A DNA stretch of 64,000 bases, taken from contig CM119372.1 in assembly GCA_051294905.1 (NCBI GenBank), forward strand, positions 7,690,001 to 7,754,000. The letters are read 5' to 3'. Below, piece by piece: positions 1 through 64,000 of the stretch (positions are counted from its first letter, which is position 1; the number at the start of each line of letters is the position of its first letter). The DNA comes from Botryllus schlosseri (taxonomy: Eukaryota). The position numbers were made by a program, and so were the translations under genes. The notes beneath the pieces were generated by a model. It was not told the origin of the DNA. It did not search any database and saw only the letters and a list, made by a program, of their open reading frames with translations.

Positions 1-288
1 GGTAGCGGGCAAACAATCGTATCACAAAATATGACGGATGGGCGCATTAGCAAATAAGTCGGCCCGGATCTTTTGAAATAAATACGGCCCACGAACTAAT
101 CTTCCCCTGATTGATAATAACGCCATAGCCTTTATAAAGGCTATGATAACACTGTCGATTATAAAACACACCAACAAGGCAAAATTTAATGTAATTCTTC
201 ACCACAGGGTGATCTAGGCCGGGTGCAACTACAGATATGTTAACACGGTAATTTTACTGAAAAAGAAATACATTTACCATAGTCGTTT

Positions 289-1830
289 AGTTCAAGTTCA
301 AGTTTATTATTCACAAAATTTCATCATTTCAGAACATCACAAGACTACGATACAATGAAAGATAGGCAGGTGTCGAAACGACTTGGACGGGCCTAGGCGA
401 TGTAAATAGGAGGCATGCACTGCGCACTGAATGAAAGTAAAAGAAGATAATATAAAATGATAAGTGACAAAATCAGGTGGCTTGTGACGGAAGGCGAGAT
501 CGATATATCAGGTCGTGGTCCGGTACATGTTAAGGCAGGGGTTCTCAACTTCCCTCGTATAACGGGCCGCATTTTCACACTAAAAGGCGCCGCGGGCCGC
601 AGAACATTATCACCATGTATTTGTGAACCACTATTAAATTTAGGCTACTGTAGCCTATTTACCAGTCTTATACGGGAATTTAGTACATTTTTATGCATTC
701 TAAAGCATTAATGGAGAGCGTTCGTAAGTTTGCAGTTGCTGTTTTTTGTGAGGATATCTACAAGTGGCGCAAGTAAATCCCTTCATGGAGCGTACATTCT
801 ATTCGTTTCCATGTTGGTATATGTACCCTTCAAACCTTTCCACCAGAGAACCGAACTCGCTGTTTCAATGCGTGAGCGAGCAAGTATAAAATTACGGTGA
901 CATTTTCGTTACAGAGGTTATTATCACTTTGAGCTCTCAGTGATATGAGAAGAAGTCAGATTTTCGGGGACATTTGTGAGCAAACCAATCAAATCTTCTC
1001 CTTTCCTTCCATGGCTGGAGCCATACACCAGTAGTTACAGAAGCCAGCTTTTTCAAATTTATGTTTTTCACTGGTCCCCTTCCCACGTTTGCCACGTCAG
1101 CATTTCCTCTGGAAATATGTCTACTCTGATAAAACGCACCTGGATAATTTGCTATGCAATGTGTGTGCACTGTGTGCAGTCGATGAATTCGTCCAATGCT
1201 AGGCTAAAGTAGTCTATGCGTGGCAACGTACTATGTTTCAAAACATGCGATAAAAGATCGACTGAGATAGCTGGTACTCTTCTGGTGACTGTTGAATCAG
1301 ACAACTGTAGCCTCGAATTTTGACAGGTGATGTTAGACTCGCTGCTAAATTCCGGAAACAGCGAATATTTGCCCAGTACGTTAAATTGATATTGAAGTCA
1401 CACATTCTCTAGCAGACTCTTCGGTTTATCGATAATCCAAGCAATTTTGAACAATGCGTCCGTCACGTCGTCGGCAATTTTAAAAATGCCTCGAAAAATG
1501 GATTGCTGGGCTTGAAACCAAACTAACTCCTGATAAAACTATAGTGCTATCATTTCAAGCTTCTAGGCTTTGTTACAACAACTGTTCTTCCATAACAATA
1601 CTGGAAGAACATAACAATACTGTACCAGTAGTAATTGCGTTCATATTGAAAGATGTCGCGGGCCGCAAAGGAATCGTCTGCGGGCCGCATGCGGCCCGCG
1701 GGCCGCGGGTTGAGAACCCCTGTGTTAAGGGCTGACTAGCATTCATTCAGAAGAAATTGCTTGTATTTCGACTTGAATGTGGACACCGGACAAGTGGACA
1801 TGCTCGACGACTGTCGGATGACCGGCGACA
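289..1830 (-). mobile_element. L2/CR1-like LINE 3' end fragment, split by the hAT element at 536-1722
   Basis: Matches the reverse complement of the 3' end of the LINE at 55950-57070 (cgatacaatgaaaagatagg..gtgtcgaaacgac; cttgtatttcgacttgaatgtggacat); short (gttcaa)n tail. Confidence 0.8.
536..1722. mobile_element. hAT (Charlie/SPIN-like) non-autonomous DNA transposon with degenerate transposase remnants
   Basis: TIR CAGGGGTTCTCAAC / GTTGAGAACCCCTG; perfect 8-bp TSD TGTTAAGG (528-535, 1723-1730). Inserted into a LINE 3' fragment. Confidence 0.9.
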
Positions 1831-2808
1831 TACAGCTGTAAACGACTATGCAACTATGCATTTACTGCGTACCACCTGAAATGACCTCGCGTACATATAA
1901 TATATTATATACGTTGCAAGTTTCTGTGAGAGTCTACGCTGTTGCTAGAAGTGGAAGCAAAGTCGGTGACGAAAGACATATTTTCCACGTGATTTCTAAA
2001 GAAATAGGACTGAGAGTCGCGAAAGTGCATCAATTAAGAAATAATGCTAGCTGGAAATTTCCACTGCGCTATATAAAATGTAAATTTTGGACGCGATGCT
2101 GGATATGGATCAGTGCTTCACATCGTAAACAAATCAGCCAAGAAACAGAAAAAATCCCCTCTGATACTCATCAGCGCATTCTAGTGTCAGCCTTCTGATG
2201 TTTTGTTATGTAATACAAAAAATGTCCATACAGGATCTGGACTCTGGAGAATGGGCAGTTTCTTTCGTCGATGTACGTGAGCGCGTCGTTGTAGTGTTCG
2301 ATGGCGAGCAGGTTAATATTTACGCAGCTGTTCGGTTAAAATGTGTCATATACTAACATGAACAGGGTCGGTATTTACAGTCTTAATTGACTATTCACTC
2401 TGAAGGTATTCCGATAATCTTAACTTTTGATGGAAATCTGCTGGATATGGATAGTACTTTCGTTTTGTCACCATTGCATCGCAGTCCGGATGAAATCGCC
2501 CGTTTGACATGCCTATCTTAGCTCATTCAGTGTTTTAACGATCGAGAGAGTGAGAAAAAGAAATTATTATTCATCGCAAAATATAAAATTTCAGACGTAA
2601 TTCATAAACTGCAAATGACGATAGATCGACCTGTCGCAGTAACGGAAAGCATCAGCTCATGAAGACTTTTGATACAAGCTGTATGATAGTAGAGGTATAG
2701 GCCTACTCATGATGTATAGGTATTAGTAATTGCAGGATGAAGATGCAGCGAATTGATCTGGTGATCATGCAGTCTCCTGCAGCCGTTAAGGCGTAATTCC
2801 ATCTATAT

Positions 2809-3087
2809 TAGGGTTACCATATTTTGAGAATCTGAAAATAGGACACTTTTTCAACATTTTCAGACTGATAATGCTGGAGTATAATCCGGGTAAAATGGTA
2901 AATATTTCTGAGGTTGTGGTTAGTTGACTAAATAAAGGCATTTTTCTGGCTCAAATGCCATAAAAGCCTTATTAAATAAGAGGACAAATTCTCAAAGAAG
3001 AAAACATTTAGGCGACCTCCGAGGACACTTTGAAAAAAGTCAAAAAAGAGGACAAATCCTCTTAAAATAGGACATATGGTAACTCTA
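2809..3087. mobile_element. hAT MITE, TAGGGTTACCATA family (Blackjack-like termini)
   Basis: TIR TAGGGTTACCATAT / ATATGGTAACTCTA; perfect TSD ATCTATAT. Confidence 0.9.
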
Positions 3088-3566
3088 ATCTATATTATGT
3101 ACATTGTGGTCACAACAGCGAATAGTTAACATGTCATAGTAAAGAGAAAAGTGCACAGGATCAGTCAAGTCATGTAAGAAAAATGAGAAATATATCTGCT
3201 CCAAGGAATATAATATTATGTTGACTAATGTACATAACGATATATTAGTTCATGATAGGAGTACTTGTAACTTTGCAAGTGTAGGTTTTTTCAACTTTGG
3301 AGGATTCAATAAGAATTGTTCCTATAATATTGGAGGGAAAGGAGTTCCTTATTATATAATAAGACCGTAATATGCGATTGTGTAGCCTACTCATTTTGTA
3401 ACCGAAAGATCATGGTTAGTCTTATGTACTGATTTTATAATCTATTTTCCATGTATTTTAGAGCGTGCTATTAAATGATGAAGATATGATATTTGTTCCT
3501 GCACAACTATATCCACGTACGTACAGGTACAACTAAGGGGCCCATGAATGAAACTTAGCAGACGGC

Positions 3567-5891
3567 ATGTTTTTGCCGGTGTTTCTTTATCTGTACTGTG
3601 CATGGATACCAAACTATGCAGTTGGAAATGTAGCAGACATCACTGGATGCAGTTTTAATTGCTCGAAAGAAGTTGAGATTGGATTCAACCGCGGCGGAAC
3701 TCAAAATTTTAATTTATGTATGGAAACATGTGTTACCAAGAAAGGGAAACCATGGCCATTGCTCATTAACAGTAGTACGTGTGGTAAGACGGGCAAAACT
3801 TCGGGCAGCAAGCAAGTCTGTGCAGCAAAGAGTGTTTATGCTCATTATGTGTACCGTACACATAAGACGGATTCATCATCTGAAACCAGGGAATATCTCC
3901 TAGTTTACTGGGAGCCATGCGCTATTGCCTCAGAACACTTACAGGGTTACATGATATCATTACAAAACTATGAATTGAGTGGATATCATAGTGATTGCAT
4001 TCAGATTGCATTATCACGGAACTTGACCCAAGAAGATATGGATGACGAATTTGCAGCGTTATTCTCTCAGTTTCGACTTGATTATAATACTGACTACAGA
4101 GTTACTGTGCATGGTCTGCCTTTGCAAGATGATAATATTGCGACAGACTTTATTTTCAAGTCATCGCCATGCCCTAGTTTGAACGGATTTGGCAGCTGTC
4201 ACTGTGGACTGCCGTCATACCGCCCTGTACCAAACCCGAATATATCTGTGAATGGCTACTGTGTAACAGTATCAATAACGCCACTGCCATCTTGTTTTGA
4301 AATTCGTAAATATGAATTGTACATATTTCTCAATACAACAAATCAAGTCATTATGAAATTTGAACAAGATTTCATGGGTGATGAGATTTTAACTGCACGG
4401 TTTTGTCCTCTCTATCCACCTCGCAATATTCCGGAAGCCCATTTCGCTGTGAAGTATAGAGCATTAGATTTTAATCATGAACATGCTGATAGTAGAAGTG
4501 TTCGTCTGAATATTATCGACTGGATTCCAAGTCGGCCAACTCTACAGATCTCAAAATATGGCCTGAAAGTCACTTTTCATTGTGCACCCACGACATATGG
4601 AATCAACAAATATCAAGTTAGACTATTTCACAATGAATCGCAAGTCAAATTGCTCACAGTAAATGCATATTGTAGCGACCAGGGCAATTTTACAGCCCTA
4701 ATAAAATCTCTTGATCCTGGAGAATACTCATCGCAAGTACGAGAATGGCGTAACTCATCGTACAATGCAGCTGCTATGTGGAGCCCATTGTCAAACACTG
4801 TTAAATCAGACAATGTAAATTCACTGGACGATGGAGGTGCTACAAACAGTGTCGCAATTCTTATTTCTGCAATAGCAGTATTCTCGGTTGTTGCCAGCCT
4901 GGTGACTGCAGTCTTGTGCTGCCGCCACAGAAATTTTTGCATAAAAGTTCAAAGGCTGCCAGAGTCTTTAAGACTCACCATTCACGCCCAGCCCGATCAT
5001 ACTCATATTTGTCGAACAGTGTGGGTAGTTTGGCAAACTGATTATAAGAATAGTCACGCTAGTGATGTTCATGCTGAAAATGTGCGACACTTGGCTTCAT
5101 TTTTAGCGAACCAATGTGGGCTCAATATTATTCTTGATCAGTACGAAGCTACATCCGCACCGAGCTTGTCTTTGTGGTTGCAAGAAAAGCAAAAGGCAGC
5201 AGATACTGTCCTGTTCGTGTGTCCTCACCAAGCAATATCTAAATCTGATTGTTCAATCGATCAACTCATGGGAAACTTTCTGTCGGTATATAATTTGTAT
5301 GAGAGTGCTTTGTTGTTTGAAAACTTGACCGTGAAGTTTGCTTCGGTGGTTTTGCCATATTCGCAGCCTGCGGTTTACAAAGAAGCGAACCTTCTGCTGC
5401 AAAGAATTCCTTCTTTCCAACTAATGGACGATATTGAAAGCCTCTATTTTTTCATACAAAGCCGTGGAAAAGCAGGCCCGTACGGTCGCTGTCACTTAGA
5501 AAACGTCAATAAGCATGACTATTCCAAAACGGCTGAAGGTGCCAAGCTGAAAGAAGGGTTTCTGAGAATGCAGCTAGTTCTGATTGATGATTCATCAGGC
5601 TTGTTACCCTCGGGCGAATCTCTTGTGATTGAAGATGTGCAAGAAAGAGATATTGTTGTTAATGACATAGCAGACCGGGAAGCAGATTTGGAATTTTCTG
5701 ATAAATTCGAGCCGCTTCCTCCGCCCCCGATACAGCCCGAGGAAGATGCTGACAACACACTCTACTTGATAAATACAAGCGACTTGTTGAGCCAGCAACC
5801 GATTGATAGCGAATGTGTCGAAGCAGTTACATTCGATAGCAATTGTCCGTTGTTGCAGTCGAGTCCTGTTGGTACAACTGTTATGATTTGA
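3567..5891 (+). CDS. Interleukin-17 receptor-like (SEF/IL17R family) type I membrane protein with SEFIR domain; single coding exon, 774 aa
   Basis: Hydrophobic N-terminal signal peptide; Cys-rich and FNIII-like ectodomain; TM segment VAILISAIAVFSVVASLVTAVLCC followed by RHR. SEFIR-like motifs TVWVVW..D..H.ENVRHLASFLANQCGLNIILDQYE, WLQEKQKAADTVLFVC, FASVVLPY and PSFQLMDDIESLYFFI. Acceptor ttttag ~3461 upstream; AATAAA at 6419. Confidence 0.85.
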   Translation: MFLPVFLYLYCAWIPNYAVGNVADITGCSFNCSKEVEIGFNRGGTQNFNLCMETCVTKKGKPWPLLINSSTCGKTGKTSGSKQVCAAKSVYAHYVYRTHKTDSSSETREYLLVYWEPCAIASEHLQGYMISLQNYELSGYHSDCIQIALSRNLTQEDMDDEFAALFSQFRLDYNTDYRVTVHGLPLQDDNIATDFIFKSSPCPSLNGFGSCHCGLPSYRPVPNPNISVNGYCVTVSITPLPSCFEIRKYELYIFLNTTNQVIMKFEQDFMGDEILTARFCPLYPPRNIPEAHFAVKYRALDFNHEHADSRSVRLNIIDWIPSRPTLQISKYGLKVTFHCAPTTYGINKYQVRLFHNESQVKLLTVNAYCSDQGNFTALIKSLDPGEYSSQVREWRNSSYNAAAMWSPLSNTVKSDNVNSLDDGGATNSVAILISAIAVFSVVASLVTAVLCCRHRNFCIKVQRLPESLRLTIHAQPDHTHICRTVWVVWQTDYKNSHASDVHAENVRHLASFLANQCGLNIILDQYEATSAPSLSLWLQEKQKAADTVLFVCPHQAISKSDCSIDQLMGNFLSVYNLYESALLFENLTVKFASVVLPYSQPAVYKEANLLLQRIPSFQLMDDIESLYFFIQSRGKAGPYGRCHLENVNKHDYSKTAEGAKLKEGFLRMQLVLIDDSSGLLPSGESLVIEDVQERDIVVNDIADREADLEFSDKFEPLPPPPIQPEEDADNTLYLINTSDLLSQQPIDSECVEAVTFDSNCPLLQSSPVGTTVMI

Positions 5892-7369
5892 TTTTGTTAT
5901 TTTCGCTGTATTGTCTGTTATATAATGTGTGCCACACTTTTGCGACCGTGAAAATATATGCCACGCTGTTTGTGCAATTAGTTTCTGTACCGGTACTCTG
6001 AATATTGCTCGCTTGCTAATCCCACTCTCTTGCCATTTGCGCCAAGCCGCGTTCAAAGACTTGTCTCGAAATTTTAATCATACCAAGTTGTGCAAGTCTT
6101 GCCTCATTACCTACTTCTGCTTTTTGGTACCCCGTCATGGTGTTTACATCTTTTTGACGGTACTGTTTTTTAGAATCGTTCACGTAAATAGTGGTACGTC
6201 TGAAAATGTATGTTGCAATTTGATATCAGTGTTCTTTCTATTGCTTTTTAAATTATGTGTCAGGTGTCGTTACTAGTGAAATCGCATCTCGGTTGTGCTT
6301 ACTGCTTACCATCAATGAGTTGGCCATTCATGAAATTATTACCTATTGGAAGTATACTGTTATGTTGCTGTTGTTGTGGAAGGATTTTGTGCTATGTTTC
6401 TATTTGGGTGCCTGTCTGAATAAATGAATTTGATAGATGTGCTACTCGCTACTACGGTATTGGTTTACCAGAAATGACAAGACTCATTACAGTTGCCCGT
6501 GATTTATGATACAGCTTCGAATCCCATGCAGTTATTAGGCTAGTGATTTATGACACTTGAACCGCTCAACTGCAGCAGTCTTTCCAGAAATGAAAAGGCG
6601 TGGCTTAGTTAGATCTTTGCGATCTATTTTGAGACTCTCATCTCCAGCAAATTCTAGCTTGCTTCATGGAGTCAGTGATTTATGTCACTATCTTGAGCCA
6701 ACCAGCTGTACGTTGGTGACAATTTCTTTGTTGCTTTGTTAAACCATACTGACAGTTATACTGTAGTTATGTACCATGACTACATCTGATTCGATGATCA
6801 TCTTCACTGCGGTCATATCGCTGGGATTGTCTGTTGGTGTTTTACGGAGGCTCACTTGCTTTGAATGTATAAATCTTGACTGCTAGTCACCTGACATGCT
6901 GCATCACTCATTCCCTTGATGACTACATACGCTTATTTCACAAGTTTATTAAACTATACTCGAAGACACCCATTATTCTCAGATAGCAATCACTTGAATG
7001 AAAACCCGCCGATCTCAACATATTTCGACACTTGATCAGATGGTACACAAAAATTGCCACATTTCAATGTTACATGAATTGATAAATGGCGTGGAATGAT
7101 TGCTCAAAATCGTTAGTGGACGAGAATGTCGATTCTCAATGCAAACAGTGGTGGAAGTTGCTAGCCTTCATTCACCAAGTATAGACATACCCACAAATGA
7201 ACAGTGACCAGCTATGTATCGTTTAGTGTCGGTGCTACGTCACCATGCTGCGTGGAGGCCCGAAAAAGCGCTGTGATTTGATTTCGGGAGGTTGTGCAAA
7301 TAAAAGACGTAAAATGGAACTACAAGAAATACTCGACATGACATTGACCAGCCCGCCGGCTTGGCTCCA

Positions 7370-17270
<9,901 letters not shown>

Positions 17271-17499
17271 CTTGCTGCGATGTGATTTCCAAGCAGTGAA
17301 AGATCAGGGTAACCTACAAATGAAGTAGACGAAAACCTAGAAAAATATTGAATGGATGAGCAAAAAATAAAAGTGGTCTTTTTTGACACTGAAGTATGGA
17401 GTAAACATGAAAAGCACTGTTAAAAATTTTCATTCCACAATAATGACATACCAATATGTTTATATCGCAAATTATGGTATAATTTGTCAAGTAATCACG

Positions 17500-17950
17500 C
17501 ATATAACTCGTGACCGTCCTACTGACAATGCATTGGCAAGGTGCGGCAAGCATTTACTAGAAAATCATACTTGTGCTGCTAACTATCAAGAGGACATGTT
17601 CTCTATATTGGCTAAGGGTCGCAATTTATTTCATTTGTCTGTTCTTGAGTTCACCGTCATCACTATGAGTAAACCTAGTCTATGCCAACAGAAAGAATTT
17701 GTGTATCATTTGAAAATCGCGCATTAACTGTTTTGCTTCGCTATCTCCATGCCAACGCATCAGTTCTCTCGTTTTCCTTACTTTGTATATTTCCTGTGTG
17801 ACGTCATAATTAGCGATATATATTGTTGCTGAACATAGTTATTCGAATTCTCGCAATACTGCTGACGATATCCCCTGACGAGGGTCAGCCGAAAAGCTTC
17901 GGGAATAAATATGAATATTTTATTCAAATGCGTTTTGATGTTCTGTACTC
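17500..17950 (+). mobile_element. Penelope-like retroelement 3' fragment (GIY-YIG endonuclease end plus pLTR)
   Basis: GKHLLENHTCAANYQEDMFSILAKGRNLFHLSVLE...KPSLCQQKEFVYHL, paralogous to 62318-62677, followed by a hammerhead motif. Confidence 0.75.
17861..17907 (+). ncRNA. Minimal type I hammerhead ribozyme motif (Penelope-associated), intact core
   Basis: tccc-CTGACGA-gggtcagcc-GAAA-agct-TC-ggga. Helix I tccc/ggga; palindromic helix III aagctt; predicted cleavage after C17900. Confidence 0.75.
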
Positions 17951-18228
17951 CTAAGCGTCTCTTTGTGTACATCCTGAAAATGGATTATTGGATAAGATGA
18001 TTGGCCAAGTTAATTTTGTAAATTGTTTTAGTATCAATCAACAATAGATAGCCTAATTGACTGGATGAAAGTTATCCAACCTTGTTATAACTTTACAATC
18101 AGGCATACTGATTAACAAACACAAAAATTATTTTGCTTCAAGTTATCAATGACAAATAAAAAGAATATAGAAATAATGAACCAGATGAATTTAACCTTCC
18201 CTTAGATAGCCTAACCAATCGTCTAGTA

Positions 18229-19745
18229 CAGGGGTTCTCAACTTTCCTTGTATAACGGGCCGCCTTTGACAGCAAAAGACGCTGTGGGCCGCAGAACAAT
18301 ATCACCATGTATTTATGGGTTACTATTAAATTTAGGCTACGGTAGCCTATTTACCAGTCGTATACTGGCATTTAGTACATTTTTGTGCATTATAAAGTAT
18401 TATTGGACAGCGTTCGTAAGTTTGCAGCTGCTGCTTGTTCTGTATCTTCTAGCGGCGCAAGTAAATCGCTTCATGGACAGTGCATTGCCTTCGTTGCCAA
18501 GTCGGTATATGCAACTTCAAACCCTTCCACCAGAGAATCGAATTCTCTGTATGAATGTGCGAGAGAGCAAATACAAAATTACGGTAACTTTTGCGTTACA
18601 GAGGCCATTATCACATTGAGCTCTGAGTGATATGAGAAGAAGTCTGGCGTTCGAGGTCATTTTTGAGCAAACCAATCAACCCTTCTCCTTTCCTTCCATG
18701 CCTGGGGCCCTACACCAATAGTTGCAGAAGTCAACTTTGTCAAGTTGATATTATTCGCTGGCCACCCAGTATTCGCTGGCCCAGTATTCGCTGGCTAAGC
18801 TTGGCCACCCAGTATTCATCTGCATATATGTCCACTCTAGTAAAATTCAACCAGAGTTATGCAAAGTCGGTGGATTCGTCCCACGCTGGGTTAAAGTAGT
18901 CCACGCGGCAACGTGTTTCAGAACATGCGATAAAAGATCGACTAACATTGATGTTACTCGTCTGGTCACGATTAAATCGGACGACTGTGTCTTCAAAATT
19001 TGTCAGGAGATGTTGTCCTTGCTGCTAAGTTCCGGAAAGAGCAAATATTCGCACAGCAGGCCTGTGTTAAAGGATTAATTGAAATCACTCCTTCTACAGC
19101 AGATTTCTTGGGTTAAGCGATACTCCAAGCAATTTTGAACGATGCGTTTGTAACGTCGTCGGCAATCTCAACAACCGTTCGCGGTGAGTCAAACACTCTT
19201 AAAAATTGTAGGCCTACTACGTGGCGGGATTCTCCTGAACCAAAGTCCAGCCGAATAACGATTCGAAACTATCTGAAGTCGACCATATATCAAGAAACGA
19301 GAACACATTAAAGCAGTGGTTCTTAAAACTTTTTTAGACAGGCCAGCCTTTTTTTTTACCTTATCGTCATATAGCAAAATGTATCCGGAACGCTAGCAAT
19401 ACAAACGGCTAGTTTGATGGCATGGAAGGTTATGGTTGTTGATGAGAGATTTCTCATGAAGGAAATTCGGACTATACACAAAGAAATAACTTCGAATTGG
19501 AGATAAATTGCGCGCAGCGCGAATATTTTTTCAGTTGACCGCAACTTCGCGCCATTTCCCCTGTTCTGACCCCCAGTTTGCAAACCACTGCATTCAAGAA
19601 CGAATAATCAAACGAAACAAAGACGGTGCAATAAAGTATCTGAATTAATATGTAACAATACCGTGTCAGTAGTAATTGCGTTTATAATGAAACATGTCGC
19701 GGGCCGCAGAATAACCGTCTGCGGGCCGCGGGTTGAGAACCCCTG
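18229..19745. mobile_element. hAT (Charlie/SPIN-like) element, same family as 536-1722
   Basis: Same TIRs and collinear interior; perfect TSD GTCTAGTA. Confidence 0.9.
19314..19590. mobile_element. Nested hAT MITE related to 62055-62353
   Basis: CAGTGGTT...AAACCACTG; TSD CATTAAAG/CATTCAAG; shares gtttgatggcatggaaggttatg with 62170. Confidence 0.8.
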
Positions 19746-20978
19746 GTCTAGTATAATGTTGAATTCTGCACCAGAATTCAATTTGAACGAGTAGCCCAGA
19801 AACAATCCTTCACACGTAAACACTAGTTCACAATGAGTCTACATACATAGAGGCTTTCATTATGACACCAAGGAACGAGCCAGGAAAGTCAAACAACCTA
19901 ACCCACAACATCCTCATTAAGGAAAATCGTTCCAAGAACTATATACCGTGAAGTGAATCGCAATTAGGGAAGCCAGTGCACATGATCAAGATATCGGGAC
20001 AATAAAAGCTTCAGTTACAAATTGACAGAAAAAAATTGAGCCATTGAATGTAGACCAATGTCACACGGAATCAATATTACACAATTGTTATAACAAGATT
20101 AAATTGCATGATGGACCAATCAATAACACATCAAATATGACAACCCGGGCAGCCTATTCTGTGTGGAATCACACCAACGACATATGTAAAGAAAACATTT
20201 GGTGCTCTGGCATTTCTTTGCTATCATGGTCACCGCAGATTAACAGTTTAGGTTCACACTCTATCCGAATGAAATGAAGGTTATCGAAAGCATGACTGTA
20301 TGATACAACTACAATTCAACTTTCAAATACCATATACTACAGGGTACAACCATGACGGGTAGTCATAAAATTATGTCACTTCCGATCATGTCATATTTTG
20401 CGCAAATCTTGACATTTATTCACACAATTTCAGTCATTGAGTAGGTTGCCGTTGAACTCGGCACTTGGTGAATTCGGCCGGACGAACTCGGCCCTTGGTG
20501 AACTCGGCACTTGGTGAATTCGGCCATTGGTGAATTCGGCCATTGGTGAACTCGGCCATTGGGAAATTTCGTAATAAAGTGTATTAACAGCTATTAATAT
20601 GAATTATTAAACTAACAATAGTATTATCAAGTGATTAACAATCTTTTAAGGAGGTCAGGGCATGCGTAGATCACGCAGTCACGGCGTGATCAGATCACTT
20701 AATCACGGATTGCGCAAGCGCGGGAGATAAGATAACACGACGTTCGCACATCAACCACGCGTAGTCGGCTCTACGGCTCAGTATTGATTTGACTTGGCGT
20801 GGGACGGACGGACGACTTTTGAGAAGATAGATATCTGTGTTTTATGTAATAACGAAGTTTTAAAGGATCACCAATCAACGTTTCCCACTAACACGAACAA
20901 AAATTTATAAACGTCAAAATAAATTGTTTTTTGTGCCTTTGGAGAGACGGATATTAGGGTCAGGGTGGGAGTATTAGG

Positions 20979-21950
20979 CAGTGTTGGGATGACTCGAGTC
21001 ATGACTTGACTCGAGTCAGACTCGAGTCACCTTTTTCGTATGACTTGACTTGACTCGAGTCACTTTGCAAAAATGACTTGACTTGACTTGACTCGACGCC
21101 TCAAAAATGCGGATTCACTCGTGACTCGGAGCAAAATTCACGAGTCAATTTCAAGTCATTAAGTAAACGGTGTCGACTAAATCCCCCTATATTATGTGTG
21201 TTTTGGTTGTTAGCGATACGCCGCTGTCACTTGTGAGAGCAACCAGTCTTCAATATTTGTAAGTTTCACTGATCATCCATTGTTACATCACAAATAAATT
21301 GACCGCTTACGAAACCATCACACCTACGTTGTCGAAGAAGCAGTAGATTTATCTAATCGCATCGTATCTCTGTTTCTTAGGCAGCTTAGTGCTTACATTG
21401 CGCAGTGCTCACCTTTACCAACACTCTTGTATGATTTAAATCGAACGAATATACTTTATGCCTTTATATTCGCACGGAGGTGTAGGTAGGTAGTGCCTAT
21501 TGTACCACATCAATTTGTTCAACTTCTTGAGGCTTCGTATTCGATAAAATCAGACTATAGCATGTGGCTATACAGTTACTCACGTATTATATTATCAGTT
21601 CTACGTTTGCGTGAGCGATACAACACCTTTTTGCATCAATATTTAACTTTATAATCGTCATTTGATTCAAGATAAATAGCCAATTAATCTATCCTTCACA
21701 CTGCTAGCAAAATGTAATGACTTTGGATCATCACATATACTTCGATAATTCAATTTGACTCGAATCGTGACTTGACTCGTGACTTGACTTGACTTGACTC
21801 GACTTGACTCGAGTCATCTCCAAAAAACGAGTGACTTGACTTGACTCGAGTCACCTTTGAAAATCGATTGACTTGACTTGACTCGAGTCAAAATGTGCAA
21901 TGACTCGAGATGACTCGTGACTCGAAGGTAGTGACTTGATCCCAACACTG
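20979..21950. mobile_element. hAT MITE with GACTCGAGTC/(GACTT)n subterminal repeats, nested in 20444-22723
   Basis: CAGTGTTGGGAT ... ATCCCAACACTG; perfect TSD GTATTAGG. A second copy lies at 58106-59067. Confidence 0.9.
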
Positions 21951-22510
21951 GTATTAGGGTTGGGGAAAGGGGGATATTAGGGTTTGGAAGGGGGATGTTA
22001 GGGTTGGGGAAAAGAGGGATATTAGGGTTTGTAAGGGAGATGTTAGGGTTGGGGGAAAGAGGGATATTAGGGTTTGTAAGGGAGATGTTAGGGTTGGGGG
22101 AAAGAGGGATATTAGGGTTGGGGAAAGGGGGATATTAGGGTTTGGGGAAAGGAGGATATTAGAGTTTGGGGAAAGGGAGATTGGAGGTGGGTTAGGGTAT
22201 CCCAAGATTAGGGTTGGGGATGTTAGGGAAGGGTGGAATATTAGGTTGGGGGATTGGAGGTGGGTTCGGCTATCCCAAGATTAGGGTGTGGGGATGTTAG
22301 GGAAGATATTAGGTTGGGGGAAAAGGTGATGGGAAGTGGGTTAGGGTATCCCAAGATTAGGGAAGGGGGATATTAGGTTAGGGGAAAGGGTGATTGGAGG
22401 TGGGTTAGGGTATCCCAAGATTAGGGTTGTGGGAAATGTGGATATTAGGGGAAAGGGGGATTGGAGGTTGGTTAGGGTCAAAGTTGGGGTTAGGATATCC
22501 CAAGATTAGT
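21951..22510 (+). repeat. G-rich degenerate minisatellite with many TTAGGG hexamers
   Basis: Units such as gggatattagggttgggg and ggttagggtatcccaagattaggg. Confidence 0.85.
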
Positions 22511-23690
22511 GCCGAGTTCACCGGCAAACATTCCAGTAACCAATCATGGTGACCGGTACCGCTACGCGATCTACCACGGCACGTGATTCTTCTTTATCTG
22601 AGATATATATTTAATGCATTTTTATTACAAAATTTCCCGATGGCCGAGTTCACCAATGGCCGAAATCACCAAGTGCCGAGTTCGTCCGGCCGAATTCACC
22701 AAGTGCCGAGTTCACTGGTAATCATTGAGTAGATATTTCATGATATAAAATATATATCAAAACCACAGTTCGCAGCGAAGTGTCTCTGCTAACTAACAGC
22801 AAAAAAACTCCATGACTTCTAATCTGATGAAAATAATTAGTCATTGCGGTAAAATAAAAATTATTAACCTCATAGCCTACTATACTCGTAGTCTCGTACG
22901 ATAGTCATAGCACACCTCAAAATCTCTACTCTTGATTGAGCCTTACCTTAGCCATTTTATATTTATAAATATTTCCTCGTATCTCACCAAGCCATAAAAT
23001 TAACCTACTTCAACTATAGTATAGTATACTAACTAGCCTTCACCATAGAAATTAATCTAAACTTGAATTCACTAATTCACATATACCCACGTAGGATATT
23101 GCGGACTTGCGGTTATATATTTCAGCCGACTGAGGTCATCCCTGATGTGAATTAGAACAGAAGATAACCATACTACTTAACATTCATCAAGAATTGACTA
23201 GTATAATGACGCAAACACGAATCGTCATACAAGGGTGCAATTTCAAACGTCACAGTTAGTGAGGAAGCATAGGAGTGATGGGTTTTGTATCATCAATTCA
23301 TCATAAGCTCCAATTTCTTCACTAGATGAAATACATACGACGGAGATCGCAACCCTTTATAACAAATAAAACATACCGCACCCCAACTTCCAGTCATTAG
23401 CCAATCATCCCTATCGTTCGGCGACAACGCAGTATAGTACCAGATCATAAAGATGAAAGCAAAAGTCCTATCATGATAGCGGCACCAAATGCCAAATGGT
23501 TAACAATGAAGCCGCGCGTCGCCCCATCGTAGTAGGGATTATATAGGAAAATGAGTTATTATATTCCTGCTTTACATGAACATAACGAGACATTTACTTA
23601 TTTTTAAGAATTGTGACATCATAAAGTGAATATAAATTGACAAGAACACAATTTTCAGCATTTTTCGATTGCTGCCCTATAGGTGAAGCC

Positions 23691-26600
23691 ATGGCCGGTA
23701 GCACGGCGAGGCTTCGACCTAATCTACCACAGTTCTCCTTTTTGGGTGCAATCAGACAACTGTTTCGGGAGAATAACCGAAGCGGCAAAAAAGAAGGGTC
23801 GCAGGATCCAACAAGGAATATACGACTCTCCGTTATCGAGGAAATGAGCGAAACATCGATTGCTTCGTACTCCCCGAAACAACAATACTCGGATTCAGAG
23901 TCTGCCATTGGTCGCATGGTTGCAATGAGCATGAAAGGTAGCTCAAGGTGCGTATATCTAATGACTGATCAAGGAGTGTAAATTCCTCATGTATAAACCA
24001 TATTCATTCTTACCGAAGTATCCTAGTTGCCATATAGTGCTTCCGCAGAATTGACTTTCCTACAGTAAGCCAAGTGTATCCGCGTATATTATTTGAAAAC
24101 TACTGTGGCTCTGATTTTCGAAATGTAAATATCCCTAGATTACAATCCAATTCAATTTACCATTATCATCATCATTGGTTTATTAGCAATTTTATCAGTT
24201 CCATACACCACAAAAATACGATACAATGAAAAGATAGGAAGGTGTCGAAGCGACTTGGAGTAGCCTATGGAATCAGACAATCACATTGGCCTAGGCCAGA
24301 CCAAGGCAGAGTGCGGCCCGCGGAGCTATTCTGAGTGACCCGCGAATAGTTGCTTGAAATTCAAAACATTAAACCTACTTTTTCATGTTCCTGCATGGAC
24401 TAAAACCATAGCTGTGGAAACTAAACCAAACCGTTTACTTTCAAGCCTGTTCAGTAATATGTCAGGATTCGAGTACTGAAACTGAAAGTTAATTTATCAG
24501 CGAGAATAATAGCTTCGGTACTATTTTCCAACGTGGAAGCCATGAAACCTCGATTGGCCGTATCGCAGCATACGAAACATATAGTACAAAGCTGCGAACG
24601 TTACTGGAAATACACATTTCCCAAGTCATGATCATCCCACAACATTCTCACAAAGTGCAATGAAATCGGTATATGGTCGAAAAATACCGAAGTATCTTTA
24701 CTGTGATGGATAAGAGGCGTTATATCCTTTGCGGTGGCATAAAAGGTACATATTTGAACTTTGACATATCACAATAGGTTGTGACGTCATAGTGAGTGAT
24801 ACTCGAATACTCGACTTGACTCGAAGCATAATACGTGATTCAGTAGCGAATCACTCAGGTAGGCTACTCGATTTTCTCCAGCCATACCTAGCCTATATAG
24901 CATAAGTTACTATGCGTCCTCGTTTAAGAGGATTTGTCCTCTTTTTTGAAAGTGTCCTCGGAGGACGCCCATATGTCGCCTTTTTTGAGACTTCGTCCTC
25001 TTTTTTGAGAGTGTTGGTTAAATATAGGGCAAAATTCGAGTGATAAACAGTAAATCAGCACTGAAGTAACGCTCCGGCGACTATTTCGGGAGCTGAGCCG
25101 GAAAGGTGACCTTTTTTTAGTCAGTCAGCCTACCAACCAACCAACCACATTTTTCCGGATTTCACTCCAGAATTTTAAGTCGGAAAATTTTGAAAAAGTG
25201 TCCTCTTTTCACATTTCCAAGATATGGTAACCCTAATATAGCATCCCTGGCCATAGCGTAGTACTACAATACCTCATTATCTGGCACTACCTGGCGGATC
25301 CGGTTCGATTCCCGTCAGAGGTTTATTTGGGCTCCTCTTCCCCCGCCGTCGCCGTTCTTACGGCGACAAAAAAAGCCCAGAAAAAGACCCGACGAAAGAA
25401 AGCACTCACAAGGAATGGAAAGAACTAGTAGAAAGGGCCGCGGCTTCAAAAAGATCAACATCGAAAAGAACTGTGACATCGGGCACTCTAGGCCGAGGTG
25501 GATGTTGAGTAACGGATCGCTACTGATGCGTGTCGTTCGACATCCTCCTATCTGTTCATTACATCGCATTGTGTCTTATCGTATTGTGCATTGTGTGTGG
25601 CTTGTTCAGATTATACGATTATAAAAAAAACTTGAAATCCCGTTTGAGAACTAGTGCCTATAGGGAGCTATGCCTGGAAATCTATCTAGTTATCGCGGAC
25701 ACATCACGTCAGCCGGGATGGCCCGTATGTGCTGACTGCATTCTATATTCTATATATATAATAATATTTTTGTCAGTTCAAAACACCACAAGATTGCGAA
25801 TCGCGATACAATCAATAGAAAAGATCAGGTTGATGTTTGCAATAAACAGTGTTCAGTATATGTCATGGATATTATCAACCCTACAAAACACATAGGCCCC
25901 GATGGCATATGCATGGCTTACATCAGACCAAAAACGAAGAATCGTTTATTAATTTCAGGCCAACCGACGGAAAGCGGGCAAAAAGGTGTCCGTATCTGGC
26001 ACGTATGATAGAACGTCTTAGGAGATCGGGACGGGCGTCAGCGGAGCCGGAAAATACCCGAAAACATCTCGGCGAAAATATCGCTACAGGGAGGCCGATG
26101 GAATGGGAGCCGCCTAAATATTCCGGAAAAGGTGCCCCCAAGCCCAGGCCGAAACGAAGGCCGCCGAGATCTGAACGGTGGGAGAGAGTGGTGCATTCAG
26201 TCAAACATTCCTCGACCAGAGCTTTTAGTAAGTATTACGCCTGGGCAAAATAGAGTAACTGAACATGTGAACAATTCGATTCTGAATCGAGTATTATTAA
26301 TGAAGCCTCGATTCAAGTCGAGTATCACTCATGATGACGTCACAATCATGTGAATGATGCGGAAAATTCAAATATGTACCTTTTACGCTACCACAAAGAA
26401 TATGGTTTCAGTTCTACATCACATAAAAGATAATTTGGTAATTTTTTCGACCATACCTTAGATTTCATTGCACTAGCCTGTGGCAAAACAGATATGTCAT
26501 TTCCACTAAATTTTTCTTTACAGGCTCCGTGAAAAGAAATGAGAAAGGTATTTGCACGGTTCTTCGAGTGATCGCCGTGATGTCGTTCTGCGCATGCGCA

Positions 26601-29600
26601 GCCGGAGTGACGTTTCTTGCGATTGCATTGGGTATGCGTTGTCAATTTTCGCGCGGAGTTATCTGGCCCGCGTGTATAGGGGTAACCAATCGCTGAAAGT
26701 CGCTCTTGCTGGTTACTACCTTGCATACGACGCCGCGGCGGTGGTCAGTAATCAATAACTTCTTATTTTTCCGAGTACTCGAAGTAGATTTTAACTACTA
26801 GCGGTTATGTCTTGAGACTATACTATCTTCCACTTGGAATTTTTAGGCAAAGCCACTGAATTTTTTCACCTCGGAGTTTGAAAAGTAAGGAGTAGTTTTG
26901 GAATGCTTGCATCAATTTTATGCGTGAAAACGTGAAATTTTCATGACAAATGGGCGAAAGAGTGCCTGTATTGCTGTGACTGAATATATTTTCAAAACTG
27001 GCACCTATAGATTTAGTATAATTACAGTTATGTTACGTTAGTCCACGGCCATGGTTAGTCGCAAGGATGCATCTTTCAATCTCGAAAGTGGTCACCTCCG
27101 CGATTAACCGCAAAAGGTATGCGATCCATCGACCAAATCTACTATGTCAAATTACTATCTTGAGTATACTTTTAAATTTTAATATCTTGATTCCCCTTCC
27201 ACTTCAAATAGTATTGACATGCCTCTTAAACTGCTACTTCTACTTGTAATTGATTATAGAAATTAATGCGCTACAGATATTTCTACATGAGTGACAACTC
27301 CAACTAATTTTTTTTTACCGCCGCCGCGTCGCGATTCTATCTCAAAATACGCATTTTGACAGGAGCGTCTCATCTACTCATGGGTGACTCAAGTGCGGAA
27401 CAGCAAGGTTCCATGCGCCAGTTCCTCTTTACTCTTCAGGTGCGTTTCGCATTTCCATCGCTTGCATTTTCATGTTGAGTTGTATTGATTTTCATTCAGT
27501 GTGCATGCTACATCTTTTTTACATCGTTTACCCCGGAGGGTTTTCGACTCATTCCCCTCCCCTGTTCAGTTCGACATAAATTTTCGCCCACCTTATTTAC
27601 GGAGCCAAAAAAGAGGACATATAAACGGGAAATTTATTTACTCAACTCTGAGAAAGATATAAATGCCCCGAAAACTGGTTTCCGCGTCTACTTTCCATTG
27701 CTTTGACATTTTTAGTCCACTTTTGCGTCATATGCAGAATATGCCGTCTTCAAGCGCATTTTTTTGGCCTTAATAATTAAATTTGTGTCACTGGGCGTTC
27801 TAGCATCTCCTCTCCGACGCCCTTTGGTATTTTCACCCCCTTGTTTCTCAAAATCGCCCACTGGGGGCGATATCGCCCACGTTCGGAACCACTGGGGCAG
27901 CCCCAGGTATAGGTATCTGATATTTCGAGACTACTCCAGGTCGTTTCGACACCTTCCTATCTTTTCATTGTATCTCAATATTGTGGTGTTTGTTAAAAAG
28001 TAAAATTAATATTAAATTGATGGTGATGATGATCGCTATTTCAGGTTCAGGAGATAGACAACGCTGACACGGAATGGAGCAGTGACTTGAATCAACTGGA
28101 CTCGCCGAAGGCGCGAAATATCATTGATGCGCTAAGTCCAAAAGTGAATAGTCCTCGGTCAGTAGTCTGTTTGTGGTCACAATCATAGGCTGTTTCTTCA
28201 GATCCGCGAGGCTTTCGATTCGGAAGGATTGAATGCGGAAGACATACGCGCGACTGAAATTCGGCCAGTGAGCGTGGCCTTCTACAAAGTGTTCAACAAC
28301 ACGGTGTCGTCTCTCACGTCTAACGAGGAGATTTCGATGGTATCTAGTTATAAGGACGATAACGGCAAAGGAATTGCTGAGGATGACAGGGTATAAAGTG
28401 CACGCGCTACAATCTCTACCCAGCTATACACTGTAAACGTAAACCAAAATAGTGCACAGGGTGAAAATCTGATAAACGCCGCTTTATGGTAAGATATACT
28501 TGCCTTTCATACCCGTTACAGAGGGTGAAATTGAGTCAAATACACCAATCATTATGGAGGTGGAGATACATCTCAGGGGTAATATGCTAATACGTGTAAT
28601 AAGCTAATAACTGTTGATCCGACGATGATATCGAGAGTTCCAACCATTCCATATCGTATACGCCCGACTATATCGGGTGCAAATCGTCCGTAGGCTCATA
28701 TACTACATGCTTTTTCGAAAGTATTTACACAATTATGACATAATTATACAACCCTCCACTCCACACCAAAGTAGGAGTTGTGCATCGGGATCTCAAGAAT
28801 TATGAAAATGTGAATCGGCACCGCTAAGATTCGGGTGAACAATGTACGCAAATTGCACCCCCCACAGTTTTAGCGAAAAAAGTGTGTATTCGCTCGCATC
28901 TTAAACGTGGTACGGAAACAGAGTCCAAATCAGAATTATGTCGCGATTATAAATCCTACACTCCTTTACGTACAATGTACATGCAATATTTGGATGAAAC
29001 TGTTATGTTTGATTTATACCGTGGTGTAAGTCGGAGATATGTTCTGCCTTCGTCTACCACGGGTGTACTGTATATTCACACCTGTATATCACGGGTGGTA
29101 CACGGTTGTGAATGCGCACTTTTTTTTCGCTAGGAGTGCACATATAATCCACGCCTCAATCTAGCTTTTCCCCGTCCCGCTGGCGAATACATGATTACTG
29201 AATCTGCCTTCGTCACAAGCAGTTGCGTCACTATTTGTAGCCTATTCCCCAAGGCCATCGAAACGTCATCCGGATTCTCTTCGAAACAACCGGAGACCCG
29301 GCCAGCAATCCAGGAATGGCGTCGCAAGTCGGGGATACGGAGAACGAGAAAATAAAACTGATGCTCGACAAGTACCTGGGCAATCAAGGCGTCGTAGCCA
29401 AAGCCGAGTCTTTCGCCGGTAGGTTTTTGTCACGGCGCGAGACTGAGATGATGAATTTATCGTATGCGACCGTTTAGTGTCACCCGAATTCCGGCGATCC
29501 GCGAGGACTTTGCAAAAGCCGTCGGACGGCGCTGAAGCAACGGTCGATGGCGGTAACAGTAAGTATAGATAACTAACCTACGGATAGATACACAACCCCC

Positions 29601-32600
29601 GTCGTCACGCTTGCTTGCCCGGAGGAAATTACTGCTCAGCAATCTGAACGCAACATCATTGCTAATCCCATAGCTGACGACCCGCTTGCCTAAATTCAAT
29701 AAAGTTGATCTTATTTGAAAGCTACTGCGGCACTGATTCCGAAAATATACATTAAAATCCAATCAGGGCAATGTAGCTCCCTTGAAAATCACCTCATAGT
29801 CTGAAAATCGGCATTGTTCCAAACAATCGCAGCGACATAGCACAATGACCATAACGATGGCCCTTGCGTGGTCGCGATTGTTCATAACAATGCCGATTTT
29901 CAGACTTTGAGGTGTATTTAAAGAGGGTTCCATTGCCCTGATTAGATTTTAATGTATATTTTTGGAATCAGTGCGACAGTATCTTTCAAATAAGATCGAC
30001 TTTATTGAATTTAAGCTCGCGGGTCGTCAGCTATGGGATTAGCAATTATGTTGCGTTCAGATTGCTGAGCAGTAATTTCCTCCGGGCAAGCAAGCGTGAC
30101 GACGGGGTTGCGTATCTATCCGTAGGTTAGTTATCTATACAGTAAGTGATATCTATTTCTGCATGCAATGTTCGCATATGGTCGCATTGATCACCCGAAA
30201 GTAGTGCGCTCAAACTCAGTTTTCTATATACAGATTTTAAGGCCAAACTGGCCAAGTGGCCATGGTCATGGTCAATAACGCCTAAACTGCAAACCTATCG
30301 CTGGAAAGTAGGTGTATATATCAGGTTTCCACCACAACACACGGTGTAAATTATTTCTATCCCCATAACAATTGGTGCCAAACACTGAATTTTATTACAA
30401 TTAGACGGAATTACACCCTTTCTCCTCCTATGAATTAAAGCCACGTTACGGTAATTGGTAATGCGATTTTTTGACAGGTCAAAAAAAGTCAAAACTGTAG
30501 CGTTACGTAAAAAAATGTCAAATTTTTTTACAAAGTTAAAACTTTTTTTCAACCTGCATTCCGTTTGTATCGTAGATTTTGCACTGTGGGTAACTTATCA
30601 TTTGACATTTTACAGCTTGTAGCCTACTTTATAGGCATACGGTTGTATACGGCCCATTGTCTGCTCGTTGTGAAACAGAGACATTCAAATGAAACAAATA
30701 GGTTGACATGGTGTTATGCTCAACGCACTCGGTGGTAGTATATAATTTCGATGATATTTCAATTAAACAATTTCACGATCTCGTTATGATCATACCTTGC
30801 TGGCAAAAGTTGAGGAAACCGCTAAGTCTATTCGTGGGCTGAATTTGTAAAATAACTTCCATTTGTTGCTTTTATGTCCGTTTTTGTAAATTTTGCTTCC
30901 AACTACGAAGGGAATTTAAGCATCATCAAACTCAAACCCGTTTTCGTCTGTAGGCATCTCCATAGACTGCTACAGAACTGGAGAATCGTTGGGTGTCACC
31001 CGTTCCACCGTGATATGCCCGCCAAAATGCCGGGATGTCAAAAACGGCGTCGTCATAGGAACCGACTGGTATTATATCAGCTCCATGATTTGCCTTGCTG
31101 CTATTCATAGCCACCTTATCGAGGTAAGACACTCATTTGGAAATGTGACAAAGGCTAATATTCATAGAGGTTCGTGAGGAGGAGATATCGGCTGGGTTAT
31201 TGCCTTACTAAATTGTGGATGTGTGTAAGACTATTTAAAACAAAAATCAATTTGAAATAAACACGTTTAAAACATGTCTTCGATTGTTCATTTTAACCAT
31301 GACGTCACAAATTTTCGGTTGTTACGTCACGGTGGATTGGCATTGTTAATTGGTTACGAGTCTTACAATCGGAAATACATTTCATAGTGTTAATACGGTT
31401 CAGTATCGAGTTCGAGTTCGGTTAAACTCACGTCTTTGAAACTCTTGGGTGATATCGAAGGCCTCAGAGACATATATTCTCTTTGCATGTAGTTAGTGTA
31501 TAGAGCCGGCTATAGCGTCACAGAACTAACCTTCTCCATACACTATACCAGTGGTCGGGAACCTATGGCTCGCGAGCCATATATGGTTCTTTTGGGCATA
31601 AGATATGGCTCTTTTCGAAATTTTTGTTTTTGTGCTTAATTTATCAAAACTGCAGCAACTTGTTCATAAATCTTCGGCACCACCAGTATAATTTTTCTTG
31701 CGGTATTATAAACATGTCTTTGAGAGGTTTATACAGTTGCGTAATCGGGGTTTGGGGCTCGGACCCCCTTTTCAAAATCCTCAAATTTAAGCTGATGTAT
31801 CGCCGGCGACCAATATCACTCTGGATTTCGATATACCCGCCACGAAATCTTGGATTGCACGATACGTTGATTGATCAAAGAGCCCATATAGGAGACATGG
31901 CGGCGCCTGTATCACAATGCAGTTTTCAAATACATATTTTCTTACTGATCTACGGCGAGAAATGAATTGTCGTGGGTTGAAGTGACATTCACAATTACAA
32001 ATTCAAATTACAAACAACGCCATAGTAATCCACGTTATTGATTGACAACGTGTAGCTTGGTAGTCGCTTTTAAAATATGGATGTGTGCCGCAACGTTATG
32101 TTACCGTCGAATACTTTGAGAATTGAGAAATCGAATCGGTATCAGTGCGACAATTACATTCGATTAATATCAGTTATTATAAGTTCTAAGATATTTCCGC
32201 CGAATTGCGCTATCACAAGTAAGGCATGGCCCGGCCGTGCTTCACATACGCCTTACCTCTTCTTTCGCGCTTTATTGTCGAACAATTTGGTAGTAGAAAT
32301 GTTCAAAATCTAGTATACAGGTGAGGCGCTGGCTCACTTGCCTCCCCTGATCCCACGTCATTGACACATCACACATTACAGTGGGTATGTATACTGCTGT
32401 ATAGTGACCATGTCTGGCTCGACCTACGTATGTCATCATGGGTCCTCGCATCTAATTTTGTATGAACAACAATTATCAACCAATCAATCAATCAATCATT
32501 TTTTATTTGTCACACCAGTGAAAATCCGGTACGGACCAGGATGACGACGAGGGGCCGCAAGGCCTTAGTACACAGTCGCCACCTGAAGGAGTATACACAT

Positions 32601-35600
32601 TATATTCAATGGCACAAAACAAATGACAATAAATATACAAAACTACAAGAAAAGCAGAGAAAAAAAATTCAACAAGGATATACGAGCTATAAATATTACA
32701 GTCTCAAGACAGCAGTGCAGAAAAGGGTCAATAGAGTAGATTATACGGTACTTTCCAACAATAAGACAGTAGTCAACCAGACTACAAAGCCATCAGGAAT
32801 AACATGCAACACGAGAAGATGCATTAACTGTTAAAAGCGTGTAAAAGTATATTCACTGCTACTACGTATGTTGGAATTCTAAATGTTAATCGTCTTGGGC
32901 TTCGAAAAATATCACAGGCCACCCAGTGCAATACGATTAGAAATATATAACTTGCAAAAGATCTATGTAACTCAAGTTTGGTATGATCATTACTCAAATA
33001 TGACGATCAGCATGATTAGTAAGAGTTTTTACCGAGGAAATAGGTGCAAACGACGAATCCCGTGTAGTGATTTCGAATTTGTGCTACTATGACGTCACCA
33101 TTTTTCAATTGTGACGTAATAGCTGATCGACATGTATGGCTCTTTGGGAGTTAAAATGGAAAATATAGGCTCAATATGGCTCTTCGGACGAAAAAGGTTC
33201 CCGACCACTGCACTATACAGTATACATGTATCTTGAGGAAGTGAGTAAGCCCCTTTAATGTCGAAAAATTTAACTAGAGATGTGCCAACATCACGAAGTC
33301 ACTGTGAAGAATGTGGAACACGATGCCTATACTGCGTAGGCCTATACTTAATAAATAGACTTTAATATTTATCACATACATAAACGTATTTTTGCGAATA
33401 GTGAAGCAGTGTACTTAATACATAACAAGCCTATCACGAATATTTAGAACGATGCGGGCGGCAGCGTTGAGTACCTTCAATCGGGAAACGCGTTTCTCTT
33501 CCCGGGCTCCACAAAAAATGAGGTAACTTCCACAAGCCTCTTCAAATACGGACGCAGGTTTTATATCAAAAGTACGCCCATTAGGTTTTAGACATTTGAT
33601 TTTACGCCAACTACCTCAGCGTTGAATATTCAGGACCGGGTCCTAGTTGGACGACCACTACGATACCTGCGCCCCAACCTACTGTTCTACCTGGACTGCA
33701 GGGCACACGCGGAGTCGTAATGACAGGTAAATCGGACTGTTTTCATTGGGAGGAGATTTTGACAACGAAACGGTACTCATATATCCCGACTGTTCCGTAT
33801 AGGTCAGATGACAGCTATATCGCTTGATGGAAACCCACTGACTTATACATTGAGTTTATCGTACAGCTCAGTGCTGAAAGGAAAGATGACAGCTTTGTTG
33901 CAAAATAAGGTATTTATAGCCGTGTTTAATCTGCTGATATCAGTAACACCAACGTCCACCATGATAGGGTTAATAGCGAATTTTGTCGGCAAAATCTCTC
34001 ACTGATGGAGATGACATCATAGCCCTCACCTTGAAATATAGACTATGTTTATGTCACTTCAGTTCTTCCCCCCTAGTCCGTGCGTAGTCGCACCCTAAAT
34101 TTGATACGCGAGAGCGGAACCCAATACCTCAGAATTCAGAAGCCCCGTTCTCGGGGTGTTGATCGCCTGGACTGCTGTGTTTCAATTTCGAGTGAATTTG
34201 AGCCAATCATTGTTATCAGTCGGCGTTTGTCTTTCTTTGTATATATTCAATTGCAAGTCAGGTTCGTCTGGTTTATGAAGAATTTTCATCCTTTCAAAAC
34301 ACCACACGACCGCGATACGATGAAAAGATAGAAGGGTGTCGTATCTACTGGGAGTAGTCGTTGAAATCAGACACCACCAAGGGCCTAGGCGATGTAAAAA
34401 GGACAAACTGAGGTGGCATGTGACGGCAGGCCAGATCGATATGTCTGGCCGTCGTCGGGTAGACTTGAGGGCTGACTAGTATTTATTCAGTAGAAATTGC
34501 TTGTACTTCGCAAAAGAGACGGTTGGTTGGATTGATTCATGCTCTAAATCGGGGGTCATCAACACACAGCCCGCAAGGTCAAATTTTGCGGCCCGCAACC
34601 TAATTTGAGATTTCGTAAGAAAATTGATTTCAGTTAAAAATATTGTTGTTGTTGTTCAAAATAAGATATTCTACGCACTAGCTGATACGGCTTCGGCGAT
34701 AATAAGAAATGCATATTCATTGTACTGTAAACTTGTAATGCCGTGGAGCACAAAGCCTCAAAGACAGGCTATAAGCACCACTGATGTGAATGATAATAAT
34801 AATAATAATGTGGCGATGCAAAATAAACATTGTACCGATAGTCATTGGCGCTACAGGGGTCGTGAGCAAAAAACTCATGAGACATATCCAACAAATTCCG
34901 GGTAACGTTCGATTCGACATGATCCAAAAGATCACATTATTGTGTACTGTGCACATTCTTCGGAAGGCCTTGAATGCACCACTGGACTAAAATTACACTT
35001 GTGAATCACAGCATAATTTCTGTAATTCCGATTCTTCATCTTCAATCATCTCTACCTCTGCTCTGTAACCCTTGATAATTCTTCATCTGCTGCAATTCTG
35101 TAATCTGACTTCTCCGTGTATTGCATAGGAATAACAATTTGAATGTGTTACTGAAATTTTAAAAATTTACTCCAATCTCGCCATTTTCCTTTGGGGGCAG
35201 GTTGCTCCCCGGATTATGTGTGTATCTACCAGTTTTACTGTGAATAAAGAATATAATAATAATACCGCGGTATCCATTCTATTTTCGTGTGGCACCTTTG
35301 GGGTGTGGATACACACTACACAGTAACACACTCTTTTGTCTAATAGTGAGGTATGTTCGCTGGTAAGCGTTTTAATATGCCGTGTTCGATTTGACTCGAA
35401 GCAAATACACCTATGCTATGTATATTGTATATTTGCGCAAGTCTCATGATTATAGTCCGCCAATTTCCAAATATCTTTCGAGCTCTTCTACTCACTGGAG
35501 GACATGAGTTTCCGGGTCGAAAAAATACGAGTGTCCAACTTTCAACCAGACACCGGCACTGCGATTGCACTGCGTTTCTCCTTCGAGATGCAAGGCAACT

Positions 35601-38600
35601 ACGCGAAAAATGCCATGGTAAGCGATACGCACGTTGGCGTTTAGCGTCCGAGAAAGTAAAATTTGACCCGTACGCAGGCGATATCACCGTACATGCCGCT
35701 AAACGACGAGAATGAAGCGGACTTGACCGCTAAACTTGCGGTGAACTTGATGGAAGAGGGTCTGGGAACATCTGGACTCGTTGCCGAAGGTAAAGCTATT
35801 TTATCTGAGACAGAGGTGTGTGATTTGCCAATCGCTATTTAGGCCAGCAGTGATCAACATAGTCCGTGCTGGTACTCAAAAAGAAGTTATAGAAGTTTTA
35901 CAACTTAGTAAATTTCTACTCAATCCCAAGCAGAAGTGTAGTGACTTATAAGACATTTGAAAACTACTTGAAGTGGATGTAGTCTGGGGGCGGATATCAT
36001 AAAGTTAGGTGATCCAGAAGAATGCTAATAATGGTGTGATTAAAAACTGGTAATCGTGGCGCATTTTAGGCGGAGATCAAAAAGTTTGCTGTACCGGAAG
36101 AATGCTAATCGTGTGATTAAAAACTGCTAATCGCGACGGATAAAGTAGGATAAAGGTTACGCGCGATGATTACTCCAGGTGTCCCGAGTTTTCAATTACC
36201 TGGTGTTATCTATTGCATCACAATGCGAAAACCCTCCTCGCCCCCTCATCCTCGTTAAGCGGTGTCTTACAAAAAGCCTAGAAGTGGGCCGTGCTATAAG
36301 TCGGCAGTTACGGAAGATAATGAAGAATGTCGGCCTGGTGTAAATGACCATAGTAGTCGACAAAGGCGACAACGTGGTTTGGCTGTCAGTCGTCATTTGT
36401 TGAATCCTTCGTCCAGTCCTTCGTTACTGACCATGACCACCTTTGTTTATGAGGCTGAGTATTGTGAAATTAACTTTTATGGTCAGACTTCACCGATACA
36501 GGGTTTTGATAAGAATTTGCGAAAACATTTTAAGGATATTTTTTTAAAAAGACGAATTTATCTGTATGTCCAGTGTTTGTTTTGTCCGGCATGCGAGAAT
36601 ACGTGTCCGGTCAATACCGAGAACGCTATTACCGAGAAGGACAATACCGAGAATGGACACCACCGAGAATAGACATTACCGAGAATGCAATATTTGCAAT
36701 GTTATGTATATGTATATGCATATGTATATGCATATGAACAGGTCGTGTGTGTGCATCACGGCGTTGCCACATTCGGTATCGATTCTCAGATATAAATTTC
36801 TCGACAAAGCCCGTCCCACTAAGCTAGGTTCTTGGCACTCACCATTCTCGGTAATGTCCATTCTCTGTAATAGCATTCTCGGTAATGTCCATCTCGGTAA
36901 TAGCATTCTCGGTAATAGTATGGAAACGTCGTAAAGTCCGAAGTTTGAGGGTGCAATATCGCAAATTCTCGAAAATCGTTATGTTTTTTATACACGCTGC
37001 GGTTTTGTGGTTTTCTGTGACTCGACGATCTGACATTTATATTCCAGTTAGCGACAATGTCAAAGTCGCATGGTCGGAATTGGACGGCACAGAAACGGAA
37101 GGCGACGATAACGCGAAGTTATTCTGCCCGTAAGTGACATGGTTTGGTTACTCACGATACGAAATCAAACGCTCCGTTACGTTACCACATCTATATAATA
37201 GGTGTACGGATGTGTTCTTCGTTGTCGAGACGTCCGCATTTCGATCAAAGACAGACGCGAACAACGTGTTGAAGATGCACGAAAGAGTGTTCAGGCTTGC
37301 AGAATTCGATCAGGTTGGAAATAGGCTATATATTACCGGACGCGGTGAAAAGTAATCAGTATTGCTACTCAAGTAGAAGTAATGTTGAAAGAAACTCAAT
37401 TCCAAGTATAAACTAGCGATTTCTAAGACGTGCTAAAAATATACTTCATGTACTGTACAAGTAGTAAATAAGAGGGGGCTATACAATCAACTTTTTTCAA
37501 CTCTGCTCGAGTGATATAGAATGGCTCGCATTCATAATATTGTAATTTTCCTCAGTCCGAACAGTTTCTGGCCCTATTTCCAACTGTTTCATACTATTAC
37601 CGAGAATGCTATTACCGAGATGAACATTACCGAGAACGGATATTACCGAGAATGCACATTACCGAGAACGGACATTACCGAGAATGCACATTACCGAGAA
37701 CGGACATTACCGAGAACGGACATTACCGAGAATGCACATTACCGAGAACGGACATTACCGAGAATGGACATTACCGAGAATGGCCAATGCCAAGAATCTA
37801 GCTTAATGTAACGGACGTTTGTCGAGAAATTTATACCCGAGAATCGACACTGAATTTAGCAACGCCGTGATGCACATTGCACACACACGACCTGTTCATA
37901 TGCATAACATGCCTGCCTTGCATATATTGCATTCTCGGTAATGTCCATTCTCGGTGGTGTCCATTCTCGGTAATGTCCATTGTCGATATTGCCCATTCTC
38001 GGTAATGACCATTCTCGGTGGTGTCCATTCTCGGTAATGTCCATTCTCGGTGGTGTTCATTCTCGGTAATGTACATTCTCGGTGGTGTCCATTCTCGGTA
38101 ATGTCCATTGTCGATATTGCCCATTCTCGGTAATGTCCATTCTCGGTGGTGTCCATTCTCGGTAATGTCCATTCTCGGTGGTATCCATTCTCGTTAATGT
38201 CCATTGTCGATATTGCCCATTCTCGGTAATGTCCATTCTCGGTATTTTGCTTCTCGGTAATAGCATTCTCGGTATTGACCGGACACAATTTCCAGGTATC
38301 AGGACTGATAGACGAAATACCAGTAATGTGGTGACTTTACTAATCTTCGAAGACAATGAAATGCCAGTCTTGGCCGTCCTAGTCTCGAGTCATGCACAAT
38401 CACTCGAGTACAAGTCGAGTCAATACACAAATTGACTCGAGTCGAGTCATTTTACGCATTTGAAAAAATGACTCGAGTCCTGTCATCAAATACTCTGATG
38501 GTTTAGAAATGCGTCTTAATCTAGATACAGGGCCGTAACAGCACTTCGTCAGGCCCCCCCCAAAACTTTGGTCTTGGGCCCCCCATAGTGTTATAGACCG

Positions 38601-41600
38601 AACGTCTGGGGGGCTTCGCCCCCCAGACCCCCCTCCGGCGATACACTGTTTACCACTATTCATCATTTTCATTGGGAGTTTCTTTAGTCAATCAGCTTTA
38701 GTCGCCTGAGCGCGCGAAGCGCGCAAAATTTCTAGTATTCAGGATTTCATCGGTCAGTATGATCGGGAATTGCATACATTGTTATCGATTTTTATCTTCT
38801 CTCTGCTCACGTAATCAGATTTGCCGGTAGAGCTGAGTGAGGTGTGTTTGAAAAGGTAGGACCACTCAATAATAATTAAACATCTTCGGGCGTATACCCG
38901 TTGGCAGGAACAAAACAGCACCTCGTCAGGCCCACAAAAACGTGGGTCTTGGGCTCCCATAGGGTGATAAAACGACCCCCCCCCCCATCACGTTGATCGC
39001 GTTTGTCACGAAATTACCCGGACTGTATTGTGAGCCAGCGCGAAGCGCGAAAATTTTCGATAATTTATGATAAAATCGGTCAATTAGATCGGCGACTGCA
39101 TATATAATATGCTATCAATATATTGTCCTCTCTACTCACGTAATCAGATTTGCCGGTAGAGCTGAGTGAGGTGTGTTTGAAATGGTAGGACCACTCAATA
39201 ATAATTAAACATCTTCGGGCGTATACCCGTTGGCAGGAACGAAACAGCACCTCGTCAGGCCCCCAAGAACGTGGGTCTTGGGCTCCCATAGGGTGATAAA
39301 ACGACCCCCCATCACGTTGTTCACGTTTGTCACGAAATTACCCGTACTGTATCGAGAGCCAGCGCCAAGCGCGAAAATTTTCGATAATTTATGATAAAAT
39401 CGGTAAATCAGATCGGCGACTGCATATATAATATGCTATCAATTTATTGTCTTCTCTACTCACGTAATTAGATTTACCGGTAGAGCTGAGTGAAGTGTCT
39501 TGAAAACGGGAGGGCCCGTAAATAATGAATAAACATCTTCGGGCGGGCGGAACCGTTGATATGACTTCGTTACATGATGTTATTTCGTGACTTCCAGTCT
39601 GCTATATCAGAAAATATAGAACCGCCCAAACGTAGGCTTCTAAACTAAGAGAAGCACACGATTTCAAATTGGTATTTCTTCACTGGCATAAAATTTTTCC
39701 CAGCGGGATGGTATTTGTCTTGTGAGGTTCAGATTGCAAAGACAGGAACATTCGGCGCCAGTCATTTAGGCGCCTATGGACAATTAAACCTATATGTATT
39801 TTGTATATATATCGAAGTATTTGATCTGCATAAGGGCATAGGCCTTTTCGGCCAAGCTTTTCTCGCTGCCAATCGTTATGGCACACTTCTTGGAGTCGCA
39901 TGTTATATGGCCTAAAACTTGATTGTATGTCTTGGTGGGTCGTGGGCGGTAATGGCCCAATACCCAATAAGAAAGATAAATGGCTACGTGAATTCGCGCG
40001 CAGCGCGAAATAATTTTGAAAAAATTGCATAAATTTTCAAAAAATACTCTATGATTTATGCTAATTCACGAAATAATTTTGGGCCCCCCATCGAGCTCGC
40101 CCCCCCCCCCAATTGGGGGTTTGGGGTGCGGCAGTTACGGTGCTGTCTAGATACCATTTCTTTTAGAATTTATCGGGTTTAAAGGTGAAGGTGCTATAGT
40201 TGTCGTTTTTATCGTAATCTGCTCAAATATTCAATATCTGTCGGGCTCTATTTACGACACTGCAATTACAGTACTTTTCGAAGTTTTGTTACCATGATAC
40301 CAGGGCTATTTCGCTCTGTTGTTATGATGATTATTTTTCGACTAATAGATTGTGTCGTCATAAAATTCCATCACATCACAATGAATATTGAGGTGATCTT
40401 TTCAATTTGATATGTTCATAGAAAGTAGAGTGAACAAGTTGGATTAGAGTGTCATGGTAATGAATTACGCGTTTGAATTTACACCTAATTTCTGGAATTA
40501 GGAATGTTACATCCAAGCGCACGTTAAACGTTACAATTATACAAACAGTTCAATATCCGATTCGGCATTGCCGTGTCGCAAGCCACGGACGTCCCCTATC
40601 TGCGACTGATCACCGACATCGGCGACCTATCTGTGGAAGACTCGCTCACGAACTTGGAAATGGAACTGATGTCGGCCGCCGCAGGCAACGCCAACTCGGC
40701 TGGCACAGACACTCGGGTTTGGCTGGACTCCTTCAACGTAAGTCTGGTTGTTCCAATCAGGGTTGGTCAACTAGAAAATGTTGATCTTTTCCTAATTAGA
40801 TTATAATTATAGCCACACAGTTTTTTTCAAATTTGATTGGAATTAGAATTTCTGAATTCGTGAAATGACGTTCCGTTCGATTTTTCAGGCCAGTGGTGAT
40901 ATTGCAGGGTTACCATATTTTGGAGTCCAGACTTTCCAAAACTCATAAAAGTTAGTCGGCTGAAATTGCAAACAGCTGATTTAGAAATATTTACTGGAAA
41001 TCTTGTGTCTTAATGTTGACTAGAAAAAAAGGTCATCACTCAGATTCGACTCCCGAATGAGCCTCTCGAACGTCCGCATTACACTGTAAATAAAAAAAGG
41101 TATTCCTCCACACCTATAAAGGTGTTACAAGCAAAACACCCCATATACCTCTGGAGGTCGTTTATGCCATGATTCACCTACCTCCTAAGGTGACCAAGCT
41201 ACATTCCCACCCCTTAGCATCGTCGCCTACTTGGGTGTATTATTAGTTATCTCACCTTTGCTGAACCCTATGGATTCCATAAAACCGGCTCAATTTTCAA
41301 TCATATATTGTAACAACGACAATTGAATTGCGGCAATAAATGAATCAACGAAATAAATCGAACTAGAAATAGCTCAACAGCAGAGGTGGTTAGTATATAT
41401 ACCGATTTTGCGTCATATGCCGATCTTCAGTTGACCCTGTCAATTAGCCTAGCTGTAATAGCTGTAAAGGAGGACGAATTGCCAAAAGTTGGGACATTTA
41501 GGCGTCCTCGGAGGACATTTTCAATTTCTTGAAAAAGGGGTTACAAATCCCACTGTAGGACAATATGGTAACCCTATGATATTGGCGAACCAGGTCTATT

Positions 41601-44600
41601 GCAGACCCACTAGTTCAGGATAACGATGATATCGTGCTCACCAGGCGTGTTCTACTCGATAAATTAGGCCAGAGACTATAGCGAGCGCACAGCAATCAAC
41701 GACCTAATTCCCGTGCAAATGAAAAACAATGTCAGCGAGAGATCGTGTACCATTGTACGCAGTCAATTCTCGCTACCTGGCAACACGCTTCTCGCTGATT
41801 GGCGCTGATCGCAACATTGATAGTTCGAATTACTGACTTGCAACTGAATATTAGTGAGATAATGGGCATTACAAAGAGGCGGGGTTTCGAGCTCGAAAGG
41901 GGGGTTCAACGCCGCAAAAAACGCTGACTACCCGCCCTATAGTGCAAGTATAGACAAAATCTGCCTGAAGTGCTTCGAAAGATCGGAGTACTCGGTTCCT
42001 GTCGGAGGTGGTCAAAGTAGTCAACAAGTAAAGTATGATACTCGGAATTGGAAGTGATATATAAATACCACTTCTTAGAAGCGGATAATATATTTCATAT
42101 CTTTTGTCCATAAAGCTTCAAAGGTGATCTGCTAAAACAGGTGTAACGTTAAAAAAGCCGCATTTTCTAGATTAGCAGGACACGTCATGGGCCGCTAGGT
42201 TACGATATGATAGGTAATTGCTAGATTGCGAAACGTTAGTTTCAAATCTTATGGTGGGCCATATTTACTGTGATGGAATATTTGATATGGGCGACAATGC
42301 GGTGTGAGCGGAATCAAGCAATCCGGTACCAAAATAATATTCACTGTTACTTTCGTGAAAACATATTTGTCACTCCATATAACTACTGTGCGCGAAGCGC
42401 AACAATATTTCTGGGTTTACTTGACTTTTATGAATATCAAATGTTGCTACTGCGTGAAAACAGCCCCGAAATTCTTCAGGCTATCTTTCGTATTGAGGTA
42501 GGCTTACCATATTTTGGAAATCTAAAAAGAGGACACTTTTTCAGAAATTTGAGACTTGCAAAACCGGAGAAGAATTTTCAAAAACCGGTGAATTTTTCCC
42601 ACTTTGTGATCGGTAGACTAAAAAAAAAAGGTCATCTTTCCGCCCAGAGCTACAATAACCGCTTTTCACTCCGAAATACCCGCCGGACCGTCAGTTATGT
42701 GCTAATTCAAGGCATATCACTCGCAATTTGCTCTAAATCTGACCTAAATTTTCAAAAAAGAGGACAAAATCTCAAAAAATAGGACAAAAGGGCGTCCTCC
42801 GAGGACACTTTCAAATATGTCAAAAAAGACGACAAATCCTCTTAAAAGAGGACGTATGGTAACCCTATATTGAGGGATTAAACTACTTCTACTTGACAAA
42901 CCGAAAATTGCGAAAAGTAAGTAAGTAGATCACAAAATATTTCGAAGTAGAAGTAGAGAAAATCAGATCTACTTGAGTAAGTACCAGAAGTAGAGGAAAA
43001 CTACTTGAGTACTTCCAAAAAGTAGAAGTACTTCGTTACTGACCACCTCTGGTTACTGACCACCTTCATTAGCTTCATTATACAAAAGGCACCCCATAAG
43101 CTTAGCTCGTTTCGCGCTATACAGTTCTCCTGTAGCATTTTCAAGAAAACCAGAAACTCGATTAGGTTTAAAGTAGGAGCACAGAAGCATTTCACTATAG
43201 AAATTAAACATGGAACGGCAACGGCCGATTTTGCAGCTTCGTTCCGCTTCGCCGAGGCTGGAGTGGAGAATTGTTTTGCGTAAGCGACAGTAGGATTTCT
43301 GGCAATCCAAAAGCTATCTTCCCGAGCGCAGATATCACTGAATTTGGTCTTGATCGAAAGCTACTGTTGCACCGATTCCGAAAATATAAATTAAAATAAT
43401 AATCAGGCACTGATCCATCTACAATCCGCCTCCATAACGATGACCCGTCGCGACTCTCCGATTGTTCGAACGATGCCGATATTTCAGACTTGGAAGACGG
43501 ATTCTAGGTGGATCAGTGCCTGGTTATTATTTTAATTTATATTTTCGGAATCGGTGCAACAGTAGCTTTCGATCAAGACCAGATTCAATAATTTCTGCGC
43601 TCGGGAAGATAGCTTTTGGATTGCCAGTAATCCTACAGTCGCTTACGCAAAACTATTCTCCACTCCAGCCTCGGCGAAGCGGAACGAAGCTGCAAAATCG
43701 GTCGTTGCCGTTCCATGTTTAATTTCCATAATTTCACAAATTAGATTACATGTATTTCGTTCTAATTAGTCTAATTAGACTCCTAGAATTATCTGATTGT
43801 CCGAGTCTGCCGCGACGACCCTTTTCTCATTTTCAGGACGTACAAAATCTCCGGTTTTTCAACGAAGACCTGCAGTTTCGCGATAAATTACTGGTGATCT
43901 ATTCCGAATCGCCGTTGAAGCGATCGTACGCAGAAATCTTCAAGACCCTGAAATCGAAATCCGTTAAAATCCTCAGCGTCGGATACGACAGAGAATCGGA
44001 GTAAAGTGGTTATTCTGTGGCGCGGCAGCGCTTCTAGCTTGAAAACTCTCTTTTCCCGTTCAGAGACGATTCGTACGAACAATACGTGTCCAGCCCGACG
44101 CAGGATTTCTCCAAGAGAGCGAGAAGCGTGACCGACTTGAAGGAATTGGCGCCGTACACGATCGACGTTATGCGGTTAGTCACGGTATATAGCTGTAGGG
44201 ACGTGGTCTTTAATCTTTCTTAACCCGGCGAACCCAACGTTTTTGCCTAACCTATTCACAAAAACAAACCACCATATTGAATATCGTACACTCGTAGCGA
44301 AATAAGTGTATATTCACACCCAAAGGGTCGTAAAGAATGATACAGAACCATACTCAGAATGATAGCGCGCTCACGGTCATAATTCCCACGTGCGTTCGTG
44401 CACACCACAATTTGGATGAAATGCTGAACTCTATTTATACCGCGGTATAAGTCGGAGGTAGGTTCTGCTTTCGTGTGTCATGGGTGTATATTAACACCCT
44501 TACATAAGGGGTGGTACACCGTGAAAATACGTACCCTTTCCGGTAAGACTGTGGGCCACGAAACCAAATTACACATCCGTATAATGCATTTCTAGAACAC

Positions 44601-47600
44601 CAGTGCACAAAATGAACTGCGCGCAACAGTGTTAAAAGAACAACACCATAGTTTTGACCATGAACGAATATTTTCTGCCAATCGATGAGATATCTGCTGG
44701 ATGAGTCGCGTGTGTGTCTTGGCATCGATACTGAATGTGGCAACGCCGTTGTGCACACACACGACTTGTTCATGTGCATAACATGCCTGCATTGCATATA
44801 TTGCATTCTCGGCGGTGTCCTTTCTCGGTAGAGGCATTCTCGGTAATGGTTTTCTCGGTCGGACACCGTTCATCCAATTTGGCTCGATTCCAATCAGTAG
44901 AAGCCAACGTAGAGCAACTGAAATTTTTGAATCCCTTTTCGAATTCACTGTCAATGCAGGAAATTGTTGAATTGCCTAAACGATGCAAACCAAATTTAAC
45001 GCAATTCCAACCCGTAGAAGCGAAGTTATTTAAGTTTTTCATAAACAACTCTACGAATTTCCACCGTCAATGCTATTTTTGCAAATACAAAACTTTCAAC
45101 TGCAAAAATTGCTATGCATCGTTTTTTTCGGCAATATAACAATATCATGAGGTTGACAGTAAAATTTGAAAAAAAAATTCGTAATAAATTCAAAATTCAG
45201 GGTTGTAATGACTCGAGTCATGACTCGACTCGCGTCAGACTCGAGTCGCAATTTTCAGATGACTCGAGTCAATCTGTGTAATGACTCGACTTGAGTCATT
45301 ACGCATGACTCGGACCAAGTCATATAGACTCGAGACTCAGGCGGCCCAGACCGACATCTCATTGTAATTTCGAAGGATAGTAAAGTCACCACATTATTGG
45401 TATTTGGTCTACTATTCCTGATACTTGGAAAGTAGGGCCAGAAACTGATAACAGTGAGAAAAATTAGTCTATTATAAATGCGAACCGTCCGATATCACCA
45501 AACAGTTATAAAACGTCGGTTAAACAAGACTTCAACTGGAAACCGAGCAGTCAGCACAGTGACTTGGACTCGGACTCGAGTCATAATACCATGACTCGGA
45601 CTCGACCCTCTGCTTGCTGACTTGGACTCGGACTTGACTAGATGGGGAATTGAAAATGACTCGACTTGACTTGAGTCAAAACTATAAAAGTGAGATTGAC
45701 TCGTAACCTTGTGACTTGGTTACAAACCTGCTAATATGTCGACCTCGCCTCCCGACACATGCCGTCTCATTTTTATCGCTTGCCCTTGTTATGTTATCTT
45801 CTATCGCTCTTCATTCAGTGTGCATCAATTGTGAATTCCTCTTCTTTACATCGCCTCTAGGTCCCGTGGTCGTGTGCCATTGGACCCACCGGGTGGTGAC
45901 CGATGATACGTTCGAGCAACAAATTTTAAACGTTTAATAATATTTTTTGAATAGGAGGATATCCATGTAAATTCCCGCGATAGTTAGAGCTTGTATCTTG
46001 AGACAGCAAAAGATCCGCTATTCTTGACTGAAGATTTGAGGGCTAGAGATCATTTTGCAATTTTTGATCCATCGGTACCACATCTTCCCTACTCCTATAG
46101 CCGCTTCGACACCGCCTATCTTTTCATGTATTGCAATCTTGGGGTGTTTTGAAATGATGAGAATTATCAATTATAATAAACCGAATTTATGCACCGATTT
46201 TTATTTAGGGAAAACGGATATAGGCTATAACCACAAATATGTATCTTTCAATAGGAAGTATTCCTGTTTGGAGGCTGTCGACGGAGTTTGCTCGAAGACA
46301 GTGAACGTGACTATTGGCCAAAGTGAGTATTTAAATGATTTGAATTACATGTACTCATGTTCCCGCGTGTCGGTCAATGCATAGAAGACCGCGTTCGTGA
46401 ATATGTGATATGTGCTCTTTACTAATGTGTCGACACTTTGTGGAATTTGATCTCATGACGATACCATGTACCTTAAAGTTTATAGATTTATATTGTTGGC
46501 CAATATTCTTATACACAGATATAGCCAAAAGACGACTTCGATATTGCGAATTAAACCACTTGCGTTGTGACTTGTGATAGCTGAACAAACATAGTCGACA
46601 ATAACAGCTCAGGGCCAGCAAGTTACAGCGTCAAAACTAAAAAGGAAATGCTTTTTGTCAATGTCACCCGAACCTTATCATGTCAAACAGAATTACGAAT
46701 TCATGATTGTGTCGCATGAACACTAGGGCTCTTCAAAAATGACTTTTTTTCTCAAATCGTACTGGCTACTTGATAAAATTGTTAGGTTACCTAATTTAAG
46801 CCTACACACAAAATTTGGTTCAATTCCAGCCAGTAACCGCTTTGCTACAGGAGAAGTAAGTTTCTACTTATTATATAAAAATAAATTATTGCCGTCGAAA
46901 AATTTGGATTTGAATAACTCACCGTAAATACTATTTTATTCAAATCCAAATTTTTCGACGGCAATAATTCCGCTTCCACTGGTTGGAATTGAACCAAATT
47001 TGGTGAGCATCGTTTCTATAGACAGCCTAACACTTTCACGGGGTAAACAGAAAATTTTCAAATTTTTTATTATTTATTTTTATATAATAAATAGAAACTT
47101 TCTTCTCCTGTAGCAAAGCAGTTACTGGCTGGAATTGAACCAAATTTTGTGTATACGCTTAAATTAGGTAACCTAACAATTTTATCAAGTAGCCAGTACA
47201 ATTTGAGAAAAAAAGTCATTTTTGAAGAGCCCTACATTGAACAGTCGCGTCCTTTGTGCAGGTGGCGCAAGCGGAAAAAACACGATAAGGAATTCGTACG
47301 CGCGCGGTATACCACCTGGCGTCGGTTTGAAGAAATACGGAGAAATTGGCGGTAAGGATTTACAACTCAACATGCTCAATTCCGCATCAGCCGTATAACC
47401 GATGACGTCAACTTATTTATCGCTTCCGCGTCTATACGCCGAGAAATTCCACCGGGAGCAAGTATTCTCGATATGCAATGCCAGTCACTATATTGATGAC
47501 GTTACAGTGTCAAGAATCAAAAATTGATAGGCTACGGTACTGCTGAACTGGTATTACTGAACTGGCCAATAAAAACGATATAGATATATAGCTTAGAAGT

Positions 47601-50600
47601 GTTGTAGCTAATATATATAGTGGCGTGACATCACGAAATGTCACATATCTATCAGTCTCAGGAATATGGTAACGCGAAGGACCTCTACTCAGTGGTGGCC
47701 TACGATCGGGCGGGGGGGGGGGGGCTGGGCGAGACTTCCGGGGGGGCAGAACCCGTGTAGCGGTCGACGCAACGACTTGTTGCAAGACACGCTGGTATAG
47801 TGCTCGATTGGAGTCAATCAATCAATCAATCAGGTTTATTAATATTTTCATCGTTTCAAAACATCACAAGACTGCGATACAATGAAAAGATAGGACGGTG
47901 TCGAAACAACTTGGAGTAGCCATTAAGATCAGACACCCACCTTAGCCTAGGCGAAGTAAATAAGAGGCATGCACACTGAATGAAAAGTAATGCAGAGAAT
48001 ATAAGACGCAAGCGACGAAATGGGGTGGCATGTGGCGGAGGGCGAGGTCGATGTTAGGTCGTGGTCCGGTAATCCTGAAGACTGGCTAGAATTGATTTAG
48101 AAGAAATTTTGCTTGTATTTCGACTTGAATGCGGACATGCTCGACGACTGTCGGATAGCCGATGCTACAGTTCCTGTTTTACGCACTAGCAGACTGACTT
48201 ATGACCGCTATAGCTCTCTTGCAATCCTGATCACACACGCAGATCCAAGGAGCTTTCTTTAATAACATAGAACAGTCAAATAGTAGTAAGTAGCTGTCAG
48301 AAACTTGTAGATTTACCAGGATCAAATCATACTGCAATATAGGCCTATTAACAAATATAAAAGAACACAGTGAAATGAATCTAATTGTCTATATACGATT
48401 CTGCGACTGAAGCGCGAGCACGCCCGCTACAAGCATTGCGAAATGGTAGTTTCAAGAGCTATGATGGGCCATATTTACCGTGATGAAATAGTTCATATGG
48501 GCGACAATGCAATGTGAATGGAACCACGCAACCCGCTACCTAAATTATATTCACCGATACGTTGGTGAAATTATATTAGTCTACTGTGCGCGAAGCGCAA
48601 CGAAAATTCTGGGCTTTACTCAACTTTTATGAAAAATAAATGTTGATAGGCTACTCATCCGTGAAAACAGTCTGATTGGATGATTAAACTACTTCTACTT
48701 GACAAACTAAAAATGGCGAAAAGTACATAAGTAGATCACAAAATATTGCGAAGTAGAAGTAGCGGGAAATTATATCTACTTGAGTAAGTACCCAAGTAGT
48801 GGAAAACTACTTGAGTACTTCAAATAGTAGAATTACTTCGTTACTGACCACCTCTGAGACTATTGATATCTCCAACTCTATATAAATTAACTAAGATCCG
48901 TTTGTCTTCTTGATACTACGCTCATTTGCTTCATTTAGGAGCGGTTTATAACGGAGAGGTGCTGGCCAAGACAAGTCAAAGCAGACTCACTGAACCAGAC
49001 GCCAGTCAGGCTTTTTACTCCTCTTACGAATGCGGAAAGTCGAACGGAGTCAGTCCAAGGAGTATAATGCAAGGAAAGATAGTGGGTATGCATCAAGAAC
49101 ATCTGGACAAGCACTGGGCTTTTGTGTACGAAGTAAATAATATTTGTCGCATTATTATTACTGCAGGAGGTGAGAACGCGGTGTCTCATGCGTGGCCGTG
49201 GATAATAAGCATCAACCGGCTTCGATCGAGGCGCGATACGCTGACGGATAGAGAAATATATACGTATAACTTCTGGGTGTGCGGAGGAACGATTATATCT
49301 TCTGAGTGGGTGGTCACCGCTGCCCATTGCTTTGCGAAAGGAAATGAAAAAAGGTGAGGCCGATGTACATAATGGACGTGGACCCACTGTATTCCCGTGA
49401 TTTTACATCATCGGTACGCATTATTAGTCTCGATAAAATGGCATACAACAGTTACCAAGATCTTGTGGCCGCCGCGATTTGGGCCTGTACAAACCACGGC
49501 GGATTCGCGTGGCTATCACCACTATTGAACTAGTAGGCTTACCAGCCTCTCAGCTTATTCGCAGGTACACGACTTCCTACAAGATCCTCACTGGGGCTCA
49601 TGATCAAGAACTGCTTAGTAGCATCTCTTCGGACGATGTTTACGACATCAGAAGGATCCTATACTATCCCTTCTATGACGACACCAAAAACAAGTTTGAC
49701 GTTGCGTTGCTACGAACGAGCGTAGGTAGAGCCCCTAGCGGTACAGCTCGAGAGATATAACACCGCAGAATTCCTTTTTACAGAGAGTAATGAGATTCCG
49801 TCGAGAGGTATCGCCAGCGTGCTTGCCTAACCCGGACGTTGTACCATTCACCGACAAGCCTTGCGTCGTGGCAGGGTGGGGCTACACTAGCACAAAAGGT
49901 TTATGATGTTAGAGAACGGAAATTGATTTGTAGGGAGTCCCTGTTACTTAGTGCTCCTGTGATCTGGTGGCCATAATCTGATACGACCATCGTATATGCA
50001 CGATCGTTCACCACTCAACAGCGGTCTGCAGCCTAAGATCTGACCAAACCAATTCATAACTTTTCGGCCTAGCTATCCACAGAAAGGAAGCCGGCGTAGA
50101 TGTGTGATACCGATCGTGCAAATAGATGTGTTGCACGACGCGGCTACCCTTTCATCTCGTACAGCTTTGTCCATAGATATGAGGCTACTGCAATGTTACG
50201 AGACGCAGAGGGTTTACAGCAGGGGTTCTCAAACTGGGGTAGCCTACACAATTTTTCTGGCACTGTGAAAACAACGATATATTTATGGGGCAAGTGAGAA
50301 AGAATTGTAAGCTTTCTAAATGCAGCGTTTAAGGCACCATGATTTTATATTGTTCCGCTTACAGTTGCGAGCTAGGTTTTTTGTGCGTTGCGCACGATGA
50401 AGAAAATTTCGTGTCAGATTTTAGGTTGAACCTCGGTTAAACGACTTAAACGTATTCCTTTCCAACACACTCTCACAAATATTGTATTTACTCTTAAGAA
50501 TTCATGCATTTAGTCTTTTAATCTACTAAACTTTGCGTGGTATTAATTTCAATGAGTACCCATTCATGCAGTTTAAGAGTAAGGGTATGCGGATAAAAAT

Positions 50601-51105
50601 AAAGTGAATCTCATTTGTATTTGTATTTTGTACATTCACAAGACCAAAGCTCAAAACCATTTAGCAAATACTTCCAAGCTATTTCAAAGGTGACACAGCA
50701 CGAAACATATTGAAGCAAGCCTTGCAAGTCATAGAAGATCCAACTAGATGTCAGAAGGTCTATCGGAGCCTTGGGTACGATCCCAATTACAATACCTGCT
50801 CAAAAAAATCGGAAGGCAACACCGTCGATATGCAGTGCCGAGTATGTAGTGTCTTGACTGAGAAATTTTTTGAAATTATAACGCTACATTCATCTCAACA
50901 GGGAGATTCCGGAGGGCCTCTGGTGTGCTTTGAAAACAACAAGTGGGTGTTGTACGGCGTTGCGAATTACGGCCCCAGGGATTGCGAGAAAGGAGGAAAC
51001 GGCGTTTTCTTGCTCGTACCTAGTGTTATGGAGTGGATTTGCTGTTATATTTCAACTAAACTAGTCCCGTGCACCAACACAATATGCAATACAAAGCTAA
51101 CTTGA
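23691..51105 (+). CDS. Predicted multi-exon type II transmembrane mosaic serine protease (cytoplasmic tail-TM-SEA-LCCL-SEA-vWA-S1 protease), ~1,280-1,320 aa. Exons: 23691-23947, 25319-25497, 25777-25828, 25959-26227, 26524-26631, 27363-27439, 28045-28143, 28202-28267 (or -28390), 29241-29418, 30954-31123, 33448-33571, 33634-33726, 33803-33909, 35456-35617, 35678-35789, 37048-37129, 37202-37313, 40549-40737, 43837-44000, 44064-44174, 46255-46322, 47262-47351, 48939-49085, 49167-49353, 49565-49721, 49784-49898, 50690-50841, 50902-51105
   Basis: Hand-assembled chain of GT-AG exons with matching phases and no internal stop. Kozak-like gaagccATGg at 23691. The part from the TM exon to the stop is supported by domain motifs; the four N-terminal exons rest on phase and splice signals only. 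Confidence 0.7.
24903..25235. mobile_element. hAT MITE, TAGGGTTACCATA family (reverse orientation)
   Basis: Ends ATATGGTAACCCTA; perfect TSD ATATAGCA. Confidence 0.85.
26524..26631 (+). CDS. Exon encoding the type II signal-anchor TM segment of the mosaic protease
   Basis: ttctttacag|...|gtatgc, phase 1-1. Translates SSVKRNEKGICTVLRVIAVMSFCACAAGVTFLAIAL(G): basic residues then a hydrophobic run. Confidence 0.65.
27363..29418 (+). CDS. SEA-like domain 1 exons of the mosaic protease
   Basis: RQFLFTLQ|VQEIDNADTEWSSDLNQLDSPKARNIIDALSPK|IREAFDSEG...NVIRILFET. Resembles the SEA pattern F..t..I.N..w..dL.d..S.....l...l...l...f. Confidence 0.55.
29565..30138. mobile_element. Foldback/MULE-like MITE, almost entirely palindromic
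   Basis: ~265-bp inverted arms (atagataactaacctacggatag... / ...ctatccgtaggttagttatctat); 9-bp duplication ACAGTAAGT at 29556-29564 and 30139-30147. Confidence 0.85.
30954..33571 (+). CDS. LCCL domain exons (30954-31123 and 33448-33571)
   Basis: IDCYRTG...VICPPKCRDVKNGVVIGTDWYYISSMICLAAIHSHLIE|NDAGGSVEY..GNAFLFPGSTKNEVTSTSL..GRRF. Matches the LCCL consensus CP..C....V.GT..Y...S.IC.AAIH.G.I...GG.V....Y.GS..NG..S. Confidence 0.85.
31549..33210. mobile_element. hAT (Charlie-like) element containing nested fragments (a relative of 8404-9735 from ~31734; a LINE-like 3' end with (CAAT)n at ~32480)
   Basis: CAGTGGTCGGGAACC / GGTTCCCGACCACTG; perfect TSD CACTATAC. Confidence 0.88.
33803..35789 (+). 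CDS. SEA-like domain 2 exons, after a Thr/Pro-rich linker exon (33634-33726)
   Basis: LTYTLSLSYSSVLKGKMTALLQNK|...FRVEKIRVSNFQPDTGTAIALRFSFEM. SEA-like beta/alpha pattern by eye only. Confidence 0.45.
34810..35263 (+). mobile_element. 5'-truncated R4/Dong-like non-LTR retrotransposon (restriction-like endonuclease C-terminus)
   Basis: MWRCKINIVPIVIGATGVV..L...IQKITLLCTVHILRKAL. Flanked by (TAA)n at 34791-34809 and a (TAA)n tail at ~35250-35263. Confidence 0.75.
36600..36925. mobile_element. MITE with inverted arrays of the ~17-bp unit ACCGAGAATGGACATT
   Basis: gtccggtcaataccgagaa ... attctcggtaatagtatggaaac; family copies at 37585-38287 and 44700-44865. Confidence 0.75.
37202..44174 (+). 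CDS. von Willebrand factor A domain exons (37202-37313, 40549-40737, 43837-44000, 44064-44174)
   Basis: CTDVFFVVETS (cf. DivFllDxS), NIRFGIAV, AGTDT (cf. GgTnT), RDKLLVIYSES (cf. KvlvviTDG), KTLKSKSVKILSVG, YVSSPTQDF..SVTDLKEL. Confidence 0.8.
37585..38287. repeat. Expanded copy of the same MITE with long inverted tandem arrays of (ACCGAGAATGGACATT)n
   Basis: Direct array 37598-37790 and complementary array 37930-38275. Confidence 0.85.
38528..40145. mobile_element. hAT-like element with internal ~325-bp tandem duplications
   Basis: CAGGGCCGTAAC / GTTACGGTGCTG; perfect TSD TCTAGATA. Near-identical units at ~38710-39035 and 39035-39360, partial third to ~39550. Confidence 0.85.
40905..41576. 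mobile_element. hAT MITE, TAGGGTTACCATA family, with an internal insertion
   Basis: CAGGGTTACCATAT / ATATGGTAACCCTA; perfect TSD TGATATTG. Confidence 0.85.
42499..42867. mobile_element. hAT MITE, TAGGGTTACCATA family, nested in a CAGAGGTGG-family element (~42020-43051)
   Basis: Perfect TSD TATTGAGG. The host matches the reverse complement of 59608-60250. Confidence 0.88.
43197..43729. mobile_element. Foldback/MULE-like palindromic MITE related to 29565-30138
   Basis: ~230-bp inverted arms; shared internal motif gattccgaaaatata.attaaaat..aatcagg; imperfect 9-bp flank catttcact/aatttcaca. Confidence 0.8.
46724..47234. mobile_element. Palindromic MITE with long TIRs
   Basis: TAGGGCTCTTCAAAAATGAC / GTCATTTTTGAAGAGCCCTA with ~165-bp arms plus an inner hairpin at 46884-46969. 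Partial relatives near 12226-12420. Confidence 0.85.
47813..48170 (-). mobile_element. L2/CR1-like LINE 3' end with (ATTG)n tail
   Basis: Near-identical to 60960-61300. Confidence 0.8.
48430..48856. mobile_element. Partial hAT element of the CAGAGGTGGTCAGTAAC family
   Basis: Ends gttactgaccacctctg; reverse complement of 59608-60050. Confidence 0.75.
48939..51105 (+). CDS. S1 (trypsin/chymotrypsin-fold) serine protease domain exons
   Basis: ECG..K|IVGG activation site created by splicing 49085->49167; WPW, CGGTIISSEWVVTAAHC (His), FDVALL (Asp), PACLP, CVVAGWG, GDSGGPLVC (Ser); stop at 51105. Confidence 0.95.
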
Positions 51106-51367
51106 GCAGGTGCTGACATCATTGACTATATTGCTGTTGAAGACGAAGTTCAAAGTCACCCGCCAATGTACAGTACAATGTACAGTACAGCCGTACAGGC
51201 ATTGACAGCGATAAGCACACACAACATAATCCGAAACACAAAATAGCCGATATACTAAAAGGAATGGAATTGCCGTCGCAGCCATACTGTTACATAGATC
51301 TATACAAGCGCATTCAGCGATTCTTGACAACAGTTCAGGAACACCAGTTTCCAAATGCAAACTATGC

Positions 51368-53962
51368 TCAAGACACCGCGGATAATATAACTTGCGCAGC
51401 AATCTCTCCATTGCTACGCACAGTCAATTGCATCGTCACTCCGTCTCTGAGCACAAGCCTGGCCCTGGCCAGTACTTCAAATCCGCCCCGGTACGTCCCC
51501 GATAGATACAGCGTGTGAGATGACTTTCCTTCCGGGACCTTGTCCGACCTCTCGCACGCTTGCATTCCGAGGTATTTTGTAATATTCTGCACCGCTTCCT
51601 GCAACGTCTTCATCGACGATAGCGCGTATGTCTCTTCCAATTCAAAACCGTCCTCCAATTCATCCCAGGCTGCGCTGAAATTAGACTTCAACGTTTTTTG
51701 CACGTGGTCAGCGACAGTGACGTCAATATCTTCTATCTGATAACTTTCTTCGTATCCTTCCTCGTCTGTTTCGGACGTGTTAGGATCGCAGTCCTTGATC
51801 ATCGCCTTCATCGTGCAGCCGAGAGTCGTGGTTACTTCTGCGTCGTCGTCATCAGGAACCGACACACAGGCATATGTAATTCCAGGCTCGTTATATTTGA
51901 GCACGGGACAAGGGACGTACGCGATCACGTCAAATCCGTCGCTTGGCTCAATCTGCACCGTTACATCCTCCAAGACTTGGTCGTTCAACGTGTTGACGCA
52001 GTCAAACTGAAACACCATATGCTTTTCGAACGTGTGTTTCACACAAGATATCACGTATTCCGTTTCAGGCTCTGTAAGCTCGACTGGTTTTGACGATTTG
52101 AAAAGCGGCCCCAGTATTGAAAACTCTGTGATGCGAGACAGCTGTTCTGCGTAAATCTCTTGTCTCGACGCTTTCGGCTTTTCGTTGATAGTAGCTTTCT
52201 TCTCCTGATCACGTTTAGCAGGGGCTGTCGTCAGCGGCACCATCTTCAAGCTGAACGGCTCATCCGGCAATTCTTTCGTGTACTGATTCAGACATTGTTC
52301 TAACGAAGGGATCGGCACGATAAGTCCGCTCAAAATGTACGTCGTATTCAATTTCTTGTCCTTCTGCAGCAAAATATTGTAGAAAAACGTGGCTCTATCT
52401 CTCACTTCATCATCGTCATCGAGCATGGATCGTCCCAGAAGTATAAGCACACTGGCCAAAAGCTCATCGGAACTCGCCCCAAATTTAGCGAGCGCAGTAA
52501 CAGCCGCAGCCCGCACCGCTTCATTCTCCAGAATAATACGGTTGTATATGAACCTGATGTATTTCGACGGGTTACTGGTCGCGGGCCCCTCTGCTCCAAG
52601 AAGATTGATGATTTTCGTTGCCAGCACGGTATGTTCACAATCCTCGATGAATTCACAAAGATGTTCCAATCCCACCTCTTTCGATTCTGGGCTTTCTTCT
52701 ATGATGCTAATGATGCAATCGACGATCGATTTTTGGTAGTCAAACCCACCGTCTCGTAACATAGAAGAAAGGTAATTCATCATAGTAGAATGCTGCCGGG
52801 GGTACTTTTGGCAAAGAGCAGAAATAGCCTGAACCACCACGACTTTGAATTCTTCCGAAATCTCAGACATGAAGGAGCTAATCTGTTTCATCAGCCTGTC
52901 AACACTGCTTTCGGTGCCGGTTTTCAAAAGCGTTGTAATCGCCAATGTCGCAATGCTGCGATTTACATCGGTAATGAGATTTTCCAAATCGAGGTTGCAC
53001 GCTATAACAGCAGACGGATGTTTGATAGCAACTTTATTCAACGTTCTCACACCTGCGTAACGAAACGATGCTTTCGGCGAGCTCAAGAATAGCTGAAGAA
53101 CGGAAACAGCAGGGGCTAATTCACGGGCCGTACAATTTGGCATATTGACGATAGCAGACGCCGCTTCATAGATAACAATTTCATTTTTGTTTCGAAGACA
53201 TCCCTCTATGAAATCAAAAAGTGGGCTGTCATGGCCCGCGTCATTTTCCTCCAGCAATTTACTAGCGATGCGGATCAGCAGGCAGTACGCAAACGGGGAC
53301 TTCAGTCCACCTTTCATCAATTTGGTCACCATTTTCGACGTCCCCAGTCGGTCACTTTTTCTCAAGTAGTACAGCAAACCGAGGGCGTGATATTGCACCA
53401 TGATATTGTCACTCATGCAAGCCTCTTGTGCCTCATTTGCCCATCTTTTGACAACATCAGGAGCTTTATTGGCTAAATGACTGGATGAAACTAGAGCAGC
53501 ACTTGATACAGAATGCACTTTATCCACGATTGCCTGCTTCATGTAACGCTCGATCCCTTGCAACGTGCTTACATCAGTGATGGCGCATAGCGCCCTCACA
53601 GCAGCTGCCCTGAACATATCTTCTCTGCCGTTCATGTCCTTGGTCAAACTTTGTGTCACAATAAAAGCATTTTCGGTCATATTTGCCATTGCTTTGATGG
53701 TCAAATAGCACATTCGTCTCATTACAACATCATTGCATTGAAATAACTTGGTCATTGCAAAGAATGTGTCGGTCGCTTCATTTGTCGTGAAATTTTCACC
53801 CTTGTTAATCAGATATAGAATTTTCGTTAGAATTTCACAACATCTTCTTGCATTGATTGGAGTTTGATGAAATACCCTGGCCTCTTGTAAAACCGCAGAC
53901 CGATCCATCGATGAGAATGGATTAACACCACCCAGTTCATCGTCTTTCTTGTCACGTCGCAT
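51368..53962 (-). CDS. COPG: Coatomer subunit gamma (COPI), intronless CDS, 864 aa from the ATG at 53962
   Basis: [74 protein letters not shown], and C-terminal MQLTVRS. The ORF track's extra 21 N-terminal residues start from a non-ATG codon. Confidence 0.97.
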
Positions 53963-55949
53963 GATCAGAAAATAAACTATCAAATTCGAGTATATGCTTA
54001 GAAAGATTTGGTCAGTATTATACACAAGTACCAGTAAAAAGGTATTAATTTCAAAACAAATAATAGATATGGAACAAGCGGAGAAAAATGAGCCATCCGA
54101 CTGCGTATAATGTCATATCGGTAATTTTAATTGTTCAAAAAAGCATTCCAATCAAAACACATCAAATCTAAATATCGGATATCAAAGTGCATCAAGGGGA
54201 GTGTAGCGGCTTCAAAACACAACATGGTATGAAAAAGAACAGCTATAGTAAATCTATCAAAGTATATGCATGTTTAAAATTGCAAAGAAATAAGATGTAT
54301 CTTTGGGGTCCCTAGGCTATCCAGTGGATCAAGTAGATGAACCACAAAAGCTAAAGATTTGAGCATTCCAGAGTAGGCAGCATTAAATCAATTAATATAG
54401 CAAGTTTCTCTACTACGGCCTGATTGGAATCGCTGGCCTTTTTGACTGTTATATCAGGTGAGCAGCGATGATTTTCCAAGTTAAACTAATTTAATGAAAA
54501 ATATTTGAAAAATAAAACATAGTCAGCACAGGACACCGATTCCATACAGGTACTACGGTATAATATAATAAACACTCATGAATCGTACCTATTCAAGTCT
54601 CGTATGAAGACTATAGTTGTGCAATGTGCATTGACTACTCCCTGCCGATTCCAGCTCAAATATCCCTTCTCTTCGAATCCAAGAACTAGTTTTAATATTT
54701 TTCAGCATAGGCCTAATCACTCAGACGTGATTAGACGCACTCATGCACAATGAGCGTTTCCACTCGAAAATGAATGTCAGAGTTGTTTGACAAAGCATTA
54801 AGTGGCTGCCTATCTGCGAAGGATCAATACTGGTTAGGATCTTTTACTCCAAACCAGGAACCGCTTAACCTAGCCCGAGAATGTATCAAGTTTCGTGGGG
54901 AATAACAGTCGGGAGTCGGCGATCACGGAAATTGAAACACATAAGATTTTTACACATTCATTGTTCAGGGGCATAAACTGAAGCGCCGATATCTGGCAGT
55001 TGTAATATCGGCATTTGTGCAGATATTTACCCAGCTAAAACGTTCAGAAAGAAGTGAAGCACCTCCTTACCCTTTTGTAAAGCTGACAATGCTCCTATTT
55101 TGTTAGCTTCGACAGAGGACAGTCTACGATCTATTACTATTGCCTATTGAAAACTCAGTATGCATTCATAGAATAGGTTGCATGTAGATTCTGGTTTGAA
55201 GGTACCGTAAACTGTAATATAATTGAATGTATGGAACTACAATTATCATATCAGACGGACTCGAAAGAAAGAGGGACTACCGGTATTCCTAGCTAATGTC
55301 CTCATGACATCACGAACTTTATAATATAGACTCTAGCCTGAATTCCTCCACGATAGTATCTGGCCTACGTGTGTGAACTGGACTATCGACGTTTGCGAAC
55401 CACATGCCGCAACCGCTTTGCAACGGTGGCTACAGTCAAATTCTAAAATTCAGAAAAGCAGCTTCACAATCCCAACCTAGCTGAATATCGACTCGACGAA
55501 AGAAACCCGCAATGAGCCACATACACGTGGAAGTCGTTACAACGAAAAGAATTGCTCAAGAATCATGAAAAACGGATCACAATGCCATTCTGAGACTAGA
55601 AGGGAAGTATCGAATGTATTCATTTGATACTGGAGCTCTTGACTTGTTCTACGTCTCTACACCACAACATCAAACACGAATCACGATTCACAATGAAATG
55701 AAATCAACGATCAAAAAAACGACTAAACACCAATGGGTTGAGGGTTGAGTCCGATTCCCTTACCTTGGAGGTTTACCTACATTACATTCGAAGGAAAAGC
55801 TCTTCCGCATAACCTGTGTCTTACAAAAGTCTTGATTGATATGGGACCACGTTACAAGTCAGCAGGTCAGGAGTCATACTGATCAAAAATATCGGTCTGG
55901 TGTAAAGTGACAATAGATGCCGAAATACCATGAATATATATATCGATAT

Positions 55950-57070
55950 ATGTCAACGACATTTTTGAAACCTCCTCATTGAACACCACACTGTTCGCTG
56001 ATGATACTCACCTCCTCTCTTCCGCATCTTCGACGGCAGAGCTGGATGCCCTGACTGGTGACCAAATGCCCAAAGTCCATGAGTGGACGGCCCAGAACAA
56101 CCTTTGCATAAACGCCTCGAAATCGCAATTGCTGACAGTTAATTCAAAAAATAACCTAACCGTTAATATCGCTGGTCAGCCCGTTTCCAACACAGATAAT
56201 GCCAAATATCTCGGAGTTTTACTGGACTCGAACATGTCCTGGAAGAGTCATATTCAGTCCCTAGAAACTAAATTATCACCGAAGTGCGGCCTGTTCTACA
56301 GCCTTGGGCGCTTCATGCCAGCATGGGTTCTTCTGATACTCTTTAAATCCGTAATCCAATCGAAGCTACATTATGGCATCCTCTGTTGGGGGGCTGCCAG
56401 TAAAACTGCACTCAAGCCACTGCAGAAACTACAGCATAAAGTGCTCCGAATCATAGCTAGGGCCCCAAAGGGGCCTGGCTGCCCATCCAATAAGTCGCTG
56501 CTGAAGAGATTCGGCGTCCTAAACATAGAAGATATGCGGAAACTAGAAATCGCCAAGTTTATGTATCAGTTTCACTGCGGTCGTTGCCCCGAATATTTCA
56601 ATGACTTCTTTACCTCTGAATCAAAAGCGCACAAGTACAACACACGCGCGTCCACGTCGTCCAAATATCATATGATCGACCGAAAAGATCATCGCTCCAT
56701 CAAATACGCCGGACCTGATGTGTGGAACAGTATCCCGCCGGCCATCCGACAGTCGACGAGCATGTCCACATTCAAGTCGAAATACAAGGAATTACTACTA
56801 AATAAGTACAGTCCATCCTCAAGATTACCGGACCACGACTGACCTATCGATCTCGCTTCCCATGACATGCCGCCCTATTTCTTGTCGCATTCTTCTTCCA
56901 TACTATCTTCTTTACTTTCATTCAGTGTGCATGCCTCCTCTTTACATCGCCTAGGCCAAGGAGGGTGTCAGATTCCATAGACTACTCCTTGTCGCTTCGA
57001 CATCTTCCTGTCTTTTCATTGTATCGCATTTTTGTGGTGTATTGAACTGATAAAATTGCTAATAAACCAA
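55950..57070 (+). mobile_element. 5'-truncated L2/CR1-clade LINE: RT C-terminus (ORF 55979-56842) plus 3' UTR
   Basis: IYVND..LFADD, KYLGVLLDSNMSWKSHI, YGILCWG, LQKLQHK.LR, YAGPDVWNSIP..IR...S..FK..YK. Further 3' fragments at ~24160-24290, 27890-28030, 34240-34510, 45740-45900. Confidence 0.9.
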
Positions 57071-57286
57071 TAATTATGCTAACGCAACGCGCTTTAACGT
57101 AATCGTCAGGTTGTATATCTTTTTTTCGCCCATTAGCCTACACAGATAATGTAGTCTACGATGCGATACACAAGACGATGCAATAAACAGATAGGATGGC
57201 AGTCTCTTTGACTTCAAGTTCAAATTTAGGGCCCGATGTTAACTTTTCAATAGTAATTCTTTTTTGATTGTCATTATCATTTAGAC

Positions 57287-59110
57287 CAGTGATTCATAAT
57301 TGCGGCTCCCAGATAGCCTTTTCGCGGCTCTCATTGACGTTTGAAAATCCCTTAAAAATATTTAAAAAATAGTTTTACAAGAAAACAGTAAAATTCATAG
57401 TAAAAAATTACCCTTGCTTGGTAACTATACTCTGTCGCGCTTGACAACTCGAAAGATCTTACCAGGACGGAGCAATTAGCTGTGTTTATTAGGGAGTCAT
57501 GCCGGATATTACGATTTGTGAAGAATATATCACTTTGCGTTCTATTCATGGCTCAACTAAAGGAAGAGATATATTTCGTGCCACTCTAGAAGAAGCACAG
57601 TTGCATCCATCAAAGTTGGTTGGAGTGGCAACGGATGGTTGTCCTTCCATGCTTAGAGCAAATCAACGGCTCATCAATAAATGGAGAGACGAGTAGTATC
57701 TTGCTCCGGAGACGTGGCCTCATTGCATTTTACACCTAAGTCACTCAACATGGGATATGGATGTGGTGACAACAACAACAGTAAACTGTATTAGAATAAA
57801 CGCACTTTAGCATCGTAAATTCTTCTTTCAATCGAACTCTACAAGGCACCAAAAAGCTTGTATATTACAGCAACTGCATTAATTAATAAGCTTTTGTCTT
57901 TGGAATGCGCAGCTTGCAGGTGCGGGCGTTTCAACACATTTTCCAACGCTATCTGACCACCAAACCAATTAAAGTATCAATTGATGCATACAACAGGCGT
58001 AGCAGCAACTTGAGTGATGAGTTCAACCGCCGCATTGACGAAATGAATGCTTTTTGCTCATGATGAAAATGTTTTCAAACCCTGTTGCAGTTAAAAGCTG
58101 TAAACCAATTGTTGGGTTGACTCGAGTCATTACTTGACTCGAGTCAGACTCGAGTCAACATTTTCGTATGACTTGACTTGACTCGAGTCACTTTGTAAAA
58201 ATGACTTGACTTGACTTGACTCGGGGCTTGAAAAATGTGCATTGACTCGTGACTCGGAGCAACATTTACGAGTCAATTTCAAGTCATCAAGTAATCGCTG
58301 TCGATTAAATCACTCGATCTTCTGTGTGTTCGGATTGTTCGAGATACGCCGGTGTCACTTGTGAGAGCAACCATAGTGAGTCACTGATTCTACTTTACAC
58401 TGATCCTCCATTGCTGCATCACAAATAAATTGACCGCGAACAAAACTATCACAGCTTACGTTGCCGTAGTAGTACATCAATCAATCTAATAGCAACGTGT
58501 ATCTGTTTCTTAGACGGCTCAATGCTCAAGTTGCGCAGTGCTTATACCTTTACCAACCCTTTTGTATGATTTAAGTAGAACAAATATAGTCTGTGCGTTT
58601 ATATTCTCACGGATGTGTACATGGGTGGTGTAGGCTATTGTACCATATAAATTTGTTTCAACCTCTCGCTGTATTAGGTTCTATATCAATCACGTGTTTT
58701 ATTAGCAGTTCTACGAGTGCGTAAGCGATACAACGCCTTTTTGCATGCATATTTAACTTCATGTTCGTTATTTGATTCAAGATAAATGTCCAATTAATCT
58801 GTCTTTCACACAGCTATCAAAATGTATAGTGACTTTGAATCATCTCTCATACGTCGAAAATTCAATTTGACTTGAATTGTGACTTGACTCGTGACTTGAC
58901 TTGACTTGACTCGACTCGACTTGATTCGAGTCATCTCCAAAAAATGAGTGACTTGACTTGACTCGAGTCACCTTCGAAAATCGATTGACTTGACTTGACT
59001 CGAGTCAAAATGTGCAATGACTCGAGATGACTCGTGACTCGAAGGCAGTGACTTGATCCCAACACTGTGTAACCGAGAGACACTTCTTGGAAAACGGCGA
59101 AATGAGGTTT
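57287..59110 (+). pseudogene. Degenerate hAT (Charlie/SPIN, GTF2IRD2-like) transposase relic, interrupted by a MITE at 58106-59067
   Basis: YSVALDNSKDLTRTEQLAVFIR (cf. DEStD..dtaQLavFiR), GSTKGRDIF, KLVGVATDGCPSM, HCILH; multiple stops and frameshifts. Right boundary approximate. Confidence 0.7.
58106..59067. mobile_element. hAT MITE, second copy of 20979-21950
   Basis: Collinear with the first copy; ends ATCCCAACACTG; imperfect flank tgtaaac/tgtaacc. Confidence 0.85.
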
Positions 59111-59251
59111 CTCAACAATTACCGTATAAGCAAGTATAGCCATATTACCACGTGAATAGAATTTTCGGAAACGTTTTTGTATGTGTACCGCGAATAACTT
59201 AGCCTATATATCTTTATCTGAATAGTATATATTCATATGGCAAATAACCTA

Positions 59252-59579
59252 TAGGGTTACCATATTTTGGAAATCTGAAAAGATGACACTTTTTCAAAAT
59301 TTTCAGACTTGTAATACCGGAGGAAAATCCTGAAAATATGGTAAATTTCTCCTACTGCGTGGTCGGTAGACTAATTAAAAGTCAGCTTCCCGGCTCAGCT
59401 CCCGAAATAGCCGCTGGAGCGTTACTTCGGTGCTGATTTACTGTATCTCAGTCGAGTTTTGCCCTATATTTAACCAAAATTCTCAAAGAAAAGGACAAAA
59501 ACTCAAAAAAAGAGGACATTTGGGCGTCCTCCGAGGACAGTTTCAAAAAAGTCATCAAAGAGGACGTATGGTAATCCTA
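59252..59579. mobile_element. hAT MITE, TAGGGTTACCATA family
   Basis: TAGGGTTACCATAT / TATGGTAATCCTA; TSD not clear. Confidence 0.8.
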
Positions 59580-59607
59580 AATCAACCGGAACGTTTTCAG
59601 TTGGCAC

Positions 59608-60855
59608 CAGAGGTGGTCAGTAACGATCGAAGTATCTTTACTTTTGAAGTACTCAAGTAGTTTTCCGCTACTTGAGCACTTACTCAAGTAGATCTAATAT
59701 CCCGCTACTTCTACTTCGTAATATTTTGTGATCTACATACTTACTTTTCGCTATTTTCAGTTTGTCAAGTAGGAGTAATTTAATCATCCAATCAGAAAGA
59801 TAGCCTGAGGAATTTCGGGGCTGTTTTCACGGAGTATCAACATTTAATTTTCATAAAAGTTGAGTTAAGCTCAGAATTTTCGTCGCGCTTCGCGCACAGC
59901 AGACTAATATGATTTCACGAACGTATCGGTGAATATAATCTAGGTAGCGGGTTGCGTGGTTCCGTTCACACCGCATTGTCGCCCATATGAAATATTTCGT
60001 AACAGTAAATATAGCCCATCATGGCGTTTGAAAATACCATTTCGCAATCTAGCATTTACCTATCATGTCGTAATCTAGCAACCCATGACGTGTCCTAATC
60101 CGGACAAGTGAACTCCGAGTTTTTCTTAGCTTTACACCTGTTTTAGCAGACCACTCTTGAAACGTTCTCGACAAAAGACATGAAATATATTTTCCGCTTT
60201 TATGAAGTAGTGTTTATATTTCTCTTTCAATTCCCAGTATCATACTTTGAGTTCTAATCAGTTTTAGTTGTTTTGTCTCGAGAACATATATGTCGGAGTA
60301 TAGAAGCAAGTCTAGTATTGCCTCTATTTTTCGAAAATAAAGCTACACTAGATGGCATCTCTACGACCAGCCATATTTTTTATTAACGTTTACTAATCGC
60401 GCAAAGTGTTATCACCGTATCCGATACTACTTCAACGTGTTGCTCTTCGACCAAACTGCGGGCTTGGGGAAGGGCGCCATAACCTGATATTTTATAAATC
60501 GGGGTGTTCAAGTAAACAGAGGATTAGTATCGCATTCCCATATCAATGATATCATTTTCATCCCATGATGCGGACAAATGCACTGTCGAAATTTGATACC
60601 TTCTGTGATGCATCATATGAATCAAGCTCCGCACCTTTCGCAGAGCTCAATTTGCAGCTTTTTAACAGTCTATGCGAACTCATTACGATCGTTTACATAA
60701 CTACTTACTTATACTTGAATATATTTAAAGTCATTCAATTCTACTTTTACTTCAAGTAGTTTTGTGCTGATTTTAAAAGGATCGTACTTGAGTAGATTTT
60801 TGCGTCGCTACTTCTACTTCTACTTGAGTATAACTTGACTACTTGACCACCTCTG
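59608..60855. mobile_element. hAT non-autonomous element, CAGAGGTGGTCA family
   Basis: CAGAGGTGGTCA / TGACCACCTCTG; TSD GTTGGCAC/GTTGACAC. Confidence 0.85.
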
Positions 60856-60959
60856 GTTGACACTCGTCCATTTCAATTTCAATATACTATTAAATTGCAT
60901 AATGAAGTTCTGTACCTCCAAGAATCTCTTCAGATCTTTATGTATAGCGTTGCACGATA

Positions 60960-61615
60960 AATCAATCAGGTTTATTAATATTTTCATCGTTTCAAAACAT
61001 CACAAGACTGCGATACAATGAAAAGATAGGAAGGTGTCGAAACAACTTGGAGTAGCCTTTAATATCAGACACCCACCTTAGCCTAGGCGAAGTAACGAAG
61101 AGGCATGCACACTGAATGAAAAGTAATGCAGAGAATATAAGACGCAAGCGACAAAATGAAGTGGCATGTGGCAGATGGCGAGGTCGATGTTAGGTCGTGG
61201 TCCGGTAATCCTGAAGACTGGCTAGTATTTATTTAGAAGAAATTGCTTGTATTTCGACTTGAATGTGGACATGCTCGGCGACTGTCGGATAGCCGGCGAG
61301 ATGCTGTTCCACAATTGGGGTCCGGCATACTTGATAGAGCAATGCGTTTTCTTGTATTCAGTCCTGATCATATGGTAATTGTTCTTCGTTGACGCGCTTG
61401 TGCTGTAGCCTACTTGTGGGCCTTTGTCTCCGATGTGAACTGGTCGTTGAAATTTGAGGGACATTGACCGCAATGGAACTGATACATATACTTTGCAATT
61501 TCTAACTTTCACATATCTTCTGAGTTTAGAACACCAAATCTTTTGAGAAGCGATTTATCAGTTGCACATCCAGGTCCCCGTGGGGCTTTGGCAATGATAC
61601 GGATGATCCGATGTT
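60960..61615 (-). mobile_element. 5'-truncated L2/CR1-like LINE 3' end
   Basis: YHMIRTEYKKTHCSIKYAGPQLWNSISPAIRQSPSMSTFKSKYKQFLLNKY, paralogous to the C-terminus of 55979-56842. Confidence 0.85.
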
Positions 61616-61900
61616 GCGCAATAGCACTGTGGACTACTTGACTACCATGATTAGATAACCGGATATTATATATATAGAAATCGGTCTAAAAGACCTGTAT
61701 ACGTTGCTGGTGGTATTATAGTAATAGACGGAGGTTGAAGAATTCATAATTGCACAATTGACTCCTCACATGATCGCCAACTTCCCATAATAGGCCACGA
61801 GTAGACCTGGACGAAGGCATACTGATCATATTTTTAGTAGAGCTTCTTGGAGATACAGAACTTCAATATACAATTGAAATGTTTATTTATATTGAAATGA

Positions 61901-61947
61901 GCCCGAATATTTTCGGCTGACACTCGTCAGGGGTAATCGTCAGCAAC
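61901..61947 (-). ncRNA. Minimal type I hammerhead ribozyme motif, intact core
   Basis: Reverse complement gttgctgacgattaccc-CTGACGA-gtgtcagcc-GAAA-atat-TC-gggc; palindromic helix III aatatt. Confidence 0.75.
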
Positions 61948-62054
61948 TACTAGAGAATTGGAAAGAATGTTGTATATTAACAACCGTATCACATGATATG
62001 ACGTCACCAGCAGGAAATGAGATCTCAAATAGGAGAGCGTTCAATGTACTATTG

Positions 62055-62353
62055 CAGTGGTTCCCAACCTTTTTTTAGACACGCTCCCCTTTATGATAGT
62101 GAAAAATTTCGCGCACCCCTTATCGTCATATCACAAAATCCAACGAGGATGCTGGCAACCCCAACAGATTGTTTGATGGCATGGAAGGTTATGAGTGTTG
62201 ATGAGAGAATTAAAAAATATGAAAATCGGTATCTATATAGAGAAACACGCGTGAATTGGAGGAAAATCGCGCAGAGCGCGAAAACTTTTTTCAGTTGAGC
62301 GCTTCTTCGCGCCCCCTTCAGATGCTTTCACGCCCCCAGGTTGGGAACCACTG
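62055..62353. mobile_element. hAT (Charlie-like) MITE inserted in the Penelope relic
   Basis: CAGTGGTTCCCAACC / GGTTGGGAACCACTG; perfect TSD TACTATTG. Confidence 0.9.
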
Positions 62354-63082
62354 TACTATTGTAAGATGGTATACGAACTCCTTTTGTAGACAAAGCCTGG
62401 GCTGATGTATTTTGATAAAGGTCGACTCCAAGGCACACAGATGAAAGTTAGAGCGGCCCCTTCCGATGACGCGAAATCTGTCGCCTCGATAATTTTTCGC
62501 ACAAGCACGATTGTCCAACAGATGTTGGCCAATGGCAGAGTTTATGGCCTTTGATCGCTCGACATCAAGCTTAAGTGGATGAGACAAGGGTGAGCTTTTC
62601 ACCGAGCGTGATGCACGTGTTCTGATAAATCTAGGGACATGGTAGTTCTTCAACACGTAAAGACGTGCTTCCTGCACTTCAACAAAGTAATGTATAGTGT
62701 AAGAATTTAAGTGCCACTGTGGTTGTGGCTAAGTCGGAAGAACGATGGCAATGTACTATTTTTAGGTGATACACGAACTCCTTTTGTTGACAGAGTTTTG
62801 GTTGGTGTATTTTGATAAAAGTTGATTCCAAGGCACACAAATGGAATTGTGAACGGCCTCGATTTCGAATCGTAGGTCGAGGCCGTTCACAATTCCATTT
62901 GTGTGCCTTGGAATCAACTTTTATCAAAATACACCAACCAAAACTCTGTCAACAAAAGGAGTTCGTGTATCACCTAAAAATAGTACATTGAACGCTCTCT
63001 CATTAGAAATTTCATGCTGGTGACGTCATATTTTGTGATACGATTGTTGATATACAATGTTCTTTCCAATTCTCTACTAGTT

Positions 63083-63126
63083 GCTGACGATTACCCCTGA
63101 CAAGTGTCAGCCGAAAATATTCGGGT
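63083..63126 (+). ncRNA. Hammerhead ribozyme motif with core substitution (CTGACAA), probably inactive
   Basis: accc-CTGACAA-gtgtcagcc-GAAA-atat-TC-gggt; G8->A. Confidence 0.6.
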
Positions 63127-63259
63127 TCATTTCAATATGAATATACTATTTAATTGTAAATCACATTATAAAATGTATTATACATAAATATCCGGATTCC
63201 CTGGATAGCATTCTTCTCTTTAATTGGTTATACTTACAGGCGATCTAGCATTTTTGAGG

Positions 63260-63672
63260 TAGGGTTACCATAGTTTGAAAATCTGAAATGAGGACACTTT
63301 TTCAAAATTTCCAGACTTACGATACTGGAGTAAAATCCGGAAAAAATGGTAAATTTTTCCCGACTTTATGGTTGGTTGACTGAAAAAAAAAAAAAATGTC
63401 ATTTTTGCGACTCGACTCCAGTAATATACACTTCAATCGAATTCTCCGTCGGTTTACTAAAAAAAGGTCAACATTCCGGATCAACTCCCGAAATACCCGC
63501 CGGACCGTTACTTGAGTATTGATTTCCTATACATCAATCGAATTGTTACTTATATTTAACCAAAAGAGGACATTTCGGCGTCCTCCGAGGACACTTTCAA
63601 AAAGAGTTTTAAAAAAAGAGGACAAATCCTCTTAAGAGGATTTTGCTTCTAAGAGGACGTATGGTAGCCCTA
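63260..63672. mobile_element. hAT MITE, TAGGGTTACCATA family
   Basis: TAGGGTTACCATA / TATGGTAGCCCTA; degenerate TSD ttttgagg/atttaagg. Confidence 0.8.
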
Positions 63673-63674
63673 AT

Positions 63675-63969
63675 TTAAGGTAGTATAATGTTTAGGGTCT
63701 AGAAGCCAAGACGTCCGATCGGTCATTTGCAGCGGCAGACGTATGATCTCTTTCGAATATCTTTTTCTTTGGTATTTATCGGCTACCCTTTCTTCATTCC
63801 GAACTTCTTCATCGGAGTCTGTGCTCGGACACACTGAGAGATCAGAGCTTGAATAAGATCCATACCCGCTTTTCAAAAATACGATTTCTTCGTCTTCATT
63901 GATTCGTGACGGTCTATGTTTGGTGTGCTTGGATTGGTGGCTCTTGGATTGGTAGACCTTCTCTAGCAA
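63675..63969 (-). other. Possible coding exon of an unidentified gene running off the window
   Basis: Open, protein-like Ser/acidic stretch (GYGSYSSSDLSVCPSTDSDEE); no recognisable domain. Confidence 0.25.
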
Positions 63970-64000
63970 CTTGACATGTATAAGCCGTCGTAGCCTAGAT

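Follow-up and report, generated by a model that had tools for sequence, protein, structure and literature searches.

The 64,000-nt stretch of the Botryllus schlosseri genome analysed here (GCA_051294905.1, contig CM119372.1, positions 7,690,001-7,754,000, forward strand; hereafter the window, whose coordinates are used throughout) carries at 17861-17904 of its plus strand a motif that sequence and topology confirm as a real type I hammerhead, with cleavage as a prediction. The explanation that best accounts for it, to which we assign a probability of about two in three, is that the motif belongs to the 3' pseudo-LTR (pLTR) of a truncated Penelope/Poseidon element, that its helix II is completed by an upstream leader, that it would cleave as a dimer, and that the genomic copy is an inert passenger. 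The sequence of the motif, its family, its position after the open reading frame (ORF) and its covariation across copies are direct observations.

Read from 5' to 3', the motif opens with the leader GCTGAC (17861-17866), the 5' strand of a putative pseudoknot with 17884-17889, which shows compensatory changes across families. The 5' strand of helix I, TCCC (17871-17874), pairs with GGGA (17901-17904), a strand marked by covariation, and may reach 17869 with one bulge. Enclosed by helix I are the catalytic core from C3 to A9, CTGACGA (CUGACGA in the RNA; 17875-17881), and the nine nucleotides of helix II, GGGTCAGCC (17882-17890), where the pair G10.1-C11.1 closes a 7-nt loop whose GTCAGC (17884-17889) supplies the 3' strand of the pseudoknot. 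GAAA (17891-17894), AGCT (17895-17898) and TC (17899-17900) follow, so that the palindromic helix III, AAGCUU (17894-17899), runs into the UC cleavage site with a predicted cut after C17900. AATAAA stands directly 3' of the cut site (17904-17909) and is absent as a conserved feature from other families. Every letter that a previous sequence-only reading had assigned to leader, helix I, core, GAAA, AGCT and TC was found in its place when the positions were re-read. Judged by the core consensus of PMC3088659, the type I letters C3 U4 G5 A6 N7 G8 A9, G12 A13 A14 A15.1 and U16.1 H17 are complete at 17875-17900, the core-flanking pairs 1.1-2.1 (C-G), 10.1-11.1 (G-C) and 15.1-16.1 (A-U) are present, and helix I is open.

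The loose core pattern is weak by itself, with 9 matches in the window against 4.56 expected and 4 of 100 shuffles reaching 9. Only a single site in the whole window, 17861-17904, shows the full type I topology; none of 300 dinucleotide shuffles produced it with a palindromic helix III, and any type I topology appeared at a mean of 0.05. The complete core and a topology beyond shuffles agree with the type assigned previously, and core conservation and covariation across copies are seen both in window copies and in relatives. Its description of the ribozyme as intact applies to the consensus letters; this copy has lost the G-U pair that the pseudoknot has in other copies, as well as the TATA spacing, and activity is a prediction. 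The hammerhead-model search that it had proposed came back empty: Rfam gave no hammerhead at the gathering score in the entire window, and its 5 matches to 13500-18500, taken up to E 10, include none either, presumably because its hammerhead models describe longer helices. Two other readings of the site were rejected, the upstream CTGACGA at 17862-17868 as the true core, which lacks a 10.1-11.1 pair and a proper helix I, and a minus-strand hammerhead, which lacks a core.

The hammerhead belongs to a 5'-truncated element end of ~440 bp. The ORF at 17515..17727 (plus strand, stop codon 17725-17727) is the 5'-truncated C-terminal tail of a Penelope-like reverse transcriptase (RT)-endonuclease; only the last ~70 aa are left, and the GIY and YIG motifs are absent. 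The distance from the stop codon to the core is 148 nt, as against the ~150 nt stated before, and 120-200 nt in relatives. Searched alone, the 17515..17727 tail had no match in Pfam, and a word-indexed protein search returned 6 candidates, none at E 0.001. The fragment 17473-17724 aligns at 52% identity (E 2e-19) with the C-terminus of the RT-bearing protein P0081, and a full HMMER search with a sister tail at 62351-62566, which is 46% identical to the tail ending at 17727, retrieved 1001 proteins at E ≤0.001. Eight of the 1001 were domain-scanned, revealing a reverse transcriptase in one (P0081) and GIY-YIG in three, one of them above the curated cut-off. The relative L057 has an open RT and endonuclease frame with DKG and YVDD, a C-terminal endonuclease without Zn-finger linker, and then the same hammerhead. 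With the match to P0081 and this relative, the previous identification of a Penelope end stands. Neptune and Nematis elements have a Zn-finger linker upstream of the GIY-YIG endonuclease (Fig. S2 of PMC8557442); the layout of L057, compared by eye with that figure and not by an RT tree, appears to be that of the Penelope/Poseidon clade. An assignment to Nematis was dropped after comparison of the linker in the same figure.

A short tail motif ~40 nt past the cleavage site (17940..17952, plus strand) has similar counterparts, judged by eye and unscored, in the other window subfamily, L001, the L004 family and L081. It is probably the end of the element; the shared motif may perhaps mark this end or the point where reverse transcription starts. 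The window copy extends over ~17515-17955, with no target-site duplication of more than 6 nt at the element ends. In run X5, contigs reach a depth of ~76 on single-copy DNA and of 65,000-210,000 at 17872-17910; although depth is not a copy number, this suggests that the family has hundreds to a few thousand copies.

Six related hammerhead copies lie in the 64-kb window, three of which were used to build the search model and therefore match it by construction; the cores are complete in the copies at 17875 and 61930. The nearest same-strand copy with a matching palindrome (13942..13993, plus) is a decayed sister with AAGCUU and a broken helix I. Two rearranged sisters form an inverted pair at 14157..14320 (14157-14204 minus, 14270-14320 plus). 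The AAUAUU subfamily is represented by a minus-strand sister with an intact core (61897..61947, downstream of the endonuclease tail 62351-62566) and a plus-strand sister in which G8 is replaced by A (63080..63130, downstream of the tail 62845-62988). Helix III thus reads AAGCTT at 17875 and ~13977 and AATATT at 61930 and 63097, changing yet remaining palindromic as had been remarked. That the leader pairing is kept in the other copies is correct for 61930 and 63097 (7 bp, one G-U), partly so for 13959 (5 bp), and incorrect for the two rearranged copies at 14157-14320, where it is lost or broken.

The surroundings of these sisters are themselves complex. The region 13884-14345 contains three further pLTR fragments inside an STK38 intron, one copy of the inverted pair lacks a CTGACGA repeat while the other has an additional one, and around 14100-14230 the X5 contigs are ~10,000 times as deep as on single-copy DNA, indicating that the subfamily there is very abundant. 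At 61849-63160, truncated Penelope-like ends of the AAUAUU subfamily are arranged head-to-head with a hammerhead at each outer end and a long inverted repeat at ~62750-63010; endonuclease tails occur on both strands, and an unrelated repeat of ~300 bp interrupts the minus arm near 62050-62353.

Relatives in other genomes were collected with the endonuclease alignment, the best 80 of 391 confirmed metagenome stretches and 3 loci from contigs filed as bacterial making 83 loci; ~75 of them constitute one family, so the counts overstate independence. None of 156 stretches found in viral contigs with this alignment was confirmed. A pattern consisting of the core and G-N7-C only, which does not demand the pseudoknot, detected 49 motifs, spread over 47 of the 83 loci; the remaining loci stop early, are cut off or have a damaged motif. 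At least six loop bases pair with the leader in 42 of the 49 motifs, mostly from one family and from about six families in all. Helix I has at least 4 bp in 44 motifs, and 39 have AGCT as helix III loop. For a chance control we used 94 core-pattern matches in prokaryote and virus contigs and set aside 3 from a Penelope-bearing contig; leader-loop pairing was present in 5 of the 91 left, helix I in 1 and both in none, and the pattern scans of these contigs yielded no new hammerhead family. Leader and loop read GCUGAC(G)/(U)GUCAGC in the window, UCUGACG/UGUCAGA in L001, the L004 family and L083, UCCGACG/UGUCGGA in L057, L058 and L040, and UGACGC/GCGUCA in L081 and L082. One family, seen at L057:2021 and L040:1502, has a longer palindromic helix III (~8 nt) together with the changed pseudoknot pair. 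Six contigs from bacterial bins (L081, L082, L083, L111, L112 and L117) contain animal-type Penelope-like elements and are probably host DNA in those bins.

Covariation was evaluated on nine hand-picked copies (3 from the window and 6 loci; L083 and the decayed window copies were left out). With the pseudoknotted hammerhead 94% of the cells are paired and five pairs show two-sided changes, which none of 500 shuffles reached; two of the seven pseudoknot pairs and three of the four helix I pairs are involved. A rival fold of two hairpins (the core-loop hairpin and CCGAA/UUCGG) pairs 82% of the cells with no two-sided change. G10.1-C11.1 is G-C in all nine copies, and the second helix II pair is missing in eight. 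The pseudoknot part of the covariation comes down to only two or three independent events, and sequences of common origin can outscore shuffles even where no structure is conserved. The central GAC/GUC of the leader-loop pairing is nearly invariant, so common descent accounts for part of its conservation, and the leader of L112, which pairs in a register shifted by two, counts against the pseudoknot in the alignment. The pseudoknot proposed before gains support from the compensatory changes in the leader-loop pairing, there being none in the core-loop hairpin.

The leader of the 17875 copy repeats the core, with CTGACGA present twice, 13 nt apart (17862-17868 and 17875-17881), and loop II is therefore able to pair with the core as well as with the leader. 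In a folding model the leader lowers the probability of the core-loop hairpin from 0.73-0.76 to 0.11, which suggests that it frees the core, and the middle four leader-loop pairs reach 0.84-0.85; the CCGAA/UUCGG hairpin persists at 0.55-0.95. Among nested folds the monomer hammerhead has -0.1 kcal/mol and inactive folds have -11.6 and -12.5 kcal/mol, and the cofold of two copies contains no double hammerhead, in both cases with a program that cannot form pseudoknots. A self-duplex is predicted for the AAGCUU palindrome, and mixed AAGCUU/AAUAUU pairs are not.

We considered how else the leader might be understood. An inhibitory switch had been proposed as one possibility; on such a view the leader would open helix II by pairing with loop II, and the ribozyme would stay inactive until released by a partner or a protein. 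The leader of the 17875 copy indeed takes C17889, which could otherwise bind G17883 and so lengthen helix II to 2 bp, and the nested fold of lowest energy has the leader helix and no hammerhead. However, with the second pair missing from eight of the nine aligned copies, helix II is absent unless the leader is present; removal of the leader in the folding model leaves the core trapped by loop II; and helix I shares no bases with the pseudoknot, the spacing between the two being kept (linker of 0-6 nt). Since the leader competes with the inactive core-loop hairpin and compensatory changes are found in the leader pairing only, we regard a switch as very improbable, and the leader is best read as an activating pseudoknot and not as an inhibitor. 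One might also suppose that the leader arose long ago by duplication of the core, and take the motif for a slow or non-cleaving relic, or for a protein-binding or promoter element that happens to keep the letters of a hammerhead. The repeated CTGACGA, which window copies have lost or gained, would fit such an origin, as would the predicted dominance of inactive folds. In the largest related family (L002-L080), U3 together with G8 is frequent in the core, as is U17 at the cleavage site, which may reflect weak selection for catalysis; U3-G8 is found in 27 of the 49 motifs, the published U3-A8 pair in L001. In addition, a lizard Poseidon element inserts in vitro without need of its hammerhead (PMC11167929). 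A mere by-product is nevertheless unlikely in our judgement, as the leaders of L057/L058/L040 and of L081/L082 are unlike the core and yet pair with a changed loop, and as N7 of the core varies freely, breaking the core-loop hairpin, while the leader pairing persists.

The sequences upstream suggest where the element RNA would begin. Of the 42 paired motifs, 37 have a TATA-like heptamer whose first base lies 30-36 nt upstream of the leader, as against 0.7% of 20,000 random positions, the pattern having been chosen after the sequences were viewed; this spacing is found in six of seven families (the AAUAUU subfamily of the window, L001, L004, L057, L081 and L083). The usual distance from TATA to the start of transcription is ~30 nt, which places the predicted RNA start 2-4 nt before the leader and suggests that the element RNA begins at the leader strand. 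The only TATA-like run of the 17875 copy, TATATAT at 17817..17823 (plus strand), starts 44 nt before the leader, outside the 30-36 nt of the relatives, and its promoter has probably decayed. The palindrome TGACGTCA (17799..17806, plus strand), which we take to be CRE-like, is also kept near 61997 and 63021; in both window subfamilies its distance to the leader is 55-60 nt, and other families have CCAAT boxes instead. It is a possible upstream promoter element of the pLTR. CCAAT boxes and an initiator-like TCATT motif are visible in several families.

From these elements a mechanism can be proposed, in which pseudoknot geometry, start site, dimer and cleavage are deduced. The full element would be transcribed from the pLTR promoter with the RNA starting 2-4 nt before the leader, and the leader would fold into the pseudoknot while the RNA emerges. 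With its 6-7 bp, the pseudoknot would extend the single G-C pair of helix II, hold helix II beside helix I and keep loop II off the CUGAC core. The palindromic helix III would require a second copy with the same palindrome, giving a double hammerhead; a tandem transcript would carry a 5' and a 3' hammerhead, which would pair through the palindrome and then cut, as has been proposed for the class (PMC4209133; PMC6765202). Cutting would remove a capped leader of ~45 nt and release unit-length element RNA, possibly assisted by the element protein as for the Anolis element (PMC11167929). More tentatively, and with the odds rather against it, this could be a fast, dimer-gated hammerhead whose helix II is finished by the 5' nucleotides of the capped transcript, so that promoter and ribozyme would act as one unit that removes the cap and sets the RNA ends, and which may have been overlooked in large numbers as published descriptors demand a longer helix II.

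For the role of hammerheads in Penelope-like elements (PLEs), a covarying Watson-Crick pseudoknot is important because it gives a clean test of whether a PLE hammerhead can be fast, and the pseudoknotted subgroup also predicts where the element RNA starts. Lunse, Weinberg and Breaker reportedly described small PLE hammerheads with a very short palindromic stem III and dimer cleavage in 2017, and their abstract reportedly states that in other hammerheads loop II commonly forms a pseudoknot with bases that precede stem I. As far as citing reviews convey them, those variants share the very short palindromic stem III and the link to PLEs, and a pseudoknotted helix II of 1 bp may already be among them.

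It has been published before that Penelope-like elements carry hammerheads, that helix III in these is palindromic and that they cleave as dimers. Like the hammerheads of Cervera and De la Pena 2014 (PMC4209133), ours is of type I, lies in a pLTR downstream of an RT-endonuclease ORF, and has a short helix I, G10.1-C11.1 and a helix III that is a very short palindrome. Both sets also include numerous single copies at dispersed sites, inverted pairs and the U3-A8 variant (here in L001). In that study, however, helix II is long, the descriptor requiring at least 3 bp and all 56 examples of Fig. S3 having 3 bp or more, an extra base after A9 is usual, and a truncation test found no hidden tertiary contact. 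The 17875 motif departs from all three, with a 1-bp helix II, no extra base and a loop II that pairs with the leader. The earlier label of a minimal type I PLE hammerhead consequently holds for the element, the type and the palindromic helix III, but published forms have a helix II of at least 3 bp. By its sequence, the structurally distinct part of the variant is the one-pair helix II with a leader-loop pseudoknot. This combination is absent from the 56 examples and the descriptor of PMC4209133, and no description of it in Penelope-like elements was found in the portions of the literature compared, to which the alignments of Lunse 2017 did not belong.

Similar features are known separately from other hammerheads. 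Pseudoknotted hammerheads of bacteria, phages and human C10orf118 have been described, forms with a one-pair stem II included (Perreault 2011, PMC3088659), in a study where repetitive type I hammerheads were left out of the stem-length analysis; the example given there differs in being of type II, from a metagenome, and working without a dimer. Chrysovirus and fusarivirus hammerheads (PMC13725137; helix II of 0-2 bp) resemble ours in their type I form, a helix II of 1-2 bp and leaders before ORFs, but they are viral and have a long helix III, with no loop-loop contact reported in the sections consulted; those with a 1-bp helix II cleave slowly. The amphibian non-LTR retrozyme HHR_Amex1 (PMC7229834) likewise has a tiny helix III (1 bp and a palindromic tetraloop) and cleaves well only as a dimer, whereas its helix II is canonical, its loop contacts are non-canonical and it forms short tandem repeats. 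A non-LTR retrozyme, with tandem repeats of 150-450 bp each carrying a hammerhead and no ORF, was rejected for our motif, which is a single copy behind an endonuclease remnant; the other window copies are dispersed or inverted, without tandem array. The Poseidon element PAc of Anolis (PMC11167929) is alike in clade, by endonuclease layout, and in having its hammerhead in the pLTR, but that hammerhead cleaves only with the protein of the element and overlaps the ORF start, and no pseudoknot is described in the sections consulted. PLE hammerheads that have been tested cleave poorly, and reviews state that they have no tertiary contacts (PMC6155905, PMC7761336).

The element lies next to the STK38/NDR kinase gene, whose first coding exon is at 17058..17313 on the minus strand (ATG 17270-17268, splice-acceptor-like AG 17315-17314) and of which a later exon matches human STK38 (6bxi, E 2.2e-27); the RNA reads contain no splice joint at the first coding exon. 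With the hammerhead on the plus strand, the STK38 pre-mRNA carries the reverse complement of the ribozyme, and the element probably occupies a 5'-UTR intron in antisense orientation. In single-cell run X21, the orientation of which was set by only a few STK38 reads, ribozyme-sense signal exceeds the opposite at 17603-17861 (56.4 versus 17.1) and at the minus-strand copy near 14180 (522.8 versus 128.9), the family overall being ~3-4:1 sense. Most RNA reads at the 17875 copy are only 90-95% alike and hence derive from other copies. Reads cross the predicted cut site, and in the 3-6% covered of each of two RNA runs, which were not built for such ends, read starts and ends do not pile up. A contig from another sample, with 29 differing letters, spans the left junction, indicating that the insertion is not private to one haplotype.

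The sequence-only reading had implied a link to STK38. Regulation of this gene by a co-opted 17875 copy, through cutting of an antisense RNA or as an antisense promoter in the first intron, would find some encouragement in the ~590 nt that separate hammerhead and start codon, in the preservation of all core letters and of the presumed CRE-like palindrome, and in the sharing of the insertion between haplotypes. We give it hardly any credence. The ribozyme strand is opposite to the pre-mRNA, six copies per 64 kb make proximity expected for a family of hundreds to thousands, the only copy nearby that shares both strand and palindrome has decayed, the TATA spacing is lost, and the reads at the site come mostly from elsewhere. 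The 17875 copy is probably an inert passenger, most likely without consequence for STK38. Elsewhere in the window, self-comparison revealed long inverted repeats of 530-640 bp at 29563-30140, 43196-43730 and 37596-38198, which are possibly fold-back transposons.

What the first reader, a model, noticed from the sequence alone, without database searches (positions are those of the whole stretch)
23691..51105. Membrane-anchored serine protease with an unfamiliar SEA-LCCL-SEA-vWA-S1 architecture, invisible in the ORF track
Seen: ~28 short GT-AG exons over 27 kb join in phase, without stops, into a long cytoplasmic tail, a signal anchor, a SEA-like domain, LCCL, a T/P linker, a second SEA-like domain, vWA and a complete S1 protease. 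Known: type II transmembrane serine proteases (HAT/DESC, matriptase, enteropeptidase) pair SEA with CUB, LDLa or SRCR. LCCL+vWA is the cochlin/vitrin combination. LCCL+S1 occurs in Limulus factor C, and vWA+S1 in complement factor B/C2. I know of no protein uniting all of these behind a membrane anchor. Inference: a lineage-specific surface protease, possibly a microbe sensor or a gamete/matrix protease.
Basis: partly seen in the sequence, partly recalled or inferred. Interest (0 to 1): 0.85.

Follow-up and report, generated by a model that had tools for sequence, protein, structure and literature searches.

The report
Ascidian membrane protease with LCCL stem
A real-looking 25-exon sea-squirt gene encodes a membrane-anchored trypsin-type protease whose long stalk carries an LCCL domain, a new stalk for this kind of enzyme, though two of the claimed stalk domains and the single transcript remain unproven.

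Summary
The exon chain is real. It gives an open 1267-codon frame, far above chance: chain score 98.5 against 21.1 on the minus strand and 7.0-13.5 in shuffles.

Pfam confirms LCCL, split colinearly over exons 8-9, and a complete S1 domain with His, Asp, Ser, Asp194 and the usual cysteines. Hydropathy shows one signal anchor behind a basic 185-residue tail.

The two "SEA" modules and the "vWA" module gave no Pfam, home-made profile, PDB or pairwise signal above noise. They remain resemblances by eye.

The organism is an ascidian. The protease and its juxta-protease linker motif belong to an ascidian family. Other members, one in Clavelina and a paralogue on contig C6 of the same genome, are short-stalk type II proteins. 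The stalk exons are unique in the genome.

One-gene continuity rests on inference:
- all module borders are in phase 1;
- the gap holds two strong internal exons;
- the gap holds no anchor exon of its own.

Verdict: a new variant of type II transmembrane serine protease, of moderate interest.

The parts
23691..23947 (+). exon 1: start codon and first part of the cytoplasmic tail
   Evidence: ATG in GCCATGG context, 8 nt after an AG acceptor-like site; in-frame stop upstream at 23622. Coding log-odds +6.6; donor at the 99th percentile.
25959..26227 (+). exon 2: basic cytoplasmic tail
   Evidence: Acceptor at the 99th and donor at the 96th percentile. The tail (aa 1-185) has K+R 40 against D+E 18.
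26524..26631 (+). exon 3: signal anchor (only hydrophobic segment, about aa 184-213)
   Evidence: Kyte-Doolittle 19-residue maximum 2.37. It is the only cluster at or above 1.6 in the 1267 aa. Flank charge is +3 before and -2 after.
27363..27439 (+). exon 4: start of stalk module A ('SEA-like 1')
   Evidence: Phase-1 border. Splice sites at the 97th and 100th percentiles. No Pfam hit.
28045..28143 (+). exon 5: module A
   Evidence: Log-odds +7.2. No Pfam hit.
28202..28390 (+). exon 6: module A
   Evidence: Log-odds +14.9. Unique in the genome. No Pfam hit and no informative Atlas hit.
29241..29418 (+). exon 7: end of module A
   Evidence: Log-odds +7.3. Weak similarity to module B: 14 of 500 shuffles reach the observed score.
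30954..31123 (+). exon 8: LCCL domain, first part (four Cys)
   Evidence: PF03815, 37.6 bits (cut-off 22.6), profile 18-58. Also found by the own-genome scan at C2:7720995-7721156.
33448..33571 (+). exon 9: LCCL domain, second part
   Evidence: PF03815, profile 60-93, 13.9 bits, colinear with exon 8. The alignment runs past the alternative donor at 33522.
33634..33726 (+). exon 10: Thr/Pro-rich linker
   Evidence: Phase 1-1 exon. Donor at the 100th percentile.
33803..33909 (+). exon 11: start of stalk module B ('SEA-like 2')
   Evidence: Best in-phase candidate in the gap. Splice sites at the 93rd and 97th percentiles.
35456..35617 (+). exon 12: module B
   Evidence: Unique in the genome. No Pfam hit.
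35678..35789 (+). exon 13: end of module B
   Evidence: Log-odds +12.1; donor at the 98th percentile. Sequence read.
37048..37129 (+). exon 14: acidic piece ending in C-x-C, start of module C
   Evidence: Sequence read. Phase-1 border. Cys 675 and 677.
37202..37313 (+). exon 15: module C ('vWA-like'), first strand and helix
   Evidence: Sequence read. No VWA hit. hhalign matches only this strand, at noise level.
40549..40737 (+). exon 16: module C
   Evidence: Log-odds +10.1. Unique in the genome. No Pfam, PDB or Atlas signal.
43837..44000 (+). exon 17: module C
   Evidence: Acceptor at the 100th percentile. No Pfam or PDB signal.
44064..44174 (+). exon 18: module C
   Evidence: Log-odds +14.5; acceptor at the 100th percentile.
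46255..46322 (+). exon 19: two-Cys piece that closes module C in phase 1
   Evidence: Acceptor 2.64 and donor 3.43. Site pairs this strong occur 0 times in 18.0 kb of other introns and 0 times in 27.4 kb of the minus strand.
47262..47351 (+). exon 20: phase 1-1 spacer before the protease module
   Evidence: Acceptor 3.17 and donor 2.98, same null result. Its last 7 residues begin the alignment to the Clavelina relative.
48939..49353 (+). exon 21: linker with the family motif, propeptide Cys-Arg, and the N-terminal part of the S1 domain with His57
   Evidence: Trypsin, profile 3-46, E 3.2e-11. Linker motif shared with P0079 and the C6 paralogue. Best solved relative is TMPRSS2.
49565..49721 (+). 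exon 22: S1 domain with Asp102
   Evidence: Donor chosen by frame. Aligned to P0079 and others by phmmer and tblastn.
49784..49898 (+). exon 23: S1 domain (Cys122, Cys136)
   Evidence: Trypsin, profile 99-132.
50690..50841 (+). exon 24: S1 domain (Cys168, Cys182, Cys191)
   Evidence: tblastn of P0079 shows a gap exactly over the 60-nt intron 50842-50901.
50902..51105 (+). exon 25: GDSGGP (Asp194, Ser195), Cys201, Cys220, Cys-rich tail, stop codon
   Evidence: Trypsin, profile 178-220, 28.8 bits. Sequence read.

Best explanation
The locus is one protein-coding gene of an ascidian. It encodes a type II transmembrane serine protease of about 1267 residues.

Layout of the protein:
- a basic cytoplasmic tail (aa 1-185);
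- one signal anchor;
- a long extracellular stalk;
- a C-terminal chymotrypsin-fold (S1A) protease.

The stalk is a mosaic of exon-shuffled modules, each bounded by phase-1 introns:
- a Cys-free module A;
- an LCCL domain;
- a Thr/Pro linker;
- a Cys-free module B, weakly similar to A;
- a roughly 240-residue module C with a beta-alpha pattern and Cys at both ends;
- a spacer.

How it most likely works (inferred). The enzyme sits on the cell surface as a zymogen. It is cut near Arg991, which follows the propeptide Cys990. The catalytic domain stays tethered to the stalk through the Cys990-Cys1124 disulfide, the chymotrypsin 1-122 pair. The LCCL and other stalk modules bind a ligand in the matrix, on a microbe or on an egg coat, and so localise proteolysis.

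Origin (inferred). The catalytic module and its linker motif come from an ascidian family of short-stalk type II protease-like proteins. This copy gained its long stalk by exon shuffling or gene fusion.

Shown: the exon chain, the anchor, LCCL, and the S1 domain with its catalytic residues. Inferred: a single transcript, activation, tethering and ligand binding. Unknown: the folds of modules A, B and C.
For: GENE MODEL. 25 GT-AG exons give an open 1267-codon frame. The chain scores 98.5 against 21.1 on the minus strand and 7.0-13.5 in shuffles.

DOMAINS. Colinear Pfam hits cross introns: LCCL 18-58 then 60-93; Trypsin 3-46, 99-132, 178-220. phmmer of the spliced protein aligns the whole S1 domain (q999-1252, 123.9 bits) to P0079. 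A Clavelina-to-window tblastn leaves a gap exactly at intron 24. The motifs TAAHC, DVALL and GDSGGP are present, as are Cys at the positions of 42, 58, 122, 136, 168, 182, 191, 201 and 220 plus a propeptide Cys-Arg.

TOPOLOGY. There is one hydrophobic segment, and the positive charge lies on the N-terminal side.

CONTINUITY.
- Exons 3, 4, 8, 10, 11, 14, 20 and 21 all start in phase 1, so every module is 1-1 (table). This is the classical signature of shuffled extracellular modules (established knowledge, Patthy's rule, recalled).
- The 4.7-kb gap between module C and the protease holds two exons whose splice-site pairs have no equal in 18.0 kb of other introns or in 27.4 kb of the opposite strand. 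Both are internal: each has an acceptor and a donor, and neither has a start or a stop.
- The gap offers only 1 weak ATG+hydrophobic first exon able to join exons 19-21. All 5 hydrophobic ORFs in it are repeat DNA.
- The protease part has many disulfide Cys but no signal of its own.

FAMILY. The linker motif and S1 domain are shared with the Clavelina 'mastin-like' protein (P0079) and with a paralogue on C6.
Against: - No RNA evidence was obtained (see Tried and rejected), so a transcript that ends after exon 18, or one that starts before exon 19 or 20, is not excluded.
- The only relatives that share the linker motif are short. Clavelina P0079 has 417 aa with its own anchor directly upstream of the linker. 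The C6 paralogue has a candidate anchor exon about 3 kb upstream of its linker exon and no match to the window's stalk. That is the pattern expected if the ancestral protease gene were self-contained.
- No orthologue with this stalk was found: 405 hits to exon 21 match the protease part only, P0079 excepted.
- The activation site is not canonical. Pfam aligns Gly997-Gly998 with the GG of IVGG, so Arg991 lies three residues too far upstream (R-III-TAGG).
- The residue at the position of 189 is Met, with Asp one residue earlier, so specificity cannot be read.
- No AATAAA or ATTAAA lies within 600 nt after the stop.
Confidence: 0.6

Rival explanations
1. Two adjacent genes were wrongly joined. 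The upstream gene would be a type II membrane protein with the LCCL stalk (exons 1-18 or 1-19). The downstream gene would be a short ascidian-family protease (exons 20 or 21 to 25) like its Clavelina and C6 relatives. Its first exons would be undetected, or it would be read as the downstream gene of a trans-spliced operon.
For: The relatives that share the linker motif are short and carry their own anchor. No orthologue with the long stalk was found. Phase compatibility of a single join has about a 1 in 3 chance. No RNA evidence is available.
Against: Exon 18 ends at a donor with no stop, and exons 19 and 20 are strong internal exons. The gap holds no unique hydrophobic ORF and no usable ATG+anchor exon. 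The first Met downstream of the exon 19 acceptor lies in exon 21 and is not followed by a signal peptide, yet the protease needs the secretory pathway for its disulfides. The N-terminal 127 aa of P0079 have no counterpart anywhere in the window.
Confidence: 0.2
2. The gene is as modelled, but modules A, B and C are not SEA and vWA folds. The true architecture would be anchor, unknown, LCCL, unknown, unknown, S1. The headline 'SEA-LCCL-SEA-vWA-S1' would then be a misnomer. This rival concerns only the domain names. It is compatible with the best explanation, which leaves these folds open, so its figure is a separate estimate and does not add to the others.
For: There is no Pfam hit for SEA or VWA on any exon at E up to 10. 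A profile of 20 Pfam-positive VWA domains from the same genome scores -0.2 bits on the spliced protein. hhalign gives probability 0.7%, the same as shuffles. The global profile alignment gives z = 2.1. Pairwise against a Pfam-positive VWA, 389 of 500 shuffles reach the observed score; against a Pfam-positive SEA, 77 of 500 and 333 of 500 do. The metal-site motif DxSxS reads ETSAF, and the SEA cleavage motif G/SVVV is absent.
Against: Module C shows alternating hydrophobic strands and amphipathic helices, with Cys at both ends, as in vWF A domains (read; recalled knowledge). Modules A and B are Cys-free. Their best local alignments to a true SEA, and module C's to a true VWA, fall at equivalent positions although the scores are not significant. 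A and B resemble each other weakly (14 of 500 shuffles). All profile tests on the spliced protein used weak home-made tools.
Confidence: 0.45
3. The locus is a decaying or silent gene: a duplicated protease module stranded behind another gene, kept open by chance or only recently inactivated.
For: No expression evidence is available. The activation site is non-canonical. There is no canonical poly(A) signal. The family evolves fast: the only orthologue-like fragment found is 52% identical (P0005).
Against: 1267 codons stay open across 25 exons, with strong splice sites and positive coding log-odds in 22 of 25 exons. All catalytic and disulfide residues are kept, whereas the C6 paralogue and Clavelina have lost Asp194.
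Confidence: 0.07

Closest known systems
Clavelina lepadiformis 'mastin-like' protein (XP_076818116.1 / P0079, 417 aa) and its closer counterpart in the window's own genome (G000:C6:4257899-4263015, minus strand)
   Same: These are the only proteins found that share both the juxta-protease linker motif (phmmer q915-958, E 6.8e-6) and the S1 domain (123.9 bits), including the C-terminal W-I-C tail. P0079 is type II, with an N-terminal tail followed by a hydrophobic segment.
   Different: The stalk is short, with no LCCL and no counterpart of modules A-C. Asp194 is replaced (GLSGSP and GFSGAP). There is no Cys-Arg activation site. The window's copy is a paralogue, because the C6 locus is closer to P0079 (60% against 37% identity in the last exon).
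Vertebrate type II transmembrane serine proteases (TMPRSS2, hepsin, matriptase, enteropeptidase, HAT/DESC)
   Same: They share a cytoplasmic tail, a signal anchor, a modular stalk and a C-terminal S1 domain preceded by a Cys that can tether it after cleavage. TMPRSS2 is the best solved match to exon 21 (E 4.9e-7).
   Different: Their stalks use SEA, LDLa, SRCR, CUB, MAM or Fz modules (recalled). None is known to me with LCCL. The activation motif here is R-III-TAGG, not R-IVGG.
HrTTSP-1 of the ascidian Halocynthia roretzi (sperm partner of the egg-coat protein VC70)
   Same: It is an ascidian type II protein with an unusual, lineage-specific stalk and a C-terminal serine protease. It sets a precedent for a role in gamete interaction (PMC9265791, passages of section 3.2 and Table 1).
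Limulus factor C; cochlin and vitrin; complement factor B/C2
   Same: Factor C combines LCCL with an S1 protease. Cochlin and vitrin combine LCCL with vWA. Factor B/C2 place vWA directly before S1 (all recalled). A Sushi-VWA-Trypsin protein (P0106) is among the 150 closest listed protease relatives.
   Different: All of these are secreted, not anchored. No Sushi, EGF or C-type lectin hit falls on any exon. The vWA identity is unproven here. Unlike factor B, this protein keeps Asp194 and a propeptide Cys, and about 120 residues separate module C from the protease.

Membership tests
S1A (chymotrypsin-fold) serine peptidase | Match to the Trypsin profile over the whole domain | tested here: met
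   PF00089 on exons 21, 23 and 25 at profile 3-46, 99-132 and 178-220. Full-length phmmer alignments of 95-124 bits to 12 relatives.
S1A (chymotrypsin-fold) serine peptidase | Catalytic His57, Asp102 and Ser195, plus Asp194 | tested here: met
   TAAHC (His1050), DVALL (Asp1104) and GDSGGP (Asp1202, Ser1203) in the spliced frame, aligned with relatives.
S1A (chymotrypsin-fold) serine peptidase | Canonical activation site R/K | I-V-G-G | tested here: not met
   The sequence reads C-R-I-I-I-T-A-G-G. Pfam aligns Gly997-Gly998 to profile positions 3-4, which leaves Arg991 three residues upstream of the canonical P1.
Type II transmembrane serine protease (TTSP) | N-terminal cytoplasmic tail, a single signal anchor and no cleavable signal peptide | tested here: met
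   One hydrophobic segment at aa 184-213. The tail has K+R 40 against D+E 18. The charge difference across the anchor fits N-in. Tested by hydropathy only; no dedicated predictor was run.
Type II transmembrane serine protease (TTSP) | C-terminal S1 domain tethered by a propeptide Cys to Cys122 | tested here: met
   Cys990 stands directly before Arg991, and Cys1124 lies in the P-A-C-L-P motif. The disulfide itself is inferred.
Type II transmembrane serine protease (TTSP) | Anchor, stalk and protease lie on one transcript | not testable with these tools
The indirect support is intron phases, strong internal exons and the absence of an anchor exon in the gap.
LCCL domain | Profile match above the curated cut-off, with four conserved Cys | tested here: met
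   PF03815, 37.6 bits against a cut-off of 22.6 on exon 8, continued colinearly on exon 9. Cys398, 414, 418 and 439. The own-genome scan gives 38.8 bits at the locus.
SEA domain | Match to the SEA profile | tested here: not met
   No PF01390 hit on any exon at E up to 10. None of the 10 own-genome matches is at this locus. Pairwise against a Pfam-positive SEA: 77 of 500 and 333 of 500 shuffles reach the score. The spliced domain could not be given to Pfam.
SEA domain | Autoproteolysis motif G|SVVV (recalled) | tested here: not met
   Module B reads ...F-Q-P-D-T-G-T-A-I-A-L..., and module A has an insertion at that place. This is similar in shape but is not the motif.
SEA domain | Alpha/beta sandwich fold | not testable with these tools
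   The fold predictor accepts only unspliced window sequence.
von Willebrand factor type A domain | Match to a VWA profile | tested here: not met
   No PF00092 hit on any exon. The locus is not among the 150 of 161 own-genome matches that were listed. Home-made profile: -0.2 bits. hhalign: 0.7%. Global profile z = 2.1. Against the P0106 VWA: 389 of 500 shuffles reach the score.
von Willebrand factor type A domain | MIDAS motif DxSxS...T...D (recalled) | tested here: not met
   The first motif reads E-T-S-A-F.
Complement factor B/C2-like | Sushi (CCP) modules followed by VWA and S1 | tested here: not met
   No Sushi hit on any exon. VWA is unproven. By contrast, the true example P0106 gives Sushi + VWA + Trypsin.

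The most novel reading that the evidence does not exclude
A chordate cell-surface protease assembled by exon shuffling, with every module border in phase 1. It would place a factor-C/cochlin-type LCCL module and a factor-B-like vWA-to-S1 arrangement on a membrane anchor. It would act as a membrane-bound recognition protease: ligand capture by the stalk (microbial surface, egg coat or allogeneic tissue) would license a non-canonical activation of the catalytic domain. That would be a recognition-coupled protease of a type not described in tunicates or vertebrates.
Probability: 0.12. Interest if true: 0.7.

Novelty: new variant of a known kind. Interest (0 to 1): 0.4.

Why it matters
Type II transmembrane serine proteases are a well-defined class whose stalk modules decide where and on what they act. 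If this is one gene, it adds LCCL to the list of stalk modules. It also shows, within one genome, a short-stalk paralogue and a long-stalk copy of the same catalytic family. That is a clean case of stalk gain by phase-1 exon shuffling or gene fusion in the sister group of vertebrates.

Ascidians use surface proteases in fertilisation and self/non-self recognition; HrTTSP-1 is the example in PMC9265791. A unique, fast-evolving surface protease is therefore a reasonable candidate for such roles.

It would not overturn anything. Lineage-specific domain mosaics are common in invertebrate deuterostomes.

Tried and rejected
RNA EVIDENCE. The look-up of sequencing runs listed no RNA holder.

PROTEIN DATABASE. 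The word-index search with exon 21 found nothing at 'longer' or 'near' lengths. The control with the neighbouring coatomer ORF shows that this organism's own proteome is not in that database: the best hit is 93%, from an unnamed assembly, and the best named hit is Styela clava at 81%. These blanks therefore say little.

REPRESENTATIVE SEARCH. The search with exon 21 gave 405 hits at E up to 0.001. All but P0079 match the protease part only.

SCAN ARCHIVE AND ATLAS. Earlier findings of this scan: nothing. ESM Atlas on exons 16 and 6: no family.

SOLVED STRUCTURES. phmmer of exons 16 and 17 against PDB sequences gave 0 hits and 1 spurious hit.

HOME-MADE TESTS. VWA profile, hhalign and global alignment were at noise level. 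Pairwise tests against a true VWA and a true SEA were not significant.

GENE-MODEL DETAILS.
- The automatic gene finder alone gave 19 exons. It missed six and took a wrong donor at 49725, which I corrected by hand.
- The optional cassette 47114-47167 was rejected because it lies in repeat DNA and is not needed for the frame.
- The alternative donor at 33522 was rejected because no in-phase continuation exists and the LCCL alignment runs past it.

LITERATURE. Six searches found no paper describing LCCL with a membrane-anchored protease. Of PMC9265791 I saw only passages. For all other papers I saw only the search listings.

NOT DONE. No structure prediction, fold search or complex prediction was run, because the spliced protein cannot be submitted and single exons would give meaningless models.

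Full report
WHAT IS THERE

The window is animal DNA with about 41% G+C. It is G000:C2:7690001-7754000 of a 495.5-Mb assembly.

I trained a codon model only on the intronless coatomer-gamma ORF next door (51371-53965, minus strand). It scored 98.5, against 21.1 for the minus strand of the same region and 7.0-13.5 for six block shuffles.

I then read the sequence by hand, searched the gaps and corrected one donor. That gave a 25-exon model, 23691-51105, with 24 GT-AG introns, 3804 nt and 1267 codons, and no internal stop.

In-frame coding log-odds are positive in 22 of 25 exons and are the best frame in 23 of 25. 18 of 24 acceptors and 19 of 24 donors are at or above the 90th percentile of all AG/GT sites in the region. 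Only one further in-phase cassette exists in about 21 kb of introns (47114-47167). It lies in repeat DNA and is not needed.

WHICH DOMAINS ARE REAL

Exon-by-exon Pfam gives two families.

- LCCL. Exon 8 matches profile positions 18-58 at 37.6 bits, above the cut-off of 22.6. Exon 9 matches positions 60-93. The two halves of one domain thus lie on either side of the 2.3-kb intron 8, which is independent support for that junction.
- Trypsin. Exon 21 matches positions 3-46, exon 23 positions 99-132 and exon 25 positions 178-220.

phmmer of the spliced protein inside the script box aligns the whole catalytic domain to many relatives, best at 123.9 bits. His1050, Asp1104, Asp1202 and Ser1203 are in place. 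So are cysteines at the positions of 42/58, 136/201, 168/182 and 191/220, together with Cys1124 (position 122) and a propeptide Cys990-Arg991.

The activation site is odd. Pfam aligns Gly997-Gly998 to the GG of IVGG, so the sequence reads C-R-I-I-I-T-A-G-G, and Arg lies three residues upstream of the canonical P1. The residue at position 189 is Met. Specificity and the mode of activation are therefore open.

Hydropathy finds one hydrophobic segment (aa 184-213), after a basic tail with 40 K+R against 18 D+E. This fits a type II orientation.

WHICH DOMAINS ARE NOT SHOWN

Neither SEA nor VWA matched any exon at E up to 10. In the whole-genome scans the locus was not among the 10 SEA matches, nor among the 150 VWA matches listed out of 161.

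The spliced protein cannot be handed to the Pfam, PDB or folding tools, so I tested it in the script box. All results were at noise level.

- A profile built from 20 Pfam-positive VWA domains of the same genome (L001-L020) scores -0.2 bits.
- hhalign gives probability 0.7%, like shuffled queries.
- A global profile alignment gives z = 2.1, with some shuffles scoring higher.
- Local alignment to the VWA of P0106 is reached by 389 of 500 shuffles.
- Local alignment to the SEA of P0062 is reached by 77 of 500 shuffles (module A) and 333 of 500 (module B).

What remains is what the sequence shows to the eye:

- two Cys-free modules that resemble each other weakly (14 of 500 shuffles);
- a module of alternating hydrophobic strands and helices with Cys at both ends;
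- a degenerate metal-site motif (E-T-S-A-F).

I treat 'SEA' and 'vWA' as unverified names, each about even odds.

ORGANISM AND DATABASE COVERAGE

The coatomer ORF's best named relatives are ascidians: Styela clava 81%, then Phallusia, Clavelina and Ciona at 75-76%. The best hits overall, 93% and 89%, come from unnamed assemblies.

So the window is from an ascidian whose own proteome is not in the protein database. This explains why the word-index searches with exon 21 found nothing.

RELATIVES

The exhaustive search with exon 21 gave 405 hits at E up to 0.001. Of the 150 listed, all match only the protease part, with one exception.

That exception is P0079, 'mastin-like isoform X2' of Clavelina lepadiformis. 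It also matches the linker just upstream of the protease (q915-958), and it is the best full-length protease match. Its tblastn against the window hits exons 21-25 in order and leaves a gap exactly over the 60-nt intron 24.

P0079 is a short type II protein of 417 aa: tail, hydrophobic segment, short stalk with the motif, then an S1-like domain in which Asp194 is replaced and the Cys-Arg site is missing.

The window's own genome holds a closer counterpart of P0079 on contig C6. It is 60% identical in the last exon, against 37% for the window. It also has Asp194 replaced, has a candidate anchor exon about 3 kb upstream, and shows no similarity to the window's stalk.

The window gene is thus a paralogue within an ascidian family of short-stalk, membrane-anchored protease-like proteins. 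It is the copy that kept the catalytic residues. Its stalk exons 6, 12 and 16 are unique in the genome.

Pfam over all 150 listed relatives found LCCL in 0, VWA in 1 (P0106, Sushi-VWA-Trypsin, factor-B-like) and SEA in 1 (P0062). None combines them. The cut-offs differed between calls: E 0.001-0.01, and 1e-6.

ONE GENE OR TWO

This is the weak point, and no RNA evidence could be obtained. The indirect evidence favours one gene.

1. Intron phases. Exons 3, 4, 8, 10, 11, 14, 20 and 21 all begin in phase 1. So the blocks [4-7], [8-9 = LCCL], [10], [11-13], [14-19] and [20] are all 1-1 modules, and the protease module is entered in phase 1. This is the classical pattern of shuffled extracellular modules (recalled). 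I drew the module borders other than LCCL and the protease after the fact.
2. Strong internal exons. The 4.7-kb gap between exon 18 and exon 21 contains two exons whose acceptor/donor pairs (both at or above 2.5) have no equal in 18.0 kb of the other introns or in 27.4 kb of the opposite strand. Both are internal exons. Exon 19 carries two Cys that could pair with the C-x-C of exon 14, which ties it to module C. The last residues of exon 20 begin the alignment to P0079.
3. No separate start. The gap offers only one weak ATG+hydrophobic exon able to join exons 19-21, and it lies in repeat DNA. All five hydrophobic ORFs there are repeats with other copies in the window. The disulfide-rich protease therefore has no signal other than exon 3.

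Against one gene: the family's other members are self-contained short genes, no orthologue with the long stalk was seen, and phase agreement alone is cheap. I put one gene at about 0.7, and the full best explanation at 0.6.

COMPARISON WITH WHAT IS KNOWN

By class this is a type II transmembrane serine protease. TMPRSS2 is the best solved match to exon 21.

Ascidians are already known to have such proteases with idiosyncratic stalks. HrTTSP-1 of Halocynthia roretzi has 23 EGF-like and 2 ricin-B domains and binds the egg-coat protein VC70 (PMC9265791, passages read).

LCCL with S1 occurs in Limulus factor C, LCCL with vWA in cochlin and vitrin, and vWA before S1 in factor B/C2 (all recalled). 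All of those are secreted, and none of their other defining modules is present here.

Six literature searches found no description of an LCCL-bearing membrane protease.

VERDICT

This is a genuine, well-supported gene model for a membrane-anchored S1 protease with an LCCL domain in its stalk. It is single-copy, and it is a member of an ascidian-specific protease family whose other members have short stalks.

It is a new variant of a known kind, not a new kind. The headline architecture is only half verified: LCCL and S1 yes, SEA and vWA not. The single transcript is inferred. Interest is moderate.

Noticed in passing
window 51371-53965 (minus strand): An intronless 865-codon coatomer gamma gene (Adaptin_N, COP-gamma platform and C-terminal appendage domains; 81% identical to Styela clava). 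It is convergent with the protease gene, with only 262 nt (51106-51367) between the two stop codons and no canonical poly(A) signal on either strand in between. Whether it is the functional copy or a retrogene was not examined.
   Followed up: partly
window 3552-5891 (+ strand): A single open frame of 779 codons with a SEFIR domain (E 1.1e-9), an ILCR1 Ig-like domain and a hydrophobic segment. This looks like an interleukin-17-receptor-like gene about 18 kb upstream of the protease gene.
   Followed up: partly
G000:C6:4257899-4263015 (minus strand; loci L021-L024): A paralogue of the protease module with the same linker motif but G-F-S-G-A-P in place of GDSGGP. It is the closer counterpart of Clavelina 'mastin-like'. 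A candidate signal-anchor exon lies about 3 kb upstream. It may be a membrane-anchored pseudoprotease conserved across ascidian orders.
   Followed up: partly
window 36612-38274 and 38799-39545: Long arrays of a 16-nt tandem repeat on both sides of exons 14-15, and 2.3 copies of a 324-nt repeat, all inside introns 13 and 15. Their translations mimic long ORFs on both strands.
   Followed up: no
window 44660-45940, 47970-48050; also 390-510 and 61100-61190: Short interspersed repeats with copies in several introns and elsewhere in the window. They carry hydrophobic pseudo-ORFs that could be mistaken for anchor exons.
   Followed up: partly
window 55934-56842 (+) and 13233-13595 (-): A reverse-transcriptase fragment of a retroelement (RVT_1, E 5.3e-6), and an isolated protein-kinase exon (Pkinase, E 2.2e-13) belonging to another multi-exon gene on the minus strand.
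   Followed up: no
protein P0005 (65 aa, from an unnamed assembly): A fragment 52% identical to the protease part of exon 21. It ends at the same place as that exon and resembles the window's copy more than the C6 paralogue by eye. It may be an exon of the orthologue in another ascidian. Its genomic context could not be fetched.
   Followed up: no
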